From IMG/VR virus record IMGVR_UViG_3300050821_010639, positions 32,001 to 96,000 of that record: 64,000 nucleotides of DNA; one strand, written 5' to 3'. The translations under genes and the position numbers were made by a program. Each line of letters starts with the position of its first letter. Positions within the stretch are counted from its first letter, which is position 1. Under the pieces are notes generated by a model that did not search any database, was not told where the DNA came from, and worked only from the letters and a program-made list of their open reading frames with translations. Origin of the DNA: a virus. This document shows positions 1-64,000 of this stretch, piece after piece.

Positions 1-44
1 TCAGCCACGTACTGCTTAACCTGCAATTCCGGCGGAAACACCAT

Positions 45-1121
45 TCACCTCGCCACTCGGTAGACGGTCTCGGGCACAGCCTTGAGCGGTGCGCCCGACG
101 GGCCCTTGACGTAAGCCCGCACCCGCGTGATGCGGGTGCGGCAGACCGCGCAGTGCCCCTTGTCGCCCTCCATGGGTACCGCGTGGTGGGGCCCGTGCGC
201 GGCCGAATAGTCCTCCAGGTGACGAGAATGAGCCTGGACCACCCACTGGCAGCTCCAGTCAATGTCCCGGTGGGCTACCTCGCGGTCATCGATCCGGATG
301 CGCCGCAGCGTCACCACGTTGACCGCGGAACCGCCGATCGAGCGAGCCGCCCGCCGCCGGGCCGGACGCTCAACCTGCGGCTGGGCCGAGGCAACGATCT
401 CGGTCCCCATGAACATCCACAGAGTGTGGGCCCAGCGGGTGATGTCGTCCGCGGTTACGTCATCAGCTTCGATACGACGCCGGCCCAGCGGGTAGTCAAA
501 CGGCACGAACGCTGAGTGCGAGATCGACAGCGGCATGCCCATGGAGCGCAGCCGGCTGGCCATCTCCGGAACCGTGTTGGAGTCAGCGTCATCAACGTGC
601 GAGTACGAGGTGAGCCGTACGCCGTCCCGGCTGGAGCCGGTCTCCGGCGGCGGCCAGTCACCGCCCAGGAAGTCTTCCGGTATGTGCTGCGGGCCCCAGG
701 ACAGCGCCCTGGTGGCGATGCTGTATCCCCCGGCGTCGGTCAGGACGATGGGCGAGTCCAGCCAGGCGAAACCTGCGGGTGACGGCACGTCCCCGGCCCG
801 CAGGTTCACGGTCTGGTGAGCTGTCGCCTCGTAAGTGGCCATGACCGCAGCCACGATGTCCGCCGACACCTGGTAGGTCGGGGCCCCGTACAGCGGGCGG
901 CGCACCATGGCCAGGAAATCCGCCTCGTCATGTGACGGCGCGAACATCTGCAGCCATCGGGCGAGCAGGTCCCGGTCTCCGTTGTCAGCGCCCTCCATCG
1001 AGCGGAAAGCGCGCTCAGAGAAGAACGACCGGTAAAAGTCGACAACCGGCTGCGGCGGGTACTTGAGGCGCTCGTACAGCGTCGTGTGCGCGTCCAGCAC
1101 CTCGCGAGGGGCGGTCACCAC
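45..1121 (-). CDS. Conserved phage-type hypothetical protein (358 aa)
   Basis: Long GC3-rich ORF. C-terminal W-x-V-x-x-H-x-R...VKGP...P motif recalled from actinophage proteins of unknown function. Confidence 0.75.
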   Translation of the reverse strand: MVTAPREVLDAHTTLYERLKYPPQPVVDFYRSFFSERAFRSMEGADNGDRDLLARWLQMFAPSHDEADFLAMVRRPLYGAPTYQVSADIVAAVMATYEATAHQTVNLRAGDVPSPAGFAWLDSPIVLTDAGGYSIATRALSWGPQHIPEDFLGGDWPPPETGSSRDGVRLTSYSHVDDADSNTVPEMASRLRSMGMPLSISHSAFVPFDYPLGRRRIEADDVTADDITRWAHTLWMFMGTEIVASAQPQVERPARRRAARSIGGSAVNVVTLRRIRIDDREVAHRDIDWSCQWVVQAHSRHLEDYSAAHGPHHAVPMEGDKGHCAVCRTRITRVRAYVKGPSGAPLKAVPETVYRVAR

Positions 1122-1276
1122 TCCCCGTTCGCGTGCTCGTCAAGATGCCGCTGCTTTGCTTCCTCGGCCGACACCCGATCCCAGAACTCCTCATCAGGCT
1201 CAACACCTGCTCCGCACACGTTGCAGTCAACGAGGTACTGACGCCGGATGACTACCCTCACAGCAGGAATCTTCAC
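1115..1276 (-). CDS. Small CxxC...H-x3-H zinc-finger-like protein (53 aa), probably leaderless
   Basis: Hand-translated MKIPAVRVVIRRQYLVDCNVCGAG...RHLDEHANGEW. GTG lies about 7 nt after a -10 TAGAGT; its 3' end overlaps the next start. Confidence 0.6.
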   Translation of the reverse strand: MKIPAVRVVIRRQYLVDCNVCGAGVEPDEEFWDRVSAEEAKQRHLDEHANGEW

Positions 1277-1374
1277 ACTCCGACTCTACTCACTCTCTTG
1301 ACTAGGGTCAAGCAATAGAAATGGCTCGGCGGGGCCCCGGACGCGTCGTTCGCGCCAGGGCCCCGCCGCGTCTC

Positions 1375-2562
1375 TCAGGAAGCCTCGGGAGCTTCCCAGT
1401 CCTCGGGCAGCAGGCGGCGGCACCCGTTCCTGATGGAGCCGTCACACATGCCGCCGCCCTGGTGAACGATGAACCCGGCCAGGTCGTGCACGGTACGCAC
1501 GTCCCGCCAGGTCGAGCCGTCCAGGTTGGCGGCCTCAGCCGACACCGCGGCCAGGTCGTACATGGACACGTCGGCGACCGGAGTCTCCTCCAGGTCGGTG
1601 ACGATCCGCAGCTGCAAGTCCCTGCTGACCGGGGACAGGCGGAAATACTGCTCCATGACCGAGCCGTACTCGCCGTCCACGATGTGGTCGGGCAGCGCCC
1701 GCAGCCCGGCGAACGCCGACTCGATCCCGCCAAGGATCTCCTCAGCCGCCTCGCCGGCCCAGTTGTAGGCAGCCTGCGGCGTGGACCCGCGGCGGCTGAA
1801 CCCGGCGCCGGCACGGTCCCAGTCGACCAGGCCCGCCAGGGTCGCGAACCGGAACAGGTACCCGGACACGGTGGTCTGCTTCAGCCCGATGAGGCTGTTG
1901 CTGACCTCGATGCCGAAGCACCAGGCGTCATCCTCGGTGCCCGTCCCGATGACCACCTGCTGGGCCAGCGGGATGACGACCCGGAAGCTGGTGTGCTCCA
2001 GGTCGTGGAACAGCTTGTAGTCCACCAGCGCGCTGTCAGCGGCCTCGCTGCCCAGCTTGGCCCGGACGGCCAGCAGCACGACGTTCAGCAGCTCCACGTT
2101 GGAGAACGGCTCGACCGTGGCACGGGCCTGCGCCACGGCCAGCGGGACGTCCTCGGTGTCTCCCTCGTCGCGCCCAGTGCCGGCGACCAGCATCTTCAGC
2201 TCGATGCCGTCGCCGCTCTTCTTGCGCAGGCCCTCGGTGAGCGCCCAAGTGACGTTGGCCGACAGCATCTCGGGCGGCAGCCACTCGGCGTACTTCTGGT
2301 TGACCCGCGCCACCGAGCCGATGTGCGAGGCGCACTGGCGGGTGAGCTGGTAAACCGTGCCGTCGGGCACCGTGAGCCACGCCGACGACGGGCCGGTCAG
2401 CTCGCCGTCGGGCCACCCCTTGCCGTAGTGCATCTCGATGCCCGGCTCGCAGGTGTAGAAGGTGATGAAGTCAAGCGGCTCGGTGACCGCCAGGCGCTCC
2501 CGGGCCTCGTCCACGGTGAGCATCTGGTCGGCCGCCGGGAAGGGGACGGTGGTGAAGTCCAC
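1375..2562 (-). CDS. Divergent DUF932-like protein (~395 aa)
   Basis: GTG start after a GAGGAGG SD (track ORF extends further into recA). FGIEVSNSLIG...YLFRFATLAGLV resembles the DUF932 NS-x-x-G...R-x-x-C-x-NG core. Confidence 0.55.
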   Translation of the reverse strand: MDFTTVPFPAADQMLTVDEARERLAVTEPLDFITFYTCEPGIEMHYGKGWPDGELTGPSSAWLTVPDGTVYQLTRQCASHIGSVARVNQKYAEWLPPEMLSANVTWALTEGLRKKSGDGIELKMLVAGTGRDEGDTEDVPLAVAQARATVEPFSNVELLNVVLLAVRAKLGSEAADSALVDYKLFHDLEHTSFRVVIPLAQQVVIGTGTEDDAWCFGIEVSNSLIGLKQTTVSGYLFRFATLAGLVDWDRAGAGFSRRGSTPQAAYNWAGEAAEEILGGIESAFAGLRALPDHIVDGEYGSVMEQYFRLSPVSRDLQLRIVTDLEETPVADVSMYDLAAVSAEAANLDGSTWRDVRTVHDLAGFIVHQGGGMCDGSIRNGCRRLLPEDWEAPEAS

Positions 2563-2618
2563 CTCTTTGCCTCCTCGTGTTGGTCTGACTCCACCTACTA
2601 CGGCCGGAGCGCTTTTTA

Positions 2619-3719
2619 TCAGGTCACCGCCGGAACCTCGTCCGTTTCCCACGGCGCGCGCACGTCCACCGGCTCGGCCTTTCCGGCAGGCAGCACCTTC
2701 ACGCTGTCGCTCCCGGTGAGGATCTTGATCTCGATCTCCAGGGCCGTCTCCGGGTTCTCCCGCAAGTACTGAGCCGCCTTGTCCTTGCCCTGGCCGAGCT
2801 GCAGCGGGCCGTAGTTGTACCAGGCGCCGGACTTCTTGACCACGCCGGCGGTCACGCCCATGTCGATGACCTCGCGGACACGCGAGATGCCCTCGCCGGC
2901 CAGGAAGTCGAACTCCGCGGTCTTGAAGGGCGGGGCCATCTTGTTCTTCACGACCTTGACCCGCACCCGGTGCCCGGTGACGTCGAGCCCGTCCTTCAGC
3001 GCCTCGATCCGCCGGATGTCCAGCCGGATCGACGCGTAGAACTTCAGCGCCTTGCCGCCCGTGGTGGTCTCGGGCGAGCCGAACATGATCCCGATCTTCT
3101 CGCGCAGCTGGTTGATGAAGATGATCGTGGTCTTGGTCTGGCTGCACGCGCCGGTGAGCTTGCGCAGCGCCTGGGACATGAGGCGGGCCTGGAGGCCGAC
3201 GTGGCTGTCGCCCATCTCCCCCTCGATCTCGGCCTTGGGCACCAGCGCCGCCACCGAGTCGATGATGATGAGCGCGAACGCGCCCGACCGCACCAGCGTG
3301 TCCGCGATTTCCAGCCCCTGCTCGCCAGTGTCCGGCTGGGAGACGAACATCGCGCCGCTCTCGTGGTGCACGCGGTCCTCGCCGACGTCCACGCCCAGGG
3401 TCTCCGCCCAGGACGGGTCCAGCGCGTGCTCGGCGTCGATCATCGCGACCCGGCCGCCGCCCTTTTGCACGCTGGCGGCGGCGTGCAGCGCGAGACTGGT
3501 CTTGCCGCTGCTCTCCGGGCCGTAGATCTCCACGATCCGGCCGCGGGGCAGCCCGCCGATGCCGAGCGCGTTGTTCAGGGCGAACGAGCCGGAGTCGATG
3601 ACCTCGATGGCCACGCGCTCCTCGTCGCCCAGGCGCATGATCGCGCCCTGGCCGTGCTCTCGCCTGATCTTGGCCAGCGCCTCTTCAAGCGGGTCCTTAC
3701 CTGGTGCCTTACCTGGCAT
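2619..3719 (-). CDS. recA: RecA recombinase
   Basis: [67 protein letters not shown]. Confidence 0.98.
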
Positions 3720-4341
3720 CGACGGTTTCCTTCCGGAGCACGGGCCAGACGATGGCCGGGTGAGCGGGCTTGTTCTTCTTGGCGGGCACGATCCTGGTCA
3801 GGACCGCCCGCCGGTCGGCAGGCATCCGGGCCGGGGCGAAGCCGAGCCAGTCCGCGCCCATGTGAGCCAGGGTGTAGGCGTCGGCGTCGTCGGTGCCGGT
3901 GAAACCGATGTCCGGCCAGCGCCGCTCGGCCGCCAACAGGCACTCTTCCTTGGGAACCCGCCCCTTGCCGGTCAGGTACAGCATCCGCAGGGACGGCTGA
4001 ACGACGGCACACGGGAGGCCGAGCTGGTAGAGCCGGTGCCGGATAACCCAGTGCAGGCCGGCCAGCTCCAGGTGCGCCTCCACGCCCAGGACGCCCGAGC
4101 CGGCGATGCCCTCGATAAGCACCAGGTCGCACCCCTCGGCCGCGCGGACCATGTTGTCCAGGTGCCAGGCCATGCGCTCGGGCCCGCGCAGCTTCGCCGG
4201 CGGCTTCCAGCGGTACAGCGCCGCCGGCTCGCCCAGCGGGCCGATCTTGGCCCCGCCAGACAGGGTGAGCGAGGGGTCAAGGCCCAAGACCCGGAGGCCC
4301 GCCAGGCCAGCCTGGCGGGCCTCCGGCACGGCGTCAGTCAC
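3709..4341 (-). CDS. RuvC-like Holliday junction resolvase
   Basis: [17 protein letters not shown] and DDADAY acidic motifs; adjacent to recA. Confidence 0.85.
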
Positions 4342-5480
4342 TAGTCGGCCAGGATCTCATCGAACGACTGGGCCGGCCTGCCGCCGCCGTTGCTAGCCGC
4401 CGCAGGCGCGCCAGCCATGGCCGGCTCCTCGGCGAACGGGTCAGCCGCCTGCTCAGCAGGGGCGGGCTCCCGCGTCGCGGCGGGCGGGGCGGCGGGCTCG
4501 CCGAACAGGTCATCGTCCACGGCCTGGTCCGGCGCGGCCTTGCTGCCCTGCGGCGCGAACTCGTCCAGGCCGCCAGGGTGGTCGGCGAGCAGGTCGTCCA
4601 GGCTCTTGTCCAGGTCCTGGCCCGGCTGGCCGCTGGACAGCGCGCTGTCGCTGATCGGGTCGGGAACCGGAATCCCGTTCTCGAAGCGTTCGAGCTTCGC
4701 CCACGCGGCCTCAACCGTGTCCACGTCAGTGGTCATGAAGTCGCGGTCCGGCTCCTTCCCGCAGGCGACGCGCAGGTGCGCCTCGGTCGGCCGGTTGGAC
4801 TTCGTTCCCCACAGCGCCTTAACCAGCTCCGCGACCTTCGGGTCACGGTGAGCGGGCCGGAGAGGCGACTTGAACAGGTGCCGCTTGAAGTTATCGTCCT
4901 CGCACCAGACCACCACGTCGGCAGCCCGCCACTCGAACGCTGCTCCCGGCGGAAGGTCCAGCAGGTTCTGGATCTCCGGGCGAACGTCCAGCAGGTTGTT
5001 GTACTGCCGCTGCGTCATCGACCAGACGAGGATCTCCGCCATCGGCGGGACCTGCAGCTCAGTGCTCCCCCGGCTGGTGCACTTGTAGCGGATGACCGGG
5101 ACGGCCCACCGGCGGTCCGGGGACATCCCCCGGGTGCCCTTCACGGCCGAGGCGCAGGCCGGGCACCGGACCGGGTCCAGGCCGTTGCCCGACCCTTCGA
5201 TGACGGAAGGGTCACCCAGGCAGATCTGCCCGCCGACGAACGTCGTGGCGTAGACCTGCTTGTAGACGGACCCGTCCTTGCGCTTCTTGTCCTCCATGAC
5301 GGGCGAGCCGTCCTCGTTGAAATAGGGGGCACGGAAGGCGTGGACCCACTCGTACCACACCTCGTCCCTGTTCCCCGGGATGAGGAGGCGGGCGTACTCC
5401 CCGGTCACCAGCGTGAGGCTGGGGAACTGGTCCGCCTGGCCGCCGGTGCGGAAACCCTCGTCAAGCGATGCTCTCGGCAT
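4341..5480 (-). CDS. Putative phage single-stranded DNA-binding protein (gp32-like)
   Basis: H...C...CPAC Zn-like motif, aromatic-rich core and long acidic tail ending SFDEILAD; lies between resolvase and polymerase. Confidence 0.6.
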   Translation of the reverse strand: MPRASLDEGFRTGGQADQFPSLTLVTGEYARLLIPGNRDEVWYEWVHAFRAPYFNEDGSPVMEDKKRKDGSVYKQVYATTFVGGQICLGDPSVIEGSGNGLDPVRCPACASAVKGTRGMSPDRRWAVPVIRYKCTSRGSTELQVPPMAEILVWSMTQRQYNNLLDVRPEIQNLLDLPPGAAFEWRAADVVVWCEDDNFKRHLFKSPLRPAHRDPKVAELVKALWGTKSNRPTEAHLRVACGKEPDRDFMTTDVDTVEAAWAKLERFENGIPVPDPISDSALSSGQPGQDLDKSLDDLLADHPGGLDEFAPQGSKAAPDQAVDDDLFGEPAAPPAATREPAPAEQAADPFAEEPAMAGAPAAASNGGGRPAQSFDEILAD

Positions 5481-5534
5481 ACTGTCTCCCTGGTCGGATT
5501 CTCTGCCCACCTACTACGCCCGGCGCCCGCAGCC

Positions 5535-5696
5535 TCAGTGATCAGTGACCGCCCTGATTGCCTGCGCCTCGGGAACGACCTCAAGCCGGTCCACCGGGTA
5601 GTTCCAGCGTTCGATCGGGTCGGGAACCTGCAGCTCGAAGTCCCCGAACTCGTGAACGACGCGCGTCAGTTCCTCGATGGCCTCTGTGGCTTTCAT
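5535..5696 (-). CDS. Small hypothetical protein (53 aa)
   Basis: ATG start MKATEAIEEL; GC3-rich. Confidence 0.5.
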   Translation of the reverse strand: MKATEAIEELTRVVHEFGDFELQVPDPIERWNYPVDRLEVVPEAQAIRAVTDH

Positions 5697-5709
5697 GCCG
5701 CCACGATCG

Positions 5710-6198
5710 TCAGCGTTCGAGCGAGGACGACCACGGGATGTAGTGCTGCAATGTGGTGAGCAGCTCGGCGCGGATGTCGCGCAGGCCGAAGAACATGCCC
5801 TTGGCGGCGTCCTCGGCCTGCTCGATGAGGTCGGCGGTAGCCTCGGCGGCCCGCTGCTCACGGCGCTGGGGCGACGACGTGACGCGCGCCTGGACCTCGC
5901 GGTCCTTGACGCTCTCGTACTCGCGGGCCATGGCCGCCTTCGCGAACTTCACCAGCGCCTCGTCATAGGCGTCGGACGTGACGGCGGCGGCCCGCTTCGC
6001 CTCGCGCCGGGCACGGCGCCGGTACCCGGCCACCTCGGCCATGATGACCTCGGCACGGTCCAGCCGGGGCCGCAGCACCTCGCGCAGCACCCGGTGAACC
6101 TCCGCAGGGTCCGCGTCGTGCGCGGGCACCTCGAAAGCGCGCAGCCCGGCCATCTCGTTGAGCAGGTCGGTAACCTGCTGACGGGCGGCCTCAGTCAC
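5710..6198 (-). CDS. Coiled-coil protein, possibly a UvsY-like recombination mediator
   Basis: All-helical 162 aa, translationally coupled, near SSB and RecA. Function is inference. Confidence 0.5.
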   Translation of the reverse strand: MTEAARQQVTDLLNEMAGLRAFEVPAHDADPAEVHRVLREVLRPRLDRAEVIMAEVAGYRRRARREAKRAAAVTSDAYDEALVKFAKAAMAREYESVKDREVQARVTSSPQRREQRAAEATADLIEQAEDAAKGMFFGLRDIRAELLTTLQHYIPWSSSLER

Positions 6199-6500
6199 TC
6201 AGCCGACTTCTTTGGCGCGTACTTGTCGAGCAGCCGGTTGCGCTCCGCGCGGTGCTTCGCCACTTCCGTCATGTGGGTCTCCCGCTGGGCTGGCTCCTGC
6301 TTAGCCAGGGAGACGTGCCTGAACGCTGCCGCCTCAGCGGACATGATCCCGAAGACATCGCCGGTCGTCATCCGCGCGGCGCACGCTGCCGGGTCTTCCA
6401 CCCCGCGGGCTGCGAGCATGCGAAGCAGGTCGGTCTCCTCCACGAGTACGTCGAACCTGACCTTGCCCCAGTCAGTGGCCCAGCCATCCTTGATTTCCAT
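6195..6500 (-). CDS. Hypothetical protein
   Basis: Stop overlaps the downstream start by 4 nt. Confidence 0.65.
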   Translation of the reverse strand: MEIKDGWATDWGKVRFDVLVEETDLLRMLAARGVEDPAACAARMTTGDVFGIMSAEAAAFRHVSLAKQEPAQRETHMTEVAKHRAERNRLLDKYAPKKSAE

Positions 6501-6508
6501 GCCGTCTA

Positions 6509-9007
6509 CTACAGCCGAAGACCAGCGGTCAGCGCGGCGGAATCCACCGAGTCCGCGGCGTAGCGCACCGACGCGCTGCCGAGGATGACCGAGACGTGCG
6601 GCTCGTAGGCCGGCGACAGCCCGCAGGGGAACTTCACCGGCACGCTGCCGCCGGGCAGCCGCAGCTCAACCGAGTTCTGACCGGGCAGCGCCCGCATCAG
6701 CTCGGCCAGCCTGGTCACCTGCTCGCGCGTCGGGTCCTCGCGCACCACTACGACCACCTTCCGCGGCGGCCCCGGCTCCGGGGCAGGGACCGCAGGCAGC
6801 TCCGAGTCCCGGGGAGACTCGGCGGTTTCTGGGACTTGCGGCCTCGGCCCGGGTGCGACGTGGCAGCGCTCGCACTTGTCCTTCTTGCCGACCACGACCT
6901 GGCCGTCCTCGACATGGATGTCTTTGACCGAGCCCCAGGACTTGCCCATGTGCCACTCGGCGACCATCTCCGGCCAGGGCTCGCCCGGCCCGGTGACCGG
7001 GTAGGCGACCGCGGGCTGCAGCAGGCGGATGACCTCGACCGGGGGAACGTCCTTGCGCACCTCGAACATCAGGGCGTCGTGGACGTTCATAATCAGGCGG
7101 ACCTTATCAGTCAGCCCGGCCCTGGCCAGGGCGCGGATCGCACGGACCATGGCCACCTTCACGTAGTCGCCGGTAGCCGGCCCCTGGATAACCGCGTTGC
7201 CGGCCGTCATCTCCTCGGCTGCCCGCACCCTGGGGTTCTCGTCCCTGATGCGGTGCAGGGTAATCCGGCGGCCGAACTTCGTGATGACGTACCCGTCGCG
7301 CCGGGCCCGCGCGATGGCCCTGCGGCGGTACGGCTGCATGTGCGGGTAGGCCGCGTTGTACTGCGCGTCCTTCTCCTGGGCCTGGTCGATGGTCAGGCCC
7401 AGCTGGTCGGCCAGCGCCCGGATGCCCTGGCCGTAGACCGAGGCGAAATTCCTGGTCTTGCCTATCTGCCTGTCCGCCTTGGTCACGTCCTCGACGGCGA
7501 TACCGAGCATTAGCGCGGCGGTGCGGCTGTGCACGTCCTGCCCGCTGGCGAACGCCTCCAGCAGGGCCGTCTCGCCGGCCTCCGCCGCCATGACCCGCAG
7601 CTCGATCTGGGAGTAGTCGAACCCGAGGAAGTAGTAGCCTAGCTCCTCCGGCTCGGGCGTGTCCGGGCAGCCGGCCTCTTCCAGCACCAGGTCATACCAG
7701 GGCCGCGAGCCCGGCAGCGTCGCGGCGAGGACGTCACGGAAGTTAAAGTCGAACACCGTCCCGTCACGCAGCTCGTAGTGGTAGTAGCCCGGTGACTGCT
7801 GGTAGTTCATCGACTCGCAGGAGAACCGGCCGCCGATGGTGCCGTGCTGCAGCAGCGAGGGGTGGGCCCGGCCGTCAGCCGCCCAGCTGTACTTGTCCTC
7901 GTAGATATCGAGGAAGTTGGCGCGCAGCGTCAGCAGCCGGGCCCACCCCATGTACTTCCTGACCACGGGGTAGTCCTTGGCCAGGCCGGGCAGCGCGTTC
8001 TTGGCGTCCACGCTCGGCTTGCCGCCCGGCGTCTTGTGCAGGACCGGCATGCCGCACTTGTTGTAGAGCAGGTCCCCGAACTGGGCGCTGCTGTTGAAGT
8101 TGAAGGACGGCGGCAGCTTCTCGCCGGTCATCTCCTCGAAGTCCCCGATGATTTCCGCCATCAGCCGCTCGGCGAACTCGCGGGCCTCCGCCGACTTGGC
8201 CCGCATCAGGTTCCAGTCGTAGCGAATGCCGACGTCACTCATCGAGCAGATGACCGGCAGCACGTTCATCTCGACCTTGTAGATGAACGCGCCCTTCACC
8301 CGCGGCCAGCGGTCCAGGTGGTGGCGCAGGCACCACACCGCGTCCTCGCACGCGTAGGCGATGACCTCCGGGTCGGCCGGGTTGAAGACATTGAACCGGA
8401 CCGACTTCTTCTCCTTCTCCGTCGGCGGCCGGCCGAGGATGGCGGCTTGCAACTCAGCCAGCTCGCGCATCTTGTGGCCGTAGTTGTCCAGCGTGGAGGC
8501 CTTGAGCGCGTGGCTCTTGTTCTTGCCCTCGGAGTAGCTCTCCAGCATCGTGCAGGACCGGACCGGGTAGTAGCCGTGCGAGGCCCGGACCTGACGGCCG
8601 AACAGCGGGTGGTCCCACAAGTTGCGCAGGAACCACCGGGCAGCCCACCGGAGTTCGGCAACCGCGCCGTGCGCCACCCCGAGCGGCAGGCCCTCGTCAT
8701 CGACCGCGTGCAGCAGCTCCCACAGCAGGGGAGCGACCGCCTTGTTGTCGACGTTGGCGCCTGAGTCGAAAGCCAGCGGGATCATCCGGGCCCAGGCGAG
8801 GGAGTTGGTGAGCTGCCAGGAGACCAGGAAGTTCTCCTCCGGGTGCAGCGACGCGCCCTCGCGCGAGTCCCCCAGGTAACCGGTCTCCACGTCGAACCCG
8901 AACGGCAGCTTGGCCGCCATCAGCGCGAGCACGCGCTCGCGGATCTCGCCCAGGTCGGTGAGCAGGTCGTAGCTCGGGGCTGCCGGGACATCGGTGACCG
9001 CGGTCAC
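6509..9007 (-). CDS. Family A DNA polymerase with 3'-5' exonuclease and a C-terminal extension
   Basis: Exo I FDVET, Exo III YACED, motif A DYSQIELR, motif B RQIGKTRNFASVYG, motif C NVHDAL. Confidence 0.95.
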   Translation of the reverse strand: MTAVTDVPAAPSYDLLTDLGEIRERVLALMAAKLPFGFDVETGYLGDSREGASLHPEENFLVSWQLTNSLAWARMIPLAFDSGANVDNKAVAPLLWELLHAVDDEGLPLGVAHGAVAELRWAARWFLRNLWDHPLFGRQVRASHGYYPVRSCTMLESYSEGKNKSHALKASTLDNYGHKMRELAELQAAILGRPPTEKEKKSVRFNVFNPADPEVIAYACEDAVWCLRHHLDRWPRVKGAFIYKVEMNVLPVICSMSDVGIRYDWNLMRAKSAEAREFAERLMAEIIGDFEEMTGEKLPPSFNFNSSAQFGDLLYNKCGMPVLHKTPGGKPSVDAKNALPGLAKDYPVVRKYMGWARLLTLRANFLDIYEDKYSWAADGRAHPSLLQHGTIGGRFSCESMNYQQSPGYYHYELRDGTVFDFNFRDVLAATLPGSRPWYDLVLEEAGCPDTPEPEELGYYFLGFDYSQIELRVMAAEAGETALLEAFASGQDVHSRTAALMLGIAVEDVTKADRQIGKTRNFASVYGQGIRALADQLGLTIDQAQEKDAQYNAAYPHMQPYRRRAIARARRDGYVITKFGRRITLHRIRDENPRVRAAEEMTAGNAVIQGPATGDYVKVAMVRAIRALARAGLTDKVRLIMNVHDALMFEVRKDVPPVEVIRLLQPAVAYPVTGPGEPWPEMVAEWHMGKSWGSVKDIHVEDGQVVVGKKDKCERCHVAPGPRPQVPETAESPRDSELPAVPAPEPGPPRKVVVVVREDPTREQVTRLAELMRALPGQNSVELRLPGGSVPVKFPCGLSPAYEPHVSVILGSASVRYAADSVDSAALTAGLRL

Positions 9008-9222
9008 AGCCCGGCCTCGCAGAGCCTGCAGACGTCCATCGAGAACATCGCCTCCTCAGGGAACAGGCACCCGCACAGCGAGCACCAGTAGATGCTTGAC
9101 TCGCGGGCCTTCTTGGCGCAGCACGACCCGTACATCAGGCCGCCCACCTCGGTACACGACACCCGCGCCGCCCACCGGCGGCAGCCGAAGCACCGGACGT
9201 AAGGAGACGGAAGGGCCTGCAC
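9004..9222 (-). CDS. Small Cys-rich protein
   Basis: Several CxxC pairs; stop overlaps the polymerase start. Confidence 0.5.
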   Translation of the reverse strand: MQALPSPYVRCFGCRRWAARVSCTEVGGLMYGSCCAKKARESSIYWCSLCGCLFPEEAMFSMDVCRLCEAGL

Positions 9223-9405
9223 AGCTATACGGCGCTATCTCCGCCGGCGTCGTGCTCGGCGATTTTCACGCGCATCGCGGCAAGCTGACCGGGGTCCATG
9301 ACCTTCATGGCCGCGCCCACGATGACCAGCAGCTGGTCACGCTCGGTTGTCATGTCTCTGAGTTCGCGCCTGGCCAGTGCCAGGTCGTCCGCGTCGCAAC
9401 CCATG

Positions 9406-10344
9406 TCACCAACGAGCTACGAGCGACTCGGCGACGCCAGCCCGCGTGCCGCTGCGCCAGGCGGACTCGGCGACGGCGAGCGCCCGGCGGCAGCGGCCGA
9501 TGCGGTCGGCAGTGTACGCGCCGATGTAGGGGATGACCCGGCTGGCCACGAAACGGTCGACCCGCTCGCGGGACGCGGCCTCGCGCGGGTGCATGCCGTC
9601 GCGGACCCCGGCGCTGATCTGCTCGGCAGCCACCAGGCGCGAGGCCAGCAGGCCGATGACCGCGCCCAGGTCCGGGGCGCTCAGCTGGCCGGCCACCGCG
9701 ACGGCGGCCCGCTTGTCCCCGCTCATGAGCAGGTCGGCGAAGTCACCGCCGGGCTCGGCCGGGCAGACGACTGCGGCCATCTCCCGGCCCGGTGCCAGCC
9801 CGGCCATTCGGGCCTGCTCGCACGCCAGGTAGGCCCGCTCCAGGCTCCCGCACCGGGCGAGCACGTCGTAGGCGAAGTTGGGCGTCGCCCCGGGCCACCA
9901 GGACGCCACCAGCGCAGTCCGGTCCTCCACCTTGCTCGGCTCGCAGCACCGGACCAGCTGGGCGGCCTTGGAGGCCTGCAGCGCGGCCAGGTGCGGCACC
10001 AGCGCGGTGCCGTCGCGGGCGAAGTCGGGCTCAGCGGAGACGAGCACCGTGTACGTGGCGTCCAGCCCGCCGTCCGCGGCCACCAGGGCCGCGTTCCCGG
10101 CGTTCTTCAGCTTCTCCGCCCCGTAGACCACGGTCCTCCGGCCGCCCGGCGGCGGGCTGGACAGCAGGGCGTCCCAGACCTCGCGCTCGGGCACCTCCCC
10201 GGCGAACAGCGCACCGCACTGGTCAGGCGGCGCCCCCTCACGGTGCGCCGCCACCACCTCCCGTACGAGCACGGGCTCCGGGCCGCACACCCAGGTGACC
10301 TTGCGAAGGGGCTTCTTGCGCTGCCACTGCCAGTACGTCGCCAT
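9406..10344 (-). CDS. DNA polymerase III delta (HolA)-like clamp-loader subunit
   Basis: VTWVCGPEPVLV and SSPPPGGRRTVVYGAEKL match the HolA pattern; 312 aa. Confidence 0.7.
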   Translation of the reverse strand: MATYWQWQRKKPLRKVTWVCGPEPVLVREVVAAHREGAPPDQCGALFAGEVPEREVWDALLSSPPPGGRRTVVYGAEKLKNAGNAALVAADGGLDATYTVLVSAEPDFARDGTALVPHLAALQASKAAQLVRCCEPSKVEDRTALVASWWPGATPNFAYDVLARCGSLERAYLACEQARMAGLAPGREMAAVVCPAEPGGDFADLLMSGDKRAAVAVAGQLSAPDLGAVIGLLASRLVAAEQISAGVRDGMHPREAASRERVDRFVASRVIPYIGAYTADRIGRCRRALAVAESAWRSGTRAGVAESLVARW

Positions 10345-10349
10345 GCCCC

Positions 10350-10844
10350 TTATTGCGCCCGGCGGCGGAACGTCCCCGTCTGGGCAGCCAGGGCGCGAAT
10401 CATCTCCGGCGTGTAGCGGCCCCCCTCGGCCAGCTGCATGCGCCGCGTGGCGGGCCCGGCCTGGGCCAGCTCGGCCGCGATGTACTTCTCGAACCCGAGC
10501 CGGGTCACGGCGGCCCAGCGCGGCCCGTTGGGGCCGGTCGCCTGCGCGATGGCGTCGATCAGGTGGTTGATCCGGGCGTGCACCAGGAAGAACGGGTCCG
10601 GCGCGGTGCCCGCGGCGGCGAGTTCGGCGAACTTAGCCTGGTTGTCCGCCACCAGCCGCTCGAACTCGGCCGCTACGCCCTCGATCGAGGGCGGGGCAGG
10701 CAACTGAGCGTCGCGGGCCGCCTGCGGCGGGCCAGACGGGATGCGGCCCTGCGCGACCGGCCGCCCCGGCGGCGAGCCGGGCACCTGGCCATCGCCGTTC
10801 TGCGTGCGGTTCGTCTTACGGGGCTGGCCGTTCGGGCTGGACAC
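10350..10844 (-). CDS. Hypothetical protein
   Basis: GTG start after AGGAGA; GC3-rich. Confidence 0.6.
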   Translation of the reverse strand: MSSPNGQPRKTNRTQNGDGQVPGSPPGRPVAQGRIPSGPPQAARDAQLPAPPSIEGVAAEFERLVADNQAKFAELAAAGTAPDPFFLVHARINHLIDAIAQATGPNGPRWAAVTRLGFEKYIAAELAQAGPATRRMQLAEGGRYTPEMIRALAAQTGTFRRRAQ

Positions 10845-10911
10845 GGAGGCTCTCCTGACGCGACGGGGGCAATGTCACGTCCAATCGGGCGGCGGAATCT
10901 CCCCCGCCCAA

Positions 10912-11583
10912 TCACTCCCCGGAGAAAACCGCCTCCAGCGCGACCCGCGTCCCCAGCCGGGCGCCGGGGTAGCGCGCCAGCTCGGTCAGCAGGCGCAGCG
11001 CCTGCTCCGGGCTGACCCCGGGCGCGATGTCGGGGCCGAACACCTTCCACTGGCCGGAGACGGCCTCGGCCGCCCACACCGCGAGCAGCTGCGCCTGGGC
11101 CGGCAGCCAGCCGCGCAGGTTCTGCGCCAGTAGCGCGGCCTGGCCCGAGCGGGCGGCGCGGACGACGGAGGCGACCGCGGCCTTGTCCCGGGAGTCGGCG
11201 GGCTCCGGCCCCGCTTCCCGGGCGGCCACCAGCACCCGGCAGCGGGAAACGACGGTGGGCAGCGGGCGGCGGGCGGCGGCGAGCACGAACCGGGTACAGT
11301 CCGGGGGCTCTTCCAGGGTCTTGAGCAGCATGTTCTGAACCTGGGCCGACGCGCCATCCAGGTTCAGGGCCGTAACCCGCGCCCCTCGCGACGCCCACCA
11401 GGCGTTGTCGCGGATATCGCGTGCAGCGGCGGCATTCAGGTCAAACCGGAACGGCCACCCGTGAACTGCGCACGCCCCGAGCACCAGGGCCCCGGCACCA
11501 GGGCCCAGCACCAGCGTGGCCGGGGGCAACTCGCCCGCCAACTCGGCGAGCACCTGCTCAGGCGTCACGCTTCTCCACCTCAA
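10912..11583 (-). CDS. DNA polymerase III delta' (HolB)-like clamp-loader subunit
   Basis: QNMLLKTLEEPP...FVL...LPTVVSRC signature; no intact Walker A. Confidence 0.85.
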   Translation of the reverse strand: MRWRSVTPEQVLAELAGELPPATLVLGPGAGALVLGACAVHGWPFRFDLNAAAARDIRDNAWWASRGARVTALNLDGASAQVQNMLLKTLEEPPDCTRFVLAAARRPLPTVVSRCRVLVAAREAGPEPADSRDKAAVASVVRAARSGQAALLAQNLRGWLPAQAQLLAVWAAEAVSGQWKVFGPDIAPGVSPEQALRLLTELARYPGARLGTRVALEAVFSGE

Positions 11584-12010
11584 TCCAGGCGTCGTACTCG
11601 GTTCCGATCCAGTCCATGCTGGTGTACTTCTCTACGTGCAGGCCGACGATAACCGGGCCCCGCCAGCCGTAGGTGAACAGGCCGTAGCTCTCCTGGCCGT
11701 TGACCTGCACTCCGCCAGCCCGGAGGCCGAGCACGTAGCCGGGAAATACCTCGAACTCGCCAGTCAGCATGCCGATGCCGTCCGGGTAGAGGTCATCGAC
11801 GCCCGCACGGCAGCGCCGGCACGTCAGCCACACCCCGTCATCCGGGTCGATGTGCAGGTACCAGAGGTGACCGCCCTGCCCCTTGTCGCACAGGTGAACG
11901 GCCAGGGCGTGCCAGGCGCCCTGCACGCCCTCCCGGGCCCGGTGAGCCCGCAAGACGGCATCGCGCTCCGCCGCCTCGTCATCAGTCAGGATGCGCCACT
12001 CAAGCTTCAC
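11558..12010 (-). CDS. Hypothetical protein
   Basis: GTG start (VKLEWR) coupled to the upstream stop. Confidence 0.55.
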   Translation of the reverse strand: MKLEWRILTDDEAAERDAVLRAHRAREGVQGAWHALAVHLCDKGQGGHLWYLHIDPDDGVWLTCRRCRAGVDDLYPDGIGMLTGEFEVFPGYVLGLRAGGVQVNGQESYGLFTYGWRGPVIVGLHVEKYTSMDWIGTEYDAWIEVEKRDA

Positions 12011-12201
12011 TTCGCGGCCTCCAGGGCCAGGCGCTGGCGCAGGCCGCAGGTGAGGCACAAGAGCCGCCCTTCCTCGTCCGGCTCGGGCAGGCACGGGTTA
12101 TAGGGGTGAACGTGCGAGATCTCGCACGGGGGGACGAACTGCCGCCACTGCCAGAACAGGCGGCGGATCTCCTGCAGCTGGTCGTACCTGAGCTGCCTCA
12201 T
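12007..12201 (-). CDS. Small Zn-ribbon-like protein
   Basis: C/H residues including CLTC; coupled at both ends. Confidence 0.55.
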   Translation of the reverse strand: MRQLRYDQLQEIRRLFWQWRQFVPPCEISHVHPYNPCLPEPDEEGRLLCLTCGLRQRLALEAAK

Positions 12202-13364
12202 GCCGCCGCCAGCAGACGGACCGCTTCCAGCGCGGCCTCCGTCGACTCGGCGTCGAAGCCGGGGATGCGGCCGAGCACCGACTCAAGTTCCGCCCACAGG
12301 TCCGCGCTCGGAACCACAGGAACGTCCACAGCCTCGGTCACAGGCTCAGCCACAGGAACGTCAGCGACCAGCAGCTCCAGGCCGAAGATGAGCGCCTGCT
12401 TCACCCGGCCGAAGTGGCCGTCGGCGTGCCGGCGCACCGGCGTGCGCAGCTCCGGGTTCTGCCGCATCGCCTCGTCGGCGAACCCGAGGTACCAGGTCTT
12501 GCCGGCCCCGGCCAGCCGGTGGCCGGTGCTAGTGAAGGCAGGCAGCACGCGGTTGCCCTTGGCGGCCCGCAGCGCCGCGACCGCGGACCGGACCTCGGCG
12601 GCCGACAGCCTGACGCCGCCCAGCTCGAACGTCGCCTCACCCGAAGCGGCCTCGCGCAGCTCGGCGAGCCACGGGTCATCCGCCAGGACGACAGCAGGCT
12701 CCGGCTCCGCGACAGGAACGGGCAGGGGCGGCGCCTGGGAGCCGACGACCTCGCGCAGCGCGCCGCGCAGCTCGGCCATCCACTCCTCGGCCTCCTCGCG
12801 GGTCTTGCCGAATTTCCTGCGCACCGCGGCGGCCGATACGGTCCGGCCCGAGGCGAACTGCCCGGCCAGCGCGTCGAACAGCGGCAGCACCGGCTCGCTG
12901 CCGGGCACAGGGGCGAACGCGGACAGCGCGTCGCGCAGCCGGGCCATCGCCTCGGTGTCGGCGAGCGACGGGTACTCGTCAGCCGTGCCGCCCAGCAGGT
13001 CGAGCCACGGCATCGAGCCGTCCTCGCCCACGCGGGTATCGACCAGCAGAAGCTCGCGCCCGGCCCGGCGGCCGAGCGACTCGCGCAGCCCCCGGCAGTA
13101 GAGCGCCACCTTGGCCATGATGAAGGCCTTGAAAGTGACCGGCCGCTGGTTGAAGTCGCTGACGTGGTCCGGCCGGTACTGGGCGATCACGTCAGCGTTC
13201 ATGAACTGCTGGACGATGTACTGCACGCCGTCATCGACGTCGGCCGGGCGGGCGACAGCGCCTAGCTGCTTCCAGACCACCCGCCGGATGTCGCTTCCGT
13301 ACTCCAGGAAAAGCTCTCCATAGTCCGCGGGTGCGACGCAGACAGCCGAACGAGAAAACGCCAC
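12198..13364 (-). CDS. Protein with an N-terminal sigma-70 region-2-like domain
   Basis: YGELFLEYGSDIRRVV...DVDDGVQ...YRPD...TFKAFI resembles ECF region 2; preceded by the palindrome promoter at 13418. Confidence 0.55.
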   Translation of the reverse strand: MAFSRSAVCVAPADYGELFLEYGSDIRRVVWKQLGAVARPADVDDGVQYIVQQFMNADVIAQYRPDHVSDFNQRPVTFKAFIMAKVALYCRGLRESLGRRAGRELLLVDTRVGEDGSMPWLDLLGGTADEYPSLADTEAMARLRDALSAFAPVPGSEPVLPLFDALAGQFASGRTVSAAAVRRKFGKTREEAEEWMAELRGALREVVGSQAPPLPVPVAEPEPAVVLADDPWLAELREAASGEATFELGGVRLSAAEVRSAVAALRAAKGNRVLPAFTSTGHRLAGAGKTWYLGFADEAMRQNPELRTPVRRHADGHFGRVKQALIFGLELLVADVPVAEPVTEAVDVPVVPSADLWAELESVLGRIPGFDAESTEAALEAVRLLAAA

Positions 13365-13917
13365 ACGGAACTCCCCATTGAAGCCAACCTCACCAGTACG
13401 TAGAGGCTAGTCCTCTGCTTGACTCGCGTCAAGTTAAGCGGGGATCACCACACGGCGCTGAACTCGGTGCGGGCCCGGCTGACCGCGGCCTCGCCGACCG
13501 CGATCCGCGATCCGGGGATGTCCCGCGACCCGCTGGCGTTCGTCTCCACCAGCAGCACGCCGCGCCGGCCGAGATTGGTCGACAGCAGCGAGCGGTAAGC
13601 CACGCCGACAGGCAGCTCAAACCGGCCCCGGGTAAACGTCGCCGGGTAGCCGCGCTCGGCCACCACGCCAGTCACCTCCTCGGCGACGCGCCACTTCCGG
13701 CCGTTGCCGAACAGCTCCTGCCACTGGTTGGTCGTGCTCACGCGTGGAACCTCCGCCAGTGCCGCCGGTACGCTCGGGGCGTCCGGAACCGTGTGCCAGC
13801 CGCCCGGCCGACGCGGGGGACACCGCAGGCCGTAACGCCGCCGGGAACCTTTTCGCGCCACGGGCAGTAGACGAACGTGCCGCCGCGCACGGGCGGCGGC
13901 GCCGCAACCAGGCTCAC

Positions 13918-14187
13918 TCAGTCCTCCAAGGGGTCCGCCTTCTGGAACCGGGCGACCGATCGCGCCCTGCGGGCCTGGGTATCGTCAATCCGGCGGTCCA
14001 GGTCGGCGCGCTGCTCGCCGGCGCGCTCCTCAGTGGCCCAGCGCTCGTACTCCTGCGCGGGCGCGAGGGCGGCGGCCGGGTCCGCACGGTACAGCGCGGC
14101 CCACTTCGGGCACGTCATGACGTGGAAGACGATCTTCTTCAGCTCGCCCGTCTCCTGGCAGCCGGGGCAGCGGCCCTGCTCCCTCAC
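13918..14187 (-). CDS. Small CxxC...H-x3-C protein
   Basis: CPGC...HVMTC; start overlaps the HNH stop. Confidence 0.55.
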   Translation of the reverse strand: MREQGRCPGCQETGELKKIVFHVMTCPKWAALYRADPAAALAPAQEYERWATEERAGEQRADLDRRIDDTQARRARSVARFQKADPLED

Positions 14188-14486
14188 GACCAGCTGCTCC
14201 CCTGGTCACGCCGACGGGCGATGCCCTCCGCCACGCGAATGCGGCCCATGCGGGCTGCGGCCGGGTCCTTCTGGTTGCACAGGCGGTGCGCTGCGCGCAT
14301 ATTGCCCATCCGGTCGCGCCCGCCCAGAGTCCTCAGCACGATGTGGTCGACGGTGGGGGCCCACTCAGAATCCGTCCCGCGCAGCTTCCGATCGATAGCC
14401 CGGCCGTCCGGGCACAGGCACGTCGGCATCTCGCACTTCCAGCCGTCCCGGCGGTAGACCGCGCTGTGCACATGGCGGTTGCTCAC
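14184..14486 (-). CDS. HNH endonuclease
   Basis: RRDGWKC...TVDHIV...GG...GNMRAAHRLCNQ. Confidence 0.88.
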   Translation of the reverse strand: MSNRHVHSAVYRRDGWKCEMPTCLCPDGRAIDRKLRGTDSEWAPTVDHIVLRTLGGRDRMGNMRAAHRLCNQKDPAAARMGRIRVAEGIARRRDQGSSWS

Positions 14487-14743
14487 GGCTCAGCCCCCGC
14501 CGGGGCCCCGACCAGCCCGGCGGGCATCGGCTGATGCAGCACGAAGTCCGGCCGCCGGCCGCCCCCGATGTCCTCCAGGCGGGCCTTGACGCAGGTCGTC
14601 AGGCCGGCCGGGTCCTCCCACAGCTCGCTCGCAGCGTTCAGCTGCCGGATCGGGATACTGCATCCCCGGCAGTAGGCCGGGAACTCCCGTGTGCCCGGCG
14701 GGTCTTCAGCCCAGGGAAAGATGCTCATGTTCGTTCCTACGCC

Positions 14744-14995
14744 TCAGCACAGCAGGAACGCGAGCGTCAGGCGGCGCTCGCGCTCTTCCCTCACGAAGTC
14801 GATGTGCCGGCACTGCCCGTCGGCCCGTGCCCCGTAACCGTAACCCCGGCAGGTGCACGCCCAGATCCCGTCGGGGAGCAGGGTTACCCGGTACTCGACG
14901 TCGGGGTAGCGGGACGAGGTGACGTAGCCCTCGAACGCTACGTCCAGGACCGCACGGTGCGGGATCGGCTGCCCGGCCAGCACCGAAACCCTCAC
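14744..14995 (-). CDS. SWIM zinc-finger protein
   Basis: WACTCRGY...CRHI. Confidence 0.7.
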   Translation of the reverse strand: MRVSVLAGQPIPHRAVLDVAFEGYVTSSRYPDVEYRVTLLPDGIWACTCRGYGYGARADGQCRHIDFVREERERRLTLAFLLC

Positions 14996-15282
14996 GCGGG
15001 GGAATTCGGGATGACAGGGAACCCGCGGGTGAGCGTCGGGGCGTAAGAGAAGCTGCCACCCCCGACAGATCCCGAGAACTGCCCGACGCCGGGCACGGTG
15101 ACGTGGATGACAGGCGGCTGCGAGGCACGCTCGACGTCCATGCGGTGCACCAGCGTGCGGTAGTGCCTGGCGGTAGCCCGGTCGGGCCACGCCTCCGTCA
15201 TCCACTCGAACCACGGGGCATGGTCATCCAGGGCTACCGGCGCGGCCTTGTCAAGCGGGTCAGGTGCGAGCATGCCGCCACC

Positions 15283-15660
15283 TTACTGCGCGGCGGCGAC
15301 ACCAGCCGGGGTCAGCGAAAGAGCCTCCGGGCCGGCGTAGGCGCGGTGCGTCCCCTGCCCCGGCGCCTTACCGGTATCCGGGTTTACCACGAGGCCGTCC
15401 TTGTCCAGGGGGGTGCCCGTCTCGTCGTGCCCGGCGATGGCCGCCCGCTGCACCTCCAGCAGGGCATCGATTTCCGCGGTCGCCACTACGTAGGCCGCCG
15501 GCCGGTCTCCCGCGCCGGGCAACTTGTGCAGCGACTTCAGCTTGTGCTCTTCCGTGCCCATCTGGAACAGCCGCTGGCGCTTGACGCGCAGCCGCGCCGC
15601 GGCGAACGGCAGGCTCTCCCAGCCAGGCAGGTCCGGAACAGGGAACTTTTCCTTAGCCAT
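15283..15660 (-). CDS. Helix-turn-helix DNA-binding protein
   Basis: SLPFAAARLRVKRQRLFQM excisionase-like HTH; AAGGAG SD. Confidence 0.6.
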   Translation of the reverse strand: MAKEKFPVPDLPGWESLPFAAARLRVKRQRLFQMGTEEHKLKSLHKLPGAGDRPAAYVVATAEIDALLEVQRAAIAGHDETGTPLDKDGLVVNPDTGKAPGQGTHRAYAGPEALSLTPAGVAAAQ

Positions 15661-15740
15661 GTCATTCTCCTTAAGCCCTCCGCTGAGGGCATTGCTTGCT
15701 GTCTCAGGTATATAGCTTAACCCGAGTCAAGTCTATTCCG

Positions 15741-16271
15741 CTAGACCTGAGACAGCACGCGCCCCATGACCGTTTTCGAGACCGCGAGCCACTTACGGCA
15801 GTCCTCTTCCGTCCGTACCGCGTGCAGCAGCCCGAGGCAGCGGGCCATCGCGCCGGACACAGCCTCGTCGTACTGCCGGGACGCCCAGTCCGGGCAGGCC
15901 CGGCCGCAGTACAGGCGCAGCGCGGTCGCCAGGTCGTCCAGCGCGGGCTCTGGCTCACGCCGCGCGTCCTCCCACAAGTGGGCGTAGCCGACCGGCACGT
16001 AGCCGATCTTGCCCAGTGCCCTGATGGCGGCCGGCTCCTCGTCCATGTTCCAGGCCCTGGCCAGCAACCCGACCGGTGAGAAGTACTCCTGCTCGGCGAA
16101 GCACCACCCGTGGTCCGGGTAGACGCGCAGCGCGCCAGCCTCGCCGCAGGACGGGCACGTCACCTTGACCCCGCGCTCACGAGTGCCCGCGCTGGCCGCT
16201 CCGGCCCACGCCATCGCCCTGTCGAACGAGATCCGCTCGTTGGCGATGGCGTACAGCGACTTGACGCTCAT
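15741..16271 (-). CDS. Primase-type zinc-binding domain protein (no TOPRIM)
   Basis: CPSC...LRVYPDHGWCF; immediately downstream of the helicase. Confidence 0.6.
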   Translation of the reverse strand: MSVKSLYAIANERISFDRAMAWAGAASAGTRERGVKVTCPSCGEAGALRVYPDHGWCFAEQEYFSPVGLLARAWNMDEEPAAIRALGKIGYVPVGYAHLWEDARREPEPALDDLATALRLYCGRACPDWASRQYDEAVSGAMARCLGLLHAVRTEEDCRKWLAVSKTVMGRVLSQV

Positions 16272-17716
16272 TCGAAGTCGATGGACTCCTCGTCCGGCGG
16301 CAGGTCCTGGTCAGCGAAGTAGCTGGTGGCGTAGTCGGCGGTCAGCCGGAACCGGCCCCCGCGCGCGCCGTTGCGGTTCTTCTCGACCGTGAGGGCCAGC
16401 GGCACGGCCCGGCCCCGGGAGGTGTCCTCCTCGGAGAGGGACAGGGAGATAACCGTCGCCGCCGTCTTGCCCGCCTCCGAGGACTGCGACATGTGCTGGT
16501 CGATCGAGAACCCGCCGCCCCCGCCGCGCAGGGCCTGCGAGCCGCCCTGGTTAGCCTGCCAGGGCGACACGAGGGGAACCCCCCGGCCGTGGAACGCCGT
16601 CTGGGCCCAGCGGTGCGCGCTCTTGACGATGCCGGACTGGTTCTCGTGCTCCCTGGAGTCGCGGCTGCGCTGCTGGGGGTCGCACAGCTGCAGGTAGTCG
16701 AACACCATCAAGTCGGGCACCAGGCGCCGGGCCATCGCCTCGGCCCGGCCGGAGAAGACCGGGACCGTGCAGTGCTCGGGCATCTGCACAACCTGGAGTT
16801 CGCCGTACCCGCCGGCCTTCAGGTCAGCGGTGACGGCGGCCAGGGCCCGCTCCTCTTCCTCGCTGAGCCAGCCGGAGGAGATCTTCAGGCTGTCGATCCC
16901 GCGGGCGAGGCCGAACTTGGGGTGGCGCGAGTGCCGGGCCACCAGCTTGACGCGCACCTCGTCGCGGTGCTGCTCAGTGGTGAAGACCAGGACGTTGCGC
17001 CCCTCCATGACCGCGTTGTGCCAGGCGAGCTGCACGCACAGGCTGGACTTGCCCACCGTCGTGCCGGCCACGACCAGCGAGAGCCCCTTGCCGAGGCCGC
17101 CGCCCAGGTAGCGGTCCACGTCCGGCAGGCCGAACTGGATGCCGGCCGGCTTGCCGGAGCGGCGCATCTCCTTCGCGCGGGCGTAGGCGGCCAGCACCTC
17201 GTCGCCCTCGGCGGTGACATTCCCTTCCGGGGTGTCGGACGTGCTGGCGAGCTGCTCAGCCTCGGCCAGGGCCACCTGAACGAACTCGCGCGCGTCGGCG
17301 TGCCCCGCCAGCTCCCGGCCGTCTTCCCCCCGCAGCCCCTCGCGGACAATCTGCATGCCGGTGGCCAGCGCGTCGCCGGTGGCCCGCTCGGCTGCCAGCT
17401 CGCGCAGCTGGTCGACGGAGTGCCGGAACTCGTGCAGCTCGGGCAGGACCGCAGCCAGCGCGTCGTAGGCCTCCTCGTACATCTGCACGGTACCGGGCTT
17501 CCGGCCGCGCAGCAGGTCGCTCAGCGCGTCACGGCTCATGACACCGCCGGTCTGGCCGGCGTACCGCGTCAGCAGCAGGAACAGGGCCCGCTGCACCGGG
17601 TCGGTGAAGTGCTCGCCGCCGACCCGGGCCGACACGTAGTCCAGCGCCCGGACCGACCTGCCGCCCGCCAGGACGGCCGACAGCACCACCTTGCCGTGAG
17701 CTACCGCGTCAGCCAT
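16268..17716 (-). CDS. DnaB-like replicative helicase
   Basis: Walker A AGTTVGKS, FTTE, VFDYLQL, KNRNG. Confidence 0.92.
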   Translation of the reverse strand: MADAVAHGKVVLSAVLAGGRSVRALDYVSARVGGEHFTDPVQRALFLLLTRYAGQTGGVMSRDALSDLLRGRKPGTVQMYEEAYDALAAVLPELHEFRHSVDQLRELAAERATGDALATGMQIVREGLRGEDGRELAGHADAREFVQVALAEAEQLASTSDTPEGNVTAEGDEVLAAYARAKEMRRSGKPAGIQFGLPDVDRYLGGGLGKGLSLVVAGTTVGKSSLCVQLAWHNAVMEGRNVLVFTTEQHRDEVRVKLVARHSRHPKFGLARGIDSLKISSGWLSEEEERALAAVTADLKAGGYGELQVVQMPEHCTVPVFSGRAEAMARRLVPDLMVFDYLQLCDPQQRSRDSREHENQSGIVKSAHRWAQTAFHGRGVPLVSPWQANQGGSQALRGGGGGFSIDQHMSQSSEAGKTAATVISLSLSEEDTSRGRAVPLALTVEKNRNGARGGRFRLTADYATSYFADQDLPPDEESIDFE

Positions 17717-18372
17717 AACGCCGCCTCCCTGCTCAGGTAGGCGGCGGCGTGCGCGGCAACGTAGGCGGTCATGTAAGCAGGCGCGGCCTCGGTCAGCATC
17801 TCGCGCGGCACGTGCCGACTGACGCCCATCAGCTCGCGGGCCATCCCGATCGGGGCGACGTGCCCCGCGATCGACATGACGGTGCCCGGCTCCCAGTGGC
17901 CGGCCTTGCTGGCCCGCTTCACGTGCTCCGGGTGGCCAAGCGGCGGGATAGCCAGGCCGTTACCCGTCTCAAACCCGCGGTGGCGGTACAGCTCCTTGCC
18001 GAACATCAGGCCGCACAGCCAGGTGGGGCCGATAAGCGGAGCGCCCTCCACGTTCTCGATGACATAGGGCACACTGGACTCGATGAGCACCGGCCGCAGC
18101 GGCTCGATGAGGTCGATGTACTCGTCACGCAAGCCGGGGCGGCACGACATCATCTTGCTCCACGGCTGGCACGGCCCCCCGAGGTGCACCATGTCGAACT
18201 CGCGCAGGTCGTCAGCCGTCAGCGCCAGCGCGTCGCCAAGGCGGAAGTCGTACGGGTAGAACTTCCCGACCTTAGGGTCGTTGTCGATACCGGTGACGTC
18301 CAGGTAGTTGGCGTAGCCGTCGGAGGAGATGCCGGCTCCGCAGCCGATGTCCAGGACCCGCCTGCGGCCCAT
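17701..18372 (-). CDS. DNA cytosine-5 methyltransferase-like protein (short)
   Basis: VLDIGCGAG, GPCQ, YVIENV. Confidence 0.8.
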   Translation of the reverse strand: MGRRRVLDIGCGAGISSDGYANYLDVTGIDNDPKVGKFYPYDFRLGDALALTADDLREFDMVHLGGPCQPWSKMMSCRPGLRDEYIDLIEPLRPVLIESSVPYVIENVEGAPLIGPTWLCGLMFGKELYRHRGFETGNGLAIPPLGHPEHVKRASKAGHWEPGTVMSIAGHVAPIGMARELMGVSRHVPREMLTEAAPAYMTAYVAAHAAAYLSREAALWLTR

Positions 18373-18861
18373 AACTCCGCCAGGCGGAAGGCCCTGACGT
18401 TGGAGCCGGGCTCGAACGCGACCCGGTTACCGGCTATCCCGGTGATGATGACCTTCATGCCTACTGCTACGTCCGGTACCCCGGCGACCGTCTCGTACCT
18501 GAGCACGTGCTCAACCGCAGCCACCCGGAACGACGTCCCGTCGACCGCCACCATGTCGCCTTGCTCCACGTCGTCAGCCCGGCAAGTGGTCCAGTCGCGC
18601 CCGTGCCGGTCCAGGTCGAACCGCGGGCGCCGGAACGGCGCGGGGATAACGCGCCTGGTCGCCGGCGCCCTCGGCAGGTGCTCGCCGTCGAAGGCGGTGC
18701 GCCGCGCGGCCTCGGCCTTGGTGATGGCCACCAGGTCCTCAGCGTGCACCGGCGCGGCAGCGGCGGCGGTCTGCGCGTCCACCTGCTCAAGGGCGGCATC
18801 AGACATGAACGCCTCGATAGGCGGGGCGTCCTTCAGCTTCCCGGCCCGGTAGGCGTCAACG

Positions 18862-19679
18862 TCACGCCCCAGGGACTCGGGGATCTCCAGGATATGGGCC
18901 GGCTTGTCCGCCATGTGTCCTCCCGTGCTCGGCGAGGCGATCGGCGGTAACGACGAAGCGCCCGGCCCTGGTGCGGACGGCCAGCCCGCACCCAGCTCCG
19001 GAGCACTTCCCCTCTTTCCATATGAACGCGAACCGGCCGACCGCAGCAACGACCCTAGCGCCCTCACAGCCCGCGTGCGAGGCCAGCGGCGGGCCCCAGG
19101 TGGACACCACCCCGCACCGGCAGGCCCAGTACTCCGGGCTCGGCTCGCAGGTCTCCCGCAGCGTGATGCCGATGCTGGCCCCGCCCGCGGCCGGGCACTC
19201 GTGACGCACGACGCGCCAGAGCGGCAGCACGAACACGCCCGGCGGGTCCAGCTTGTTCAGGGCGTCGAGCAGCGCCTGCCGGGCGCTGCGGAACGCGCGC
19301 CCGGCCTGCTTCTCCTCAGCTGTCAGCGGCATCGTCAGTTGAACAGACGGTCCTTGACACCTTCGATGTAGTCCGCAGCCGCGACCGCCGCGCTCGACCC
19401 GAGCAGGCTGCCGGCCCGCTCGGGTTCCGTCAGGAAGCCGGAGGGCTCCTCGTTCTCGCTGTCCGCCTCCCCGGTCAGCGGCACCACCTTGAGGATGTCC
19501 AGGTCAGCCTCCTGGTGGTCGAACTCGCGCTTAAGGCTGTCGATGTAAGCCTCAGCATCTTCCCGCGACGTCCAGGTCAGCGGGGAGCCCTGCCCGTGCT
19601 CATCGCGCCGGTACTCCAGCTCGTAAGTCAGGGGATTCGAGCAGACCTCAACCTCTACCGCCCACAGCTCGTACCTCAT
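18862..19679 (-). other. Two hypothetical CDS (18862-19332 Cys-rich; 19335-19679 acidic)
   Basis: Closely packed ORFs with high GC3. Confidence 0.55.
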
Positions 19680-20404
19680 GCGACCACCTTCAGCATCTCA
19701 GCGTGACACTCCAGTATCACGACCTGGTGAAGCCGTGCGGCCTCATCTGGTGTTACGCCGGCGTAGGGGGCCAGCTCGGGCAGGGTCATTCCGTGGTAAT
19801 AGCGGAGCACCAGAATCACCCGCTCGCGGGCGCTCAGGCGGCCGATCGCCCCGGACATGGCGGCCAGCACCTGCGACACCACGGCCTGGCCCTCCACGTC
19901 GTCAGTCCCGGCCACGTCGTAGGGCTCGGCGTCCATGCTCACCGGGCGGGCGGAGACAGCGGCGGCGGTGGCGCGCACCTCGTCAATGCCCATCCCGGTG
20001 GCCTTCGCCAGCTCAGCGTCGGACAGCCCGCGGTCCTGCCCGGCCTCGCGCAGCATCTTCGCCTTGGTGCGGGCGCTGCGCGTCACCCAGTCCTGGCTGC
20101 GCAGGTAGTCGAGCATCGAGCCGCGCATCCGCCGCAGGGCGTAGGCGTAGAAGTACTCGAACCGCGACGGGTCGTGGCCGTGCTTGGCGCAGTAGGCAGG
20201 CCAGCGCGCCGCGGCGGCGGCCAGGCCCGACAGGGCGAGCGCCTCCAGTTCGTCTAGCTCCAGGGCGTGCGGGGCTCGCTGCCACACCCGGTAGGCCTCC
20301 GACCGGGCCGCCGGGAAGATTTCAGCGGTCAGCTCACCGATCCGCGCCCGGACCTCCTCCTCAGTCACCGAGCTGCCGCTGCGCTTGCCGGCTGGCCGGG
20401 TCAA
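19676..20404 (-). CDS. Sigma-70 family factor, FliA/WhiG-like
   Basis: FEYFYAYALRRMRGSMLDYLRSQDWVTRSAR and region 4 LSARERVILVLRYYHGMTLPELA. Start may be the GTG about 36 nt downstream. Confidence 0.88.
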   Translation of the reverse strand: MTRPAGKRSGSSVTEEEVRARIGELTAEIFPAARSEAYRVWQRAPHALELDELEALALSGLAAAAARWPAYCAKHGHDPSRFEYFYAYALRRMRGSMLDYLRSQDWVTRSARTKAKMLREAGQDRGLSDAELAKATGMGIDEVRATAAAVSARPVSMDAEPYDVAGTDDVEGQAVVSQVLAAMSGAIGRLSARERVILVLRYYHGMTLPELAPYAGVTPDEAARLHQVVILECHAEMLKVVA

Positions 20405-20641
20405 CCTCGTCCTGCTCGATTTCCTGCCGGGCCGGGCGGATGATCTCGTCAGTGACGGCGAGCGGGATACCGCAGTGATTTGCGACCTGCTCGTCTGTCC
20501 AGTCCCGGTGAGCGCGCAGCGCCTTCTTGGCTGCCAGGAACCATTCGACCCTCGTTGATGCCATGCCCCGCGTGATCGTCACGCATCACCGACGGCGCGG
20601 GCCCGCTACGATGACGGTCACAATCTGACCAAGGGGGAGCA

Positions 20642-21025
20642 GTGGCGAAGATGAGCAGCACGGACCTGATGGACGCCTTCAGGGAGATGACCGTGCTGGA
20701 GCTGGCGGAGTTCGTGAAGGACTTCGAGAGCACGTTCGGGGTCACCGCCGCCGTGTCGGTCAACGGCACGCCGCCCGCCGTCAACGACACGCCAGCGGGG
20801 GAAGAAGACGAGCAGACGGAGTTCGATGTCGTCCTCACCTCCGCCGGGAGCAAGAAGATCCAGGTCATCAAGGAAGTCCGGGTCCTCACGAGGCTGGGCC
20901 TGAAGGAAGCCAAAGACCTGGTAGAGCACACGCCGGCTACCGTGCTGGAGCACGTCGACCGGGCAACCGCCGACAAGGCCGCGGACCTGCTCGAAGCCGC
21001 CGGGGCCGCGTTCGACGTCCGCTAG
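20642..21025 (+). CDS. rplL: 50S ribosomal protein bL12 (L7/L12)
   Basis: [52 protein letters not shown]; GGGGAG SD. Confidence 0.96.
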
Positions 21026-22716
21026 AACTTCCCGTAAGCGACCAGGCGCATGATCTCGCGCGGACTCAGCGTAGTGAACAGGCTCTGCTTCTCGTCCCAC
21101 ACCACGTCGGCGATCTCACCCTCCTGCCGCAGCATCGGCAGGTAGGCATCCTCCTGGGTACCCCGGGCCAGCAGGTGGTGCGCGTACACCGTCGGGAACT
21201 GGCTGCCCACCCGCGCGCACCGGCCGACGATCTGGCTCATCCGCGCCGGGTTGAGGATGGTGTCCACCAGGGCCACGTGACGGGACACCTGCAGATTGAG
21301 GCTCGCCTCGATCGTGGTGGTACCGACCAGCACCCGGCACTCCGGGTCCTCACGGAACCGCGCCAGCCGACGGGCGCGCTCGCGCTGGTCGGTCTCGCCG
21401 CTCCACATCAGCACCCCGTCGATGCCCTCGGCCTTCAGCCGCTGCGCGAGCGCGGCCACGTTCTTCCTGAAGTAGACGAAGCAGACCGCCTTCTCGTCAG
21501 CGATGTCGCCGGTGAGCAGGTTCATCAGCCAGTCGAACTTGCACGAGTCGTCAGCCCCCGGCCCCTCGTCAAGGGCCGCCAGGCCGCTGCAGATCTGCCA
21601 GCCGTAGTTGAACGCGGCGGCAGCCTCGGCCTTGGACACCACCTCGCCGGTCTCCTTCAGCCGCCGCAGCGTCCCACGGCGCAGCTCCTCGTACCGCGTC
21701 CGCTGGCGCGGGTTCAGGTCAAGGAACACCGGGTTGTACTGGACCGCCGGCATGGCCACGTCGCCGTCGATGTCCTTGGCGGTGCGGCGCAGCACCAGGG
21801 GGCGGATCTTCGCGCGGAACTCGGCGGCCTTCCTCGGGTTGGTGGTGATCCCGCCGCCGCTGCCCAGCTGAACCTTCTTGCGGACCCGGCGTCGTCCAGT
21901 AGGGTCGCTCCGGTCCCGGGTGAGGATGGTCTTGGAGGACGGCCCCGAGTACTTCGCCTCGAAGAAGTCGAGCGACCCGAGCGCGGCCCGGCCGCCGACC
22001 GGCTGCAGGAAGCACCACAGCTCCTTCAGCTGCTTCTGCGTCGGCGTGGCGTGCGCCCCGTGGACCCTCTTGCACTGGGCGGCGAGCCGGTTGATGGCGA
22101 TGCTGGTCTCGGTGAGGTGGTTGCGCAGCGCGTCAAGATCGTCGTAGATCAAGATCCCGACCGGGAAGCTCTCCAGCAGGGCGACGTCACCCTCACGGGA
22201 CTGCTTGGACCCGTGCGCGCCGGCGAACGTGCGGTCGCTCACCACCGCGATTTCCCAGTTGCCCATGTAGCCGCGCAGGCGCTGGTCCTTGTCGCCGTCG
22301 GCCACGAAGACGGAGATCCCCGGTAGCAGGCGCTTCAGCTCGTTGCCCCAGGGGTCCCAGACCGCAGCCGCCCGGCAGACGATGACCGCCCGGTTGTGCA
22401 GCCCCAGCTCCCCGTTCTGCTTGCACATCGCCAGCATGGCGCATATCTGCGCGGTCTTGCCCGACCCCATCGTGTCGCTCAGCAGGTCAGGCAGGCCCAG
22501 GTACATCCACGAGGCCCCGATCCGCTGGTGCTTGCGCAGCCTGATGCCGCACCGGCGGCACAGGATGTTCAGGCTCTCGTGGCGGTCGCACGGCTCGGAG
22601 TTGAACCAGTCCAGCCCGGGGAAGGGCTGGATGTCCTCCAGACGGCGGATGCGCTCCGCGTACTTGCGACGGTCGTCACGGGACATCAAGGCAGCATCGG
22701 GCAGGGCCAGTGTCAT
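21022..22716 (-). CDS. SNF2-family helicase/ATPase
   Basis: [32 protein letters not shown]. Start MTLALP; track ORF overlaps the upstream gene. Confidence 0.85.
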
Positions 22717-22724
22717 GCCTGTTG

Positions 22725-23168
22725 CTACGCCGCCGGGGGAGCCACCTTCGCCTCCAGGGCCGTCAGCCGGTCCAGGACCTCGGTCAGGCCGCCCTCGGTC
22801 CTGGTGTCCAGCCGATCGATGATGACCTCGGTGTCCTCGAACGTCTTCGCGGCGCGGGCGTCGGACGCCACGGCCTGCAGATTCTGGCCGACCATGATGA
22901 CGGAAAGCAAGACCAGCTGCAAGAAGAACGAGGCGACCCACTGGACGATCCCGTACAGCCCCTGGTGAATGGCGGTCGGCAGGGCCAGGCAGTCGAACAC
23001 CGCGAACAGGTAGGCGCAGTACATGGTCCCGACTACACGGGTCGTCCACACCGCCAGCCACGCGTTGAAGCGCTCGACCGCGTTACGCCGGGGCAGGTGG
23101 TCGCGCACGTGCAGGTGCACAGGCAGGTCGCCGTGCCGGGTGCGGCCGAAATGCGGCTGGTCGCTCAT
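22725..23168 (-). CDS. DUF1003-like membrane protein
   Basis: ERFNAWLA...VGTM...LQLVLLSVIMVGQN, two hydrophobic segments then a coiled coil. Confidence 0.7.
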   Translation of the reverse strand: MSDQPHFGRTRHGDLPVHLHVRDHLPRRNAVERFNAWLAVWTTRVVGTMYCAYLFAVFDCLALPTAIHQGLYGIVQWVASFFLQLVLLSVIMVGQNLQAVASDARAAKTFEDTEVIIDRLDTRTEGGLTEVLDRLTALEAKVAPPAA

Positions 23169-23181
23169 GCCCCTGCGATCG

Positions 23182-23610
23182 TCACGCGGTCAGCAGGCCC
23201 GCGCCGATGCACAGCCCGGCTGCGGCGGCGGTGATCCCGTAGCTCAGCGCCCACGCCCTCCAGCCGGCGTCCTCTCTTATCACAGCGACGGCAGAGCACA
23301 GGGCAAAGGCGGCGAGGCCACTCGCAAGGAGAGCAGCGCGTCCTGACGCAACTGCGAAAGGAAGTGCGACCAGCACTGACCCGGCAGTTGTAGCTCCACC
23401 GCACACGACCGCGCCGCCGATGCCGTCGCCCGGGTCCGACTGGTACCGGCCGCTAGCCATGCCAGGAAACGCGGCCAGGCCCCCGGACAGCCCTGCCAGC
23501 CACACGGCCAGGTGCGGCTCGCCAGCGATATACAGGGCCAGGGAAAGCCCGATGCCGGTGGTGGTGCCGTCGGCAAGGCCCATGATGGCAGCCGCACGGG
23601 GGACCCTCAC
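23182..23610 (-). CDS. Short VIT1/CCC1-family transporter
   Basis: IMGLADG...LAGLSGGLA...GMASGRYQS; hydrophobic throughout. Confidence 0.7.
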   Translation of the reverse strand: MRVPRAAAIMGLADGTTTGIGLSLALYIAGEPHLAVWLAGLSGGLAAFPGMASGRYQSDPGDGIGGAVVCGGATTAGSVLVALPFAVASGRAALLASGLAAFALCSAVAVIREDAGWRAWALSYGITAAAAGLCIGAGLLTA

Positions 23611-23891
23611 TCAGGCGGCGTGAGGCCAAACAGCGACTGCATCCGGCTCAGCAGGTCCTGCAGAACGGCCTCCACCGCAGCCACCAGCTCGGGGCCGTAC
23701 TTTTCCGCGAGCGCGATGAGCTGCGACCGGTCGGTCAGGATGACCGAGAGGACCTGTGCCTCGGCGCCCTTCGCCTCAGCGAGCAGCCGCCGGGCCTCGG
23801 CCAGCGCCTCCCCGTCCAAGTCCTCGACCTTGGCCTCCACCTCGCGAAAGACCTTCTCGGCGGCCTGCTCGGCATCAGTAATTAGTGACAT
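23607..23891 (-). CDS. Acidic helical hypothetical protein (start uncertain, may extend to 24035)
   Basis: Stop overlaps the VIT1 start. Confidence 0.5.
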   Translation of the reverse strand: MSLITDAEQAAEKVFREVEAKVEDLDGEALAEARRLLAEAKGAEAQVLSVILTDRSQLIALAEKYGPELVAAVEAVLQDLLSRMQSLFGLTPPE

Positions 23892-24031
23892 GCCGGGGCA
23901 ATCGGACTCGTCCAGCACCCGCAGCAGCAAAGCCCGCTGGTCAGGGGCAAGCAGCATAAGGCCCTTCACCAGGGACACGCGGTCGTGCCTCAGCAGCTCC
24001 CGCAGGCCCATCGCGGCGCTGACGGCGGGCC

Positions 24032-24862
24032 TCACGCGGCCTCGCCGGCCGCCAGGGCGTCGGCGTCCCAGACCTGCACGCCCTGGCTGGCTGCTCCCCG
24101 CGTGACCAGCTCGGCCGCAGCCCCGGCCTCGGTGAACGGCCGGCCGGCGTCCGCGTGGTTGGCCGGCCGGGTGAACCGGCCGGGCGCGGCCGGGGCGATG
24201 ACCAGCCGGTAGGCGGGCACGGCGAACCGGCACGTGCCGGTTCCGCACGCCGTGGCGGCCGAGCACGAGAACTGCCCCGCCACGGCCCCGCAAGCGGCCA
24301 CAGAGCGGGCGACGGCACTGCGGACGGCCGAGCGCACCCCGGCGGCGTACGAGCGCTCCCTGGCCTCCGTGGCGGCCCTGGCGATGGCGACCGCGTAGCG
24401 CTCATCGCCGCCGAACGCGTCCAGGGCGTCGGCGATGTCCCGCTCGCGCGCGACGGCCAGGGCCATGGCGACAGCTTCGAGGAACGCGTTCTTGGTGACG
24501 TGGCGGCCAGCGGCGCCGGCGCGGCCGGTCTTAGGGGCCAGCCGCGCGGCGGCGAGGTAGGGCGCGGCGGCGGCGAGGTAGTCGCACCCGGCCAGCGGCG
24601 AGCCCGCGGCCCGCAGCACCGGGGCGATGGCCGACGTCCTGCTATCTCGCAGTACCTCCGCCGCGCGCAGCGCCTCAGCGAACGGCACGCGGACGCCGCC
24701 GACGATCACCTCACGCGCGGCGAGCGACGGCCAGGGGGGCCCGAGGTTGGAATATAGCAGCTCGTAAGGCAAACTGGACTCGCATGCGTGTTTTAGCGCG
24801 CCAGGTGCGGTGGCGCTGGCACCGACATGACAGGCACCCGGTTCCCTCCCCGCCAGCCTCAC
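24032..24862 (-). CDS. Ala-rich hypothetical protein sharing a domain with 12198-13364 (start uncertain)
   Basis: GGVRVPFAEALRAAEVLR...GSPLAG aligns by eye with GGVRLSAAEVRSAVAALR...GHRLAG. Confidence 0.5.
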   Translation of the reverse strand: MRLAGREPGACHVGASATAPGALKHACESSLPYELLYSNLGPPWPSLAAREVIVGGVRVPFAEALRAAEVLRDSRTSAIAPVLRAAGSPLAGCDYLAAAAPYLAAARLAPKTGRAGAAGRHVTKNAFLEAVAMALAVARERDIADALDAFGGDERYAVAIARAATEARERSYAAGVRSAVRSAVARSVAACGAVAGQFSCSAATACGTGTCRFAVPAYRLVIAPAAPGRFTRPANHADAGRPFTEAGAAAELVTRGAASQGVQVWDADALAAGEAA

Positions 24863-25103
24863 CAGCCAGGCACGGAACCGGGTGCCTTTTAATCACGGCC
24901 CGAAGGCTCCAGCTCAACGCGGTACGGGCAAAGCGCGAGGCCAGCCGCCACCACTTACGGGCTACAGCTGGCCTCATGGTTGCCTCCTGCGGACGGAGGC
25001 GGGGACCGGGGCACCCGTCCTCCGCCGGCTCGCGCCGGGTGCGGACTAAGGCCTCTCGGGCTCTTCGGCAGAGGTTAGACCCCTGCCGGAAGAACCGTCA
25101 ATA

Positions 25104-25730
25104 TCACGTCCGGGTTGCGCGCGGGCGCGAGGTACGCTCGCGCGGCTCGCGCGCGGTGCGGCTGCCCGCTCGCGAGCGCGAGGGAACAGTACCGTACCCG
25201 CCCGCTCGCGAGCGGGCCACGGGCTTCCGGCCGGCTCGGGCCGTGCGGCCGGCTCGGGCCTGCGCCCTGGCCGGAAGCGAGAGCAGCCAGGTCCAGAGCC
25301 CGCCGCCGCGGGCGCGGGCGCCCCGGGCGGCCTTACCGCCAAGCTCGCGGGCCCGCTCGACGGCCCGCACCCGCTTGAGCGCGGCGAGGGTGCGCTTCTG
25401 AACCTGGTGAACGATTTCGCGCACGAGCTGCTGCTGGACGCGCACGTCACGAGTTTCCAGCAACTGCCGCAGCAGGGAGCGCAGCTCGGGGCCGAGCATG
25501 ACGCGCACGCCAGGAGAGTGCCGGTCGCTGTCCGGGTGCAGCCGGCCCGGGTGCTCGCGCAGGTTGACAGCGCTGTCGAGCTGCCTCACGTGCACCTGCA
25601 AGACACTGGCGCGCGTGGCGGTGCGGAGCTTGAGCACCTGCCTGGCAAGGTGCCGGGCGTGCCGTGGCAGCCGGCGGTGGTGCGGGTGCCCTCCGGGCAC
25701 GCGCTCCGGGTGCGGGTTGGGAAGGGACAA
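25104..25730 (-). CDS. Very basic Arg-rich protein
   Basis: TTG start after GAGGAG; high GC3; follows the coupling-protein gene. Confidence 0.6.
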   Translation of the reverse strand: MSLPNPHPERVPGGHPHHRRLPRHARHLARQVLKLRTATRASVLQVHVRQLDSAVNLREHPGRLHPDSDRHSPGVRVMLGPELRSLLRQLLETRDVRVQQQLVREIVHQVQKRTLAALKRVRAVERARELGGKAARGARARGGGLWTWLLSLPARAQARAGRTARAGRKPVARSRAGGYGTVPSRSRAGSRTAREPRERTSRPRATRT

Positions 25731-25733
25731 GGC

Positions 25734-27500
25734 TTACTCCTCTGTAGTGTCGGCCGGGGCAGGGGGCTCCGGCGCGTCCGGGTGAAGCGTGAGGCGATCG
25801 GGGAATCGCGCCCCCGGCTCCGGTTCGTCGGTAATGACGACTTCCTGGTGAGCGGGGTGCTCCCAGACGGGCGTGATGCGGACCTGGACAGGCTTGGCGT
25901 TGCGCTGGATGACCAGGGCGTTGAACAGGGGAAGCTGGCGGATGCGCTCCGGCGGGAAGGTGCGCTCCTTAGTGCGGACCCTGGCGCCGCCCTCCTTGTG
26001 CCAGGAGTCGTGCTCACCGCAGATGACAGCCAGCCGCTCCAGGGTGGCCGTGCTGGTGAAGCCGCCGGCGATGACCTTGGTCGACAGCATTTCGAGGATG
26101 GTCTCCGCCTCGGCGGGGCCGCCCCACCCGGTCTCGATCTGGCTGACCGCCTGGAAGCCGGCCACCACCGTGATGTTGTAGCCGGCCGTGACCGCGAGCC
26201 ACCGCTTGAAGTCGATCCTCGCGGTGGTGGCGGCCTCATCGGCGGCTACCAGCAGCGGCATCCTCAGCCGGCCGCCCTGCTGCTCAGCCAAGATGCGGGC
26301 CTGCTCCATGAACTCAGTGACAAACGCCGAGAAGAACGGGGTGAGCGAGCCGTAGGGCCGCTCGGCGCCGATGAGGTAGACAGTCCCGTTCCCCTGGCGC
26401 AGGAACTCCGCGATGCCGAGCCCCTGGCCCGGCCGCGGGCACGCCACCGCGGCCAGCTGCGGGTCGTCCATCCAGCCAAGTGCCGCCTCAGCGGAGGAGA
26501 CGGCGGCGGACAGCAGGTCGCCCTCCATCGCCAGCATCGACTCCAGCCCGTCGGCCCAGCCGGGGGCGGCGCGCTCGCCGCGCAGGGCCTTGGCGAACGC
26601 CTCGGCCTCCGGGTTCAGCACCCAGGCCCGCACGTCGAACATGCTGCCGCCGGTCAGGGCGGCAGCGTGCAGGGCCCAGCGCAGCAGCTTCGCGCCGCGG
26701 TCCTCGTGCCACCTGTCCTTGCCGCCCGGGTCTTTCGGCGAGGCGTCCATGAAGTCGCCCGCGCGGCGCATCGCCACCGCCGGGTCGCGGCAGTCGTCCA
26801 CCGGCGACCAGGAGAACGTGGTGCCGGGACCGTAGCCGTCAGCGTCAAGCGTGAGCACCGGGCCCAGCTTCTCGCGCTCGGTGACGGTGTGCCGGTACTG
26901 GTCACCGCGGGAAGAGGTGGCGAGCACCGGGCCGGGCGCGTCGAGAATCCAGCCGGAGATGAGCGCGGTCTTGATGGACTGCGGCACGCCGAAGACGCCG
27001 ACCGACTCCGCGCGAGAGACGGCGACGGCCTGGTGCGGCCGGTGCACGGTGTACCCGAGCGACAGGTACGACCGCTCGGCGGGCAGGCCGGGGGCGAGCC
27101 GGGCCATCTTCTTCGCCGCGAACGCGGGAGACAGTGCCTGGTGCACCTCCAGCGGGTTCGCCTCGCCCTGGTACTTGCGGCGGCGGCGCTGCGCGGCGTA
27201 GCCGCCCCGGAGGTACCACGACCAGCCCTCCCAGGCGCGCTGGGTGACGTGGTAGGCGCATGCGCCTACCACCGCGAGGTCGTACATCGGGTTGACGCCG
27301 AGCAGCGCGCAGGTACCGAGCCCGGCCGCAGCGGCGACCCCGTACCCGCCGCCGTTGACGACAAGGGCACGGCCGACCGAGGCCAGCGAGCGGTTCAGCG
27401 CGCTGTCGGTGACAGCCAGCCTGCCCGGGTCAGGCAGGTCCCGCCCCGCCGCGCCCTCAATGTCACCCGAGAAGACGGTCATCTTGCTGAGCGCGCTCAC
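25734..27500 (-). CDS. VirD4/TraG-like type IV coupling protein
   Basis: N-terminal hydrophobic segment, VGVFGVPQSIKT (variant Walker A), GPVLATSS, LVAADEAA, FQAVSQIETGWG. Confidence 0.85.
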   Translation of the reverse strand: MSALSKMTVFSGDIEGAAGRDLPDPGRLAVTDSALNRSLASVGRALVVNGGGYGVAAAAGLGTCALLGVNPMYDLAVVGACAYHVTQRAWEGWSWYLRGGYAAQRRRRKYQGEANPLEVHQALSPAFAAKKMARLAPGLPAERSYLSLGYTVHRPHQAVAVSRAESVGVFGVPQSIKTALISGWILDAPGPVLATSSRGDQYRHTVTEREKLGPVLTLDADGYGPGTTFSWSPVDDCRDPAVAMRRAGDFMDASPKDPGGKDRWHEDRGAKLLRWALHAAALTGGSMFDVRAWVLNPEAEAFAKALRGERAAPGWADGLESMLAMEGDLLSAAVSSAEAALGWMDDPQLAAVACPRPGQGLGIAEFLRQGNGTVYLIGAERPYGSLTPFFSAFVTEFMEQARILAEQQGGRLRMPLLVAADEAATTARIDFKRWLAVTAGYNITVVAGFQAVSQIETGWGGPAEAETILEMLSTKVIAGGFTSTATLERLAVICGEHDSWHKEGGARVRTKERTFPPERIRQLPLFNALVIQRNAKPVQVRITPVWEHPAHQEVVITDEPEPGARFPDRLTLHPDAPEPPAPADTTEE

Positions 27501-27664
27501 CGGGACCCCCGGCGGCGCTGGGCGGCGCGCGAGCGCCGGTGCGGCCGGCCGCCCTCGTCAGGGACGTCCCAGAAGTCCTGCCGCGCCGTGAGCCGCTTGG
27601 CCTGCAGCCGCTGACGGCGGTTGCGGTCGCCAGCGGAGCGCGAGCGGTCGCCGCTTTCAGCCAT
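27497..27664 (-). CDS. Small basic protein (55 aa)
   Basis: Hand-translated MAESGDRSRS...; GGGAGG SD; stop overlaps the T4CP start. Confidence 0.55.
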   Translation of the reverse strand: MAESGDRSRSAGDRNRRQRLQAKRLTARQDFWDVPDEGGRPHRRSRAAQRRRGSR

Positions 27665-27734
27665 GAGTGTGCCCCTCCCTGTACTCGGTTGCCCTCTTGT
27701 CCCGAGTTTAGAGAGTTACTTGACCAGAGTCAAG

Positions 27735-28539
27735 TCAGGAACGGAGAATCTCGTCCCCGTTCACGGCCCACCACGTACCGAGCACGGGCGCCAGGGAGTG
27801 CCCGGGGCGCAGAGGGTAAACCTGTACCCGGCCGGCCACCTGGTCCTCACAGGGCGGCAGGACCAGTTGCACCTCGTCGCCAGGCCACAGCTCCGCCATC
27901 CCGAACGGGTCACCGTACTTCTCCGCCAGGCACCGCCAGGCGTCCCCGGTCACCGCCAGCGCCCCGATTCCCGGGCGACGGGCCGGCGCGGTAACGACAG
28001 CGAAGAACCCGCCGTCCCAGGTCTGCCACACTCGCAACCGGGTCCCTTCGGGCAGCCAGGGCCTCCACGGCTGCCGGTCGAGTACCCGCTCGCCCAGCGC
28101 GGGCAGCCACAGGCCGCTGTGCCGGCGGGGCAGCGGCTCAGGCACCGGCAGCCTCCACGACCAGCTCGGCAGTGGTGGTGACGGTCACCTTGTGGCCGGT
28201 CTCCCGGCTGTGCTGCCAGGCCAGGTCGCGAATCTCAGCCAGGGCCCCGGGGTCGTCGCTGACCTCAGTGCGGTGCAGGGCACAGCCCGAGCACCGCATC
28301 ACCGCGGGCAACTTGGTGAACGACTTCTTGACCCTGTGGAGCTTAGCCTCCTGCTTCGCCCGCCAGGCCGGAACCCAGTCCGGCACGTGACCCGGGCAGA
28401 ACGCCCCCTCGGCCTTGCTGTGGAACCAGCCCTCGCGGTCCGCTGCCATGGCGTCCCACCGGCTGCCCGGGTGGCTGGCCGTGCAGCCCAGGTCCGCACG
28501 GCGCGCGCAGTAGACGGGGTTCTCGGACGCGTGGCTCAC
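27735..28539 (-). other. Two hypothetical CDS (27735-28145; 28138-28539)
   Basis: Coupled ORFs. Confidence 0.55.
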
Positions 28540-28826
28540 CGCTTCACCAGCGTCCCGTTCGGCAGCGCGGTGTACGCCCTGGCCTCGTTGACCGCCAGCT
28601 TGGCGTCCACCGCCGCGTCCAGGTCGACGCCCGTCATCTGCGCGAGGCCGTACAGGTACACCGCGACGTCAGCCAGCTCGGCGCCGAGGCCCGCGCCTCC
28701 CGTTCGCCACGCGGCGAACGCCTCGGCGACCTCGCCCTGCAGCAGGCAGAACTCCAACGGGACGTCCGAGGTGTTGAAGCCGTGCGCGACCTTGTTGCCC
28801 CACACGCGCTGCTGGACGCCAGTCAC
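28536..28826 (-). CDS. MazG-like nucleotide pyrophosphohydrolase
   Basis: GEVAEA...ELADVAVY acidic helical motif. Confidence 0.8.
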   Translation of the reverse strand: MTGVQQRVWGNKVAHGFNTSDVPLEFCLLQGEVAEAFAAWRTGGAGLGAELADVAVYLYGLAQMTGVDLDAAVDAKLAVNEARAYTALPNGTLVKR

Positions 28827-28829
28827 CTG

Positions 28830-31800
28830 TCACCGCTCCCGGCGCCAGACGTCCAGGCCGTCAAGGGCCTCGCCGGTCTTCGTGTAGCCGTTCGTGGTGT
28901 CGCCGACGGCGGCGCGGGCCATGAAATTGGTCTCCGGCACCTTCATGGCCCCGGACGGGTCCTCCGCCCACGCCTCACGGCCGGTGTACTCCCCTAGCCA
29001 CTCCTGCCAGGCTTCGGGTGTGCGCAGCCGCTCGGCGCGGTCGACGCGCCCGAAGTCCTCGGCGGTGGCCGGGGGCAGCTCGAAGACCCGGCCGATGAAC
29101 GGCTCGGGCCACTGCTCGATGTCGACCGGGTGCTCACCCGTAGGACTGCTGAGCAGCAGCCGCCCTCGGCGAGACGACCCGTCAGCCTCCCGGTGCCGGA
29201 AGTCGTCAAGGGCCCGCTGCTGCTCAGCCGGGGTTAGTCCTCCTTCAGGTGCCACGTCATCACCTTCCCGTCCTCCACCCAGCGCCCGTAGGAGTGCGCG
29301 GGCACGCAGTAGTTCCAGGGGATGCGCCTGCTGATGCCACGCGTCAGCACCACGCCGGCCTCGGCACCGCAAGAGTGCTCGGCCGGGCCGCGGTACCGGC
29401 ACTTCTTGCCGGGCTCGGCGACGCCCCACTCGGAACCCTCCTGCACGGCCTCCCAGTGGTGCCCGGCTTCCGCCGCGTGCGGCGGCTCCGGCCGGGTGAA
29501 CCCGCCCGTCACGGTGACGGCAGCGTCGTTGCTCAAGTGAGCCTCCTATTTTTACTTGACCAGAGTCTAGTGTTTCCCGTTACCCTCGTCAACAGCGCCG
29601 GGACTGCCGACGACCATCAGCTTCAGCCGTCGCAGGGGCACGCCGCAACGCGGGCAGGGCGGCACCTCGTCGCCGTCTACGTCGTCCCACCAGCACGACG
29701 CGCCAGCCTCGGAGCAGGGCTTGCAGCGCAGCAGCCTGAAGACTTCCTTGCGGCCCTGCACGCGGCGCTCCAGTTCAGCCTCGGCGCAGGGCCTGGCGGT
29801 CACCGGGCTGGCGTGCACGTGCGCGCAGGTCCAGGTCGGCCTTGCCCGGGGACCGGGGCGCAGCGCGCCATGCCAGCCGCCGGCAGCCCCCTTGATGCCG
29901 ACGTAGCCGGCGACCAGGTCAGCGCTCACGGGAAGCCTCGCGCCGCGCCAGCTCGGCCATCGCGCAGGCACGGGCCTCGTCCTTGCGGGCGTACTCGTCC
30001 AGGCAGCGCCACACGATCCGCCGGCTGGCGGAAAAGCGCGGGTCGTCCGGCGCGTCGGCCAGCAGGGCCAGCCAGTACCCGCCGTTCAGGGCCGGGGCCG
30101 GGAACAGCAGGCTAGGCGGCGGGGCCTCGCCGTACCCGGCGGTACGGACCATCACCCCGCCGCCCTCAACGGACTCGAAGGTCACCAGGGACAGGCACAG
30201 GCTGCCATTCGGGTGCTCTAGCCACGCCTGGAGCCGCTGGCGCTCAGCGAGGGACAGGCAGGCGGCGTGCTCACCCACGGAGAGCCTCCGCCGTGTCGGT
30301 CTCGTCAAAGAACGGGGGCAGGCCCTGCTCCTCGCGCATCACGTTCAGCGCGCGGGCGCACACCGGGCAGTACGGCGCCTTCCGCACCCGGGCCAGCGCC
30401 CCGGCCGAGGGCTCGAAGCGGTTCCCGTGCTCGTCCACGTCAACCGGGCGCTCGGTCACCGGGTCGATAAGGACCGTCGGCACCCTGTCCGGGTCGAAAG
30501 CGAAGATCCCGCCGTGCACGAAGCACGGGCCGAGCGCGACGGTGACAGCGGGCTCGCTCACAGGGTGTCCCGCCAGTCGCCGGTTTCCCGGGCCTGTGCC
30601 GTGAGCGGCCTGGAGCCGGACAGGCCCGCGGACTCGAAAGCCACCTGGATGGCCGTCAGGGCCTTAGCCAGGTCGCTCACGGTGCTCAGGCGGCCCCGGG
30701 CCTCGTCGGCTGACATCATGCCGAGGCGGACGGCCTCGGACATCTCCCCGGTCGCCGAGACAGCGCGGCTAAGGGCCTCGTCCCGCACCCGGGCCCCGCA
30801 GTCAGCGGCCTCGCCGGGAGCCGGAACCCCGGTGCGGCGGGGAAGAGCGGACTTCCCCGCCGCCCAGGCCGGGACCGGGGAGGTGCCAGGACCGCGCGCG
30901 GGCAGGCCGGGCACCCTCGCCTTCTCCGGCCGCCGCGGGGCCGGCCTCAGCGCGGCGGCGCGGCGGCGCGCGCAGATGGCGCGCAGCAGCCGGCGGTACC
31001 GCCGGCCGGCCAGGAGGATGAGCGGGAGCCGCAGCAGCTCCGGGGCCGTCAGGTACCGGTACCAGGGCCGGGCCACGGCCAGGTGGACCACCCAGAAGAA
31101 GAAAACGATGACGGCCAGGCCGAGGAACGTGCTCACGAGGCGTCCAGCATGGCGATGACGCGCTCCAGGGCCTCGGTGTCCCGGTGAGCCATGCCGCCCG
31201 GCTCGCCCTCCCGGGCTGCCAGCAAGCCGACCAGGTGGCCGCGGGCAGCCTCCGCCGCGGCGGAGGCATCCGGGCCGTCCTCGCAGCGCAGGTAGTAGCC
31301 GGCCGCGTGCGCGGCGTTCACCAGGTCGACAGCCGAGCGGGGCAGCTGGCCGGGGTGGTACTCCCAGTTGACGTCCCCCAGGTCCCGCGCCCGCCGACGC
31401 AGCTCCTCCAGGCGGGGAGCCAGGCCGCCTGCGGCGGCGAAGAGCGCCGGCCGGTCAGCCGGGGCGACCCGGACGCGGGTCTCGGAGTTGCCGCGCGCGA
31501 AGCAGAGGTCGACGTCCTCGGGGTAGTCCTGGTTCGGCCGGGCGTAGATCCGGTCCTGGGGGCCGCCCGAGGACGGCAGGGCCAAGCCGGGCCCGTCGTA
31601 CGGGAGCGGCTGGCCGCCGGCTACCTGCATCGGGCTCCGGCGCAGGTGCCGCCTCCCGTTGCCTGGTCCCATGTGGTCCATCGTGCCTGCCCTTCACTAG
31701 GGTTCCGGGGAAAGAGTAAGCCCCGCCAGCTGACAGTCCCAGCGTAGCGGGGCTTTTGACTTGAGTCAAGAGAATCAGGAGTAGGCCAGGTCGCTGGCCC

Positions 31801-32026
31801 TGTCGTAGACGCGCCGGCGCAGCGCGTCAGGGTCGCCCCCGAGCCGGCGCACCTCCTCCGCCAGCCGGCTGGCGACCGCCAGGGCGGCCACGAAGGTCTC
31901 GCCGGGAGCCTCCTCGCCCATGGCCAGCAGCTGCTCCGTGCCCAGGCTGCCGCCCTCGTAGGCGGTCAGGCCGGCCAGCGCGGTCAGCAGCGCCTGGCTC
32001 GCCCTCATGCGGCCGGCCACGGGCAC
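28830..32026 (-). other. Run of small hypothetical CDS (e.g. 29234-29536, 29919-30308, 30271-30561, 30558-31136, 31133-31681, 31775-32026)
   Basis: Overlapping start/stop codons and high GC3; several carry CxxC motifs. Confidence 0.55.
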
Positions 32027-32388
32027 CTCCTGGTGGTTGAAGTAAGTGGGCTGCCTGCCCGGCAGGCTCCCTCGCGCCGTCCGGAAGACATGTCAGCTTC
32101 CAGCCGGCGGTCCAGGGCGGGGGCTCGCACCCCGCTGGGGAAACCTTGCGCCGAGGCACATACGCCGGGGGAGCTAGGCTCGACCGGCTCAGCGCACCCG
32201 GGGCGAAGCCCGGGTCCCGCGGCTCTATCAAGGTGGCGGCGGGGGACGTTCACCGGGGCGGGGAGGGGTGGCCCCCCGCTGGTGTCAGGCAGCCGGCCCT
32301 GTGCCCGGGAAAAACAACGGAGAATCCGTGTAGATGAATCCCCGGGCAAAGACAAGCTTTTAGTACGTGCGAGCCGATTCGGTTTCAT

Positions 32389-32679
32389 TCAGGGCTCCTC
32401 GTCGTCCATGCGCCTGGACCACGAGTCCGGGTGCCCGGCAGGCAGCGCCTCGGCCGACGGCACCAGGACGAAGCCCGAGCGGAGCTTGAGCGCGAGGTCG
32501 GCGATCTCGGCCAGCAGGTCCGCTCGGGACTCTGACCTGGGGGTACCCGCCTGTGCAAGCCGCAACTCGATGCCCTCCCTGATGAAGTCGGACACGGTAG
32601 CGCCCTCGGCCTCAGCGGCTTTCCGCACCTGGTCGAGCACCTCCGGGTCCAGCCGCAGCAGGAAGTCGCCCTTGCTCAC
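32389..32679 (-). CDS. Ribbon-helix-helix (CopG/Arc-like) regulator
   Basis: FLLRLDPEVLDQVRKAAEAEGATVSDFIREGI. Confidence 0.8.
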   Translation of the reverse strand: MSKGDFLLRLDPEVLDQVRKAAEAEGATVSDFIREGIELRLAQAGTPRSESRADLLAEIADLALKLRSGFVLVPSAEALPAGHPDSWSRRMDDEEP

Positions 32680-32686
32680 ACCCAGA

Positions 32687-32784
32687 AGATAGCACCCTCT
32701 GATAGCTATCACAAGGTGCTATCAGATAGCTTTTCAGCCCCCTAGGTGATATCAGCTAGCACCACGAGATATCACCTAGGGGGC
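32687..32784. promoter_or_regulatory. GATAGC/GCTATC/GATATC repeat cluster with a 17-bp inverted repeat upstream of the RHH gene
   Basis: Arms gccccctaggtgatatc (32737-32753) and gatatcacctagggggc (32768-32784). Confidence 0.65.
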
Positions 32785-32787
32785 CGA

Positions 32788-33222
32788 TTACCACTCAGCG
32801 TCACCAGGAGACCACTCCATGGCGTCACCGTACGGGGCCACGTCGTACGGGCCCGGCCAATCAGTGCCACCGGACGAGGGTGATTCAGAATCAGTATGCG
32901 AACTTGTTATGAAACTGGCCGGCGACGGCAGGCTCACCGTGCCGTAGGCCTCGCGGACGTAGCGGCGTGCCGCCTCCTCGATGGTCACCCCGCGGTCCGG
33001 CTGCTGCCGTGCTTCAAGCCCGGAGTCCGTGTACCCGACGTGCCGCCGTCGGCCGCGCGGGTCCACCAGCATGATGTCCGACGGCCGGAACTCGATGGCG
33101 GAGGCGGTGCCCTCGCCGGGCACCCCTGGGCCGGTCCAGTCATGGCAGGCACCGCAGTAGCCCTGGCGCTCGTCCTCAGGGCTGTGCGACGTCCGCTGGC
33201 ACCGCGGGCAGGTAAAGGCCAC
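32788..33222 (-). CDS. Hypothetical protein with an N-terminal CxxC...CxxC finger
   Basis: FTCPRC...YCGACH. Confidence 0.55.
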   Translation of the reverse strand: MAFTCPRCQRTSHSPEDERQGYCGACHDWTGPGVPGEGTASAIEFRPSDIMLVDPRGRRRHVGYTDSGLEARQQPDRGVTIEEAARRYVREAYGTVSLPSPASFITSSHTDSESPSSGGTDWPGPYDVAPYGDAMEWSPGDAEW

Positions 33223-33466
33223 AGCCCAAGCCTAAGACAGCCAGACCCCCTCGCGGCGGGCGCGAGGGGGTCCTTACGCGGCCGGGGGCGTTCGCACCTG
33301 GAGGTGTGGCCGGCCACGCGCCTGAGGGACTTGCGGCGGGACGGGCCGGGGGAGCGTCCGCTTTAATGAACGAGCAGGCCCGTCCCGCCGCGGGCGCCAG
33401 CCACTGCGACATGCCCTGCGCCCGCGAGTGCGAGGCTAGCAGCCTGGCCGCGGGCCGCGCAGGACT

Positions 33467-34606
33467 TCAGCCGAGGCCGGAAATGATGAACATCGCGGAC
33501 GGCTGCGCGACCGTCAGCCCGATGCGGTAGTTCTGCACAAGGCCCCGCTCGTACCGCAGCGGCACCCGGAAGGGCGAGGGGGCCTCAAGGAAGCCCGGCA
33601 CCACGCCGGCGGAGTAGAAGTCCGGCTCATCGGCGCGGCAGCGGTCGCACAGCAGGTCTTCCTCCGTCGCCCGGCGCACGCACCGGGCAGCGCCCGTGCC
33701 GCAGCGGCAGCGCAGGGACTCGTGCTCAGCCAGCTGGCCGCCGTAGGCGGCGGCAACTGGCAGGTCGTGGGTGTAGCAGCACACGGGTATATCTTGCCAC
33801 GAGACAAGCGGAACGGGACTCCGACGGGTTTTTTCACGCAGAGTCACGGAAAGCTTTATGCCGGCGGTGAGCGATGGTAAGAATGATCTTGAAAGTTCTA
33901 CGGAGAGTGACTTTTCCCGCTCGCGCAGGACCGCCCCGATGAGGAACCGCCCTACGTACCGGGTGTAGGCCGGCGGCACCGCGAGGCTCAGCTCGTTGCC
34001 GCTCATCCAGTCGATGCCCATCGCCTCCGGGCCGAGGTAGGTTCCCACGTCGCCGGTGATGGACACGTGCCAGCCCTCGTCCCACAGCTTGCGGCGCTGC
34101 TTGGTGGCGGTCCTCGCGCTGTGGTCGCGGTGCGGCAGCTGGGTGACCTCGCCGGGCCCGAAGTGCGCGCTGGCCTCGAACCAGCGCAGCCGGTAGGTGC
34201 GCAGCGGCGGGTCCTGCATGCAGCCGCACAGCCGTACGTCGGCGCGCATCGGGGCGCCGGGCACGTTCTCGATGACGTACGGCTTCCCGGTGGCCTCCAG
34301 GCGGGTGCGCAGGTCACCCAGCAGGTGGCCGGTGCCGTCGAGCCCCGCCACCGACTTCAGCGGCGTGTGGTCGTGGCAGGGCATCGAGCACGCGTAGGCG
34401 TCGTACCCGTCCAGGTCCAGCGTCGTCGCGTCCGCCCGGATGAACCGGGACGGCCAGGGGAACCGGGGCTGGGGCGCGATGTCCACGCCGGTCACCTCCA
34501 CGACGGGCCCGCCGCGTGCCGCCGAGTCCTGCCCGGCCAGGTGGTAGCCCCACGACGTGCCGCCCGCCGAGCAGCCCAGGTCCAGCAGGCGGATTATGTC
34601 TCCCAT
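33467..34606 (-). CDS. Second DNA cytosine-5 methyltransferase-like protein
   Basis: LLDLGCSAGG, MPCH, PYVIENV. The C-terminal ~150 aa look unrelated. Confidence 0.78.
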   Translation of the reverse strand: MGDIIRLLDLGCSAGGTSWGYHLAGQDSAARGGPVVEVTGVDIAPQPRFPWPSRFIRADATTLDLDGYDAYACSMPCHDHTPLKSVAGLDGTGHLLGDLRTRLEATGKPYVIENVPGAPMRADVRLCGCMQDPPLRTYRLRWFEASAHFGPGEVTQLPHRDHSARTATKQRRKLWDEGWHVSITGDVGTYLGPEAMGIDWMSGNELSLAVPPAYTRYVGRFLIGAVLREREKSLSVELSRSFLPSLTAGIKLSVTLREKTRRSPVPLVSWQDIPVCCYTHDLPVAAAYGGQLAEHESLRCRCGTGAARCVRRATEEDLLCDRCRADEPDFYSAGVVPGFLEAPSPFRVPLRYERGLVQNYRIGLTVAQPSAMFIISGLG

Positions 34607-34860
34607 GGCAGGTACTACGGCACGCTGACCGCGGGAAACGCGGTTCCGGGGCTATGTATTTTTCCCCTCGCGGGGCGCGGACGGGACCCGGGGACATTTG
34701 TTTTTCCGGGCGCGGGGCGTTAAGAGACTAAGCCGGCGCGGAGGCGAGCCTCCAACCTTCACCGATGGGACCCGGACGACGGAACCCCGCCGGCGCGCGC
34801 CGCGGCAGCATGTCGAACGGGGAAGGGGGCGCGGCGACCTGGCCGCGCCCCCGCGCGAGG

Positions 34861-37800
34861 CTAAGCGCGCGCCTCGCGCACTACCGCGCGCCGCACGCTT
34901 GCCATGCCCATGCCGTCTGTGTCCACGTACATCAGGTCAGCAGCGGCGTAGATGGCGCTGTGCGGCGCGCCCTTCACTATGACGTCTGCGGCTTGCGCGC
35001 TAGGCGCCTCCACCAGGCTGGTGATCAAGTCGTCTCCGGTCACTGTGCTGCCTCTCGCTCGGTTGCCATACCCCCAACCTACCGCATGGCTTGACTCAAG
35101 ACAAGAGATCTGGCGCATTGGCCGTATGAGCGCACTGACCGCACAAGACATCGCCGACGGGCGCTGGCAGGTACCGCGCAGAACGGGCCAGGAAAGCCCT
35201 AGGGCCCGCACAGAGCGTCTGTGCGGGCCCTAGGCATGCGAGAGGAGCTAGCGCCCCCTGGTACGGCTCCTGGCCACGTACGCGCGCCCGTCACGCGCCT
35301 CGCGCGAGTTGGCCACAGCGCGCAGCGTGCGCGCCTCACTGGCGGGAATAGACAGCAGCGCGCTGCGGTCGGCGAGGCGCCGTACCTCTGGCGTGGGGAC
35401 GTCGCGCACGTCAGCGATGACGCGGCATGCCCGCGCGAGGCGCGCGCGGAACGTTCGGTCTTTCATGGTGCCTCACCTGTATGAGTCGGGTTGCTTGACA
35501 CGAGTCTAGCGCATGGCTTGACCGCAGACAAGGCAAAAGCGCCCCCTGGCCGTACGTGGCCAGGGGGCGCTGTGGAGGGTCGCTAGCCGGCCAGCGCGGC
35601 GGCTACGGCCTTGCGGAAACGGTACGGAGTGAGCATGCGGTCCGCGTAGGCGCGCGCCGCGTCCTGCAGCGCCGGCGAGGCGCCCAGCAGTGCCCGCGCG
35701 TCGTCCGCCGCCGCGTGGTAGCCGTCGGAGTGCCCCGTGCGCTCAAGCTCGTCAGCCACGTGGGCTACCTCGATGGCGCGCGGCGGAAGCTTCTCCTGAG
35801 CGCACCATTCGTCGGCGTACAAGCCGAAGTCCCGGTCATGGGTGAGGCACACGCGGATAGCCGCGTCCCCCTCGACTTGCTCGTAAACGCATGACTGCTG
35901 TGCTGTGTCGGTTGCCATGCCCCCAATGTAGTGCACGGCTTGACTGGAGTCAAGACGCCGGCGCACCCCGGGAAGGCATCTCCCGGGGTGCGCTGGTGAG
36001 GGGCTTAGAACACGGCCAGCGCGTTCAGCACAGCCTCGTCAAGGCCGCGCTGGGTAGGCGCCCCGGTAGCGGCGGCGCGCACGGAGGGGAAACGGGCCAG
36101 CATCGCGCACGCCATCTCGCGGGCGCCGCCGTACTCGCCCGCGTCCCCGCCTACCCGGCTGATGGCCGTGCGCACGGCTGTTACGACGTCAGCCGCGCCA
36201 CTGGCGGGCTCGTCACCCGGCACCGCGTAAACGGCCAGGTCGATGTCCCGTTCGGCGATCGAGCCCAGAGGGTTGACCACGCCGCGCGCGATTTCGGTCG
36301 CGTGCCGCGGGCCCGTGATGCCCTGCACCGCACTGTCTAGGTAGAACGTCGGGACGGACACGCTCCCGTGCCAGTCTCCGTTGTGCGTGAGGATTTGCCC
36401 GGTTACCGCGTACATCGTCATGGTGCCTGCCCCTGCTAGTCGGTTGCGCTTGCTCACGAGGATAGGTGAGAGCTTGACACGAGTCAAGCCATGCACGTGA
36501 GGCGCTGTAAGGCCCGTAGCGGCACGCTGGCGAGTTGGGTAGTCAGGGGCACGCGGCGAGGCGCTTAGGGGGCGCTACGGGCCTTACAGCGCCTCGCGCG
36601 GGCACTTGCGCCGGCTCTCCCAGTACGGAACTTGTCGGCACCCGGTATTACCCGCTTCCCGCATCACGCCTACGTGCGCGGACAGCGCAGCGCCCCCGGT
36701 AGGGCTTTGACCCCCGGGGGCGCTGTGGCAGCAGGCGCTAGCGCTTACGCGCGCCCCGCCCGTGGCCGGCCGTACCTCTCCGCCCACGCCTTTGCGCTGG
36801 CCAGCGTGCGGTAGTAAGGCGAGTGCTGGTCATACGGGTATCCGGCCACGGTCGCGCGCCACGTGTTCCCGTCTCCCGGGAAGTTGGTCACGGTGGCGCT
36901 GTGGTACTCACTCGCGCCGCGCCATTCCGTGTAGCGCTTCCCCTCAAAGTCGAAGGGCTTGCGCGCCCATGTCATTGCGTACGGGTCGGCTGCCTCGCTC
37001 ACGGCTAGCGCCCGTTCCTGGCCAGCGCGGCACGGTGCTGGACTGCCGCGCGCAAGCGGCTACGCGGTGAGCGGGTGCGGTGCGCGATGATGGTTCGCAC
37101 CATGCGCAGCTGGGTTAGCGCCTCGCCGGTAACCGGCCCGGGGACCTGCGCGCGGTAAGCCGGCTCGCACGCGCGCAGCTCTGCCGTTGTCATGGCGGAT
37201 GCCGCGCGGTAAGCCTCGCGCCTCGCGTGCGCTATGGCCCGGTCAATTAGCGGTGCCCTGGTCATGATGTGCCTGCCCTTGCTCTGGCCGCGCCGTGGCG
37301 GCGCGCGCTCTGCTTACGAGGATAGGTGAGCGCTTGTCTTGAGTCAAGACGGGATCTTAGGCGGGCACGACAAATCCCCGCCGTTCATCTTCCATCGATG
37401 AACGGCGGGGACTGTCACACCTGAGGCCAGGCTACCCGTGTACGGGGCAGCTCGTGCCCGCGCACGCCTCACGTGAGCACGCGCCGGGCATCTCCGCGCG
37501 GTACGCGGCGAGGCCGGCCGGCATGGTTTCCGGGTAGTGCTGCCAGCGCCAACGGCACTCCCCGCACGCGCCGCACGCGCCGCACGCGCCGCGCCACAAG
37601 TCGCAGTAAGTGAAGTTCCGGCAGAACGCGCACCAGCCGTAAGCCGGCGCGCGGTCGGGCTGGCCGGCGCCCCCGCTTGACTGGTACGCCTCGTTGTCCG
37701 CGTGACCGTGGTCAACGGCGTAGTCCCCGTAGGTGTCCGCCGGCGCGCTGCTGTCAAAGCCTGCACTGAAACTCGGCATGATGTGCCTGCCCTAGGTCGG

Positions 37801-38478
37801 TGGGTGTCTGCTTGCCACGATAGGTGAGAGCTTGACTTGAGTCAAGCGTTAGCGCTGCACTCACAGCCTGCGCTAGGCAGGGGCGGGATGGGGCCGACAT
37901 CACCGGGCCGGCGTATGGCGAACATCTCGACCATGGGCGAGGCGCTGTAGGGCACGTAGCGGAACACGCGCGCGAACGTGCCGGCCGGCTCGCACGTGGT
38001 CGAGATGTCACGCGCCGCGCGCTCTAGCCGGTCCGTGAGCGTGCCGTAACCCTCCCGCCCGCTAACCCACTGGCCCCATTTCCACTGGCCGTTTGGGCGG
38101 TAGACCTCTACCCGGTAGTTGCGCCCCATGTCGTTCATGACTGCCTGCCCTTGCTAGTCGGTTGCCTGCCACTACGATAGGTGAGAGCTTGACTTGAGTC
38201 AAGACACAAGCTAGCCCCGGTAGGCGACCCCTACCGGGGCTAGCTGTCGACCCGGCCTAGCGCCTCGCGCGGGACCTGGCCGCGCCTCGCCGCGTGCGGT
38301 CAGCGCTGCTGTCGCGCGAGGCGCGCGCCACCTTGAAGCCTCGCGAGGCGCTGTAGGTGACCCGTACGCCCATCCTGACTACAGCGCCCGCGGTCCGCGC
38401 GTCAGCGAGGATTGACCGCGCTGTGTCGGGCGAGTAGCGGTAGCTGGCCAGCGTCGCGATTGCGTCGATGTCTTGCAT
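34861..38478 (-). other. Cassette array of small hypothetical CDS (34861-35043, 35248-35466, 35583-35918, 36005-36421, 36745-37002, 37005-37265, 37432-37779, 37842-38138, 38257-38478)
   Basis: Most starts follow the conserved leader motif and a palindrome promoter. Confidence 0.65.
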
Positions 38479-38515
38479 GACGTGCCTGCCCTAGTTCGGT
38501 GCGGATGGGTGGGGG

Positions 38516-38785
38516 TTAGCGGGTGCGGTTCGCGCGGCGCGAGGCCTGCGAGGCGCGGCGGCCGGCCTTGCGGGCGCACTGCTGCTGACGCGTGCGGGGG
38601 GCACGCTCCGGGCGCCACATGGTGTTGTCCGCGCGCGTCATGGCGGCCGGAGCGTAGCGCCCGTAGGCCGCGCGCAGCGCCTGCCAGGTAACGCCGTAGC
38701 GCGCGGCGCTCTCCGCCCACGTACGGCCCGCCTCGCGGTCGCTGGTGATGGCCGCGTGCATGTCCGGGGTGACTTCGATGCTCAC
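38516..38785 (-). CDS. Small helix-turn-helix protein
   Basis: REAGRTWAESAARYGVTWQALRAA; GTG after AAGGGCAGGCAACCA. Confidence 0.6.
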   Translation of the reverse strand: MSIEVTPDMHAAITSDREAGRTWAESAARYGVTWQALRAAYGRYAPAAMTRADNTMWRPERAPRTRQQQCARKAGRRASQASRRANRTR

Positions 38786-38934
38786 TGGTTGCCTGCCCTT
38801 GCTAGTCGGTTGGCGTCTTGCCCTGCCCACCAGTATGCATGAACGCTTGACTTGAGTCAAGAGGATTCGGGAGACGGGAACACGACAGCGCCCCCGGGAA
38901 GCACCTTCCCGGGGGCGCTGCCAGCGCGGGGCGC

Positions 38935-40002
38935 CTAGGCGAGAGCGGCGGTAAGCCTCTCGCCCATGACCGACGCGAGAGCGTCAAGCGCCTGCGCGTC
39001 TTCCTTGGCCGTGACTCCGGTCACCATGTTGAGGTAGGTGCGCTCCATCCGGCCGCCGTCGGCACCTGAGACGTTGCGCTTCCACGTGTTGTGGGTGTTG
39101 CTCAGCTGAATGACGCCGAACGCGGTACCCGCCCACGGGCGCACCTTGGCATCGTGCCGCCACATCGCCTCGTACGTCTCGCGCAGCTTGACCGCGTTCG
39201 TGTACCTGGCCCCGCCAGTGCTCGACTTGGGGTCAGCGGCGGGAACCGGGGCCACCAGGGCCAGCCACGCGGCGAAGTCCGCCTCAGTGACGTCCACCGA
39301 CTGGAGAGCGGCGGCGGCCTGCGCGAACTCGTCTCCGGCCTGGTAGACCAGTCCCAGCGCGTCGCGCACCTCGGTCAGCTTGCCGATGCTGTTACGCGAG
39401 TGCTTGACCTTGAACTTGGTGCGCGCGGAGGAAAGCGCCGCAGCGAGCGTGTTATCACATACCGCTGCGGTCACCCCCGTGGCGTAGGTGCTGGAGAGCG
39501 TCCCGTCTACCGACGTCGCGGCCAGGATGTAGGGGGTGAACTCGAAACCGCCCACCTCAAGACCCGATCCGGTCAGCTGCGCTTGCATGAACGCGACGCC
39601 GCGGTTGCGCAGCAACCCGACGGACTTGGTGCCCAGTTCGCCGCGCGAGGTGTCGAGAATGGCGGCGATCTGGTCGGCCGTCCACTCCTTGTACCCGTGC
39701 ACCTGGTAACCCTGCTTGAAGACGCCGAGCACCGCGCCGTTGTCCGGGGTGACGATGACCTTGCGGGAAGGGTCCTTGATGACCTGGCGGTTACCGTCCG
39801 CGTCGGTGTACTGCGCGAACATCTCGGCTTCCGCGAACTCGACCGACAGCAGCCGCTCAACCTCCTCGGTCGGAACGGGCCCGTCGAAGTGCGAACCGTC
39901 GGTCATGTACTCGCCGCTTGCCGCCCACCAGGCCGGCCCGTCCGACCCCACGTAACCTACGCGGATGTTGGAGCGGAGCCATTCCATCGTTTCCTTGCTC
40001 AT
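38935..40002 (-). CDS. DUF932 family protein
   Basis: YILAATSVDGTLSS...AVCDNTL, KHSRNS, WAGTAFG. Confidence 0.85.
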   Translation of the reverse strand: MSKETMEWLRSNIRVGYVGSDGPAWWAASGEYMTDGSHFDGPVPTEEVERLLSVEFAEAEMFAQYTDADGNRQVIKDPSRKVIVTPDNGAVLGVFKQGYQVHGYKEWTADQIAAILDTSRGELGTKSVGLLRNRGVAFMQAQLTGSGLEVGGFEFTPYILAATSVDGTLSSTYATGVTAAVCDNTLAAALSSARTKFKVKHSRNSIGKLTEVRDALGLVYQAGDEFAQAAAALQSVDVTEADFAAWLALVAPVPAADPKSSTGGARYTNAVKLRETYEAMWRHDAKVRPWAGTAFGVIQLSNTHNTWKRNVSGADGGRMERTYLNMVTGVTAKEDAQALDALASVMGERLTAALA

Positions 40003-40110
40003 TGCGTGCCTGCCCTTTCACTGCCGGGGGCGTGTCCCCCTTGCTTGACTTCAGTTAACCAGACGTCGCCTGTACGTGTCAAGTCCCTCCCGACACGTAC
40101 CGCTCAGCTT

Positions 40111-41319
40111 CTACGCGGGCACCCGGACCTTGGCCGCGGGCACGATGGCATAGCCGCGCGTGGCCCCGTCCGAGCGCTTGAGCGCCGCTACCTCGTTCGG
40201 CATGCCCTTGGCGCGCTCCCAGTTAAGGACCGTGCCAGCGTCCCGCACAGCGGCGCTGCGCGCCTCGCTGCGCCTGGCGTAGGCCGCGCCCACCCATGTG
40301 CGCGTGTCCCTGGCCTCGCCCGGCTCACGCGTTACGCGCATCACGCGGAACGGGCCCCCCGCGCTGTCCTCCGCCTGCGCGGTCACGAGGCGCGCGCGCA
40401 CCGACCCGGCGGCCGGCCCGCCCGGCGCAGTCGCCTGCTGCGCGGCGCTCACCCGCTCGGCGCGCGCGTTCTCGGCGTTCACGAACACCGCGTGAGCCGA
40501 CGCGCCGGCCCCGGTAATGGTGTACTGCTGCGGTTCACCCTTGGCTATGTTGCCCTTGACCATCTTGATGACGCGCAACTCGGGGTCATCCTTGGTGCGC
40601 TCCACCATGAACGCGAGGCGCAGCGCGTCGACAACCGCCGGCGATCCGGAGACCTTCCCGTCCTTGGTCAGGTGGTGGATGACACCCAGCGCCACGTCCG
40701 CTTGCCGCGCGAACTGCTTAAGCGACCGCATCACCATGCGCGCGGACCGCACCGAGGTGATGTGGTCGTTTTCGCCTAGCAGGTCGGCCAGCGGGTCGAT
40801 GACCACCAGGGCGACCGCGGGCCCGCCAACTCGGTTGAGCTTGCCCACCTCCGTCAGCAGGCGCCCCATGTCCCCGGGCACCTCGAAGGGGGAACCGTCT
40901 TTCCACTCGGACAGGTCGTGCACCAAGCGGATAGCGCCGCTCTCTTCCGACAGCGAGGGGTCGAGGCCGAATTCCGCGACCGCGACCGCTATAGCCGCGC
41001 GCAGGCGCGGTGCCAGGTCCTCGAACGGGTCGTCTTCGGTGCCGGCGATGTAGACCACGCGCCCGGGGTCGCGCCGTACGGCCTGGTCCTCGTTGGGAAA
41101 CGGCAAGCCGAGCGCGACCCGCGCGATGACCGCACAGAACAGCATGCCCTTGCCTGCCCCGCCAACAGCCGCGAACAGCGCGGGGTTGCCAATGGGGATG
41201 TAGTCCGGCCACAGCCAGCGGCGCGGTATGTACGGGATATTGGAGTAGTCGACCGCAGCCAGGTCGTCAGCGTCGACCGGCCCGACGTCGCCCGCGGGCG
41301 CGTCGAAGATAAACGACAT
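40111..41319 (-). CDS. AAA_25 / RepA-like helicase-family ATPase
   Basis: WLWPDYIP, AVGGAGKG, LVVIDPL, IHHLTK. Confidence 0.85.
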   Translation of the reverse strand: MSFIFDAPAGDVGPVDADDLAAVDYSNIPYIPRRWLWPDYIPIGNPALFAAVGGAGKGMLFCAVIARVALGLPFPNEDQAVRRDPGRVVYIAGTEDDPFEDLAPRLRAAIAVAVAEFGLDPSLSEESGAIRLVHDLSEWKDGSPFEVPGDMGRLLTEVGKLNRVGGPAVALVVIDPLADLLGENDHITSVRSARMVMRSLKQFARQADVALGVIHHLTKDGKVSGSPAVVDALRLAFMVERTKDDPELRVIKMVKGNIAKGEPQQYTITGAGASAHAVFVNAENARAERVSAAQQATAPGGPAAGSVRARLVTAQAEDSAGGPFRVMRVTREPGEARDTRTWVGAAYARRSEARSAAVRDAGTVLNWERAKGMPNEVAALKRSDGATRGYAIVPAAKVRVPA

Positions 41320-41411
41320 GTGTGCCTCACCTGTATGAGCTGGGATGATGGTGCGAGGCTACACCCATGGCTTGACTTGAGTCAAGTGGATGCAGCCTCG
41401 CTGAAATGCTG

Positions 41412-44001
41412 TTACCTTGCCCGTGCCCTGGCCTCGCGCGCGGTCACCAGGCGAGTGCCCCGCCGCGTGCGGACCTCGTAGGTAGCGCTCTGCCAGTTGT
41501 ACGTCCCGTAGTAGCGCTTCGTCAGGAACGAGGGGAACACCTCGCGGTACCCAGCGCCGGCCGGCATCAGCTGACTTGCCCCAGCGAGGATTCGCTCCCC
41601 GTAGGCGTCCGCTATTTCCTGGGCTGTCATCCGGCCGCTGCCGTCGTAAGTCGTCATCTGCGAGCCTGCCTCACCTGTACTCGTGGGGTTGATACCGCTA
41701 GGCTACATCCATGGCTTGACTTGAGTCAAGTGGATGTAGCCTAGCGAGGTTAGATGCTCCGCAGCTCCGCAGTTGCGTCGGTCAGCAGGTCACCGCACTC
41801 GCGGCAGTACCAGCCCGGCGGCCGGAGCCACGCTGGCCGGCCGCAGTGGTAGGGCATGACCAGGCCAAGGGGCGGGCGGTCAGGGTCGTACGCCCACATC
41901 TCGCGCGCCGGCGTGTGCGTGTGGTAGTACCCGCCGGTGTCAAGGCGGACCTTGAGCGCTACGTACTCGCGGATAGTCCGCTCATACAGCCAGGTGGTCT
42001 CGCAGCGCTTCGCCGACGTCGCCTCGTTGCACAGGTCTCCCAGCCTGGCCAGGTAGGCATACGGGTTAGACATGCCCAGCCAGTTAGCGGCAGGGTCGAA
42101 GAGCGGGGCCAGGTCGACCGCGGGCCCGTAGGTCGTCCCGTCGGCGGCCACCTCGGTAAAGATGTCCTTGGACGCTGGCCCCGCCTCGTGCCCCTCGGCG
42201 TGCATCATCGGGGTACCGCACTCGGTGCACGGGGAAACGGGACGCGTGGCCAGGTGGGCGACCGCTTCGGCGTGCAGCCCGGCTAGCGTGCTCATGATGA
42301 CAGCTCAGCGTGGTACGCGCTCGCCTGCGGTCCGCGCAGCCCGTGAGCGTCGGCGAACGCCTCGGCCGCCTTGCGGTCGGGCGCGTAGACAGCGGCGGTA
42401 GTGAACATGAAGCACCGCAAGCCGCTAGCCTGGCCGTACCCGCGGAGTAGTCCCAGCGGGTTAAAGCGGGCCAGGGCGGTACCCGGCTCTTGGAAGTCCG
42501 GCCGGTCGTAGTGCGGGATACCGCACAGCTCCCTGTCGTGGCGTATGCCGTTCGCGTGCATCTCGCGCGATACCTCGCGCCTCCGGCCTTCCCAGTCCTC
42601 GCCGTCGCGCGAGGGGTCCGCGGGGTGAACATAGTAAACGGGGGCTGGCCAGTCTCGGATGCTCATGGCCTGGCCTCGAACACGGTCTCGCCCTGCACTG
42701 TCACGTGCAGAGGCACGCAGTCGCCCGCCGACCCGTACATCGCAAACGTGCCCGTCTCGGCCGTCTCCAGGTCCACCGAGACGACTAGCGCCCCGTTCCG
42801 CACGTAGGCGAAGACAAGCGCGCCGGCTACCTGCATGCACGGCTTCTCGTCCTCCTTCATAGCCGGAAGGAACGAAACGCGCTCGTTCATTACCTGCTCA
42901 CGGTTGCAGCGCTGCCATGCCTCGTAGTCAGCGAGGGTGCCGCTGTTCTCGTGCCGCCACGCGGCGTAGGTGAGGGTGGTGTCGTTCATTGGGTGCCTGC
43001 CCTTGCTTGGTTGACTGCTGGTAAGTACAGCTTAGGGCATGTCTTGACTTGAGTCAAGTAGCGATTCTTCAATGATGCGCTGCCCTTCGGTCATCTCACC
43101 CGCGGGTGAGGGGGCATGGCGCTTATCCGGGCCGGGGCTGGCGTCGCAATACCACGGGCGCGGGTCATCGCGCTTGCGCGCCCTCCAGGTGCCCGCGCTG
43201 TTGCGCCGAACAGGCTTACCGCAGTAGAGGCAGTCAGCCGTGAGGCTGCTAACCGGCCGGGTCATTACTCAGCCCTCGGGTACGGTGCAAGTCCCCACTG
43301 ATGCGCGTAGAACTGGCCGTCTCGCACGTCATACCAGCCGCTACCGCTTAGCAGGATGCGTGCGGAAACAGCCGAGGTGTCGGCCCACTGGCTACGGCAG
43401 GTCTCGCAAAGCCTCCAGTAATTGGGGTTGTCGCGCAGCGTCTCAGGAGGTAGCTGAGTCAGCTTGTCGATCATGTCGCGCGGGAGCGCTAGCGTGTCGT
43501 CATGGTGCCACAGGTCACCGGACACCCACGTCCACACCCGGCCGAACCTGTCGGTAAACGCGGGGTGCTCGGTCTCTTCGATGGCGCGCAGCTCAGCCCG
43601 TAGCGCGTGCCACTCGGCGAGCATCCCGCGGACCACGCGCACGCCCCCGGCTGCCTGCTCTTGCTCGCTCATGTCCACAGCTCAGCTCCCACACATACAG
43701 GCTTGAGCGTCAGGAACAACGCGGTTGCGGGCTGTCCGGCCCCCACGCCGTACAGGCGGATAGTGCCGTCATCGTCCACTTGTACCTGCGAGGCATTCGG
43801 CCACGCGAACGTCGGCCACTCCGCCGACACGACGTCACCAGACGGCAGGACGTAGCCAAGGTAAACAGACGAGCCGGTCACCTTGGCTACCTTGCGTCGG
43901 GTGGTGCCGTAAGCGGGATGGTCGGGACGCGTGATGTAGTGGTTCGTCACGTCATATACCTGGCCCGGCTGCACCAGGCGCTTAACTGCCGTGAGCGTCA
44001 T
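41412..44001 (-). other. Cassette hypothetical CDS (41412-41657, 41750-42295, 42292-42666, 42663-42989, 43032-43265, 43265-43678, 43669-44001)
   Basis: Coupled ORFs behind palindrome promoters at 41715, 43043 and 44050. Confidence 0.6.
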
Positions 44002-44116
44002 TTTTCCCTTGCCCTTCGTTCGGTTGCCTGGTCTCAACATAGTGCATGGCTTGACTTGAGTCAAGACAACGGCCGGCCCCGCCCCGGCGATTACCACGGG
44101 GCGGGGCCGGCCGTGC

Positions 44117-44716
44117 CTAGGAGCTGAGCACCCAGGTAGCAGCCGGGCCCTCGAAGCTCGGCTGCCAGGCCACCGATGCCAGCGCGGTGCCCGGGGGCAC
44201 CTCGAACGACACCCAGCCGCTTACCGTCTGGCCAGGGCCCGCCTCGAACTCGCCGTAACTGAAGTTGGGCCCGTCGGCGACGGTCATGGCCGACGGGGAG
44301 AATTCCGTGGTGTCGCTCCCGGTCGCCGCGGCGTCACTGTTGGCGTCGTCGCTCACCTGGCCGGTTACGCCCGTGATGGTGAACCGCGCCGCGGCCATGT
44401 GGTCGGCCGGGTCGGTCAGCGTCTCGTACTGAGTCAGGCTGGCACGCTGGTCGACCTTGACCAGCGTGACGGTGTAGACGACCGCGTTCCCCTTGTCATC
44501 GGTCGTGGTGACCGTGTAGCTCGTGCCGAGCGGGCCGGTGTTGTCCGGCGTCGCCGGGGCGCTGCTCGCAGGGGCAGCGAGGGTGCTTGCGCTCTGGCTG
44601 CTTGCACGGGTGACGGGCGGAGCCGGGGTCTTGCTGACCGCCGGCCCGCACGCTGCGACAGCGAGAACGGAGGCGCCGGCCAGCAGCGCGCTCGTTACTG
44701 TCTTGGAAAGCCTCAT
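44117..44716 (-). CDS. Lipoprotein with an Ig-like (DUF4352/MPT63-like) domain
   Basis: Signal peptide with lipobox LAVAAC, Ser/Pro/Ala linker, PGQTVSGWVSFEVP. Confidence 0.78.
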   Translation of the reverse strand: MRLSKTVTSALLAGASVLAVAACGPAVSKTPAPPVTRASSQSASTLAAPASSAPATPDNTGPLGTSYTVTTTDDKGNAVVYTVTLVKVDQRASLTQYETLTDPADHMAAARFTITGVTGQVSDDANSDAAATGSDTTEFSPSAMTVADGPNFSYGEFEAGPGQTVSGWVSFEVPPGTALASVAWQPSFEGPAATWVLSS

Positions 44717-44761
44717 GATGGTGTGCCTGCCCTTCAGTTAACGGTGCCTGGTGGTGCGGGG

Positions 44762-47700
44762 TTACTCGCTCAGCGCGCCGGTGCGCGGGTCAGCCGTGAC
44801 CACGGTCAGGCTGTCGTGCCCAACCCGGGCGTAGCTGTCCCCGGCGCCGCCGAGCCGGGCCACGTTGACCCGCAGGCCCTTGTCAGTGAGGACCACGGCC
44901 AGGTCGCCGTCAGCGATCCCGCCCAGCGGCCGGCCCTTGATCGACACCCGTACCAGGGTCCCGCACGCCAGGTGAGCGGGCGTGCCCTTCGCGGCCATGG
45001 CGACGGCCTCGGGAAACTCGGCCGGCAGCACCCTGCGCACCTCGATGGGCATGAGCCCGTCTTCGGTCCTGACGGTAGCGAGGACGTGCGCGCCGTGCTT
45101 CTCGAATTCGGTCACGGGCCCGGTGTGCACGCGACCGATCTTGTCCGTGAACGTCACGCTGTCGCCTACGTGGAAGACGTGGAGCCCGTGACGCGGAAAC
45201 TTGATTCGTGCCTCGGTGACGGGCGCTTCGCCCTCACCGAGCAGCGCCCGGTACTTCGCGCTTGCCTCGGCCGGGGTGTCCCCGTCCCGCCTCGTGCTGT
45301 CTGACATGGTGCCTGCCCTCTACTCGTTCGGATCGTGCTTACGATGGCCAGCATAGTGCGCACCTTGACTTGAGTCAAGACAGCAGTCAGCCCGGTAGCT
45401 GTCGTAGCTACCGGGCTGACTCAGGCTGTTGACGTGCCTGCCCTACTTGCCGTGCCTCGGCTCGTAGCCGGGCTTGCCCTCCGGCTTCTCCTCGCCCTCG
45501 TGGTTTCCGCGCATGTGCTCACCTCCCCCCGCTGAGTCGTACCCGTGAGCGCTGCGCCCGGCAGCGCTAGCCCAGTGCGACAGCTGCCGCGTCGCTAGCC
45601 ACGTCTAGCGCCTCGCTGTAGTCGATAGACTTGACCGCCTGCGCGACCTCTTCGTCGGTGAGCTTGCGCCCGGCGATGCGCTGCAAGTGCCCGCGGGTGA
45701 TACTCCACGCCTCGCGGTCATCCTCCAGCTCAGCCAGCTCATCGCGGGTAAGCCCGCAGACCCGCCAGGCCTCCACCTCTAGGCGGATGTCCGCGTACTC
45801 GTCGGGGTGCGGCGCGCGCACGCAGCCGGACAGCACGCGCTCTAGCTCCTCGTCAGTCGGCTCGTCCTCGCTGCCGTTGACGAACTGCATGGCGTACTTC
45901 ACGCGGCGCGCAGTCAGCGCGGTTGCCCTGGTCATATAGTGCCTGCCCTTCAGTTGGTTTCGTCGCCAGTAGGCGCGTAGGGGTCGTACTGCCATTCGCG
46001 CGGCTGCTCGCTGTCGGCCACCCGCAGCTTCAGCGCCTGTCCTGCGCAGGACAGGCGCGCCCGCTCGATGTAGGCAGGCAGGCTCGGGTCGACGTTCGCC
46101 CACAGCTCGGCACTGTCTGCGTCCACCAGCTCAGCCGGCTTCACGTAGGGGGCCGCCTCGCGCATTGACCGCGCGTCCGCCTGCCAGGTCCACCACTGCA
46201 CGGCGTACCCCCAGGTCTCCACGCGGTACCAGGCATCGCCCCCGGCCGCGACCACCAGGACCCGCGTCCCGCCCTCGTACGACACGTACGGGCTGGAGAC
46301 GACAGCTCCGTCAGGAAGCGTGCTCATTGGCGCACCTGACGCGACGCCTCGGTAACAACAGCCTGAGCCGCTTCACAGATTTCCCGTAGCTTGTCCTGCG
46401 AGTAACTACCGGGGCACTCCCGCATGTCCAGGGTGATTGCCTTCAGTGCTGCCAGGGCCGCCGCGGGCTGGTACGCCGGGACGAACCACTCGCCGTCGGC
46501 GCCCAGTACCCGGATCTGTACTTGCAGCTGCTCACCTAGCTTGCTCATGACGTGCCTGCCCTTCGTTCGGTTGCCTGGTGCCAACAGTACCCTACGTACT
46601 TGACTCAAGTCAAGACATGAGTAAGGCGGTCAGCCGTTTCCAGCTGACCGCCTTGTCCCTACCGAACTCGCTTGCCCCGCAGGTCTGCCGCGTACGCGCG
46701 GCGGGTGCGCCGGCTGTAGCCGGTCTTGATGAGACCCCGCCGGCCGTGGTTCCAGCGGTGCGCCGTGTGCAGCCGGCTGAACGCGTCAACCTCGTCGGCT
46801 CCGCGGGTGGGGCGGGGGTGCATCTTCTCAACGTCCATGGGTGCCTGCCCTTCGCTGTGGTGTTGTGCTTACCAGCATAGGTCAGGGCTTGACTTGAGTC
46901 AAGACAGCAGAGCACCCCGGCTGTCCTGGCTAAGGCTGCCGGGGTGCTCTGTAACATCTAGTAGTTTGCCGTCAATCCATAAGCACCACCTCTGTCCGCA
47001 GGGTCGTACCTGAGTTGGCACGAGTCAAGAGGGACCGCCTTCGACGCACACAGCCCGGCCATGTCTAGCTGAGCGAGTGCGCGCCGCGCTGCCGGGTCAT
47101 CAGCAGTGCTCATGGTGCCGGCACCTCACTGGCAAGAATGAACGCGTAGCCGCCGGCGATGGCTGCGAAGCGGACACGGAGCACGCGCATCAAAGCCTCG
47201 AACCCGTGCGCCACGTCGGTGGCCTTGTGCCCGTGGTAGGGGTTGACGCTGCCGAACCAGGACGGGTCCAGCCGCGCGCACTCGTTCACGCCGTGCCAGC
47301 TCAGCACGTAGACGTCACTCGCCGACTGGCCCAGGCCGTTGCGGGCGGCGCCGTCAAACTCCACGGTCAGCTTCAGCCCGTGCGGCCCGGCCAGGTAGAC
47401 CGCAGTCCGCCTGGTACCGGGCTGCTCGGACTTGTGCTCAGCGGTCAGCCCGTGCTCACGGGCCAGGTCAACTACCTGCCGGGCCATCTCGGCGCGCTCG
47501 GCCTTGCGCCGCGAGGTCAGCGCAGCCGCGCGCGCCCGCAGGGCCGTGTCACCGCAGGCCCAGCAGCCTCGCGGGCTGCGGGCGTGCACGGTCTCAGCAT
47601 GGCCGCACACCTCGCACGACCGCAGGTGCGGGTGGAGGGCCGTCAGCGAGCGGTGCGCGCCCGAGACGCAGGGGACCGCGCGGCGGCTGGCCGCCGCGCG

Positions 47701-50700
47701 GTCCGGGAGAGGGGAGTCAGGCACTGTAGCCACGCCCGGCCACCAGGGCGAGCGTGCACGGCTCGGCGGGCTCGGTCACCGCGGGGACGTACTCCTGTAC
47801 CTGGCCCTCCACCTTGTCGGTGTAGTGCGCCGGCGCGATGACGTGAGTGACCTCAGCCTGTACCAGGGCTGAAACGCGACCGCTCGCGTGGCGGCGGAAC
47901 AGCATGCGCACGTCACCAAAATGGTGGTCGTCGGCAAGCGGGGCGCCCGACGTGTACGACAGCCAGTCCAGCTCATCGGCCATCAGGCCCGCGTGCGTGC
48001 CGTCAGCCAGCTGGTACATCGCCCACAGCCCGGCCTCGTCTCGCGTGTAGACGGGCATCCCGGCCACGCGCACGGGGATACCGGGCTGGTAGCTTTCCCT
48101 GGCCATGTCGGCCATGAAGTTCTCCATCGACGGCGGCTGAGCCGGGATGCCGGCCTCCTGGCCTGTCGCGGGGCGGACGCTGCCGTTCACCTCGTAGGCG
48201 CCCGGCTCAGCCGGGTTCAGGTTGAACTTGCCCAGTAGCGGGGCGACGCGCGACGCGCGAGTCACCCAGTAACGGTTGGTCGCCCACATCTCGCCGGCGT
48301 ACTCGCCCACGAACAATCCGGCGGGGCCGTACTTGGTGCTGTACCCGCGCATGACGCGCTTCTTGATTTCGGTGAAGCTGTTGGGGTCCATCGTGTGCCT
48401 GCCCTTCGGTTGCCTGCTTACAGGTCCAGCTTAAGGCATCACTTGACTCAAGTCAAGTAGCCCTACGCTTGCCTGCCAGCTCTGCGCGCAACGAGTGATC
48501 ATGAGTGCAGCTCCGGGCAGTCGCCGACGTGCGGCCGGTAGCCGGCCCCATAGCTCTAGCGAGTCCTGCTCAGGAACCGGGTCAACGCAGATCGAGCGGA
48601 ATGAGTTCTCGGTAAAGATCAGCTTCTCCGCCCGCAGCAGCACCCACACCGGCCAGTGCGACCCGTAGCGCAGGTCGGTGTGCCTGTCGTGCTCGCGGTC
48701 ATCGAGCGAGAGCGGGCAGTACGCGAACCAGGACCAGGCGCCCGCCACGGTGCAGTGCGCCCGGTAGGTGCGCCGCAGCTCGGTACAGGGAGGCAGGTCC
48801 GCACCTGCCTCCCTCAGCCGCTTGAGCAGGCGCTCGATCTTGGTCACAGCGACGCGGGAGCTGCCGCGTGCGGCAGCTCGGTCAGGAACTCGGCCGGGTA
48901 GTGAGCGCCGCAGCCGCAGAAGACCCCGCCGCAGCCGCAGCGGTCCGGGCCGCCCTCGGGGCGCGCGCCGTGCGGCGCGTGCTCGGTGCAGAACGCCTCT
49001 TCGGCTTGCGCGTGCTCAGGGCGGCCGGCGTCGTATCCGCGCCAAACGACCCCTACCCACTTGCGCTCTACGGTCAGCCCGTCAGCGGTACGGCTCATGA
49101 TGTGCCCCTCTCGGTTGCCTGCTCCGAGTCTAGGGCATGGCTTGACTCAAGTCAAGAAGTCTGGTGATGTCCCCTGGTGTGCACGTCCACCGCGATGTCG
49201 CCCAGCACGTTGCCGGCGTGCCCGAGCAGCTGCAAGAGCACCGCCGCGAACACCGACACGCAGGGCCGGCAGACCCGCGGCATCCTCGGCTGGCCGTCAG
49301 GCGTCATCACCGGGACGTGCAGCGCGGGCGAGTCCTGGTCGCCGCACAGCGCGCACGCCAGCCCGGGAACCATCATGACCTCGGTCTTGCGGTCGGTCAC
49401 GGCCAGCCCTTCCACTCAGTGGCGATGCTGAGCCTGGCGGCGCCCCTCAGCAGGATGGCCGAGCGCTCCCGGCTGCGCGCGGGCAGGTCCACGTAAGCGA
49501 ACAGCCGAGCGCGGGCCGCCGCCACCAGGCGGACCAGGCCGAGCACGTGCGCCGCGTCCCGGCTGTCCTGCTCGGACATCACCCAGTCGCCCGCGCTGGT
49601 GCCTGACGCCTCGCGCAACAGGCGGGCGAACAGCACCCGGTCGTTGTCGCCCTGGCCGTCGCGCAGCTCTCTCAGCAGGCCCTCGCCGTCGGTACCGTCG
49701 TTCATTTTTCTTAACCCCCCACAGGTCAGGGCGGGTGCCGGCCGGCACCCGCCCTTTACTTCCTACGCCGTGCGGTGGTCACCGCGCAGCTTGTTCCGCC
49801 TCAGCCGGCACCACCTGCCAGTAACCATCGGCGTAACCGACCAGGAAAACAGGGCTTCCGGTGACGCTAGCTGACTGAAACCGCTCCGGCCCCAGGCGCG
49901 GGTACTCCTGCGCCCGGCTCACGACCGCCACCACGTGGCCGCGCTGCCGGCGAGTCTGCTCAGCCAGGTACGCTACGGCCTCGCTCCTCGTGAGCCTGCC
50001 CTCGGCACGGCGCTTCTCGTCCGGACCGCGGTACCGCTGCCGGTCAGCTGCTGTCAGGGCCTCCTGCTGCGCAGCCAGGGCGTCATCGAGCGCGCCCTTG
50101 AACGCGGTCACGTCGGTCACGGCGACCTTGCGGATAGGGTCGGCGGGACCGGTCCCGCCGACCAGCAGGACGACGCACTGAGAGCCGTCCGTGGCCACAA
50201 CCAGCTCCGGGGTGAGCTGACGGCCGAACGTGCCCTTTCCCGGCTCAGCCAGCGCGACCTCGGTCACCAGCGACGCCGGCGTGCGCCCGTAGGCACCCGC
50301 GCCAAGGAACTGGTACCCGATGAAGATCCGGTCCGGGTAGTTGTCCAGGTTCAGGAACCAGCCGTCCTGATGCGGCTCAGCGTCGGTGATGACGCCGGTG
50401 TGCTCCGCGTGCAGCGTGCGCGGCCCGCAAGTCGCCTTGATGTAGCGGCGGACCGTCACCCGGTCCCCCGGCCGGGGCTCGTAGGCCCCGGCCTCGCTCT
50501 GCTGAATGCTCACTGGACACCGCCGCGCAGCTCGTTCGCCTTGGCCCGGCACAGGTCCGCCAGCTGGTCAAGCTCAGCGGCGTTCAGGTAGATGTGCTGG
50601 GAGGTGGTGACGCACTCGGGGTTGAGCGTCAGCCGCACCTGGCCGCCGATCTCGGCCCGGCGGACCGCGATGGTCGACTCGTCTTCGGTCACGATGTCGG

Positions 50701-50755
50701 CTGACCTGGAGAGGTCTCCGCCCCACGCGTCCCGCATTCCGGGTTCTACTAGCAT
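44762..50755 (-). other. Cassette hypothetical CDS (44762-45307, 45567-45935, 45950-46327, 46324-46548, 46659-46838, 47110-47733, 47717-48391, 48431-48847, 48844-49098, 49397-49705, 49779-50513, 50510-50755)
   Basis: Starts follow the conserved leader motif or are coupled. 46659-46838 (59 aa) was translated by hand. Confidence 0.6.
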
Positions 50756-50874
50756 CGGGTGCCTGCCCTTCGCTCGGTTGCTGATAGCTCCACTGTAGTG
50801 CATGGCTTGACTTGAGTCAAGAACGTAACGCAGCCCCGAACGGGTGACACGCCCGGGGGCCTCGCGCACTCTCG

Positions 50875-51417
50875 CTAGCCGCGGCGCGGCCGGTAGAAGT
50901 AGTGCGGCACGATGTTCAGCGCGTAGGTGCCGACGAACCTCGGCATGCTGCCGGCCAGCTCCCCGCAGTGCCAGTCAGCGTGCACGGCCAGGCGCTCCCA
51001 CACCTCGCCCCCGGTCCGCAGGCCGACCGGCGCGTCAGGGGGTGCCGGCGCGTCCCACCGTGCGAGGTCGAACGCGTCGAGCGTGTCCAGTGCCTTCATC
51101 ACCGCCAGGCGGAATTGCAGCAGCAGGTACGGCCTCGGGTAAACGTCGCTGCTCACTGCCTTGCTGACGGGGCCGGCCTCGGCCGCGTCCGTGTCGTTGA
51201 ACACCTGGTGGAAATCGCGGCTGAACAGCAGCTGGCCATTGAACCACGAGCTGAACAGGTCAGCGACGCAGGCCAGATGCCCGGTCGTCCAGGCTGCTGA
51301 GAACCCGGTAGCGTTCGCCGCGAAAAACTCCTCCTCGCTAAGCGGCTCCAGCGCGAGCACCAGCCTGTTGCCGGCGCTGTCCATCTGCCGCTCGATGAGC
51401 TGCCTGAGATCCGTCAT
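50875..51417 (-). CDS. DinB/YfiT-like metal-binding protein
   Basis: SAAWTTGHLA and HADWHCGEL histidine triad. Confidence 0.8.
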   Translation of the reverse strand: MTDLRQLIERQMDSAGNRLVLALEPLSEEEFFAANATGFSAAWTTGHLACVADLFSSWFNGQLLFSRDFHQVFNDTDAAEAGPVSKAVSSDVYPRPYLLLQFRLAVMKALDTLDAFDLARWDAPAPPDAPVGLRTGGEVWERLAVHADWHCGELAGSMPRFVGTYALNIVPHYFYRPRRG

Positions 51418-51570
51418 GTGCCTACCTCTCGTTCGTGCCTGCATGACGGAGCCCCCGCGGGTCGCGCTTCGTCCGCGGGGGCTCCTGCCCGCCTTCTCTT
51501 CCTTGGCTCATCGGCCGACCCCTTGGCGGTTTCAGGGGCACCGCCCTAGGAACGGTGCGGAAGCTTGTTG

Positions 51571-52050
51571 TCAGTCGGCGAGGCACACCGGCATCTGGGC
51601 GGGCTGGTTGCCCGGGATGGTCAGCGTGTAGCGGCGGGTGTCGCGGTCGTACCTCGCCGACACAGGGCCGTTGGTCGTCTCCGCAGTCGCCGACAGCGGC
51701 CAGGTGCCGAGCGCCGCGTGCAGCAGCGAGTCAACCAGGCTGGAGGCGATGTAGGCGGAGGTGAGGATGGTGACCGCCTTGTCCCGCGTGACGCTCTCGT
51801 AGGTGACCGGACCCGGGGGAACCTCGCGGTTCCAGCCGCCGATGCGCAGCAGCGCGGCCTCGATGTGCTTGCAGAGGGTCACCGCGATGCCACCGTCGGC
51901 CTCGACCAGCCGGCCACGCCGGTTGATGAAGTCCGCGCAGTCGCAGGACGGAAGGGTGACCGCGTGGGCCGCCGCGCCGTTGCTCTGGCTGCGAACCAGC
52001 GCGGTCGTGGGGTGGACGGTCATGTCGTACATGGCCTTGGCCTGAGCCAT
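51571..52050 (-). CDS. SWIM zinc-finger protein
   Basis: SCDCADF...LCKHI. Confidence 0.75.
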   Translation of the reverse strand: MAQAKAMYDMTVHPTTALVRSQSNGAAAHAVTLPSCDCADFINRRGRLVEADGGIAVTLCKHIEAALLRIGGWNREVPPGPVTYESVTRDKAVTILTSAYIASSLVDSLLHAALGTWPLSATAETTNGPVSARYDRDTRRYTLTIPGNQPAQMPVCLAD

Positions 52051-52159
52051 TCGTGCCTGCCCTTCATCGGAGCTTGTGGTTCAAGGGTACCCGATAGCTT
52101 GACTTGAGTCAAGACATAAACGAGGCGCGCACCCGGGGAAGGTGCGCGCCTCGCGGGGC

Positions 52160-55100
52160 CTACTCAGCCGCAAGCAGCTCCGGCCGGAAGGCAGCGCGGA
52201 CCTTGGCGTCCAGCGCCTCCCACAGCTCAGGGGTGAGCATGAGGTCGGTCAGCCCCAGGTCCAGGCGCACCGCGCCCGAGCGGTCGCCCACGACGCCGAT
52301 CCGGCGCCCGTAGGTGTCGAAAACCTCTCCGCCCTTGGTGTCGTTCATGTGCCTGCCCTTCAGCCGGGGATTCTTGCCTACCCCTCAACTGTACTGCTCA
52401 GCTTGACTTGAGTCAAGTCTATCGGCTGGATCTTCCCTTGGTCCTCGTCGCCCTGGCCGCGCCACGCTCAGCCCGGCTGGTCACGACCGACACCACGCGC
52501 CGGGCCAGGTCCGCCGCGGGCTCCGCGCGGCTCACGTCCACGCGCACGCCCTTCGACCAGGCCACAGCCTCAAGGTCCGAGCGCCGCAGGCCAGCCAGGC
52601 GCTCAGTCGCCCGGTCCTTGCCCACAAGGCGGATAGCGGCTAGTACCTCGTCGTCTGTCATGGCGTGCCTGACCTTTGCTTGACTGCTGTTAAGCATCAG
52701 GCTAGGCCAGGCTCTTGACTCGTGTCAAGACATGACGAGAGGCCTTGCGGACGGGGGCACCGCAAGGCCTCTCGGGGAATTACGCGGGCGCCTGGGGCGG
52801 GCGCCGCGCCTCCAGTATCACACAGGTCTGCGGTGACGGCCAGCCGGCTGCCAGTCCACCTCGCTGCCGGCCACCAGGGCCTCCCCGACGTAGACCGCGG
52901 CCGGCGTGTCCCCGGCCAGGTGAACCTTCACCACGAGCACGCCGTCCTCATTCAGCTCCGCGCAGACCTTGGAGCCCTCGACGTCCAGGCAGGGGCGCGG
53001 TTCGCCAGCCTCGCTCACGGCCTGCACCGCATCGGCTGACTCGGTAGCGGCGTTCATGGCGCTCTCCCCTCTCGGGTTACCCCGGGGTAACCCTAACCGG
53101 TCCGCTTGACTTACGTAAAGCGAAACGGGCCAACATGATGGCGGAAAGTGGGGGAAACTGGGCACTTGCTGGTCCAGGCGTCATCGTCCCAGGTGAGCCG
53201 CGGGCACGAGCAGTCCTCTCCCGGGCGCATCGGGCAATAGCACCCGGTCCCCGGGTGCTCCTTCCAGCCGGGACGCCGGTCTGCCCTCGGCACCAGCGAC
53301 CGCAGCCGCTCGCCGTCGACCACCAGGCGCGCACCGCAGTAGCGGCAGGGCAGCAGCTCCGGGTCCGGCTCGCCCGCCATCGCCTCGCACGGGCTGAGTC
53401 CCGCGCTGTGCACCCAGTAGCCCCAGATCCCCTGCCAGAACATGTCACGGTGGTGAGCCAGGCAGCAGGCCAGCGTCCCGGCCCAGGGCCCGCGCGGGGT
53501 GTACGCCCGCGCGGCCTCAGCCTCGGCCTGGGATACCCGGTCGTACCCGGTCACCGGCGCGGCCACCAGAGCAGAACCAGCCCGATGACCGAGAGCGCCA
53601 GAGTAGCCGTGCCGGCGACCGCAGCCGGCTTGTACGGCGCCCACAGACCAGTCGTCAGCGCCAGCAGCCAGATGACGACCCCGAGCCAGTTGGTCCGGCT
53701 CACGGGTAACCGCACCTCCGGCCAGGTCGCGTAGCTCCGGCCGCGCACCGAGCCGTCCGGCCTGGTAGCCGCCGCGTTGGCGAACAGGTGCCCGTGCTCG
53801 CGCCACCAGGAGGTAAGCGCCGCGTACTCGGACGCGTCCCAGGCCAGCATCGCGGCGCGCGCGGCCAGGGCGTCCGCTGACGGCCCGCGCAGGCGGCCTA
53901 GCGCCTCCTTGCGCCTGCGCTGGTACTCCGCCTGCTGCGCCCGGCGGTAGCGCTCACGGACGACGGAGCGACGCTGAGGGTGGCAGTAGTCCGGCAACGG
54001 CGTGCCGACGGCCCGGACCAGTACCCGGCTCGCGTACCACTCCCTCGGCTTCCGCACCCAGGCAAATTTAGCGCTCAGGGCAGTACAGGGCTGCCCCTTG
54101 ACCGCCTTGCACTCCGGGCAGTCTTCCGTCTGCCCCTGCTCGGTGGTGATGGGGCCGCCGACGTCGTGCGCGTCAGAGTAGATCACCGGGCTCACCGCGT
54201 CTCCAGCCAGGTCGCCGGCCACCAGGACGCGCAGCCGTCGTCCAGCTCCACGAACACGCTCGCGCCGTCAAGGCTGATGAACCAGGGCACCAGGCCCGGC
54301 TGCGGTACCCACCGGGCGTAGCTCTCCGGCTCGCCAGCGGCCACGGCCCCGCGCTGGCCGCGCCGCCAGTAAACCCGCCGACCGAGCCATACCGGCGTGC
54401 CGGGCTGGAACCGCTGCTCAAGGGCCGGCAGCAGGTCACGGGTAAACGGGCCCTCCTCCCAGCCGCCCAGCTCAGCGACCGCCGCGGAGAGGTCCGCAGC
54501 CTCGGCCTGGTCGAAGCCGGACGACGCCACCTCGCGCCTCTGGTAGACCGTCACCACGGCCAGCGTGCCGGTCATGACTTGCCCGGCGTGGCCTGAACCA
54601 CCTGGTCAACGGTCACCGTGACCGCCTTGCTCCCGCGCAGCAGCCGTAGCTTGTTCGGCTTGCGCGGCACCCGGGGGTCAGGACTCTGCTCCACCGAGAT
54701 GGTGCGGATGACCTGCCACCTCCTGAGCTGGTAGATCACCTCATCGTTGACCGCGATGCGGCCGGGCGCCCCGCTCACGCGTACTCCTCAGTGCACCGGC
54801 CGGCCCGGTGCTGGTACCCGGCCCAGAACTCGCCGTCAATGAGCGCGGCAGTAGCCCAGGCCGGGGAGCCGGCAGGGATCTCGCCGTTGCAGTCGGTGCA
54901 ACGGTGCGCCTTACGCGTCGCCTGCACCTGACGGCGACTCAGGGCGACGAACGTGATTTCCGGCTCGGGGCGACAACAGGTGTCGTAACAGTGCATTTAG
55001 TCCTCCTCGCACGGGTAGCAGATGACGCACGTGCGCATGACGTCCCCGGGCCGGCAGCCCCCCTCGGGGTACCGTGCGCGGTGCAAGGCCGCGCCCTCCT

Positions 55101-55437
55101 CGCGCCAGTTCTCGCCAGGCTGCGCGAGGCCCGGACGGCAGCGTGCCCAGTCCGCTTGCACCTGCTCGGCGCTGCGGTCGAACAGGGTCAGCCCGAACTG
55201 CTCGATGTGGCGGAGCCAGCTCAGCCTGACGCGCTCGCGCCCGGCCGGGCTGTAGTCGTGGCCCAGGGGGCCGATGTCGCCGGCGCTGACCCCGCCGGCC
55301 AGGCAGACCGCAGCGCGGAGGTCCGCCATCGTGGTCTGCTGGTCGGCGTCCGCTACCGGGTCACCCGTCCGCGGCCGGGCTGCGAACATGAGCCGCAGGT
55401 TGGCGTGCATCTGGAGGCTGCCGGGTGCCGCGGTCAC
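52160..55437 (-). other. Cassette hypothetical CDS (52160-52348, 52419-52661, 52818-53058, 53551-54222, 54192-54575, 54572-54778, 54775-54996, 54997-55437)
   Basis: Short coupled ORFs; several Cys-rich. Confidence 0.55.
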
Positions 55438-55850
55438 TCGAAGCTCACTGTCTGCCCGGCCAGCGCCAGCGCCCGCTCGTAGCTGCCAGCGTCGAAGATG
55501 GCCTGACGGAACTCGCGAAGCTCGGCCAGCGGGACGGCCCGAGCGCGCATCGCACCCAGCGTCACGGACAACAGGACTGCGGTGTCGCCGTCATGCAGCG
55601 ACGCGCGCTTCACCCGGACGTCCGGGTAGCGGACGGGCTCGCCAGGGCCGAACTCGGTGGCCAGCACGTCGGCGACCATCTGCTCGTGGTACTCGGCAAC
55701 GTCAACCGGCACGATAGCAGCGATGCGCTTGCCGCTGCTGGCCAGCCAGGTCTTGCGGTCCTGGGCACCGGCCAGGTCGGCCGCGTCCTGCACTTCTTCG
55801 GCCAGCTCCTCGTCGTTCCTGACGTCCAGCTCGATCGTCTTCTCGTCCAT
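55434..55850 (-). CDS. Protein with a Phd/YefM antitoxin-like N-terminus
   Basis: LAEEVQDAA...TWLASSGKRIAAIVPVD resembles the Phd/YefM pattern. Confidence 0.45.
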   Translation of the reverse strand: MDEKTIELDVRNDEELAEEVQDAADLAGAQDRKTWLASSGKRIAAIVPVDVAEYHEQMVADVLATEFGPGEPVRYPDVRVKRASLHDGDTAVLLSVTLGAMRARAVPLAELREFRQAIFDAGSYERALALAGQTVSFE

Positions 55851-55916
55851 GTGCCTGCCCTTCGGTTGGTTGCCTGGTTACAGGGTAGCCTAATGCTTGA
55901 CTTGAGTCAAGACACG

Positions 55917-56465
55917 CCAAAGCCCCGCGGGCAGGGCAGGCAACCGAGATCCGCGGGGCTTCAACGAGAGGGGGAGCCACCGTCTACACACGGCTCAGGA
56001 GAACCCTCGCTAAGCGACAGGCAGGCCAGCTGGCCTGCCTGTCACGCTCTTGAGTTGTACGCGGGTGCCGGGAGCGGACCAGCCCGTCGACTGGAACCTC
56101 CCGGCCCCCACTTCGCTCCGTGTGGGGTGCACCTAAAGCCGCAGGGAGCGCGTCCGCGACCTTCCACACTTGCTCCCGGGCCAGGGGTTTCACTGGTCCG
56201 TAGCGGTGTTGCAGGCCGCCAATGTCCGTACGCTGCCCCGAGGGGCCCGTACTAGCTTGGGCTTAGGTCAAGCTCACGCGTTCGCCAGGTACTCGACCTG
56301 GCCCGGGAAGTCTCTGTTGAGTTATATCCGGCTTACCCTGCCCTTGTGAGTGAGGCCCTGGGCGGGAGGGGCTGCGACTCGCGCTGTAGCCGGTGCTGCT
56401 ACCTTTCTGGGCGCTCCTGGCCGGTCCTCCTCTTGCCTGCTCGCTGACCTTCCGGCCTCGCTCAC
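55917..56465 (-). ncRNA. Putative large structured ncRNA (~550 nt) with an anti-leader 3' loop
   Basis: Own promoter (TTGACA-N18-TATCCT), no credible ORF, many stems (28-bp palindrome 56016-56043; 12-bp pair 56174-56185/56297-56308), and a terminal hairpin plus UUU. Confidence 0.65.
55920..55961 (-). terminator. Intrinsic-terminator-like hairpin with a 20-nt loop
   Basis: 11-bp stem aagccccgcgg/ccgcggggctt ending in UUU on the minus strand. Confidence 0.65.
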
Positions 56466-57057
56466 ATTCAAAGGATAAGGGATCGACTTGACTCGTGTCA
56501 AGTGATCTCCGGTATTTCCTCTCCGCCAGGCTGACCAGGGCCGGAGCCGGGCCGGTAACGCGCTCCTGGGGCCCGCGCTCGCGCTGCCACGCCACGGCCA
56601 GGCCCAGCCGGGCCCGCCAAGCGAGCGCGGACACCGCGTTGGGGCTCATGCCGGAGGTTCGCGCCAGCTCGGCCGGCGTGCGCCCCTCCACCTCGGTCTG
56701 CCACAGCACCGCGCGCCAGCGGGGCGGCAGCGAGTCGAACGCGCGACGGGTCATCCGCTGCTCCTCGGCCGCGGTCGCCAGGTCCCCGGCGCCCGGCACG
56801 CGCACCATGCGAGGATCGAGCGGCACGGGGTCGATGCGCCTGCGCTCGGCCAGCCAGTCGCGTGCCAGGTTGCGCACCGCGGCCAGCAGGTAGGGCCGGA
56901 ACGCGCCGTCGGGGCCGTGGCCGGCCCGCTGCCTGGCCAGCACCCGGGTGAACGCCTCCGCCACGATGTCATCGGCCGCGTGCGCGGGCACCAGGGCCAG
57001 GGCCACGCGGCGCGCGGCGCTCCGGTGCTCGGCGTACAGGTCGGCGAACTCGGGCAT
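56263..57057 (-). CDS. ECF-type sigma-70 factor
   Basis: FADLYAEH, ADDIVAEAFTRV, AFRPYLLAAVRN, LPPRWRAVLW...SPNAVSALAWRAR. The last ~90 aa run into the putative ncRNA. Confidence 0.88.
   Translation of the reverse strand: MPEFADLYAEHRSAARRVALALVPAHAADDIVAEAFTRVLARQRAGHGPDGAFRPYLLAAVRNLARDWLAERRRIDPVPLDPRMVRVPGAGDLATAAEEQRMTRRAFDSLPPRWRAVLWQTEVEGRTPAELARTSGMSPNAVSALAWRARLGLAVAWQRERGPQERVTGPAPALVSLAERKYRRSLDTSQVDPLSFECERGRKVSEQARGGPARSAQKGSSTGYSASRSPSRPGPHSQGQGKPDITQQRLPGPGRVPGERVSLT
56472..56502 (-). promoter_or_regulatory. Promoter of the putative ncRNA
   Basis: TTGACA within the palindrome, 18-nt spacer, TATCCT. Confidence 0.75.
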
Positions 57058-57114
57058 GGCGGCATGCTAATGGCCCCCGGCGCGATGCCGGGGGCCATTT
57101 CGCTTAGCGCGCTA

Positions 57115-59107
57115 CTACTGGCCCGAGAGACCGTTGAGTACGTCCTCGAAAGGCCGCGGCTGCGCTCGGGCCAGCGGTAGCTCCAGGGCCTCGCGCAGCT
57201 CGCAGACCAGCATCTCCGCCACCCGGCGGCGCGAGCGCAACTCGGGAAAAGGGATCTCGTCCAGGTGAGCCTCAGCGATGGTAAGCACCCGGGCGAACGC
57301 CTCGCGCTCGGGCTCGCTCAGGTCCAGCAGGACCAGCGGGTTCGGGGGGTTGTAGCCGATGCGCTTGATCATTTCTGCCCTGCTTTCCCGCGGCGGCCCG
57401 GCCGCACGTAGTCCTTGTAGCGATATTGGGCTGCTATGGCCGTCAGCGGCGGCTCACCGCGGCACCCGGGGATGTTCTCCTCACTCCACGCCGCCGTGTT
57501 CAGGTTGAGGTCGTAGACGACACCGGGCTTATCCGCGTGCATGGGAAGCTTTGCCTCCACCAGCAGCGGGGTGCTCTCCAGGTAGAGGCCGGTACAGGCG
57601 CTGCACAGCCGGTCGCCGCTGCACGCCGTCAGGCCGTCGAACCTGACGGCGTTGTGCTCGTACGGGACGCCCGGCTTACCGCACCACGAGCACGCCGGCT
57701 GGCGCGCGTGCTCGGCGTCGGCGTACGCCTGGATGCCTGCGGTGAGGTCGCTCACGTCAGGCATCCTTGCGCAGGTTAGGGAAGTCGTACTTGCCGAAGT
57801 CCGAGCCGTCCGCCGGCCAGCCGCGCGGTGCCACGCCGAACCCGCCGTCGAAGTCAGCCTCCCCGCTCGCACGGGGGCGGTCTTCGAGAATGCTCTGCGC
57901 GACAGCGGCCTTAGCGCCGGACTGCCCGTAGAAGTAGCCGCTCCAGAAGTGCGCGAACGCCTTGTCCGGGCCATCTAGCCCGCTGTCGCGAATGCCCTCC
58001 ACCATCTGTGCAACCGAGCGCTGGTCGGACGGGTCGAACTTGACGATCTCGCGCTCGGTGCCTTCCTCAAACAGGATGACCCATCGGCCGATCTGCTGGA
58101 TAAGGAACCGCCCGCTCGGAAGTCGCGCCATCATGCCACCGGCCCCGGGTAGAAGCCCTTGAGCATCTTGTGCGTGTCCGGAATGCGGTCGCGAAACGCC
58201 GGCGGGATGGCACCGCCGAACCACATGTTGGTCGACACCAGCACCGGGCCGCCGTCCAGTGGCTGAAACTCGAACCGGTACCCGCCGAACCCGCGCATGC
58301 CCTTCGCGGCCTCGTCGCCGACGCTGAACCAGCAGTGGTTCTCGATGACCACGCCCTCCCGGCCCTTCGCCAGCTCGGCGATGTGCTTCTCCCAGCGGGC
58401 ATCGTCGTTGTCGGTCCACGGCCCGCTCACCCTGACCGAGATGCACTGCGACGCCGGCAGGCCCGGCTGAGCGTAAGCCTGCACGTGCCAGACACTCGCC
58501 GACCCGTTCGGGTGCCAGCGGTGCACGATGGCCGAGCACCCCCGGCCATCGGCGCGGAACAGGCCCAGGGTCACCGACCCGGCCACCGTGCCGTCCATCG
58601 GCACGAGCTTGTCGCACTCGGCCTGTACCGCCTCCTCCAGCGCGCGGGCCTGCGCGACGGCCAGGACCCCGGCCGACAGCCCGGTACCGCCGCCGTGCGA
58701 GCGCGGCTCGGCGTCTTTCGCGGCCTGCACGGCCTTCCACAGGTCACTGCCCTCGTCACAGCGAACGATCATGACCTGGCCAGCCTGTTCAGCCGGTCGA
58801 TCTCGGCCGCCAGCAGAGCACCCGCCTCGCGCGGGCCCTCCTCGTCAGACCCGATGTCCGCGGTGCCCTGCTGGCGGCCGACCTTGACCCGGGCGAGCAG
58901 GAGGCTCGCCATGCTGGCCAGGTCGGCCGTAGCCGTGAACCCGTCATCGTGCTCAGGGGTATAGTTCAGCTGCTCGATCTGCCGACGGCGCTCGCGGATG
59001 ACCTCCGCCACTCCGTCCACCGCGCCAGCCTGGTGGAGGTAGGCGATGTCACCCCAGATGGCTTTCAGCGCCTCCACCTGCAAGATATAGTCCGGTACCT
59101 GGCTCAT
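57115..59107 (-). other. Hypothetical CDS run (57115-57372, 57369-57764, 57757-58131, 58131-58772, 58769-59107)
   Basis: Coupled ORFs. 58769-59107 has ERRRQ...TPEHDD...AGALLAAEIDRL, recalled as a common phage domain. Confidence 0.55.
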
Positions 59108-59334
59108 GACCTGCTCCTCTTCCGGGTAACCCGAGTCGGCTTGTTCTCCTCGTACCTGCGGATCTGAGACCTGAAGTTGCGGTACCCCCGGCCGCCCTCG
59201 CCGCTGCCCGAGGTCGTGGTGACCAGCGTGCTGCCGTACCAGACTTCGATATGGCCCTGGCCGTCCCTCTGCTCAGGCACCGTGTAACCGCGCTTCCTGA
59301 GCCGTCGGAGGTAGCCGTCGGTGGCGCTGGCCAT
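59104..59334 (-). CDS. HicA-like small protein
   Basis: LRKRGYTV...GQGHIEV...LVTT pattern; 76 aa, basic. Confidence 0.5.
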   Translation of the reverse strand: MASATDGYLRRLRKRGYTVPEQRDGQGHIEVWYGSTLVTTTSGSGEGGRGYRNFRSQIRRYEENKPTRVTRKRSRS

Positions 59335-59544
59335 TACGGGCCTGCCAGGGCGGCACGCAGCTTGCCCAGCTGCGCCAGCGCCTCGTCAACGTCGGCCAGC
59401 GCGTCCGCCCGTGCGGAAAGCTCCCGGGTGGCGAGCATCCGGTAGGCGGCCTGCGCGTGCGCGTACACCCCTGACCAGGCTGTCATCGCGTCGCGGGCCT
59501 CGTCTCCGGACAGCGGGCCGTCCGGGCCGACGGTCCGGGGCCGG

Positions 59545-62348
59545 CTAACCACCGTGCTTCGCCTGGTTGTGCTCCCGGGCCCGATTGATAACGACGTCCA
59601 GACTCGGGTGGTAACCGATCTCGAAGTAAGCCCGGAGGTTCGCTGCTGCGCACTTGTGGCAGTGCAGTGCGGTCGTGCCCCGGTCAGGAATGACGGTGAA
59701 CTGGCCGCTGAACTCCGACAGCGGCAGCCCTGCGGGCTCGCGGATGTCATCGACGCCGTGCCAGTACATCCGCTCCGCCACCCGCCAAAGCAGGTCATAC
59801 AGGTTGTCACCACTGATGGTGACGTTCTCAGCCGTCGTGAGCGGCCGGTCCTCGTCGTCGTACTCGGTGTCACGGATGCGCGGGTCCACCTCGTTGTCGA
59901 CCAGCCAGCGCTTCAGCCGCGCCATGGTCGACTCGCCTTGCGGGTAGTCGCGGTCATCAGCCGCGCGGGCCTGCTCGCGCTCGCTCGGCCGGGTGTCCTG
60001 GTCAAGCAGGAACGGCACGCCGCGCGTCATGTAGTGGCGGAAAAACTGGTCCCAGCCGTCGTGCGCAGTGTCGCTCCACACCTCCCGGCCGTCGACCTCA
60101 ACGGCGATGCCGTCGGTCCCCTCGTCCCAGGTGATGAACTTGATCGTCTTCAACGTGCCCGCCCCTCGTCGCCTGTGCCTGCTTGCGGGTCAGCTAGCCC
60201 CGCAGCCGCGGGGCTGCGCCCCCAGGCCTCCCGGGCCGCGTCGTTCCCGTAAATGACGTGAAACACCTGGTCCTTGCGCCGTCGCCGTTCGGTCTTGTCG
60301 GGAGCGGCACTGATGTACGCCGCTGCCTTGCGGTACGCGGCGTCACTCGCCTCGCTCATGAGCCCGCCCTTCTAGTTGCGCGCGCAGTCCGGCCAGCCGG
60401 ACGCGCCTACCCCTGTTACGTGCTGGCCCGCCGGGCAGAACACGGTGGGCGGGGTGAAGATCGCGGGCACGGCGTCGTGGTGCCTCAGGTGCCCGGCCAC
60501 GGTAGCGGCGATCATGAAAAAGGCGACCCCCGCGACCACGGTCACCAGGGCAATCACCACAGCCGACCTCATGACTCGCCTTCAATCACCAGGTCGTTGT
60601 CGGTCTGGTCGGCGCCGAAGCGCGGGATGCCCGGCTCAGCGCCGGACCCGATGATGACGCCGTTGGCCGCGCGCCGCTCGCCAGGCCGCAGTTCGATGTT
60701 CAGGGTCTTGTCTCCCGGTGCCTGTGTCACGGCCACAGCTTACGCAGTGTCTTGACTAGAGTCAAGTAATCAGACATTTTCGGCGGGCCGCCGACCGTCC
60801 GCAGCCAGAGGAAGACGCCAGCCGCGCCGTTCGCGAACCCGAAGGCCACAATGCCGAACGGGAGCCACCAGCCCTCCAGGCCGGTCCAGAGCATGAGCCA
60901 GAAGCCGACGCTCATGCTGAAAAAGCACATGATGACCCAGGGGTGGCGCTGCACGGGGTTCATCCGAGAGTCCCCTCACCGCTAGCGAAGATGCCGTCCG
61001 CGGCCTCGCGCACGGTGGACAGCGTGAAGTCGTGCGCCGGGAGCACGCCGGTCAGGAACCGCGCTGCCACGTCAAGCGGGTCAGGCTCCGCCGGCGGGTC
61101 CGGCAGCTCGGGCGCGTCCAGCTCGGGCCACCACTCGGCCACGCTGCTGCCGTCCTCCCACCAGGTGACCTCTTCCGAGCGCTGCACCTCCACGGAGGCG
61201 CCGAGCCACGTCAGCATCAGAGCCCGGCTGTACGCGCCCGACGCTGACAGGTACAGGTGGTTGCGCGGCCAGCGGAACCCCCGCTTGCGCAGCGCGTTGC
61301 GCCGCTTGCGGTCCTTGACCGCGGCGAGCACCTGGGGCCAGGCCTCCGGTACCCACCCGGGCTCACCTGACCCGGGCGGGTAGAGGACGTTCAGCCGGTA
61401 GACGTGGACAGGGCGCTCAGGCATCGTCCGCACCCGCCAGCAGCTCAGGCTCCAGCGACCAGAACAGGACGGTGACCGGCTCGCCGGGGGCGATGCCCAG
61501 GTGCTGCTGGACTACGGCCAGGGCCGACTTGAAGGCTGAGGCGCGCGTCTTCGCCCGGCCAGCCTGCTCAGCGGTCATGGTGCCCTCAACCGTCTGCGCA
61601 GTGAGTGTGCCGAAGCCCAGCTTGTTCCACTGCACGGTCATGACCCAGAACCAGTTCACCGGTCCGCGCCCCCGTCGGTGATGGCGCGGGTGATCGCGTC
61701 CGGCTCAAGGCCGGCCCGCTCGGCCATCCGGGTAACCATGGCCTCAAGGTCGTTGCGGGACTGCTCCACCACGGTCTCGGCGTGCTCGTCCAGCTTCCTG
61801 GTCGCGAACTCCACGTTGGGCACGGCGTTGGCGATGGCGGCCCGCAAGTCGGACAGCCGGGCCTTCCGCTCTGCGGCCGGAGCCGGGGGCTTGGCGTTCA
61901 GCGCAGCCTCGTAAGCAGCCTCAGCAGTCTGGATCTTGGCAAACGCGTCGTGCGCTGCAGCCCGCACCTCGTCGTGGGTGAGCGAGAACCGGGGAGCGGG
62001 GCGGAGGCCAGGCCGGTCGCCCGGCTCCTGCGTGCCGGTCGCGGTCCACTCGATCGTGCAGGGAACGCCGTCGCCCTGGCCGGTACTGGCCACGAACGAG
62101 GCGAACTGCGCCATCGACAGGCTGATTTCGCAGACCATCCGCTCCTGGTACACGCGGTCAGTGTGCAGGTCGCGCTTGCGGGTAGCCTCGTGGACCGTGA
62201 CCCGCATGTACTCCGGGTGCCGGACATCGGACTGGAACAGCACCGCACCCGGGGTAGAGCTGATCCGGTGAAGGCTGACCAGCCCGAACGCCGGGTGGGT
62301 TTCGTCCCCGTTCTCGCCGGTCGTGGAGTCCTCGTACTGCTTAGGCAT
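59545..62348 (-). other. Hypothetical CDS run (59545-60153, 60150-60359, 60372-60572, 60727-60963, 60960-61433, 61417-61659, 61656-62348)
   Basis: Coupled ORFs, two of them small membrane proteins. Confidence 0.55.
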
Positions 62349-62859
62349 TTCCCTCTCCTCTCTTAGTCAGCGGGTACTCGCGGCGGTAGCCGAGCAGCGC
62401 CTCCAGCGGGTAGCGCGCGCCGCGTGCCTTGCGCGCCGCGGTCAGCGCCTCCTGTGCCGCGGCCACCCGGCGCTGAGCGTCAGCGAGGTCCGCCGCCGCC
62501 TCGTCGCGCGCATGCTCAGCAGCCACCAGGCCGGTCACGTCCGCCTCTTCCTCGATCCTGGCCACCAGGGCCAGGCCCTCGTCCGTCAGCCCGTAGTACG
62601 AGCGGGTGTGCAGCGTCCGCTTGCTGGCCAGGCGGCGCTTGTGGAGCCCGCGCGCGGTCCTGTCCAGGTCGGCGATGCCGCGCAGGTTGCCGACCTCGCC
62701 GCCCAGCATCAGGCCGTCGGACACCAGGTCGGTGATGGTGAACATCGTGTGGTGCCCGCTCGGGCACGCGGCGGTCGGCTCGCGCCGGCGCGCGGTCGCG
62801 TCGCGCAGCCCCACGAGAACGACGATGGCGCTCTCGCTCAGGGTCTCGATCTCTGCCAT
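62341..62859 (-). CDS. Winged-helix-like protein with a C-terminal coiled coil
   Basis: RTARGLHKRRLAS...YYGLTDEGLA, PadR/MarR-like wing. Confidence 0.55.
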   Translation of the reverse strand: MAEIETLSESAIVVLVGLRDATARRREPTAACPSGHHTMFTITDLVSDGLMLGGEVGNLRGIADLDRTARGLHKRRLASKRTLHTRSYYGLTDEGLALVARIEEEADVTGLVAAEHARDEAAADLADAQRRVAAAQEALTAARKARGARYPLEALLGYRREYPLTKRGEGNA

Positions 62860-62945
62860 CGGGTGCCTGCCCTCTGCTCGGAAGTGCTTACGACACCAGG
62901 CTACCGGATGACTTGACTTGAGTCAAGAGAGTGAGGATATTCCGC

Positions 62946-63986
62946 TCACGGGCGGCACATGCCCGCGTAGTCGCAGGGCTCGCCCTCGAAGCAGCCGCCA
63001 GGACCCGGGCACCTGCCCTCGTTGGCCGAGTAGCCCGGCGGGGTGACCGGCACCCACGGGTCTAGCCTGGCGTCGGCGCGGGCGCACCCGCCGCGCTCGA
63101 TGTACTGCCGCCAGCCCTCCTCGCTGCCGTGGCAGAGCATGCTCGCGGTGACCTTGACCATTTCGAGCACGGCCAGGGCAAAGGTGTCAGCTGCCTGCTC
63201 CCTCGGCAAGCCGATGTGCCCGATGCCCTCGACCCGGACGTACAGGACGGGAGTGAACTCAGCCATCGTCAGCAGTGCGGGCAGTCGTTGGCGTCACCGG
63301 AAACCGGAAGGCTGGCTACCGGGCGCTCGCGCTGCTGCCAGGCCGGGTAGCCCTCCAGGGGCTCGCCCGCCTCGAACCGCTCGGCGTAGAGCTTGGCTGA
63401 CTCGGCGAGCGCCGCCAGCTCGGGCTTCCCGCCAGGGCGGCCGGGGCCGCGGCCGAGCGGAAAGGCGATGGCGCTCTCCGCTGCCTCGCGAGCGATCACA
63501 GCCGTCAGGTTCACGGCAGCGGCACTGATCGAGAAGCGGCACAGCCGGACCTCCCGCTCTCCGGTGAGGACCAGGTAACCATGCCTGCTCCCGTAGGCGA
63601 ACGCGCAAGTCTCGCCGTGTATCCACTCCATCAGGTCCCCCCCAGTCCGAGCATTTCCGGCCGATGCCCCAGGGCAAGCCACGTCAGTCCTCCCTGGCGT
63701 ACTCGGCCACCCGGCCAGCAGGTGACCCGAGCCAGGGCTGCGCCTGGGGCGGGGCCGGGCGCTCCCGGCCGCCGGTGAGCCAGCCGTGCCATAGCAGGGT
63801 GCCGTCGTCCTCGAAAACCACGGCGTAGTCGTCCGTGGAGATGTCGCTCCGGTCGGTGTCGGTGTAGTCGGTGATGACGCCGGCGGTGTCCCCGCCGGCG
63901 TCCAGGGCTGCGCGGATGGCCGGCTCCTGGTACTCCTCGTCAGCGTCGATCCGCCCTTCGCCGACCTTGAAAACCTTGATCTTCAC
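62946..63986 (-). other. Three hypothetical CDS (62946-63266, 63269-63631, 63684-63986)
   Basis: GC3-rich ORFs. Confidence 0.55.
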
Positions 63987-64000
63987 TACTCGGGCTCCCT

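Follow-up and report, generated by a model that had tools for sequence, protein, structure and literature searches.

Short palindromes dispersed over an actinophage genome have been described in the Cluster O mycobacteriophages, in which the 17-bp palindrome TGTTCGG-N3-CCGAACA occurs more than 30 times and SigA-like promoters are strongly predicted (Cresawn et al. 2015, PMC4351075). The uncultured 152-kb actinobacterial phage analyzed here likewise contains about 30 short palindromes with invariant arms and a variable centre in a genome with SigA-like promoters, but the Cluster O palindromes stand apart from the promoters, are often intragenic and follow no orientation rule, whereas here all copies are intergenic, oriented with transcription and fused to a -35 or -10 element, and their sequence is unrelated. 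In Cluster K mycobacteriophages, SAS/ESAS repeats precede non-structural genes, with the motif GGGATAGGAGCCC before the start codon (Pope et al. 2011, PMC3203893). The present phage has a comparable conserved motif of the 13-bp type before the start codon (AAGGGCAGGCAC, vs. GGGATAGGAGCCC in Cluster K) and an inverted repeat upstream; however, in ESAS a variable spacer of 4-13 bp separates two imperfect 17-bp repeats, and no promoter assignment was made (PMC3203893), whereas the repeat described here is a perfect 6-N4-6 or 7-N2-7 palindrome in fixed register with the -35 and -10 boxes, and the sequences are unrelated. In the PeSL (promoter-early stem-loop) cassettes of T4-type phages, small non-essential genes that are subject to high gene flux each follow a stem-loop terminator and a strong promoter of the sigma-70-like kind (Arbiol et al. 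2010, PMC2839356). The arrays of small genes in the high-flux region of our phage, each behind a terminator stem-loop and a promoter, resemble PeSLs, except that the latter have no operator-like palindrome inside the promoter.

In lambdoid early promoters, operators overlap the -35 and -10 boxes, and TetR-type operators are palindromes of 15-16 bp. A dimeric HTH repressor that occludes RNA polymerase at a promoter-overlapping palindrome, as in these systems, is what we propose here, but in lambdoid and TetR systems one or two promoters carry a few operators, as against about 30 dispersed promoters here, and in our phage the half-site doubles as the -35 hexamer or, after a single base change, as the -10 hexamer. 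FNR/CRP-family boxes (TTGAT-N4-ATCAA) are centred at -41.5 or -61.5. An earlier, sequence-only reading had likened the palindromes to these boxes, and the likeness holds for the geometry of the core, a 5-N4-5 inverted repeat, but not beyond it: TTGAC differs by one base from TTGAT, the centre lies at about -28.5, and conserved flanks extend the repeat to 7-N2-7. The repressor sites and stoperators of the Cluster A phages L5 and Bxb1 were reportedly described by Brown and colleagues in 1997. According to PMC13313380, a single phage repressor has some 25-30 genome-wide sites, one of which overlaps the early promoter. The 25-30 or so dispersed sites for one candidate phage regulator are similar in this respect; stoperators are asymmetric 13-14-mers, located inside genes or in the gaps between them, and halt elongation in temperate phages, whereas the sites reported here are palindromic and found at promoters only, and no integrase was found among the scanned phage proteins.

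In the window, that is, the whole 64-kb stretch analyzed, we identified exactly 25 perfect CTTGAC-N4-GTCAAG sites between 1297 and 62927, compared to 0 in 100 dinucleotide-preserving shuffles (Table 1); the earlier count of at least 25 is thus reproduced at identical coordinates, and the whole-genome scan that had been suggested as a check yields 30 perfect sites in the 152,046-bp record. When up to two mismatches are allowed, the window contains 42 sites (1.55 expected). All perfect window sites share a single orientation, on the minus strand, which is the gene strand. Six related uncultured phages carry 5-27 perfect palindromes apiece. Across 141 sites from genomes with 50-90% protein identity, 12 positions in the arms do not vary; 105 of the sites have T at position 7 and 127 have A at position 10. 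The true conserved unit is the 7-N2-7 palindrome CTTGACT-NN-AGTCAAG, covering approximately -36 to -21. The centre lacks symmetry, with C occupying position 8 in 104 of the 141 sites. Positions 8-9 and 17-24 vary freely, in agreement with the earlier remark on the bases between the palindrome and the -10 box.

Table 1. Predicted promoter-operators and related features in the window; sequences and -10 boxes are given on the gene strand
Feature	Coordinates	Strand	Sequence	-10 box	Remarks
Promoter-operator	1297..1312	-	CTTGACCCTAGTCAAG	TAGAGT (1283-1288)	
Promoter-operator	13418..13433	-	CTTGACGCGAGTCAAG	TAGCCT (13404-13409)	Upstream of 360-aa gene 12198-13280
Promoter-operator	27719..27734	-	CTTGACTCTGGTCAAG	TAAACT (27705-27710)	Upstream of TraG/TrwB-like gene 25734-27500
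Promoter-operator	35939..35954	-	CTTGACTCCAGTCAAG	TACATT	
Promoter-operator	36473..36488	-	CTTGACTCGTGTCAAG	TATCCT	Leader GGGCAGGCA
Promoter-operator	37831..37846	-	CTTGACTCAAGTCAAG	TATCGT	Leader
Promoter-operator	38188..38203	-		TATCGT	16-bp-stem terminator hairpin 38209-38245 just upstream
Promoter-operator	38846..38861	-		CATACT	Sole perfect window site without TAnnnT
Promoter-operator	41371..41386	-		TAGCCT	18-bp spacer; upstream of 402-aa gene
Promoter-operator	41715..41730	-		TAGCCT	18-bp spacer
Promoter-operator	43043..43058	-		TAAGCT	Leader
Promoter-operator	44050..44065	-		TATGTT	Hairpin upstream
Promoter-operator	45364..45379	-		TATGCT	Leader
Promoter-operator	46599..46614	-	Centre TTGA	TACTGT	
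Promoter-operator	46888..46903	-		TATGCT	Leader
Promoter-operator	48442..48457	-	Centre TTGA	TAAGCT	Leader
Promoter-operator	49141..49156	-	Centre TTGA	TAGACT	
Promoter-operator	50806..50821	-		TACAGT	Leader
Promoter-operator	52098..52113	-		TACCCT	Leader; terminator hairpin 52120-52154 upstream
SWIM-finger gene	51571-52050				Predicted to be driven by 52098..52113
Promoter-operator	52402..52417	-		TACAGT	Leader
Promoter-operator	52714..52729	-	CTTGACACGAGTCAAG	TAGCCT	
Promoter-operator	55896..55911	-		TACCCT	Leader
Promoter-operator	56487..56502	-	CTTGACACGAGTCAAG	TATCCT	No called ORF in ~550 nt downstream
Promoter-operator	60751..60766	-	CTTGACTCTAGTCAAG	TAAGCT	
Promoter-operator	62912..62927	-		TAGCCT	Leader GGGCAGGCAC; directly upstream of winged-helix gene (ATG at 62859)
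One-mismatch site	15716..15731	-	CTTGACTCGGGTTAAG		Upstream of ORF 15283-15660; no TAnnnT at canonical spacing
One-mismatch promoter-operator	31755..31770	-	CTTGACTCAAGTCAAA	TACGCT	
One-mismatch promoter-operator	35090..35105	-	CTTGTCTTGAGTCAAG	TAGGTT	
One-mismatch promoter-operator	37333..37348	-	CTTGACTCAAGACAAG	TATCCT	
One-mismatch site	52679..52694	-	CTTAACAGCAGTCAAG		35 bp from site 52714
One-mismatch site	53105..53120	-	CTTTACGTAAGTCAAG		TAGGGT downstream
Class-2 operator	29555..29570	-	CTAGACTCTGGTCAAG	TAGACT	-35 TTGACG 17 bp upstream
Tandem pair	35494..35532	-	CTTGTCTGCGGTCAAG; CTAGACTCGTGTCAAG		CTTGTCTGCGGTCAAG over -35 (35517-35532); class-2 CTAGACTCGTGTCAAG over -10 (35494-35509)
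Candidate regulator gene	62341..62859	-			Predicted winged-helix protein, 172 aa, long C-terminal helix; best candidate for palindrome binding
Phage sigma factor gene	19676..20368	-			Regions 2 and 4; nearest solved relatives FliA/sigma-28/WhiG

On the gene strand, TTGACT within the palindrome is the -35 box. A TAnnnT hexamer follows 8-9 nt past the palindrome at 24 of the 25 window sites, which corresponds to a spacer of 17-18 bp from TTGACN, so that the proposed double role of the palindrome half as a -35 box holds for all but one site, and the -10 hexamers previously quoted for sites 1297, 27719, 35939, 43043, 44050, 48442, 60751 and 62912 are all present. An independent consensus scan of positions 36001-56000 detected 11 promoter-like sites (1.1 expected), all on the minus strand with TTGACT and a 17-bp spacer. 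Strong terminator-like hairpins lie just upstream of many palindrome promoters, and the conserved leader AAGGGCAGGCAC with the start codon lies approximately 25-38 nt downstream of many.

When promoters were selected by TTGAC and TAnnnT alone in seven genomes, we identified 190 matches on the gene strand, of which 141 contained a perfect distal GTCAAG and 28 a distal half with one mismatch; the opposite strand yielded only 8 matches. Conversely, among 153 matches to GTCAAG-N7-9-TAnnnT, CTTGAC was perfect in 133 and had one mismatch in 19. The earlier statement that the second half-site is fixed is correct in that this half is conserved as strongly as the -35 half, but among the nine one-mismatch palindromes in the window the defect is in the -35 half in six and in the distal half in three. 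Neither the related phage G413 nor Microbacterium phage Magritte contains TTGAC-N4-GTCAA sites; G413 has plain CTTGACA promoters with no distal half, which is therefore dispensable for promoter function as such, as the sequence-only reading had argued. The counts from both selections and the invariant arms beside freely varying positions indicate that the distal half is under its own selection, apart from its promoter role.

Two of the one-mismatch sites in the window (29555-29570 and 35494-35509) represent another class, CTAGAC-N4-GTCAAG (class 2), which lies over the -10 box and not over the -35 box. There are 14 copies of this class on the gene strand and 3 on the other strand; TAGACT occupies the expected -10 place, 9 of the 14 being preceded at 17-18 bp by a -35 box of the TTGAC or TTGTC type, and four promoters have tandem copies, one at the -35 and one at the -10 box. 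The site at 29555-29570 has orthologous sites in G001, G004 and G005. Judging by these arrangements, the palindrome unit works independently of its -35 role. In the distant relative G412 (DNA polymerase 39% identical), about 10 promoters have the form GTTGAC-N4-GGCAAC-N8-9-TAnnnT, where the outer pair of the half-sites is altered on both sides and the architecture is kept. The distal half in G412 is consistently not an exact mirror of its -35 half which, like the asymmetric centre of the palindrome, is not predicted by a simple homodimer model.

On balance, these elements are probably host principal-sigma promoters with a built-in 16-bp operator for a dimeric regulator, the product of 62341-62859 being the candidate. 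This reading, which is supported by the conservation of the distal half on a par with the -35 half, the re-use of the unit over the -10 box, the divergence of the half-sites in G412 and the plain promoters of G413, agrees in part with the earlier proposal of housekeeping-sigma promoters with an operator for one dimer, which on the comparative evidence is the best explanation here too. The palindrome promoters would be early or middle promoters read by a sigma factor of the SigA/HrdB type (TTGACT, 17-18 bp, TAnnnT), and the operator CTTGACT-NN-AGTCAAG embedded in each of them would probably be bound by a dimeric, sequence-specific and most likely phage-encoded protein. Bound at a class-1 operator, such a protein would occlude the -35 box and the spacer, and at a class-2 site, the -10 box and the start site; these positions suggest repression rather than activation. 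Because the same operator is present in all these promoters, one two-part protein could probably switch about 30 gene blocks at once, each started from a near-identical host-type promoter, and the outcome would be joint shut-off or feedback limitation of small accessory-gene cassettes, replication genes, the tRNA array and the Ro/Y-RNA unit.

Of the three ORFs named earlier as possible regulators, only 62341-62859 stands, as a predicted winged-helix protein conserved in the clade; 15283-15660 is unsupported, with no detectable DNA-binding family, and 38516-38785, with only a weak PHROG HTH match, cannot be a shared regulator because it has no orthologue in any relative. Nor was a phage CRP/FNR-family regulator found: no protein of the cNMP-binding/HTH_Crp type was detected among the ~138 phage proteins scanned. 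The AlphaFold2 model of the 62341-62859 protein (pLDDT 83) comprises a winged helix and a 39-residue helix; Foldseek matches are Sso10a-2 and MarR-family, PadR-like and ArsR repressors, with weak E-values of ~1e-2, its structural neighbours in Atlas are PadR and MarR, and neither Pfam nor PHROGs recognizes it. All 22 homologues fall within the same phage clade, and 14 sequences share, without exception, A69, R70 and L72 in what is presumed to be the recognition helix. A palindromic promoter immediately precedes the gene in G000, G001, G002, G004 and metagenome contig L201, and in G003 and G006 the gene comes second in a palindrome-promoter cassette, although the first place is hardly discriminating given that ~30 cassettes exist; if it encodes the regulator, it would be autoregulated. 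Covariation links no protein to the motif: the palindrome arms are invariant wherever this protein is found, and no homologue is detectable in G412 despite the related promoter architecture. In its phyletic distribution, a GntR/HutC regulator matches the candidate. From the predicted fold, the clade-restricted homologues and the gene position behind palindromic promoters, this winged-helix/coiled-coil protein appears to be the best candidate for a palindrome-binding regulator that is most likely phage-encoded.

The T4 MotA box lies at about -30. The palindrome occupies the same place and could be an activator site, such that middle-class promoters fire only with a phage dimer or MotA/AsiA-like sigma appropriation; actinobacterial promoters often lack a -35 box, so that a conserved box could be a factor site, and the palindrome promoters serve replication genes and tRNAs besides small early genes. 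Activation nevertheless appears unlikely, given that promoters with an intact TTGAC and the optimal spacing of 17 bp need no activator, that a protein bound at class-2 copies over the -10 box and start site would hinder rather than aid, and that a programme dependent on a phage protein at all promoters could not begin unless this protein were injected. Even less probable is binding by a host TetR-, FNR/CRP- or HspR-like dimer tying the phage programme to a host signal. The core shares the FNR-box geometry, and CTTGACT is one base away from CTTGAGT, the half-site of the HspR HAIR element, but HAIR spacing is N7 vs. N2 here. TetR-family repressor genes adjoin perfect chromosomal copies at three of five actinobacterial loci examined, so that dimeric HTH repressors of the phylum probably use such operators, a point that also favours the built-in-operator reading; however, these neighbours are different local paralogues, the 401 sampled Actinomycetota genomes contain at most four perfect sites each (41 genomes matched, about the level of the reversed control), and the motif distribution matches that of clade-specific phage regulators.

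With no dedicated regulator, the terminator, palindrome promoter and leader might form a mobile 'standard part' whose uniformity is maintained by recombination and gene conversion and which provides crossover points for early-gene shuffling, or the distal half might tune promoter strength. Among relatives, gene gains, losses and a few rearrangements make the region a mosaic in which the cassettes remain similar, many sites have terminator hairpins upstream, and PeSLs are a documented precedent (PMC2839356). We regard this as about as improbable as activation: homogenization would also fix the flanks, whereas positions 8-9 and 17-24 are free next to 12 invariant arm positions, and the unit is re-used at the -10 box in another promoter context; moreover, recombination and regulation can coexist. 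A hairpin with a 6-bp stem and a 4-nt loop just past the terminator hairpins, formed either in single-stranded DNA or, as a signal for processing or termination, in read-through RNA, is very improbable, as such a stem would be short, the arms keep their sequence and not just their pairing, with no compensatory variation in the clade, the palindrome keeps register with the -10 box and not with the upstream hairpin, and the predicted start lies downstream, so that the promoter's own transcripts would lack the palindrome.

The built-in-operator reading leaves the late genes to another factor. Class-1 palindromes are absent from the structural region (genome 100-152 kb). The phage sigma factor is of the FliA/WhiG type, which does not read TTGACT/TAnnnT, and is probably a late sigma rather than the reader of the palindrome promoters, and the late structural genes are probably transcribed by this sigma-28-like factor.

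We identified exactly 25 perfect CTTGAC-N4-GTCAAG palindromes in the window, compared with none in 100 dinucleotide-preserving shuffles, and 30 in the whole record. The sequence-only reading had proposed at least 25 such sites, each doubling as a -35 box; its coordinates were borne out, and every -10 hexamer that it quoted proved correct when checked against the sequence. Its statement that TTGACN is followed by a TANNNT-type hexamer after 17-18 nt in nearly every case also stands: all 25 sites contain TTGACN, and in 24 of them TAnnnT follows 8-9 nt after the palindrome on the minus (gene) strand, with a spacer of 17-18 bp, the sole exception being site 38846, which carries CATACT at -10. Across seven genomes (the phage studied, G000, and six related uncultured phages, G001-G006), TAnnnT is present on the gene strand at a spacer of 16-18 bp in 135 of 141 perfect sites (3 also have it on the other strand), and the -35 match is TTGACT in 105 of the 141. 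A generic sigma-70 scan of positions 36001-56000 returned 11 matches against 1.1 expected, all on the minus strand with TTGACT and 17 bp. The logo built from the 141 sites reads t-n-(g/t) CTTGAC T C n A GTCAAG C c a t nnnn T A n n c T (g/t) G, with T at position 7 in 105 sites and A at position 10 in 127, so that the symmetric unit is 7-N2-7; information is near zero at position 9 and positions 21-24, with weak preferences at 17-20. As the -10 occupies positions 25-30, the palindromic unit extends from about -36 to -21, with its centre near -28.5. Judged by their sequence, these class-1 sites have the -35 and -10 elements of principal-sigma (sigma-70/SigA/HrdB-type) promoters, with predicted transcription starts. 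The structural region (genome 100-152 kb) contains zero class-1 sites.

The distal half of the palindrome, GTCAAG, was evaluated by selecting sites blind to it (TTGAC, 17-19 nt, TAnnnT; seven genomes). This selection gave 190 gene-strand matches vs. 8 on the opposite strand, and GTCAAG was perfect in 141 of the 190, with one mismatch in 28 and two mismatches in 8. The converse selection (GTCAAG, 7-9 nt, TAnnnT) gave 153 matches, of which 133 had a perfect CTTGAC and 19 had one mismatch. Among the one-mismatch sites in the window, the defect is in the -35 half in six and in the distal half in three, which indicates that the distal half is constrained at least as much as the -35 half. In G413, a more distant relative (46% G+C; DNA polymerase 40% identical), there are dozens of CTTGACA-type promoters that lack the distal half, which is therefore not a general promoter requirement. 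The earlier claim that the second half-site goes beyond promoter need thus holds, given the 141 perfect copies among 190 and the plain promoters of G413, but not the description of that half-site as fixed, in view of the three window sites with a defective distal half. Dyad symmetry with selection on both halves is the pattern of a dimeric-repressor operator.

The most frequent single-base variant of the palindrome, tied with GTTAAG, is CTAGAC-N4-GTCAAG, which occurs 14 times in the gene-strand orientation and 3 times in the opposite one in the seven genomes. In these class-2 sites, TAGACT stands at the -10 place, and a TTGAC- or TTGTC-type hexamer lies 17-18 bp upstream in 9 of the 14, the background chance of a -35 match of at least 4 of 6 being ~7%. 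The remaining 5 represent one orthologous structural-region site in five genomes, without a -35 upstream. The sole palindrome-type site in the structural module of the phage, CTAGACTCCAGTCAAG, is located before a small ORF (genome 145789-145804, beyond the window). The -10 copy at window 29555-29570 belongs to a promoter conserved in G001, G004 and G005, and tandem -35 and -10 copies, 23 bp from centre to centre, occur at four promoters, the first at window 35494-35532 and the others in G003, G005 and G002 (one per genome). With 14 class-2 sites and four tandems, the site behaves as a unit in its own right, whichever promoter element it overlaps, and the use of one 16-bp unit in two registers relative to RNA polymerase is expected of a protein-binding operator, not of an extension of the -35 element. 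Together, the two classes show an economy of design, CTTGACT supplying the -35 and CTAGACT the -10.

No TTGAC-N4-GTCAA was found in G412, the other more distant relative (141 kb, 61.5% G+C; DNA polymerase 39% identical). Its genome contains ~10 promoters of the form GTTGAC-N4-GGCAAC, followed by TAnnnT after 8-9 nt; the architecture is kept and the outer pair is altered on both sides, from C1/G16 to G1/C16. The distal half is a near mirror of the -35 half, yet consistently not an exact one. This asymmetry would fit a site that satisfies sigma through the left half and another reader through both halves, and it is a caveat for a strictly symmetric homodimer. Such a regulatory 'standard part' would be older than the clade and would evolve via half-site change.

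A likeness to FNR-type boxes had been pointed out for the geometry of the palindrome, and host CRP/FNR-family proteins were among the regulators then envisaged. The resemblance does not extend to the consensus TTGAT-N4-ATCAA, as the half-site never departs from TTGAC/GTCAA and is flanked by conserved C1, T7, A10 and G16, nor to the activator position (-41.5 or further upstream), as the centre falls 1.5 bp past the -35 hexamer, at about -28.5. A Pfam scan covered ~138 of the ~185 predicted phage proteins, with 25 of the 30 matched families listed for one batch; among the matches listed for these ~138 proteins, there was no CRP/FNR protein (cNMP-binding plus HTH_Crp) and no TetR, LuxR or Xre family. 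The 401 sampled Actinomycetota genomes gave no sign of a host regulon for the phage to tap: perfect palindromes occur in 41 of them, at most 4 in each, which is about the level of the reversed control and amounts to no enrichment. The recurring actinobacterial copies are intergenic, and 3 of the 5 loci examined adjoin TetR-family genes of different subfamilies, so that dimeric HTH repressors of Actinomycetota probably use CTTGAC-N4-GTCAAG as an operator. The TetR-adjacent perfect sites, in the actinobacterial loci L186, L187 and L196 (beside a P450; beside an acyl-CoA-ligase-type gene; two tandem sites), are presumably local TetR operators.

Among the proteins of the phage itself (see table), the sigma-70-family protein is kept in every relative, G412 and G413 among them. 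We rejected it as the reader of TTGACT/TAnnnT because it is closest to the FliA/sigma-28/WhiG type, and it is more likely a late sigma. An exact k-mer search for a late-promoter motif returned only the leader motif, which is found just before start codons, and tRNA T-loops. Two helix-turn-helix proteins put forward as regulators by the sequence-only reading fared poorly, the first (15283-15660) having no family matches and the second (38516-38785) a weak PHROG HTH match (E 0.004) and no orthologue anywhere. A CopG-type RHH protein was rejected, its occurrence being limited to G000 and G004. Likewise set aside was an 89-aa protein (invariant C7, C10, H22 and C26; conserved acidic DPLED C-terminus), which G412 has too but which shows zero signs of DNA binding.

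The GntR/HutC regulator and a 172-aa winged-helix protein share the distribution of the motif. For GntR/HutC, the recognition helix varies (SQGVAQR, APTVAQQ, SPHVAQQ and GQQAAQH) against constant palindrome arms, and upstream of its own gene there is another conserved repeat, CTGTAC-N8-GTACAG; for these reasons, we downgraded it to a regulator of probably local scope. Its likely target is the divergent operon, which is headed by a 93-aa Xis/MerR-like HTH protein and also encodes a DUF2637-like and a 671-aa protein. A second conserved repeat, GGAATC-N5-GATTCC, accompanies CTGTAC-N8-GTACAG in the intergenic region. This divergent region (L157:8788-9959, in the stretch of phage genome past the window end; genome 104788-105959) resembles the kil-kor/tra control modules of actinomycete conjugative elements.

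The earlier wHTH call for the 172-aa protein is upheld by its predicted structure and structural neighbours. The AlphaFold2 model (six orthologues; pLDDT 83, pTM 0.69) consists of helices, a two-strand wing and a 39-residue C-terminal helix, in line with a winged-helix domain plus a putative dimerisation element. The top Foldseek matches are Sso10a-2, AdcR, BpsR (MarR family), PadR-like proteins, TubR and ArsR/SmtB, with probability ~1.0 but E only ~1e-2, and an ESM Atlas structure search pointed to PadR and MarR (TM 0.56 to a PadR cluster). The protein has zero Pfam or PHROG matches at E up to 0.01, and so falls outside the MarR and PadR profiles; one homologue is labelled 'MarR family' by JGI. 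The 22 members of the family are all on contigs of this phage group. Its HMM is present in 6 of the 7 genomes, the seventh contig being truncated at that place, and has no match in G412 or G413. The gene lies directly behind a palindromic promoter in G000, G001, G004, G002 and a separate 74% G+C metagenome contig, and is the second gene of a palindrome-promoter cassette in G003 and G006. Three residues of the presumed recognition helix, A69, R70 and L72, do not vary among 14 sequences. We consider this protein the best candidate for the palindrome-binding regulator, although a tentative one that is rather unlikely to prove correct.

Features of the phage genome discussed in the text (window or genome positions)
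Feature	Coordinates	Strand	Remarks
Class-1 site sequence			CTTGACTCAAGTCAAG
Class-2 site sequence			CTAGACTCTGGTCAAG
RecA	window 2619-3638		
89-aa CCHC protein	13918-14187	-	
CopG-type RHH protein	genome 14069-14461		
Sigma-70-family protein	window 19676-20368	-	group-3, nearest FliA/sigma-28/WhiG
bL12 (L7/L12) homologue	window 20642-21025	+	one of only three plus-strand genes
TraG/TrwB-type coupling-protein homologue	25734-27500	-	
DUF932 protein	38935-40002	-	
Winged-helix protein, candidate regulator	window 62341-62859	-	
GntR/HutC regulator	genome 105222-105959 (beyond window)	+	one of only three plus-strand genes; in 7/7 genomes
DivIVA-domain protein	genome 108195-108815 (L157:12195-12815)	+	
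SWIM-signature protein	51571-52050	-	
SWIM-signature protein	14744-14983	-	

In the mechanism that we propose, a host SigA-type holoenzyme would fire ~30 strong promoters, which serve the mosaic small-gene array (genome 68-100 kb), the replication genes, the tRNA array and the Ro/Y-RNA unit. A phage dimer expressed from one of these promoters would build up and then bind the operators, occluding the -35 and the spacer and, at some promoters, the -10 and the start as well; the sigma-28-like factor would thereafter redirect the polymerase to late genes. In this scheme, we infer the sign of regulation, the identity of the reader protein and the transcription starts. It is conceivable, if doubtful, that in an uncultured clade of ~150-kb actinophages the entire pre-late programme is under a single operator with a promoter hexamer as its half-site, where a clade-specific winged-helix/coiled-coil repressor competes with the host sigma for the same bases; operator and promoter would then be forced to co-evolve, as the diverged GTTGAC/GGCAAC form in G412 suggests. 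If the proposed mechanism is right, a small protein together with a 16-bp site doubling as a consensus -35 or -10 would constitute a compact, portable single-input switch for ~30 transcription units. Such a switch would explain the early/middle shut-off in a large lytic-looking actinophage when its own sigma takes over, and would make a set of strong and repressible promoters available for high-GC actinobacteria. The palindrome families of Cluster O and Cluster K mycobacteriophages, as yet unexplained, would gain a testable model as well.

Comparison with published systems shows several partial likenesses. Cluster O mycobacteriophages contain repeated palindromes with invariant arms, whose readers are unknown (PMC4351075), and Cluster K phages combine inverted repeats with a start-associated motif (PMC3203893). 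The Cluster K SAS is the 13-bp GGGATAGGAGCCC just before start codons, to which the leader motif here, AAGGGCAGGCAC, is analogous but unrelated; the ESAS pairs imperfect 17-bp inverted repeats across a spacer of variable length, in contrast to the perfect 6-7 bp arms and fixed spacer found here. Dispersed repressor sites are known from Cluster A (PMC13313380), but these stoperators are asymmetric 13-14-bp sites in one orientation, within and between genes, whereas the present sites are palindromic and all those inspected are upstream of genes and fused to a -35 or -10. In T4-type phages, promoter-plus-terminator cassettes occur in gene-flux regions (PMC2839356); the combination that defines such a PeSL, a sigma-70-like promoter with an upstream terminator stem-loop in a gene-flux region, is present here. 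The system differs from those published in the fusion of operator and promoter hexamer, the perfect fixed-register palindrome, the -10 variant and the scale.

Strong terminator-like hairpins (MFE <= -30 kcal/mol), ending 2-6 nt before the palindrome, are located upstream of 11 of the 30 genome sites, and a consensus scan identified three terminator-like hairpins whose ends fall just before sites. Downstream, GGGCAGGCA follows 17 of the 30 genome sites (given as 17 of 25 for the perfect sites in the window). The full leader motif is placed 0-5 nt before the start codon (e.g., 62862-62874 and 52053-52065), so that the predicted leaders are only ~25-38 nt long, and GGGCAGGCAC has 21 copies in the genome. 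In G412, the leader AGGAGGCAGC occupies the equivalent place before start codons. At window 55917-56502, no ORF was called in the ~550 nt after the promoter at 56487-56502, and the gene strand directly upstream of site 55896 reads CGGTTGCCTGCCCTGCC, the complement of the leader motif. Comparison of the early region with the relatives shows a mosaic gene content, with gains and losses, in a largely colinear order with indels and few transpositions.

The 152,046-bp IMG/VR virus record (69.6% G+C), of which the window covers bases 32001-96000, is 100% complete by CheckV and has zero ambiguous bases; nearly all phage genes are encoded on the minus strand, and the stretch at 3.3-8.5 kb contains 35 tRNA genes. 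The record has zero nucleotide-level matches to GenBank phages. The phage RecA is up to 72% identical to Actinomycetota RecA, and among isolates Microbacterium phage Magritte has the nearest DNA polymerase (34% identity), which together indicate that the host is an actinobacterium; Magritte is without any TTGAC-N4-GTCAA site. An exact-word scan of IMG/VR retrieved six related records of 77-151 kb, with 22, 13, 27, 23, 21 and 5 perfect palindromes, respectively, the 77-kb fragment containing 11 copies of the TTGAC-N4-GTCAA core; protein identity of these relatives to this phage is only ~50-90%.

Several other genes were observed in the course of the annotation. The full-length bL12 homologue (Pfam Ribosomal_L12, 2e-24, plus the N-terminal dimerisation domain) is kept in G001 and G004, and the DivIVA-domain protein adjoins the structural genes. 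Behind palindromic promoters lie the genes for the TraG/TrwB-type coupling-protein homologue and the DUF932 protein, both of types commoner in conjugative elements. Of two small proteins with a SWIM-type zinc-finger signature (CxC...CxH), the one at 51571-52050 is conserved in all six relatives.

Follow-up and report, generated by a model that had tools for sequence, protein, structure and literature searches.

The question raised by this locus is the role of a 12-letter tag that directly precedes the start codon in some two dozen early genes of IMGVR_UViG_3300050821_010639, a 152-kb (152,046 bp) uncultured soil actinophage. The window, i.e. the whole stretch of DNA analysed here, comprises 64,000 nucleotides (positions 32,001 to 96,000 of the record), and coordinates refer to it unless stated otherwise. 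The tag AAGGGCAGGCAC was found in 13 exact copies, every one on the minus strand between 31683 and 55862, where 0.03 would be expected by chance; the first-pass annotation had counted about 20 exact copies. When one mismatch to AAGGGCAGGCAC was allowed, 22 copies were obtained at 31683-62874, all on the minus (coding) strand, and no 10-mer in the whole genome was more over-represented than GGGCAGGCAC, which occurs 21 times. The position just upstream of start codons that had been described was borne out, as 21 of the 22 copies ended 0-6 nt before the ATG or GTG of an open reading frame, and the variants named alongside it were recovered (CAGGTGAGGCA at 41323, 41667 and 35469, GAGGTAGGCAC at 51418 and AAGGTCAGGCAC at 52665). 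The copies and leader classes are listed below from high to low coordinates.

62863-62874, minus: leader with one mismatch (GAGGGCAGGCAC); spacer ccg, ATG 62859, ORF 62341-62859, 172 aa
55851-55862, minus: exact motif; abuts ATG 55850, ORF 55434-55850, 138 aa, first gene past the anti-leader hairpin
52665-52676, minus: variant AAGGTCAGGCAC; spacer gcc, ATG 52661, 80 aa
52349-52360, minus: exact motif; abuts ATG 52348, ORF 52160-52348, 62 aa
52053-52064, minus: exact motif; spacer ga, ATG 52050, ORF 51571-52050, 159 aa
51418-51428, minus: variant GAGGTAGGCAC; abuts ATG 51417, ORF 50875-51417, 180 aa
50759-50770, minus: exact motif; spacer ccg, ATG 50755, 81 aa
48395-48406, minus: exact motif; spacer acg, ATG 48391, ORF 47717-48391, 224 aa
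46841-46852, minus: exact motif; spacer cc, ATG 46838, 59 aa
46552-46563, minus: exact motif; spacer gtc, ATG 46548, 74 codons with a weak coding signal (GC3 0.73)
45939-45950, minus: exact motif of an internal gene without upstream promoter; spacer tat, ATG 45935, 122 aa
45434-45445, minus: orphan copy (TAGGGCAGGCAC) whose TAG serves as stop codon of the upstream gene; a terminator-like hairpin and no gene follow
45309-45320, minus: GAGGGCAGGCAC; spacer c, ATG 45307, ORF 44762-45307, 181 aa
44723-44734, minus: exact motif without upstream promoter; spacer accatc, ATG 44716, ORF 44117-44716, 199 aa
42993-43004, minus: exact motif; spacer cca, ATG 42989, ORF 42663-42989, 108 aa
41667-41677, minus: second leader class CAGGTGAGGCA, further copy
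41323-41333, minus: second leader class CAGGTGAGGCA(C); spacer ac, ATG 41319, AAA_25 helicase-like gene 40111-41319
40006-40017, minus: exact motif; spacer gca, ATG 40002, DUF932 gene 38935-40002
38789-38800, minus: AAGGGCAGGCAA; spacer cca, GTG 38785, 89 aa
38482-38493, minus: TAGGGCAGGCAC without upstream promoter; spacer gtc, ATG 38478, 73 aa
38141-38152, minus: AAGGGCAGGCAG; spacer tc, ATG 38138, 98 aa, with the upstream box GGCAGGCAACCGA in the same leader
37783-37794, minus: TAGGGCAGGCAC; spacer atc, ATG 37779, 115 aa
37269-37280, minus: exact motif; spacer atc, ATG 37265, 86 aa
36423-36434, minus: AGGGGCAGGCAC; spacer c, ATG 36421, 138 aa
35469-35479, minus: second leader class CAGGTGAGGCA, further copy
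31683-31694, minus: exact motif; spacer g, ATG 31681, ORF 31133-31681, 182 aa, last before the replication module

The motif is restricted to one class of genes. An exact core was present at the start of 15 of the 54 ORF segments in the 31.6-63 kb region and of a single one among the 113 outside it (Fisher p = 1e-7), and start-linked copies in the whole genome were confined to window 31.6-63 kb and one site at genome position 3235. The replication module (window 1-31000, containing PolA, SNF2, DnaB-like, RecA and a sigma-70-type gene) lacked the motif, which upholds the earlier claim that it is limited to cassette genes. GGAGG is used elsewhere in this genome. About 25 early promoter blocks are spread over the minus strand between 62921 and 31755, each placed 30-60 nt ahead of a motif copy. 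In general form they consist of a 16-bp CTTGAC-N4-GTCAAG palindrome with TTGACT-N17/18-TAnnnT, as in the following example.

55896-55911, minus: early promoter block; palindrome CTTGAC-TCAA-GTCAAG (TTGACT being the -35 element), then 17-18 nt to TAnnnT

The G-RRR-GG(C)AGG part of the motif pairs with the 16S tail CCUCCUUUC, the actinobacterial sequence of which was confirmed, once the C bulges out. In this modelled pairing the motif is a split Shine-Dalgarno site with one bulged C, and the predicted energy of the bulged duplex with the anti-Shine-Dalgarno tail is -11.7 kcal/mol, compared with -9.5 kcal/mol for GGAGG alone. Among 313 leaders with the consensus RRRGGCAGGCAC, purines make up 91-98% at positions -11 to -9 (opposite UUU) and G makes up 71% at -12 (opposite C), and motif positions facing U vary only between A and G. 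The 9-mer GGCAGGCAC and the start codon are separated by 0-5 nt in most leaders, most often by 3 nt, and 266 of these leaders (85%) precede an ATG, compared with ∼44% for other, crudely called genes. The bulged C, together with the CA after AGG, lies outside the rRNA pairing, yet these letters are nearly never changed, and no other site complementary to the motif was found in rRNA operons. The first-pass statement that the CAGGCAC spacer is not explained by 16S pairing was therefore right in one half: AGG is explained, because it pairs with CCU when the C is bulged out, while the bulged C and CA(C) are not.

Recent duplication of whole promoter blocks, the alternative source of the motif considered earlier, was ruled out. 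Motif copies are identical to one another at 0.93, their flanks only at 0.26-0.34, the genes behind them are unrelated in coding sequence, and orthologues that share only 35-65% protein identity retain the core but differ in the spacer between it and the ATG. The core GGCAGGCA is kept in five related phages (G1, G2, G6, G7, and G8) and in over 100 soil metagenome loci; the metagenome loci were chosen by a pattern containing the core, so that part of the set is ascertained on it, the IMG/VR genomes G6, G7, G8, and G9 were found via the promoter palindrome independently of the core, and G1 and G2 surfaced in a motif scan. Orthologues of the 159-aa gene (ORF 51571-52050) keep the motif in 5 phages at 38-59% protein identity, and those of the DUF932 gene have the spacer cca or none before an unchanged motif. 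The distant relative G9 carries the unsplit form CAGGGAGGCAC. From 420 unique promoters, collected irrespective of motif presence, exact GGCAGGCAC was found downstream of 218 and a form with one mismatch downstream of 102, 75 of which differ at the last C; the bulged C was substituted in none of these 320 leaders, and the antisense control of the search gave 5 of 438. It is concluded that the leader is very probably a translation-start element under selection, which might act as a regulatory code.

An RNA element complementary to the leader, which had been noticed in the same genome, was confirmed. It belongs to a non-coding unit with the following parts.

56472-56501, minus: TTGACA-18-TATCCT promoter driving the non-coding unit, matching the consensus at 10 of 12 positions, palindrome centre ACGA
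55967-56471, minus: body of the predicted non-coding transcript, 340-920 nt in length across variants
55915-55966, minus: anti-leader hairpin with a 20-nt loop on a G+C-rich stem of 16 bp, predicted folding energy -33.1 kcal/mol (z = -4.2)
55931-55950, minus: hairpin loop AUCUCGGUUGCCUGCCCUGC

Downstream of this promoter neither a leader motif nor a start codon is present. The unit has a coding GC3 signature in no frame, here or in 5 relatives (0.58-0.74 compared with 0.85-0.95 for genes), and the transcript body matched no Rfam family. CCCCCUC stands directly before the hairpin, and UUUGG and then the next promoter come after it. Within the loop, UGCCUGCC (55935-55942) complements the 8-letter leader core GGCAGGCA exactly, and the entire loop is complementary to GGGCAGGCA and CAGGCAACCGAG as a single fused sequence. 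There is one hairpin per genome; among nine variants the loop core GGU(U/AU)GCCUGCC is invariant, and 7 of the 15 pairs in the stem alignment show compensatory double changes. In G6, where the motif is present, the hairpin was not found in the incomplete contig. With its own promoter, no coding signal and a loop complementary to the core, the unit is by sequence prediction a trans-acting antisense RNA whose structure and complementarity have been held in evolution, covariation of the loop flanks with the leaders being partial. The ends, abundance and timing of the transcript are likewise predictions.

When the loop was paired in silico with the 21 leaders of this genome, the mean duplex energy was -25.4 kcal/mol, compared with -16.0 ± 2.2 kcal/mol for shuffled loops, of which 0 of 200 reached the observed value, and with an average of -17.4 kcal/mol (best -25.6) for non-motif gene upstream regions, the high background being due to G+C-rich sequence. 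The anti-Shine-Dalgarno tail reached -10.2 kcal/mol with the leaders. The majority of the predicted loop-leader duplexes extend to the start codon. The 3' flank of the loop tracks its own lineage: a loop C faces the all-G position -9 in G0, G1, G2, and L379, and a loop U stands opposite A/G at leader position -9 in G7. Pairing is longer with the own leaders in three of four loop types, and the G8 loop pairs with its own leaders through the 8-nt core only. On these predictions, the hairpin loop has about an even chance of being the RNA partner of the leader.

A mechanism can be proposed in which the 12-mer would be the ribosome-binding part of a short leader on early cassette genes transcribed by the host RNA polymerase. 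G-RRR-GG of the mRNA would pair with CCUUUC and AGG with CCU of the 16S 3' tail, the split site lying 3-9 nt from the start. The 8-mer GGCAGGCA would also be the target of a phage RNA, namely of the 20-nt loop in the terminator-like hairpin with which the 340-920-nt non-coding early transcript ends, and it is proposed that the bulged C and CA are kept because GGCAGGCA doubles as this target. The loop segment UGCCUGCC may be seen as an anti-Shine-Dalgarno sequence with one G inserted. It is predicted to bind the leaders over the ribosome-binding site and the start codon, far more tightly than the tail of the ribosome, and through this tighter binding one RNA could act on ∼25 early mRNAs as a class, sparing host and later phage mRNAs. 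The likeliest effect would be that translation is damped or shut off as the non-coding RNA accumulates; both the pairing of the loop with the leaders in vivo and the sign of its effect are what we infer from the complementarity.

The leader might instead be merely an optimised ribosome-binding site, in which a strong split Shine-Dalgarno site and an unstructured C-rich spacer give fast and high early expression and the loop is irrelevant; the host-takeover module of SPO1, for instance, has uniformly strong promoters and ribosome-binding sites. The bulged pairing at -11.7 kcal/mol, the purine-only variation, which suits pairing with U, the normal start-codon spacing and the unsplit CAGGGAGGCAC of G9 would all be expected. 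However, the bulged C and the unpaired CA should then drift or vanish, and the C is unsubstituted in 320 leaders. GGAGG, in use elsewhere in the genome, would be simpler, and the invariant complementary loop in nine hairpin variants with covarying stems is left unaccounted for, which makes this reading unlikely. Alternatively, GGCAGGCAC could be a binding or cleavage site on early mRNAs for an RNA-binding protein of phage or host or for a sequence-specific RNase, as T4 RegA represses and RegB cleaves early ribosome-binding sites. A class- and strand-specific motif at a fixed distance from the start agrees with such a site, and the invariant letters beyond the rRNA pairing are accounted for equally well by a protein reader. 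For the start-associated sequences (SAS) of cluster K mycobacteriophages, Pope et al. left RNA and protein readers both open (PMC3203893). However, the analysis yielded no candidate protein, the early genes being mostly orphans, and a single-strand RNA-binding protein does not account for an antisense copy that is conserved in the loop of a hairpin; a protein reader is accordingly considered improbable.

An element acting at the level of DNA, either a transcription-factor operator or a short homology 'linker' for cassette shuffling by recombination, was also weighed, promoter-stem-loop cassettes being known from T4-type phages. Most copies indeed follow a palindromic promoter block at a distance of 30-60 nt, gene content between copies differs among relatives, and one orphan copy has no gene. 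However, the motif has a strand bias of 26 to 3, it keeps a fixed 0-6 nt from the start codon but a variable distance from the promoter, and a promoter within 130 nt upstream is missing for 4 of the 17 start-linked copies counted. There is no sequence conservation between promoter and motif, and 12 nt would be very short for homologous exchange, so that a DNA-level role is highly improbable. The reading of the leader as an SAS with a new type of sequence, whose probable reader is an RNA loop resembling the anti-Shine-Dalgarno, is judged just about as likely to hold as to fail.

SAS were described in 2011 in cluster K mycobacteriophages (PMC3203893) and have since been catalogued in hundreds of actinophage genomes; no reader or function was found, and their function was still called unknown in 2024 and 2025 (PMC3203893, PMC11373665, PMC12699233). 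The likeness to them that the first-pass annotation had proposed was confirmed, since every SAS property of Pope et al. (2011) that was tested was found here (PMC3203893). The leader is a short asymmetric repeat in 10-20 copies, above chance (11-19 copies per genome in cluster K), at the ribosome-binding-site position (3-9 nt before start codons there), in one orientation and within the early non-structural part (the non-structural arm there). It combines a Shine-Dalgarno core with conserved letters that cannot pair with 16S, shows a strong preference for ATG and is conserved across related phages before genes of different families. An upstream inverted repeat with a putative promoter, often found in cluster K as well, is analogous and not homologous to the cluster K ESAS sequence, and a single reverse copy unlinked to a gene start is also shared. 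Membership in the cluster K sequence family was rejected, as RRRGGCAGGCAC fails to match GGGATAGGAGCCC with up to two mismatches; the consensus thus places the leader in the same kind and in a different sequence family. Differences from cluster K are the bulged C that interrupts the Shine-Dalgarno site, an upstream element that is clearly a -35/-10 promoter and includes a 16-bp palindrome, and the occurrence of the motif in a 152-kb uncultured soil phage. In cluster K1, a hairpin with a covarying stem lies within an unannotated 385-nt gap and carries the single reverse SAS copy in its loop. Neither Hammy nor Krueger has this loop in antisense form, Yuna lacks it, and the SAS of Hammy, the only one checked, is unchanged although the loop is not antisense; the cluster K match is thus found only in some subclusters, whereas the antisense loop described here is invariant in nine variants.

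This phage family supplies more than 300 distinct leaders and thereby a large natural data set, in which the letters explained by rRNA pairing are cleanly separable from those that are not, and the conserved RNA loop matches exactly the letters that rRNA leaves unexplained. The descriptive SAS puzzle becomes a two-component hypothesis, testable by compensatory mutations and partly so in cultivable cluster K phages with Mycobacterium smegmatis. If true, it would amount to RNA regulation of a whole temporal gene class and offer a portable orthogonal translation tag for high-G+C hosts. Tentatively, and with somewhat less than even confidence, SAS in general could be address tags for a phage-made anti-Shine-Dalgarno mimic, a single early non-coding RNA that would display the tag's precise complement in a terminal hairpin loop and thereby control translation of the whole early class, the bulged C separating phage early mRNAs from all others. 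This would also explain the reverse SAS copy of K1 and, if true, settle the nature of SAS, open since their description in 2011.

Microbacterium cluster EF phages carry an SAS-like motif, GGGAAAGGACCCC (PMC7302621). It is a 13-mer in about ten copies, which resembles the leader in its ribosome-binding-site position, its restriction to non-structural genes and a weakly conserved upstream element, and differs from it in sequence; no antisense copy in a hairpin loop was found in positions 10-56.7 kb of the cluster EF phage AnnaSerena. Class-wide control or a uniform design of early translation start regions is shared with T4 RegA/RegB and the SPO1 module, where, unlike here, the readers are proteins or the ribosome-binding sites are plain strong ones, and to our knowledge a matched RNA loop is known in none of these. 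Antisense RNAs with hairpin loops that mask ribosome-binding sites include c4 RNA of P1/P7 and, with C-rich loops, actinobacterial 6C/B11 and staphylococcal RNAIII/Rsa. As in these RNAs, a G-rich ribosome-binding region is matched by a complementary C-rich loop and several targets are possible per RNA, but here the putative target is a dedicated tag common to ∼25 phage mRNAs, and the hairpin that bears the loop forms the 3' end of a long predicted non-coding RNA.

The window covers bases 32001-96000 of a virus record with a length of 152,046 bp. Its G+C content is about 70% and nearly all genes are carried on the minus strand, where the following features were found in the direction of transcription.

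63000 to 31600, minus strand: early region, a series of small, mostly orphan genes
31000 to 1, minus strand: replication and recombination module with a family A DNA polymerase, SNF2 helicase, DnaB-like helicase and RecA
25737-27557, minus strand, in this module: TraG-like ATPase of the TraG/TrwB coupling-protein type, unusual for a large, lytic-looking phage
19679-20578, minus strand, in this module: protein of roughly 230-300 aa with sigma-70 region 4

The last of these could act as a phage-encoded sigma factor on later genes, in agreement with the host-type promoters of the early genes. The early region also encodes DUF932, AAA_25 helicase-like and methyltransferase-like proteins, of which only the first two carry the leader tag. 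Among cultured phages, no megablast match to 8 kb of the region was obtained. A search with the DUF932 protein returned actinophage homologues only, all below 40% identity, which leaves no cultured relative for further work.

The 12-nt leader motif AAGGGCAGGCAC was found in 13 exact copies, all on the minus strand, where 0.03 are expected by chance. The first-pass annotation had counted about 20 exact copies just upstream of start codons. This number has to be lowered, but the start-linked position was upheld: 22 copies with at most one mismatch were identified between 62874 and 31683, again on the minus strand only, and 21 of these end 0-6 nt 5' of the ATG or GTG start of an ORF. The listed variants of the motif were all present, and with 21 copies GGGCAGGCAC outnumbers every other 10-mer in the genome. 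In the remaining copy (45434-45445, minus strand) the first three letters double as the stop codon that ends the upstream gene; downstream, a terminator-like hairpin takes the place of a gene. A similar copy is present at the orthologous place in the related phage G1, and this orphan copy may be the relic of a lost cassette. The sole start-linked copy beyond the early region is located at genome position 3235-3243 (minus strand), 28.7 kb before the window start, in front of an ORF of 754 codons with a promoter block nearby.

Enrichment by gene class was also confirmed: with a crude ORF filter and a simple GC3-based gene caller, which misplaced many starts and missed small genes, so that gene-class counts are approximate, 15 of 54 ORF segments in the early region had the exact core of the motif at their start, compared with 1 of 113 outside this region (Fisher p = 1e-7). 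The motif is absent from the replication genes, which, as had been proposed, use other start signals, namely a mix of GGAGG-type sites, GTG starts and overlaps. On the plus strand, the leader-like words CAGGTGAGGCAC and, 33 nt further on, GGGCAGGCAC lie at 12040-12094 on the non-coding strand within minus-strand genes and are probably due to chance. The leader motif is a real feature of this genome.

Recent duplication of whole promoter blocks, which had been named, together with neutral spacer mutations, as what would overturn this finding, was rejected. Among the 21 start-linked copies the identity was 0.93 for the 12-mer, 0.34 and 0.26 for the upstream 12 and 20 nt, respectively, and 0.31 for the first 30 coding nt, and the genes behind the copies show no mutual similarity. 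Moreover, the core is retained before the start codon of orthologues with 35-65% protein identity, while the spacer to the ATG differs (gca, cca or none for the DUF932 orthologues). In the close relatives G1 (148.9 kb) and G2 (151.4 kb), GGGCAGGCA occurs 28 and 34 times, respectively, on the same strand, with most copies clustered in the early region. Both first surfaced in a motif scan of IMG/VR that gave mostly single chance matches; the large contigs G003 and G004, fetched whole, were unrelated phages with 51% and 46% G+C. G1 was the sole match in a locus search based on the AAA_25 protein. The more distant phages G6, G7, G8 and, as a fourth, G9 were found via the promoter palindrome and are free of core bias. 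The same architecture was present in 114 further soil metagenome loci, which were chosen by a core-containing pattern and thus hold at least one copy each by construction. The metagenome pattern, designed for hairpin plus promoter, mostly returned promoter-leader modules of the opposite strand, because the promoter is palindromic, and this set is biased to the core.

About 25 promoter blocks were identified on the same strand as the motif (31755-62921, minus strand; for example 55896-55911), and several were recovered by an independent consensus promoter scan. Each block consists of the palindrome CTTGAC-N4-GTCAAG, in which TTGACT is the -35 element, followed by 17-18 nt and TAnnnT. The 16-bp palindrome spanning the -35 region of each early promoter resembles the operator of a dimeric DNA-binding protein. 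The block recurs in six or more related phages and in numerous soil contigs. Since most motif copies lie 30-60 nt 3' of a block, the leaders are probably about 25-35 nt long; the copies at 45939, 44723 and 38482 are promoterless and directly follow the preceding gene. A second box, CAGGCAACCGA(G/A), is frequent in the leaders close to the predicted 5' end, and the early mRNAs are predicted to begin near the CAGGCAACC box. In a promoter-anchored survey, 218 of 420 unique promoters were followed by an exact GGCAGGCAC and a further 102 by a copy with one mismatch, which in 75 cases concerned the final C; the antisense control gave 5 of 438.

The first-pass annotation considered the spacer of the motif to be unexplained by 16S pairing. 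The actinobacterial 16S 3' end ...GGAUCACCUCCUUUCU was verified in many records (Streptomyces, Kitasatospora and others), and RNAduplex paired it with the leader as GAAGGG-CCUUUC plus AGG-CCU with the C between them bulged, at -11.7 kcal/mol compared to -9.5 kcal/mol for bare GGAGG. The G8-type leader GAGAGGCAGG reached -12.1 kcal/mol. Across 313 distinct start-linked leaders, purines make up 91-98% at the three positions 5' of GG, with A and G interchangeable, a pattern permitted by pairing with three U residues, and the preceding position, facing C, is G in 71%. This purine pattern and the bulged duplex indicate that half of the spacer is ordinary Shine-Dalgarno pairing. The motif is separated from the start codon by a C-rich spacer (C, CCC, CCCG, CCCA) of usually 0-5 nt, and 85% of the start codons are ATG. 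The more distant G9 (L183-L186, IMGVR_UViG_3300027313_000002) has the same palindromic promoters; its leader, CAGGGAGGCAC, combines an unsplit, canonical Shine-Dalgarno site with CAC, and its 53%-complete contig yielded no matched antisense hairpin.

A purely ribosomal role of the motif would draw on this pairing, but the bulged C and the CA after AGG remain outside it, with zero substitutions for the former and 3 and 9, respectively, for the latter in 320 promoter-anchored leaders; we regard such a role as unlikely. A second rRNA target was sought in seven actinobacterial rRNA operons, and no site with at most two mismatches was present for the 12-mer, the upstream box or the loop complement; an 8-mer match in 23S was at chance level and in the wrong subunit. 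A protein could also read these conserved positions, which seems improbable to us. The alternative, that the tag is addressed by an RNA, has in our view about an even chance, judged from complementarity, conservation and covariation.

The complementary RNA that had been noted in the same genome could be located: one strong minus-strand hairpin (55915-55966) carries the antisense core in its loop. Its stem comprises 16 bp and its loop reads AUCUCGGUUGCCUGCCCUGC. The hairpin (-33.1 kcal/mol, z = -4.2) lies 557 nt downstream of a promoter, TTGACA-18-TATCCT (56501-56472, minus strand), behind which neither leader motif nor start codon is present. In every case the palindrome centre of this promoter is ACGA, which results in a perfect TTGACA. 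The predicted transcript would start about 7 nt after 56472 and end just after 55915. From promoter to hairpin no frame had a coding signature in this genome and five relatives, GC3 was 0.58-0.74 versus 0.85-0.95 in genes, numerous indels were present, and the length ranged between 340 and 920 nt. Rfam gave no match in the window, nor in 55700-56700. Nine distinct hairpin variants were identified, with two-sided changes that preserve pairing at 7 of 15 stem pairs and an identical loop core, GGU(U/AU)GCCUGCC. A CCCCCUC tract immediately 5' of the stem in nearly all variants (here 55967-55975, minus strand) could be a second single-stranded segment binding G-rich ribosome-binding sites.

Between loop and leaders, complementarity is exact over the 8 nt that are invariant in both, and the variable loop flank lies opposite the three purine positions that vary. 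In G7 the loop, CCUGCCUUUC, equals the anti-Shine-Dalgarno CCUCCUUUC plus one G, which faces the bulged C. For the 21 leaders of this genome the predicted loop-leader duplex, which in most leaders spans the motif to the start codon, had a mean of -25.4 kcal/mol versus -16.0 ± 2.2 for shuffled loops (0 of 200 reached the observed value), -17.4 for non-motif gene upstreams and -10.2 kcal/mol for the anti-Shine-Dalgarno tail. Where the loop has a C, leader position -9 is always G in this genome and in the L379 lineage and nearly always in G1 and G2; where it has a U (G7), this position is A or G. Pairing was longer within the own lineage for three of four loop types, and the G8 loop pairs via the core only.

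Start-associated sequences (SAS) are known from cluster K mycobacteriophages; a second sequence type occurs in Microbacterium cluster EF (PMC7302621), and in 2024-2025 their function was still called unknown (PMC11373665, PMC12699233). In Anaya (JF704106, L501) the single reverse-oriented SAS copy of cluster K1 phages was found at 59870 in the hairpin loop CCUCCUAUCC, within a 385-nt unannotated gap (record positions 59682-60066) that is kept, mostly unannotated, in 182 cluster K records. Compensatory stem changes are seen in Niklas, Biglebops and Angelica. The homologous loop of Hammy and Krueger is rich in C/U and not antisense, with an unchanged SAS consensus in Hammy, the one of the two checked for it; in Yuna the loop is missing. 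No antisense hairpin was present in the examined part of AnnaSerena (cluster EF). As a general SAS feature the antisense hairpin was therefore rejected: it applies to cluster K1, but only partly or not at all to other K subclusters, and no example was found in EF. The likeness of the leader motif itself to cluster K SAS, already suggested by the first-pass annotation, agrees point by point: in copy number, orientation, genome arm, distance to start codons and ATG bias, in conservation past the 16S pairing, and in carrying, further upstream, an element that combines an inverted repeat with a promoter. No published description of the present motif was found, and the leader motif is a new sequence within the SAS kind of element.

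Follow-up and report, generated by a model that had tools for sequence, protein, structure and literature searches.

What is encoded in the roughly 550 nucleotides that lie between an ECF-type sigma factor gene and the next gene cassette of a large soil phage, and why does this stretch hold the inverse of a motif that stands in front of many of the phage's own genes? The locus belongs to record IMGVR_UViG_3300050821_010639, which is 152,046 bp long and rated complete; the window analysed here is the 64,000-nucleotide stretch from base 32001 to base 96000 of that record, and coordinates below are window positions unless the genome is named. The source is an uncultivated soil actinophage of 152 kb with a G+C content of ~70%, which encodes PolA, DnaB, RecA and an SNF2 helicase and has essentially all genes of the window on the minus strand. 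No DNA match to a cultured phage was found among 50,697 phage records, and the best match to PolA, from a Microbacterium phage, was only 34% identical; judged by these searches, the phage appears to have no close cultured relative.

The motif, the 10-nt sequence AGGGCAGGCA, occurs in the window 20 times on the minus (coding) strand and once on the plus strand (0.28 expected), and the related sequence GGCAACCGA has eight minus-strand copies against a single plus-strand one (0.82 expected); both plus-strand copies are in the loop of a single hairpin. Counts for AGGGCAGGCA in the whole 152-kb genome are 21 minus and one plus. A crude census of ribosome-binding sites by region is rough and usable for motif clustering only. 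Twenty of the 21 exact sense copies lie between 63.7 and 94.9 kb of the genome (31684..62873 of the window, minus strand), together with copies of a second box found further upstream in the leaders. Many leaders carry both boxes, CAGGCAACCGAG at the predicted 5' end of the mRNA, where it starts 5–10 nt past the -10 element, and AGGGCAGGCA before the start codon, where it overlaps a degenerate Shine–Dalgarno element (GAAGGG, or GG-C-AGG). The leader consensus reads (C)AGGCAACCGAG..GAAGGGCAGGCAC, followed by a gap of 1–5 nt and ATG. As an example, the leader at 55852..55876 (minus strand) has the 5' box CAGGCAACC at 55876–55868, AGGGCAGGCA at 55861–55852 and, after a 1-nt gap, the ATG at 55850 of the gene at 55434–55850. 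The palindromic -35 element of this cassette, TTGACTCAAGTCAAG (55896..55910, minus strand), is one of 27 in a 45-kb stretch scanned around the early-gene region, all belonging to promoters of one type in which TTGACTCAAGTCAAG is followed by TAnnCT; 19 of the 27 precede GGGCAGGCA and 12 precede GGCAACCGA, with at most one mismatch each.

The gap between AGGGCAGGCA and the start codon is 2–6 nt, compared with a distance of 16–62 nt between promoter and motif. Such fixed spacing to the start codon, and not to the promoter, indicates that the motif is start-associated and acts at the level of RNA or translation. All five related full genomes retain both the leader motif and the promoter palindrome, and RGGCAGGCA occurs in the related genomes 14–39 times in the sense orientation and 1–5 times inverted. 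The target class would comprise about 20–35 early genes of the phage that share this ribosome-binding leader.

The inverted copy is located in a terminal hairpin at 55920..55961 (minus strand), presumed to be the 3' end or terminator of a transcript. A G+C-rich stem of 11 bp (55961–55951 with 55930–55920) carries a 20-nt loop at 55950–55931, 5'-AUCUCGGUUGCCUGCCCUGC-3'. The complement of the full 20-mer occurs a single time in the window. The longest perfect complements of the loop span 14 nt (49109–49122), 13 nt (38158–38170 and 38787–38799) and 12 nt (48406–48417), and the sense strand of the genome holds a further four 11-mers, 22 ten-mers and 14 nine-mers; nearly all perfect complements of 10–14 nt are at gene starts, that is, in the ribosome-binding regions of several mRNAs. 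Seen as a whole, the loop complement resembles the two leader boxes fused at their common CAGGCA. These results agree closely with the original prediction, which had been made from the window alone: the hairpin and its loop were placed correctly to the base, the 14-, 13-, 13- and 12-nt duplexes are exact and are joined by the ten-mers and nine-mers, many leaders do contain two sites, the two leader motifs are complements of overlapping halves of the one loop, and the loop remains the single inverted copy of the leader motif across all 152 kb.

Upstream of the hairpin, features were found that would suit an independent gene. The ECF-type sigma factor gene (56560..57057, minus strand; Pfam Sigma70_r2 and r4_2) lies directly upstream, and it is followed by a promoter, TTGACA-N18-TATCCT, at 56472..56501 (minus strand), which matches the consensus at 10 of 12 positions, has its TTGACA within the palindrome TTGACAcgaGTCAAG, and was the sole sigma-70-like match in a promoter scan of 55300–57200. 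Transcription is predicted to start near 56465 (minus strand) and would yield a structured non-coding RNA of ~545 nt (55917..56465, minus strand), with a minimum free energy of -270.7 kcal/mol (z = -2.4). The promoter, in the form TTGACA.GAGT[CA]AAG, also precedes the RNA in those relatives whose upstream sequence is included. At the other end, the scanner detected no canonical intrinsic terminator in 55300–57200; the hairpin has a 20-nt loop (>8 nt) and a tail of only UUUGG. The hairpin tails of relatives are better U-tracts, for example AUUUUUAUC or ACCUUUUUC, which makes termination at the hairpin plausible, though atypical. The promoter of the next cassette begins 10 nt beyond the hairpin.

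The open frame of the sigma gene (264 aa) extends in this genome to 56263, across the promoter and into the 5' part of the RNA. In the relative L011, however, the sigma frame ends before the promoter (186 aa); the overlap here is therefore read-through. The RNA region evolves through indels and compensatory base-pair changes, not through codon conservation. Three features argue for a putative transcription unit of its own: the promoter, the conserved hairpin at the end with another promoter after it, and the lack of a conserved ORF. The sequencing runs listed for the region were of soil DNA only, with no RNA run among them. A search of Rfam 15 returned no family at gathering score anywhere in the window (ROOL, GOLLD, HEARO, OLE, 6S, RNase P and tmRNA included), matches at E <= 10 over 55800–56600 were noise only (E 0.13–9), and ARAGORN found neither tRNA nor tmRNA; assignment to a known RNA family was rejected on these results.

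Twelve homologs of the RNA were recovered from related phage genomes and soil contigs; four related phage genomes (125–151 kb), eight soil-metagenome contigs and a more distant 151-kb phage, G005, all have one. Among 185,579 bacterial genomes there was no true homolog, all 61 pattern matches being due to chance. The homologs range from ~340 to >1200 nt in length, varying by inserted hairpins, and one of them (G001) is preceded by a 46-codon ORF. Immediately ahead of the RNA there is a sigma gene both in the window and in each of the nine homolog contigs whose sequence reaches that far, with sigma identities of 60–85%.

What the homologs share is a core junction at 56173..56310 (minus strand), defined by RNAalifold helices in alignment A4. 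Within an outer helix, CUUCCCGGGC / GCCCGGGAG, lie ACCUGGCGAACGCGUGAG, a hairpin of variable sequence and CAACACCGCUACGGACCAG-GAAAC, and the core pattern can be written as CUUCCCGGGC..ACCUGGCGAACGC-N-UGAG, hairpin, CAACAC-N-GCU-N-CGGACCAG..GCCCGGG. Across the 12 sequences of this alignment, 42 columns are invariant and 97.4% of cells are paired, with changes on both sides in six pairs (16 cells); none of 500 shuffles matched the real value, and slid alignments paired 30–48%. The N/N' pair in GC-N-UG / CAC-N'-GC is G-C, C-G or A-U in 10 sequences and A-G in two. Covariation of the terminal stem exceeds that of the core: 8 of 12 pairs have changed on both sides, and 92% of cells are paired compared with 39–55% in slid alignments. 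On this comparative evidence, the stretch is best described as a real, conserved, structured non-coding RNA gene. The family is new, absent from Rfam and phage-only, and adds a large structured RNA (340 to >1200 nt) to those that Rfam does not cover. The corresponding part of the original prediction has stood up well: the proposed promoter ahead of the ~550-nt stretch was found, at 56501–56472, the claim that the stretch lacks a credible ORF agrees with the stop in L011 and with the indels and compensatory changes, and a large structured RNA is borne out by conserved homologs with covarying core and terminal stem.

Conservation of the loop in relatives had been set beforehand as a test of the prediction. 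The 8-nt core UGCCUGCC is kept in the loop of all 11 homologs that have a 3' end, and in alignment A3 (the terminal hairpin, 11 sequences) TGCCTGCC is invariant. Loops measure 20–26 nt and sit on differing stems (examples are GCCCUAGCGG, GCCCCGUCGG and GGCCCCCCGUG), and in every full-length homolog the UGCCU of the loop is predicted, with P~1, to be unpaired. With RNAs of the RNAIII, RsaE, 6C and CyaR type the RNA shares a conserved loop sequence rich in pyrimidines or C, here predicted to be single-stranded. The conservation shows the anti-leader loop to be under selection. The loop is, however, not universal in the family: G005 keeps the core RNA and has no anti-motif loop, the best anti-leader match in its RNA being 8 nt, and its leader motif, CAGGGMAGGCA, is similar. 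Mimicry of 16S rRNA by the loop was also considered, on the basis of CUGCCCUGC, which the loop presumably shares with a Streptomyces 16S segment; it was dropped because this sequence is absent from the G003 and G004 loops.

If loop and leaders pair, they might be expected to change together, and this was compared in five genomes, which represent about two or three independent lineages. Loops of G000–G002 end in CCCUGC, and 60–76% of the leaders in these genomes have a G before GGCAGGCA; their A-type loop goes with GGGCAGGCA leaders. G003 has a U-rich B loop flank (CCUUUCG) and mixed A/G leaders with the consensus CGAGRGGCAGGCA, giving 13 contiguous pairs with wobbles. The expectation held in so far as the own loop gives the longest Watson–Crick match to the own leaders in four of the five genomes. 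It failed in G004, whose loop fits its own leaders worst, with a match of the 8-nt core only, and it failed when G-U pairs were allowed, the G003 loop then being the best fit for all genomes. Loop–leader co-variation in these sequences thus appears weak. Duplex energies, which had been suggested as a further check, did not set the leaders apart. When the loop was run with RNAduplex against windows of 40 nt from the two strands, the mean was -16.8 kcal/mol; about a third of all windows, and ~5,900 of roughly 15,000 sense windows, reached -18 kcal/mol or lower, as did 2,400–6,000 windows with scrambled loops. At 70% GC the energies do not discriminate.

We propose that the RNA is a trans-acting antisense regulator whose loop pairs with early-mRNA leaders and occludes their ribosome-binding sites, perhaps with recruitment of RNase III, and we put the probability of this reading at roughly one half. 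The original interpretation, one RNA controlling the translation or stability of a gene class, is supported in part, by conservation. While the sequences show the motif statistics, the conservation and structure of the RNA, the invariant loop and the synteny, we infer that the RNA is transcribed, that it pairs with leaders in the cell and in which direction it acts. The RNA would arise from the early region's best promoter of the sigma-70 type and fold into several structural domains, among them the conserved junction core, its strong 3' hairpin displaying UGCCUGCC and flanking nucleotides in a large loop. This loop could form G-C-rich pairings of 8–14 nt with two boxes in the short, purine-rich early leaders, the first (GGCAGGCA) overlapping the degenerate Shine–Dalgarno element and the spacer 2–6 nt ahead of the start codon, and the second (CAGGCAACCGAG) right where the mRNA begins. 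Pairing at GGCAGGCA would keep the 30S subunit from binding, so that translation of the whole class would cease jointly, and cleavage by RNase III may follow. The neighbouring sigma gene suggests that it and the RNA might act as one early-to-middle switch module, coupling a new transcription specificity to the silencing of early messages. It is also conceivable, however, that the sign is the opposite, and that pairing at the mRNA 5' end would stabilise or protect the mRNAs.

Several lines of evidence support the antisense reading: the enrichment of the motif, its single orientation and its association with starts; its retention, with that of the promoter palindrome, in the five related full genomes; the fact that its sole inverted copy occupies a hairpin loop in non-coding sequence; the covarying helices of the RNA and the invariant, predicted single-stranded core of its loop; the modest match of the loop flanks to their own leaders; the synteny of sigma gene and RNA; the precedent for such pairing without Hfq in Gram-positives (RNAIII and 6C); and an inverted start-associated sequence (SAS) in a hairpin loop of cluster K1 phages, considered below. 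Against it count the 8-nt-only match in G004, the absence of the loop from G005 and the uninformative energies, as well as the leader consensus, GA-AGGGCAGGCA-C, which reaches beyond the complementarity of the loop. In addition, one RNA acting on 20–35 mRNA species needs to be highly abundant. An elaborate conserved core is moreover unexplained by a simple antisense role, and leaves room for a scaffold or guide function.

The main alternative is accordingly a scaffold for a ribonucleoprotein, or a functional RNA of some other kind, in which the core does the main job, perhaps by binding RNA polymerase or sigma, or else a nuclease or ribosome, with leader complementarity being secondary. The loop would then serve the RNA itself, through pairing with its own 5' CAGGCA box, protein binding or 3'-end stability. 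The ~42 invariant positions of the multi-helix junction exceed what an antisense RNA needs, G005 has the core without the loop, the RNA always adjoins a sigma gene, and several homologs start with (U)CAGGCAG or GCAGGCAAG, which are complementary to the loop. The 5' box is missing, however, from G004, L082 and L093, and the loop complements two different leader boxes over up to 14 nt. As an invariant loop and an invariant leader motif occur in the same genomes, pairing between them is the simplest account, and we regard the scaffold function as unlikely to be the main one. A combination of the two functions, in which the core binds a machine (30S, RNA polymerase with the neighbouring sigma, or a nuclease) and the loop guides motif-tagged early mRNAs to it, seems to us quite improbable. 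If it were true, the RNA would be a phage-encoded, RNA-guided specificity factor that determines how an entire gene class is translated or degraded, and would be the partner long sought for start-associated sequences.

The motif could instead act in DNA, where a protein would bind it in one orientation, as at the stoperators of cluster A mycobacteriophages, the hairpin copy being one more site. Its asymmetry, its single orientation and its proximity to promoters with a palindromic, operator-like -35 are what such a site would show. Its position, however, is fixed to start codons (2–6 nt) and not to promoters (16–77 nt), and the stem around the inverted copy changes freely while pairing persists, which fits an RNA and not an inverted repeat recognised by protein; we consider a DNA site very unlikely. 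That the loop lacks a function, being either a cassette leader's inverted relic, which the original prediction had itself named, or a match by chance, has next to no probability, for although its complement looks like fused leader boxes and an origin from leader DNA is possible, a neutral relic is ruled out by the invariance of UGCCUGCC in 11/11 homologs with 60–85% sigma identity and diverged stems and RNA bodies, and chance would supply only ~0.14 copies of one 10-mer on the plus strand.

Of the antisense reading, several elements are found in known systems. Start-associated sequences of cluster K phages are asymmetric conserved motifs 3–9 nt before the start codons of 11–19 non-structural genes, which overlap yet exceed the Shine–Dalgarno sequence, occur in one orientation and often stand behind a promoter with inverted repeats (ESAS) (PMC3203893). 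Their role was left open in 2011, with "either RNA or protein" partners (PMC3203893), and their function was still termed unknown in 2024 (PMC11373665) and 2025 (PMC12699233). The motif of the window is likewise asymmetric, lies a few nucleotides before starts in one orientation, belongs to non-structural or early genes and extends beyond the Shine–Dalgarno sequence. Its sequence is different (AGGGCAGGCA, compared with the K consensus GGGATAGGAGCCC), as are the phage group and the genome size, and by this comparison the system appears to be an analogue of the cluster K SAS and not a member. For a motif class that has lacked a known partner or function since 2011, the analogous motif described here comes with a conserved RNA showing its exact complement.

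Cluster K1 phages were found to contain one inverted SAS copy, also in the hairpin loop of a conserved non-coding region. In Anaya the copy falls within the 385 bp of non-coding sequence that separate gp96 from gp97; on the transcribed strand, CCUCCUAUCC is the 10-nt loop of a hairpin (GCGCGG/CCGCGC) which is itself enclosed by a second stem. Conservation of this region, which is mostly unannotated, extends to 182 cluster K phages. Anaya, Angelica, Niklas and Biglebops possess the anti-SAS loop; Hammy, Krueger, Bryler and ShedlockHolmes have an altered form of it, and in Yuna it is deleted. The latter five retain 15–20 consensus SAS copies, and the anti-SAS loop was therefore rejected as a general feature of cluster K. 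As the SAS is retained without the loop, it does not depend on it, and the same holds for G005, in which the motif is likewise kept without an anti-motif loop; motif function would then be independent of such an RNA. That two unrelated phage groups put the anti-motif in a hairpin loop is fitted best by an accessory regulator. Mutation of loop and leader with compensatory changes makes the proposed loop–leader pairing a concrete hypothesis, and as cultivable cluster K1 mycobacteriophages have the same layout, the idea can be tested at the bench in M. smegmatis.

RNAIII of S. aureus has a length of 514 nt and contains the reading frame of a small peptide, delta-haemolysin, with which the 46-codon ORF before the RNA in G001 can be compared. 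It is a multi-hairpin regulatory RNA, whose 3' domain (nts 391–516) and C-rich loops 7 and 13 act on the ribosome-binding sites of several mRNAs; it blocks initiation and triggers cleavage by RNase III, and two sites per target are common, as in rot (5'UTR and ribosome-binding site) (PMC2837412). The phage RNA is similarly large and rich in hairpins, with a C-rich loop in a 3' hairpin complementary to the Shine–Dalgarno region and often two sites per putative target. On the other hand, the two share no sequence or structure relationship (Rfam was negative), the RNA here is phage-encoded, it has a single 20-nt loop with an 8-nt invariant core, and its putative targets are the phage's own early genes with a dedicated 10-nt motif, not ordinary Shine–Dalgarno sequences.

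In Mycobacterium and Streptomyces, high-GC Gram-positives, the C-rich loops of 6C sRNA pair with G-rich single-stranded mRNA sites without a chaperone (PMC6486639), a precedent which indicates that the proposed pairing chemistry works in the likely host phylum. 6C is, however, small, host-encoded and of another family, and has no dedicated target motif. In phage T4, the RegB endoribonuclease and the translational repressor RegA inactivate early mRNAs via their ribosome-binding sites, with early-to-middle timing. There too a phage factor acts on a class of early mRNAs, although specificity lies in a protein, whereas here it would lie in an RNA loop. The RNA described here suggests that big phages can time early-gene shut-off by RNA instead of protein. 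The statement in the original prediction that no system with such a layout had been described was overstated, given RNAIII, 6C sRNA and the cluster K SAS: the kind of mechanism is known, and what is new is the family to which the RNA belongs, its setting in a phage and its connection with motifs of the SAS type.

The predicted structured RNA whose terminal hairpin loop is complementary to the early-gene leaders carries, both in the window and in its homologs, 2-3 copies of the motif RACAACUCAACAGAG or variants of it. Every copy lies directly 5' of a helix (in the window at 56311-56325 and 56046-56060, minus strand). The motif looks single-stranded and, in its placement, is like a domain separator or a repeated binding site. 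Also within the RNA is a perfect palindromic hairpin of 14 bp, GUGACAGGCAGGCCAGCUGGCCUGCCUGUCGC (window 56014-56045, minus strand), which holds the core of the leader motif in both senses, as sense-like CAGGCAGGC and antisense-like GCCUGCCUG, the two sequestering each other. This hairpin is not conserved among the RNA homologs.

Upstream, the ORF of the ECF-type sigma factor has no stop codon ahead of the RNA promoter in the window and extends ~100 codons into the RNA gene (window 56263-56559, minus strand), which brings its product to 264 aa. The ORF of relative L011 ends after 186 aa, immediately ahead of the RNA promoter. In the related phage genome G001, a 46-codon ORF with a leader of its own, AGGGCAGGCA, lies between RNA promoter and RNA body (L014 about 11440-11585, plus strand), and in that genome the RNA could have a dual function as a transcript or else form a long 3' UTR. 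The more distant phage G005 has an RNA homolog of >1.2 kb (L209 762-2100, G005 about 15477-16800, plus strand) that shares the core of the other homologs and lacks the terminal loop with the inverted motif copy. Its genome has the promoter palindrome TTGACnnnnGTCAG and leaders in two variants, CAGGGCAGGCA and CAGGGAAGGCA.

Elsewhere in the window, a 588-aa protein with TraG/TrwB-type coupling-protein domains (Pfam PF12696, PF10412) is encoded in this phage genome, adjacent to the replication genes (25734-27500, minus strand).

In cluster K1 mycobacteriophages, the sole inverted copy of the start-associated sequence (SAS) is a hairpin loop, CCUCCUAUCC (L042 34860-34895, Mycobacterium phage Anaya JF704106 about 59860-59895, plus strand; alignment A2). 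It sits in a 385-bp non-coding region kept across 182 cluster K phages; in other cluster K subclusters where the SAS is retained, the loop is changed or deleted. In the window phage, ~27 palindromic -35 elements of almost the same sequence, TTGACTCAAGTCAAG, stand at the head of the small early cassettes (minus strand, 27684-62873 in the window and 59.7-97 kb in the genome). These elements look like promoter and operator sites in one, and they parallel the extended, promoter-bearing SAS of cluster K.
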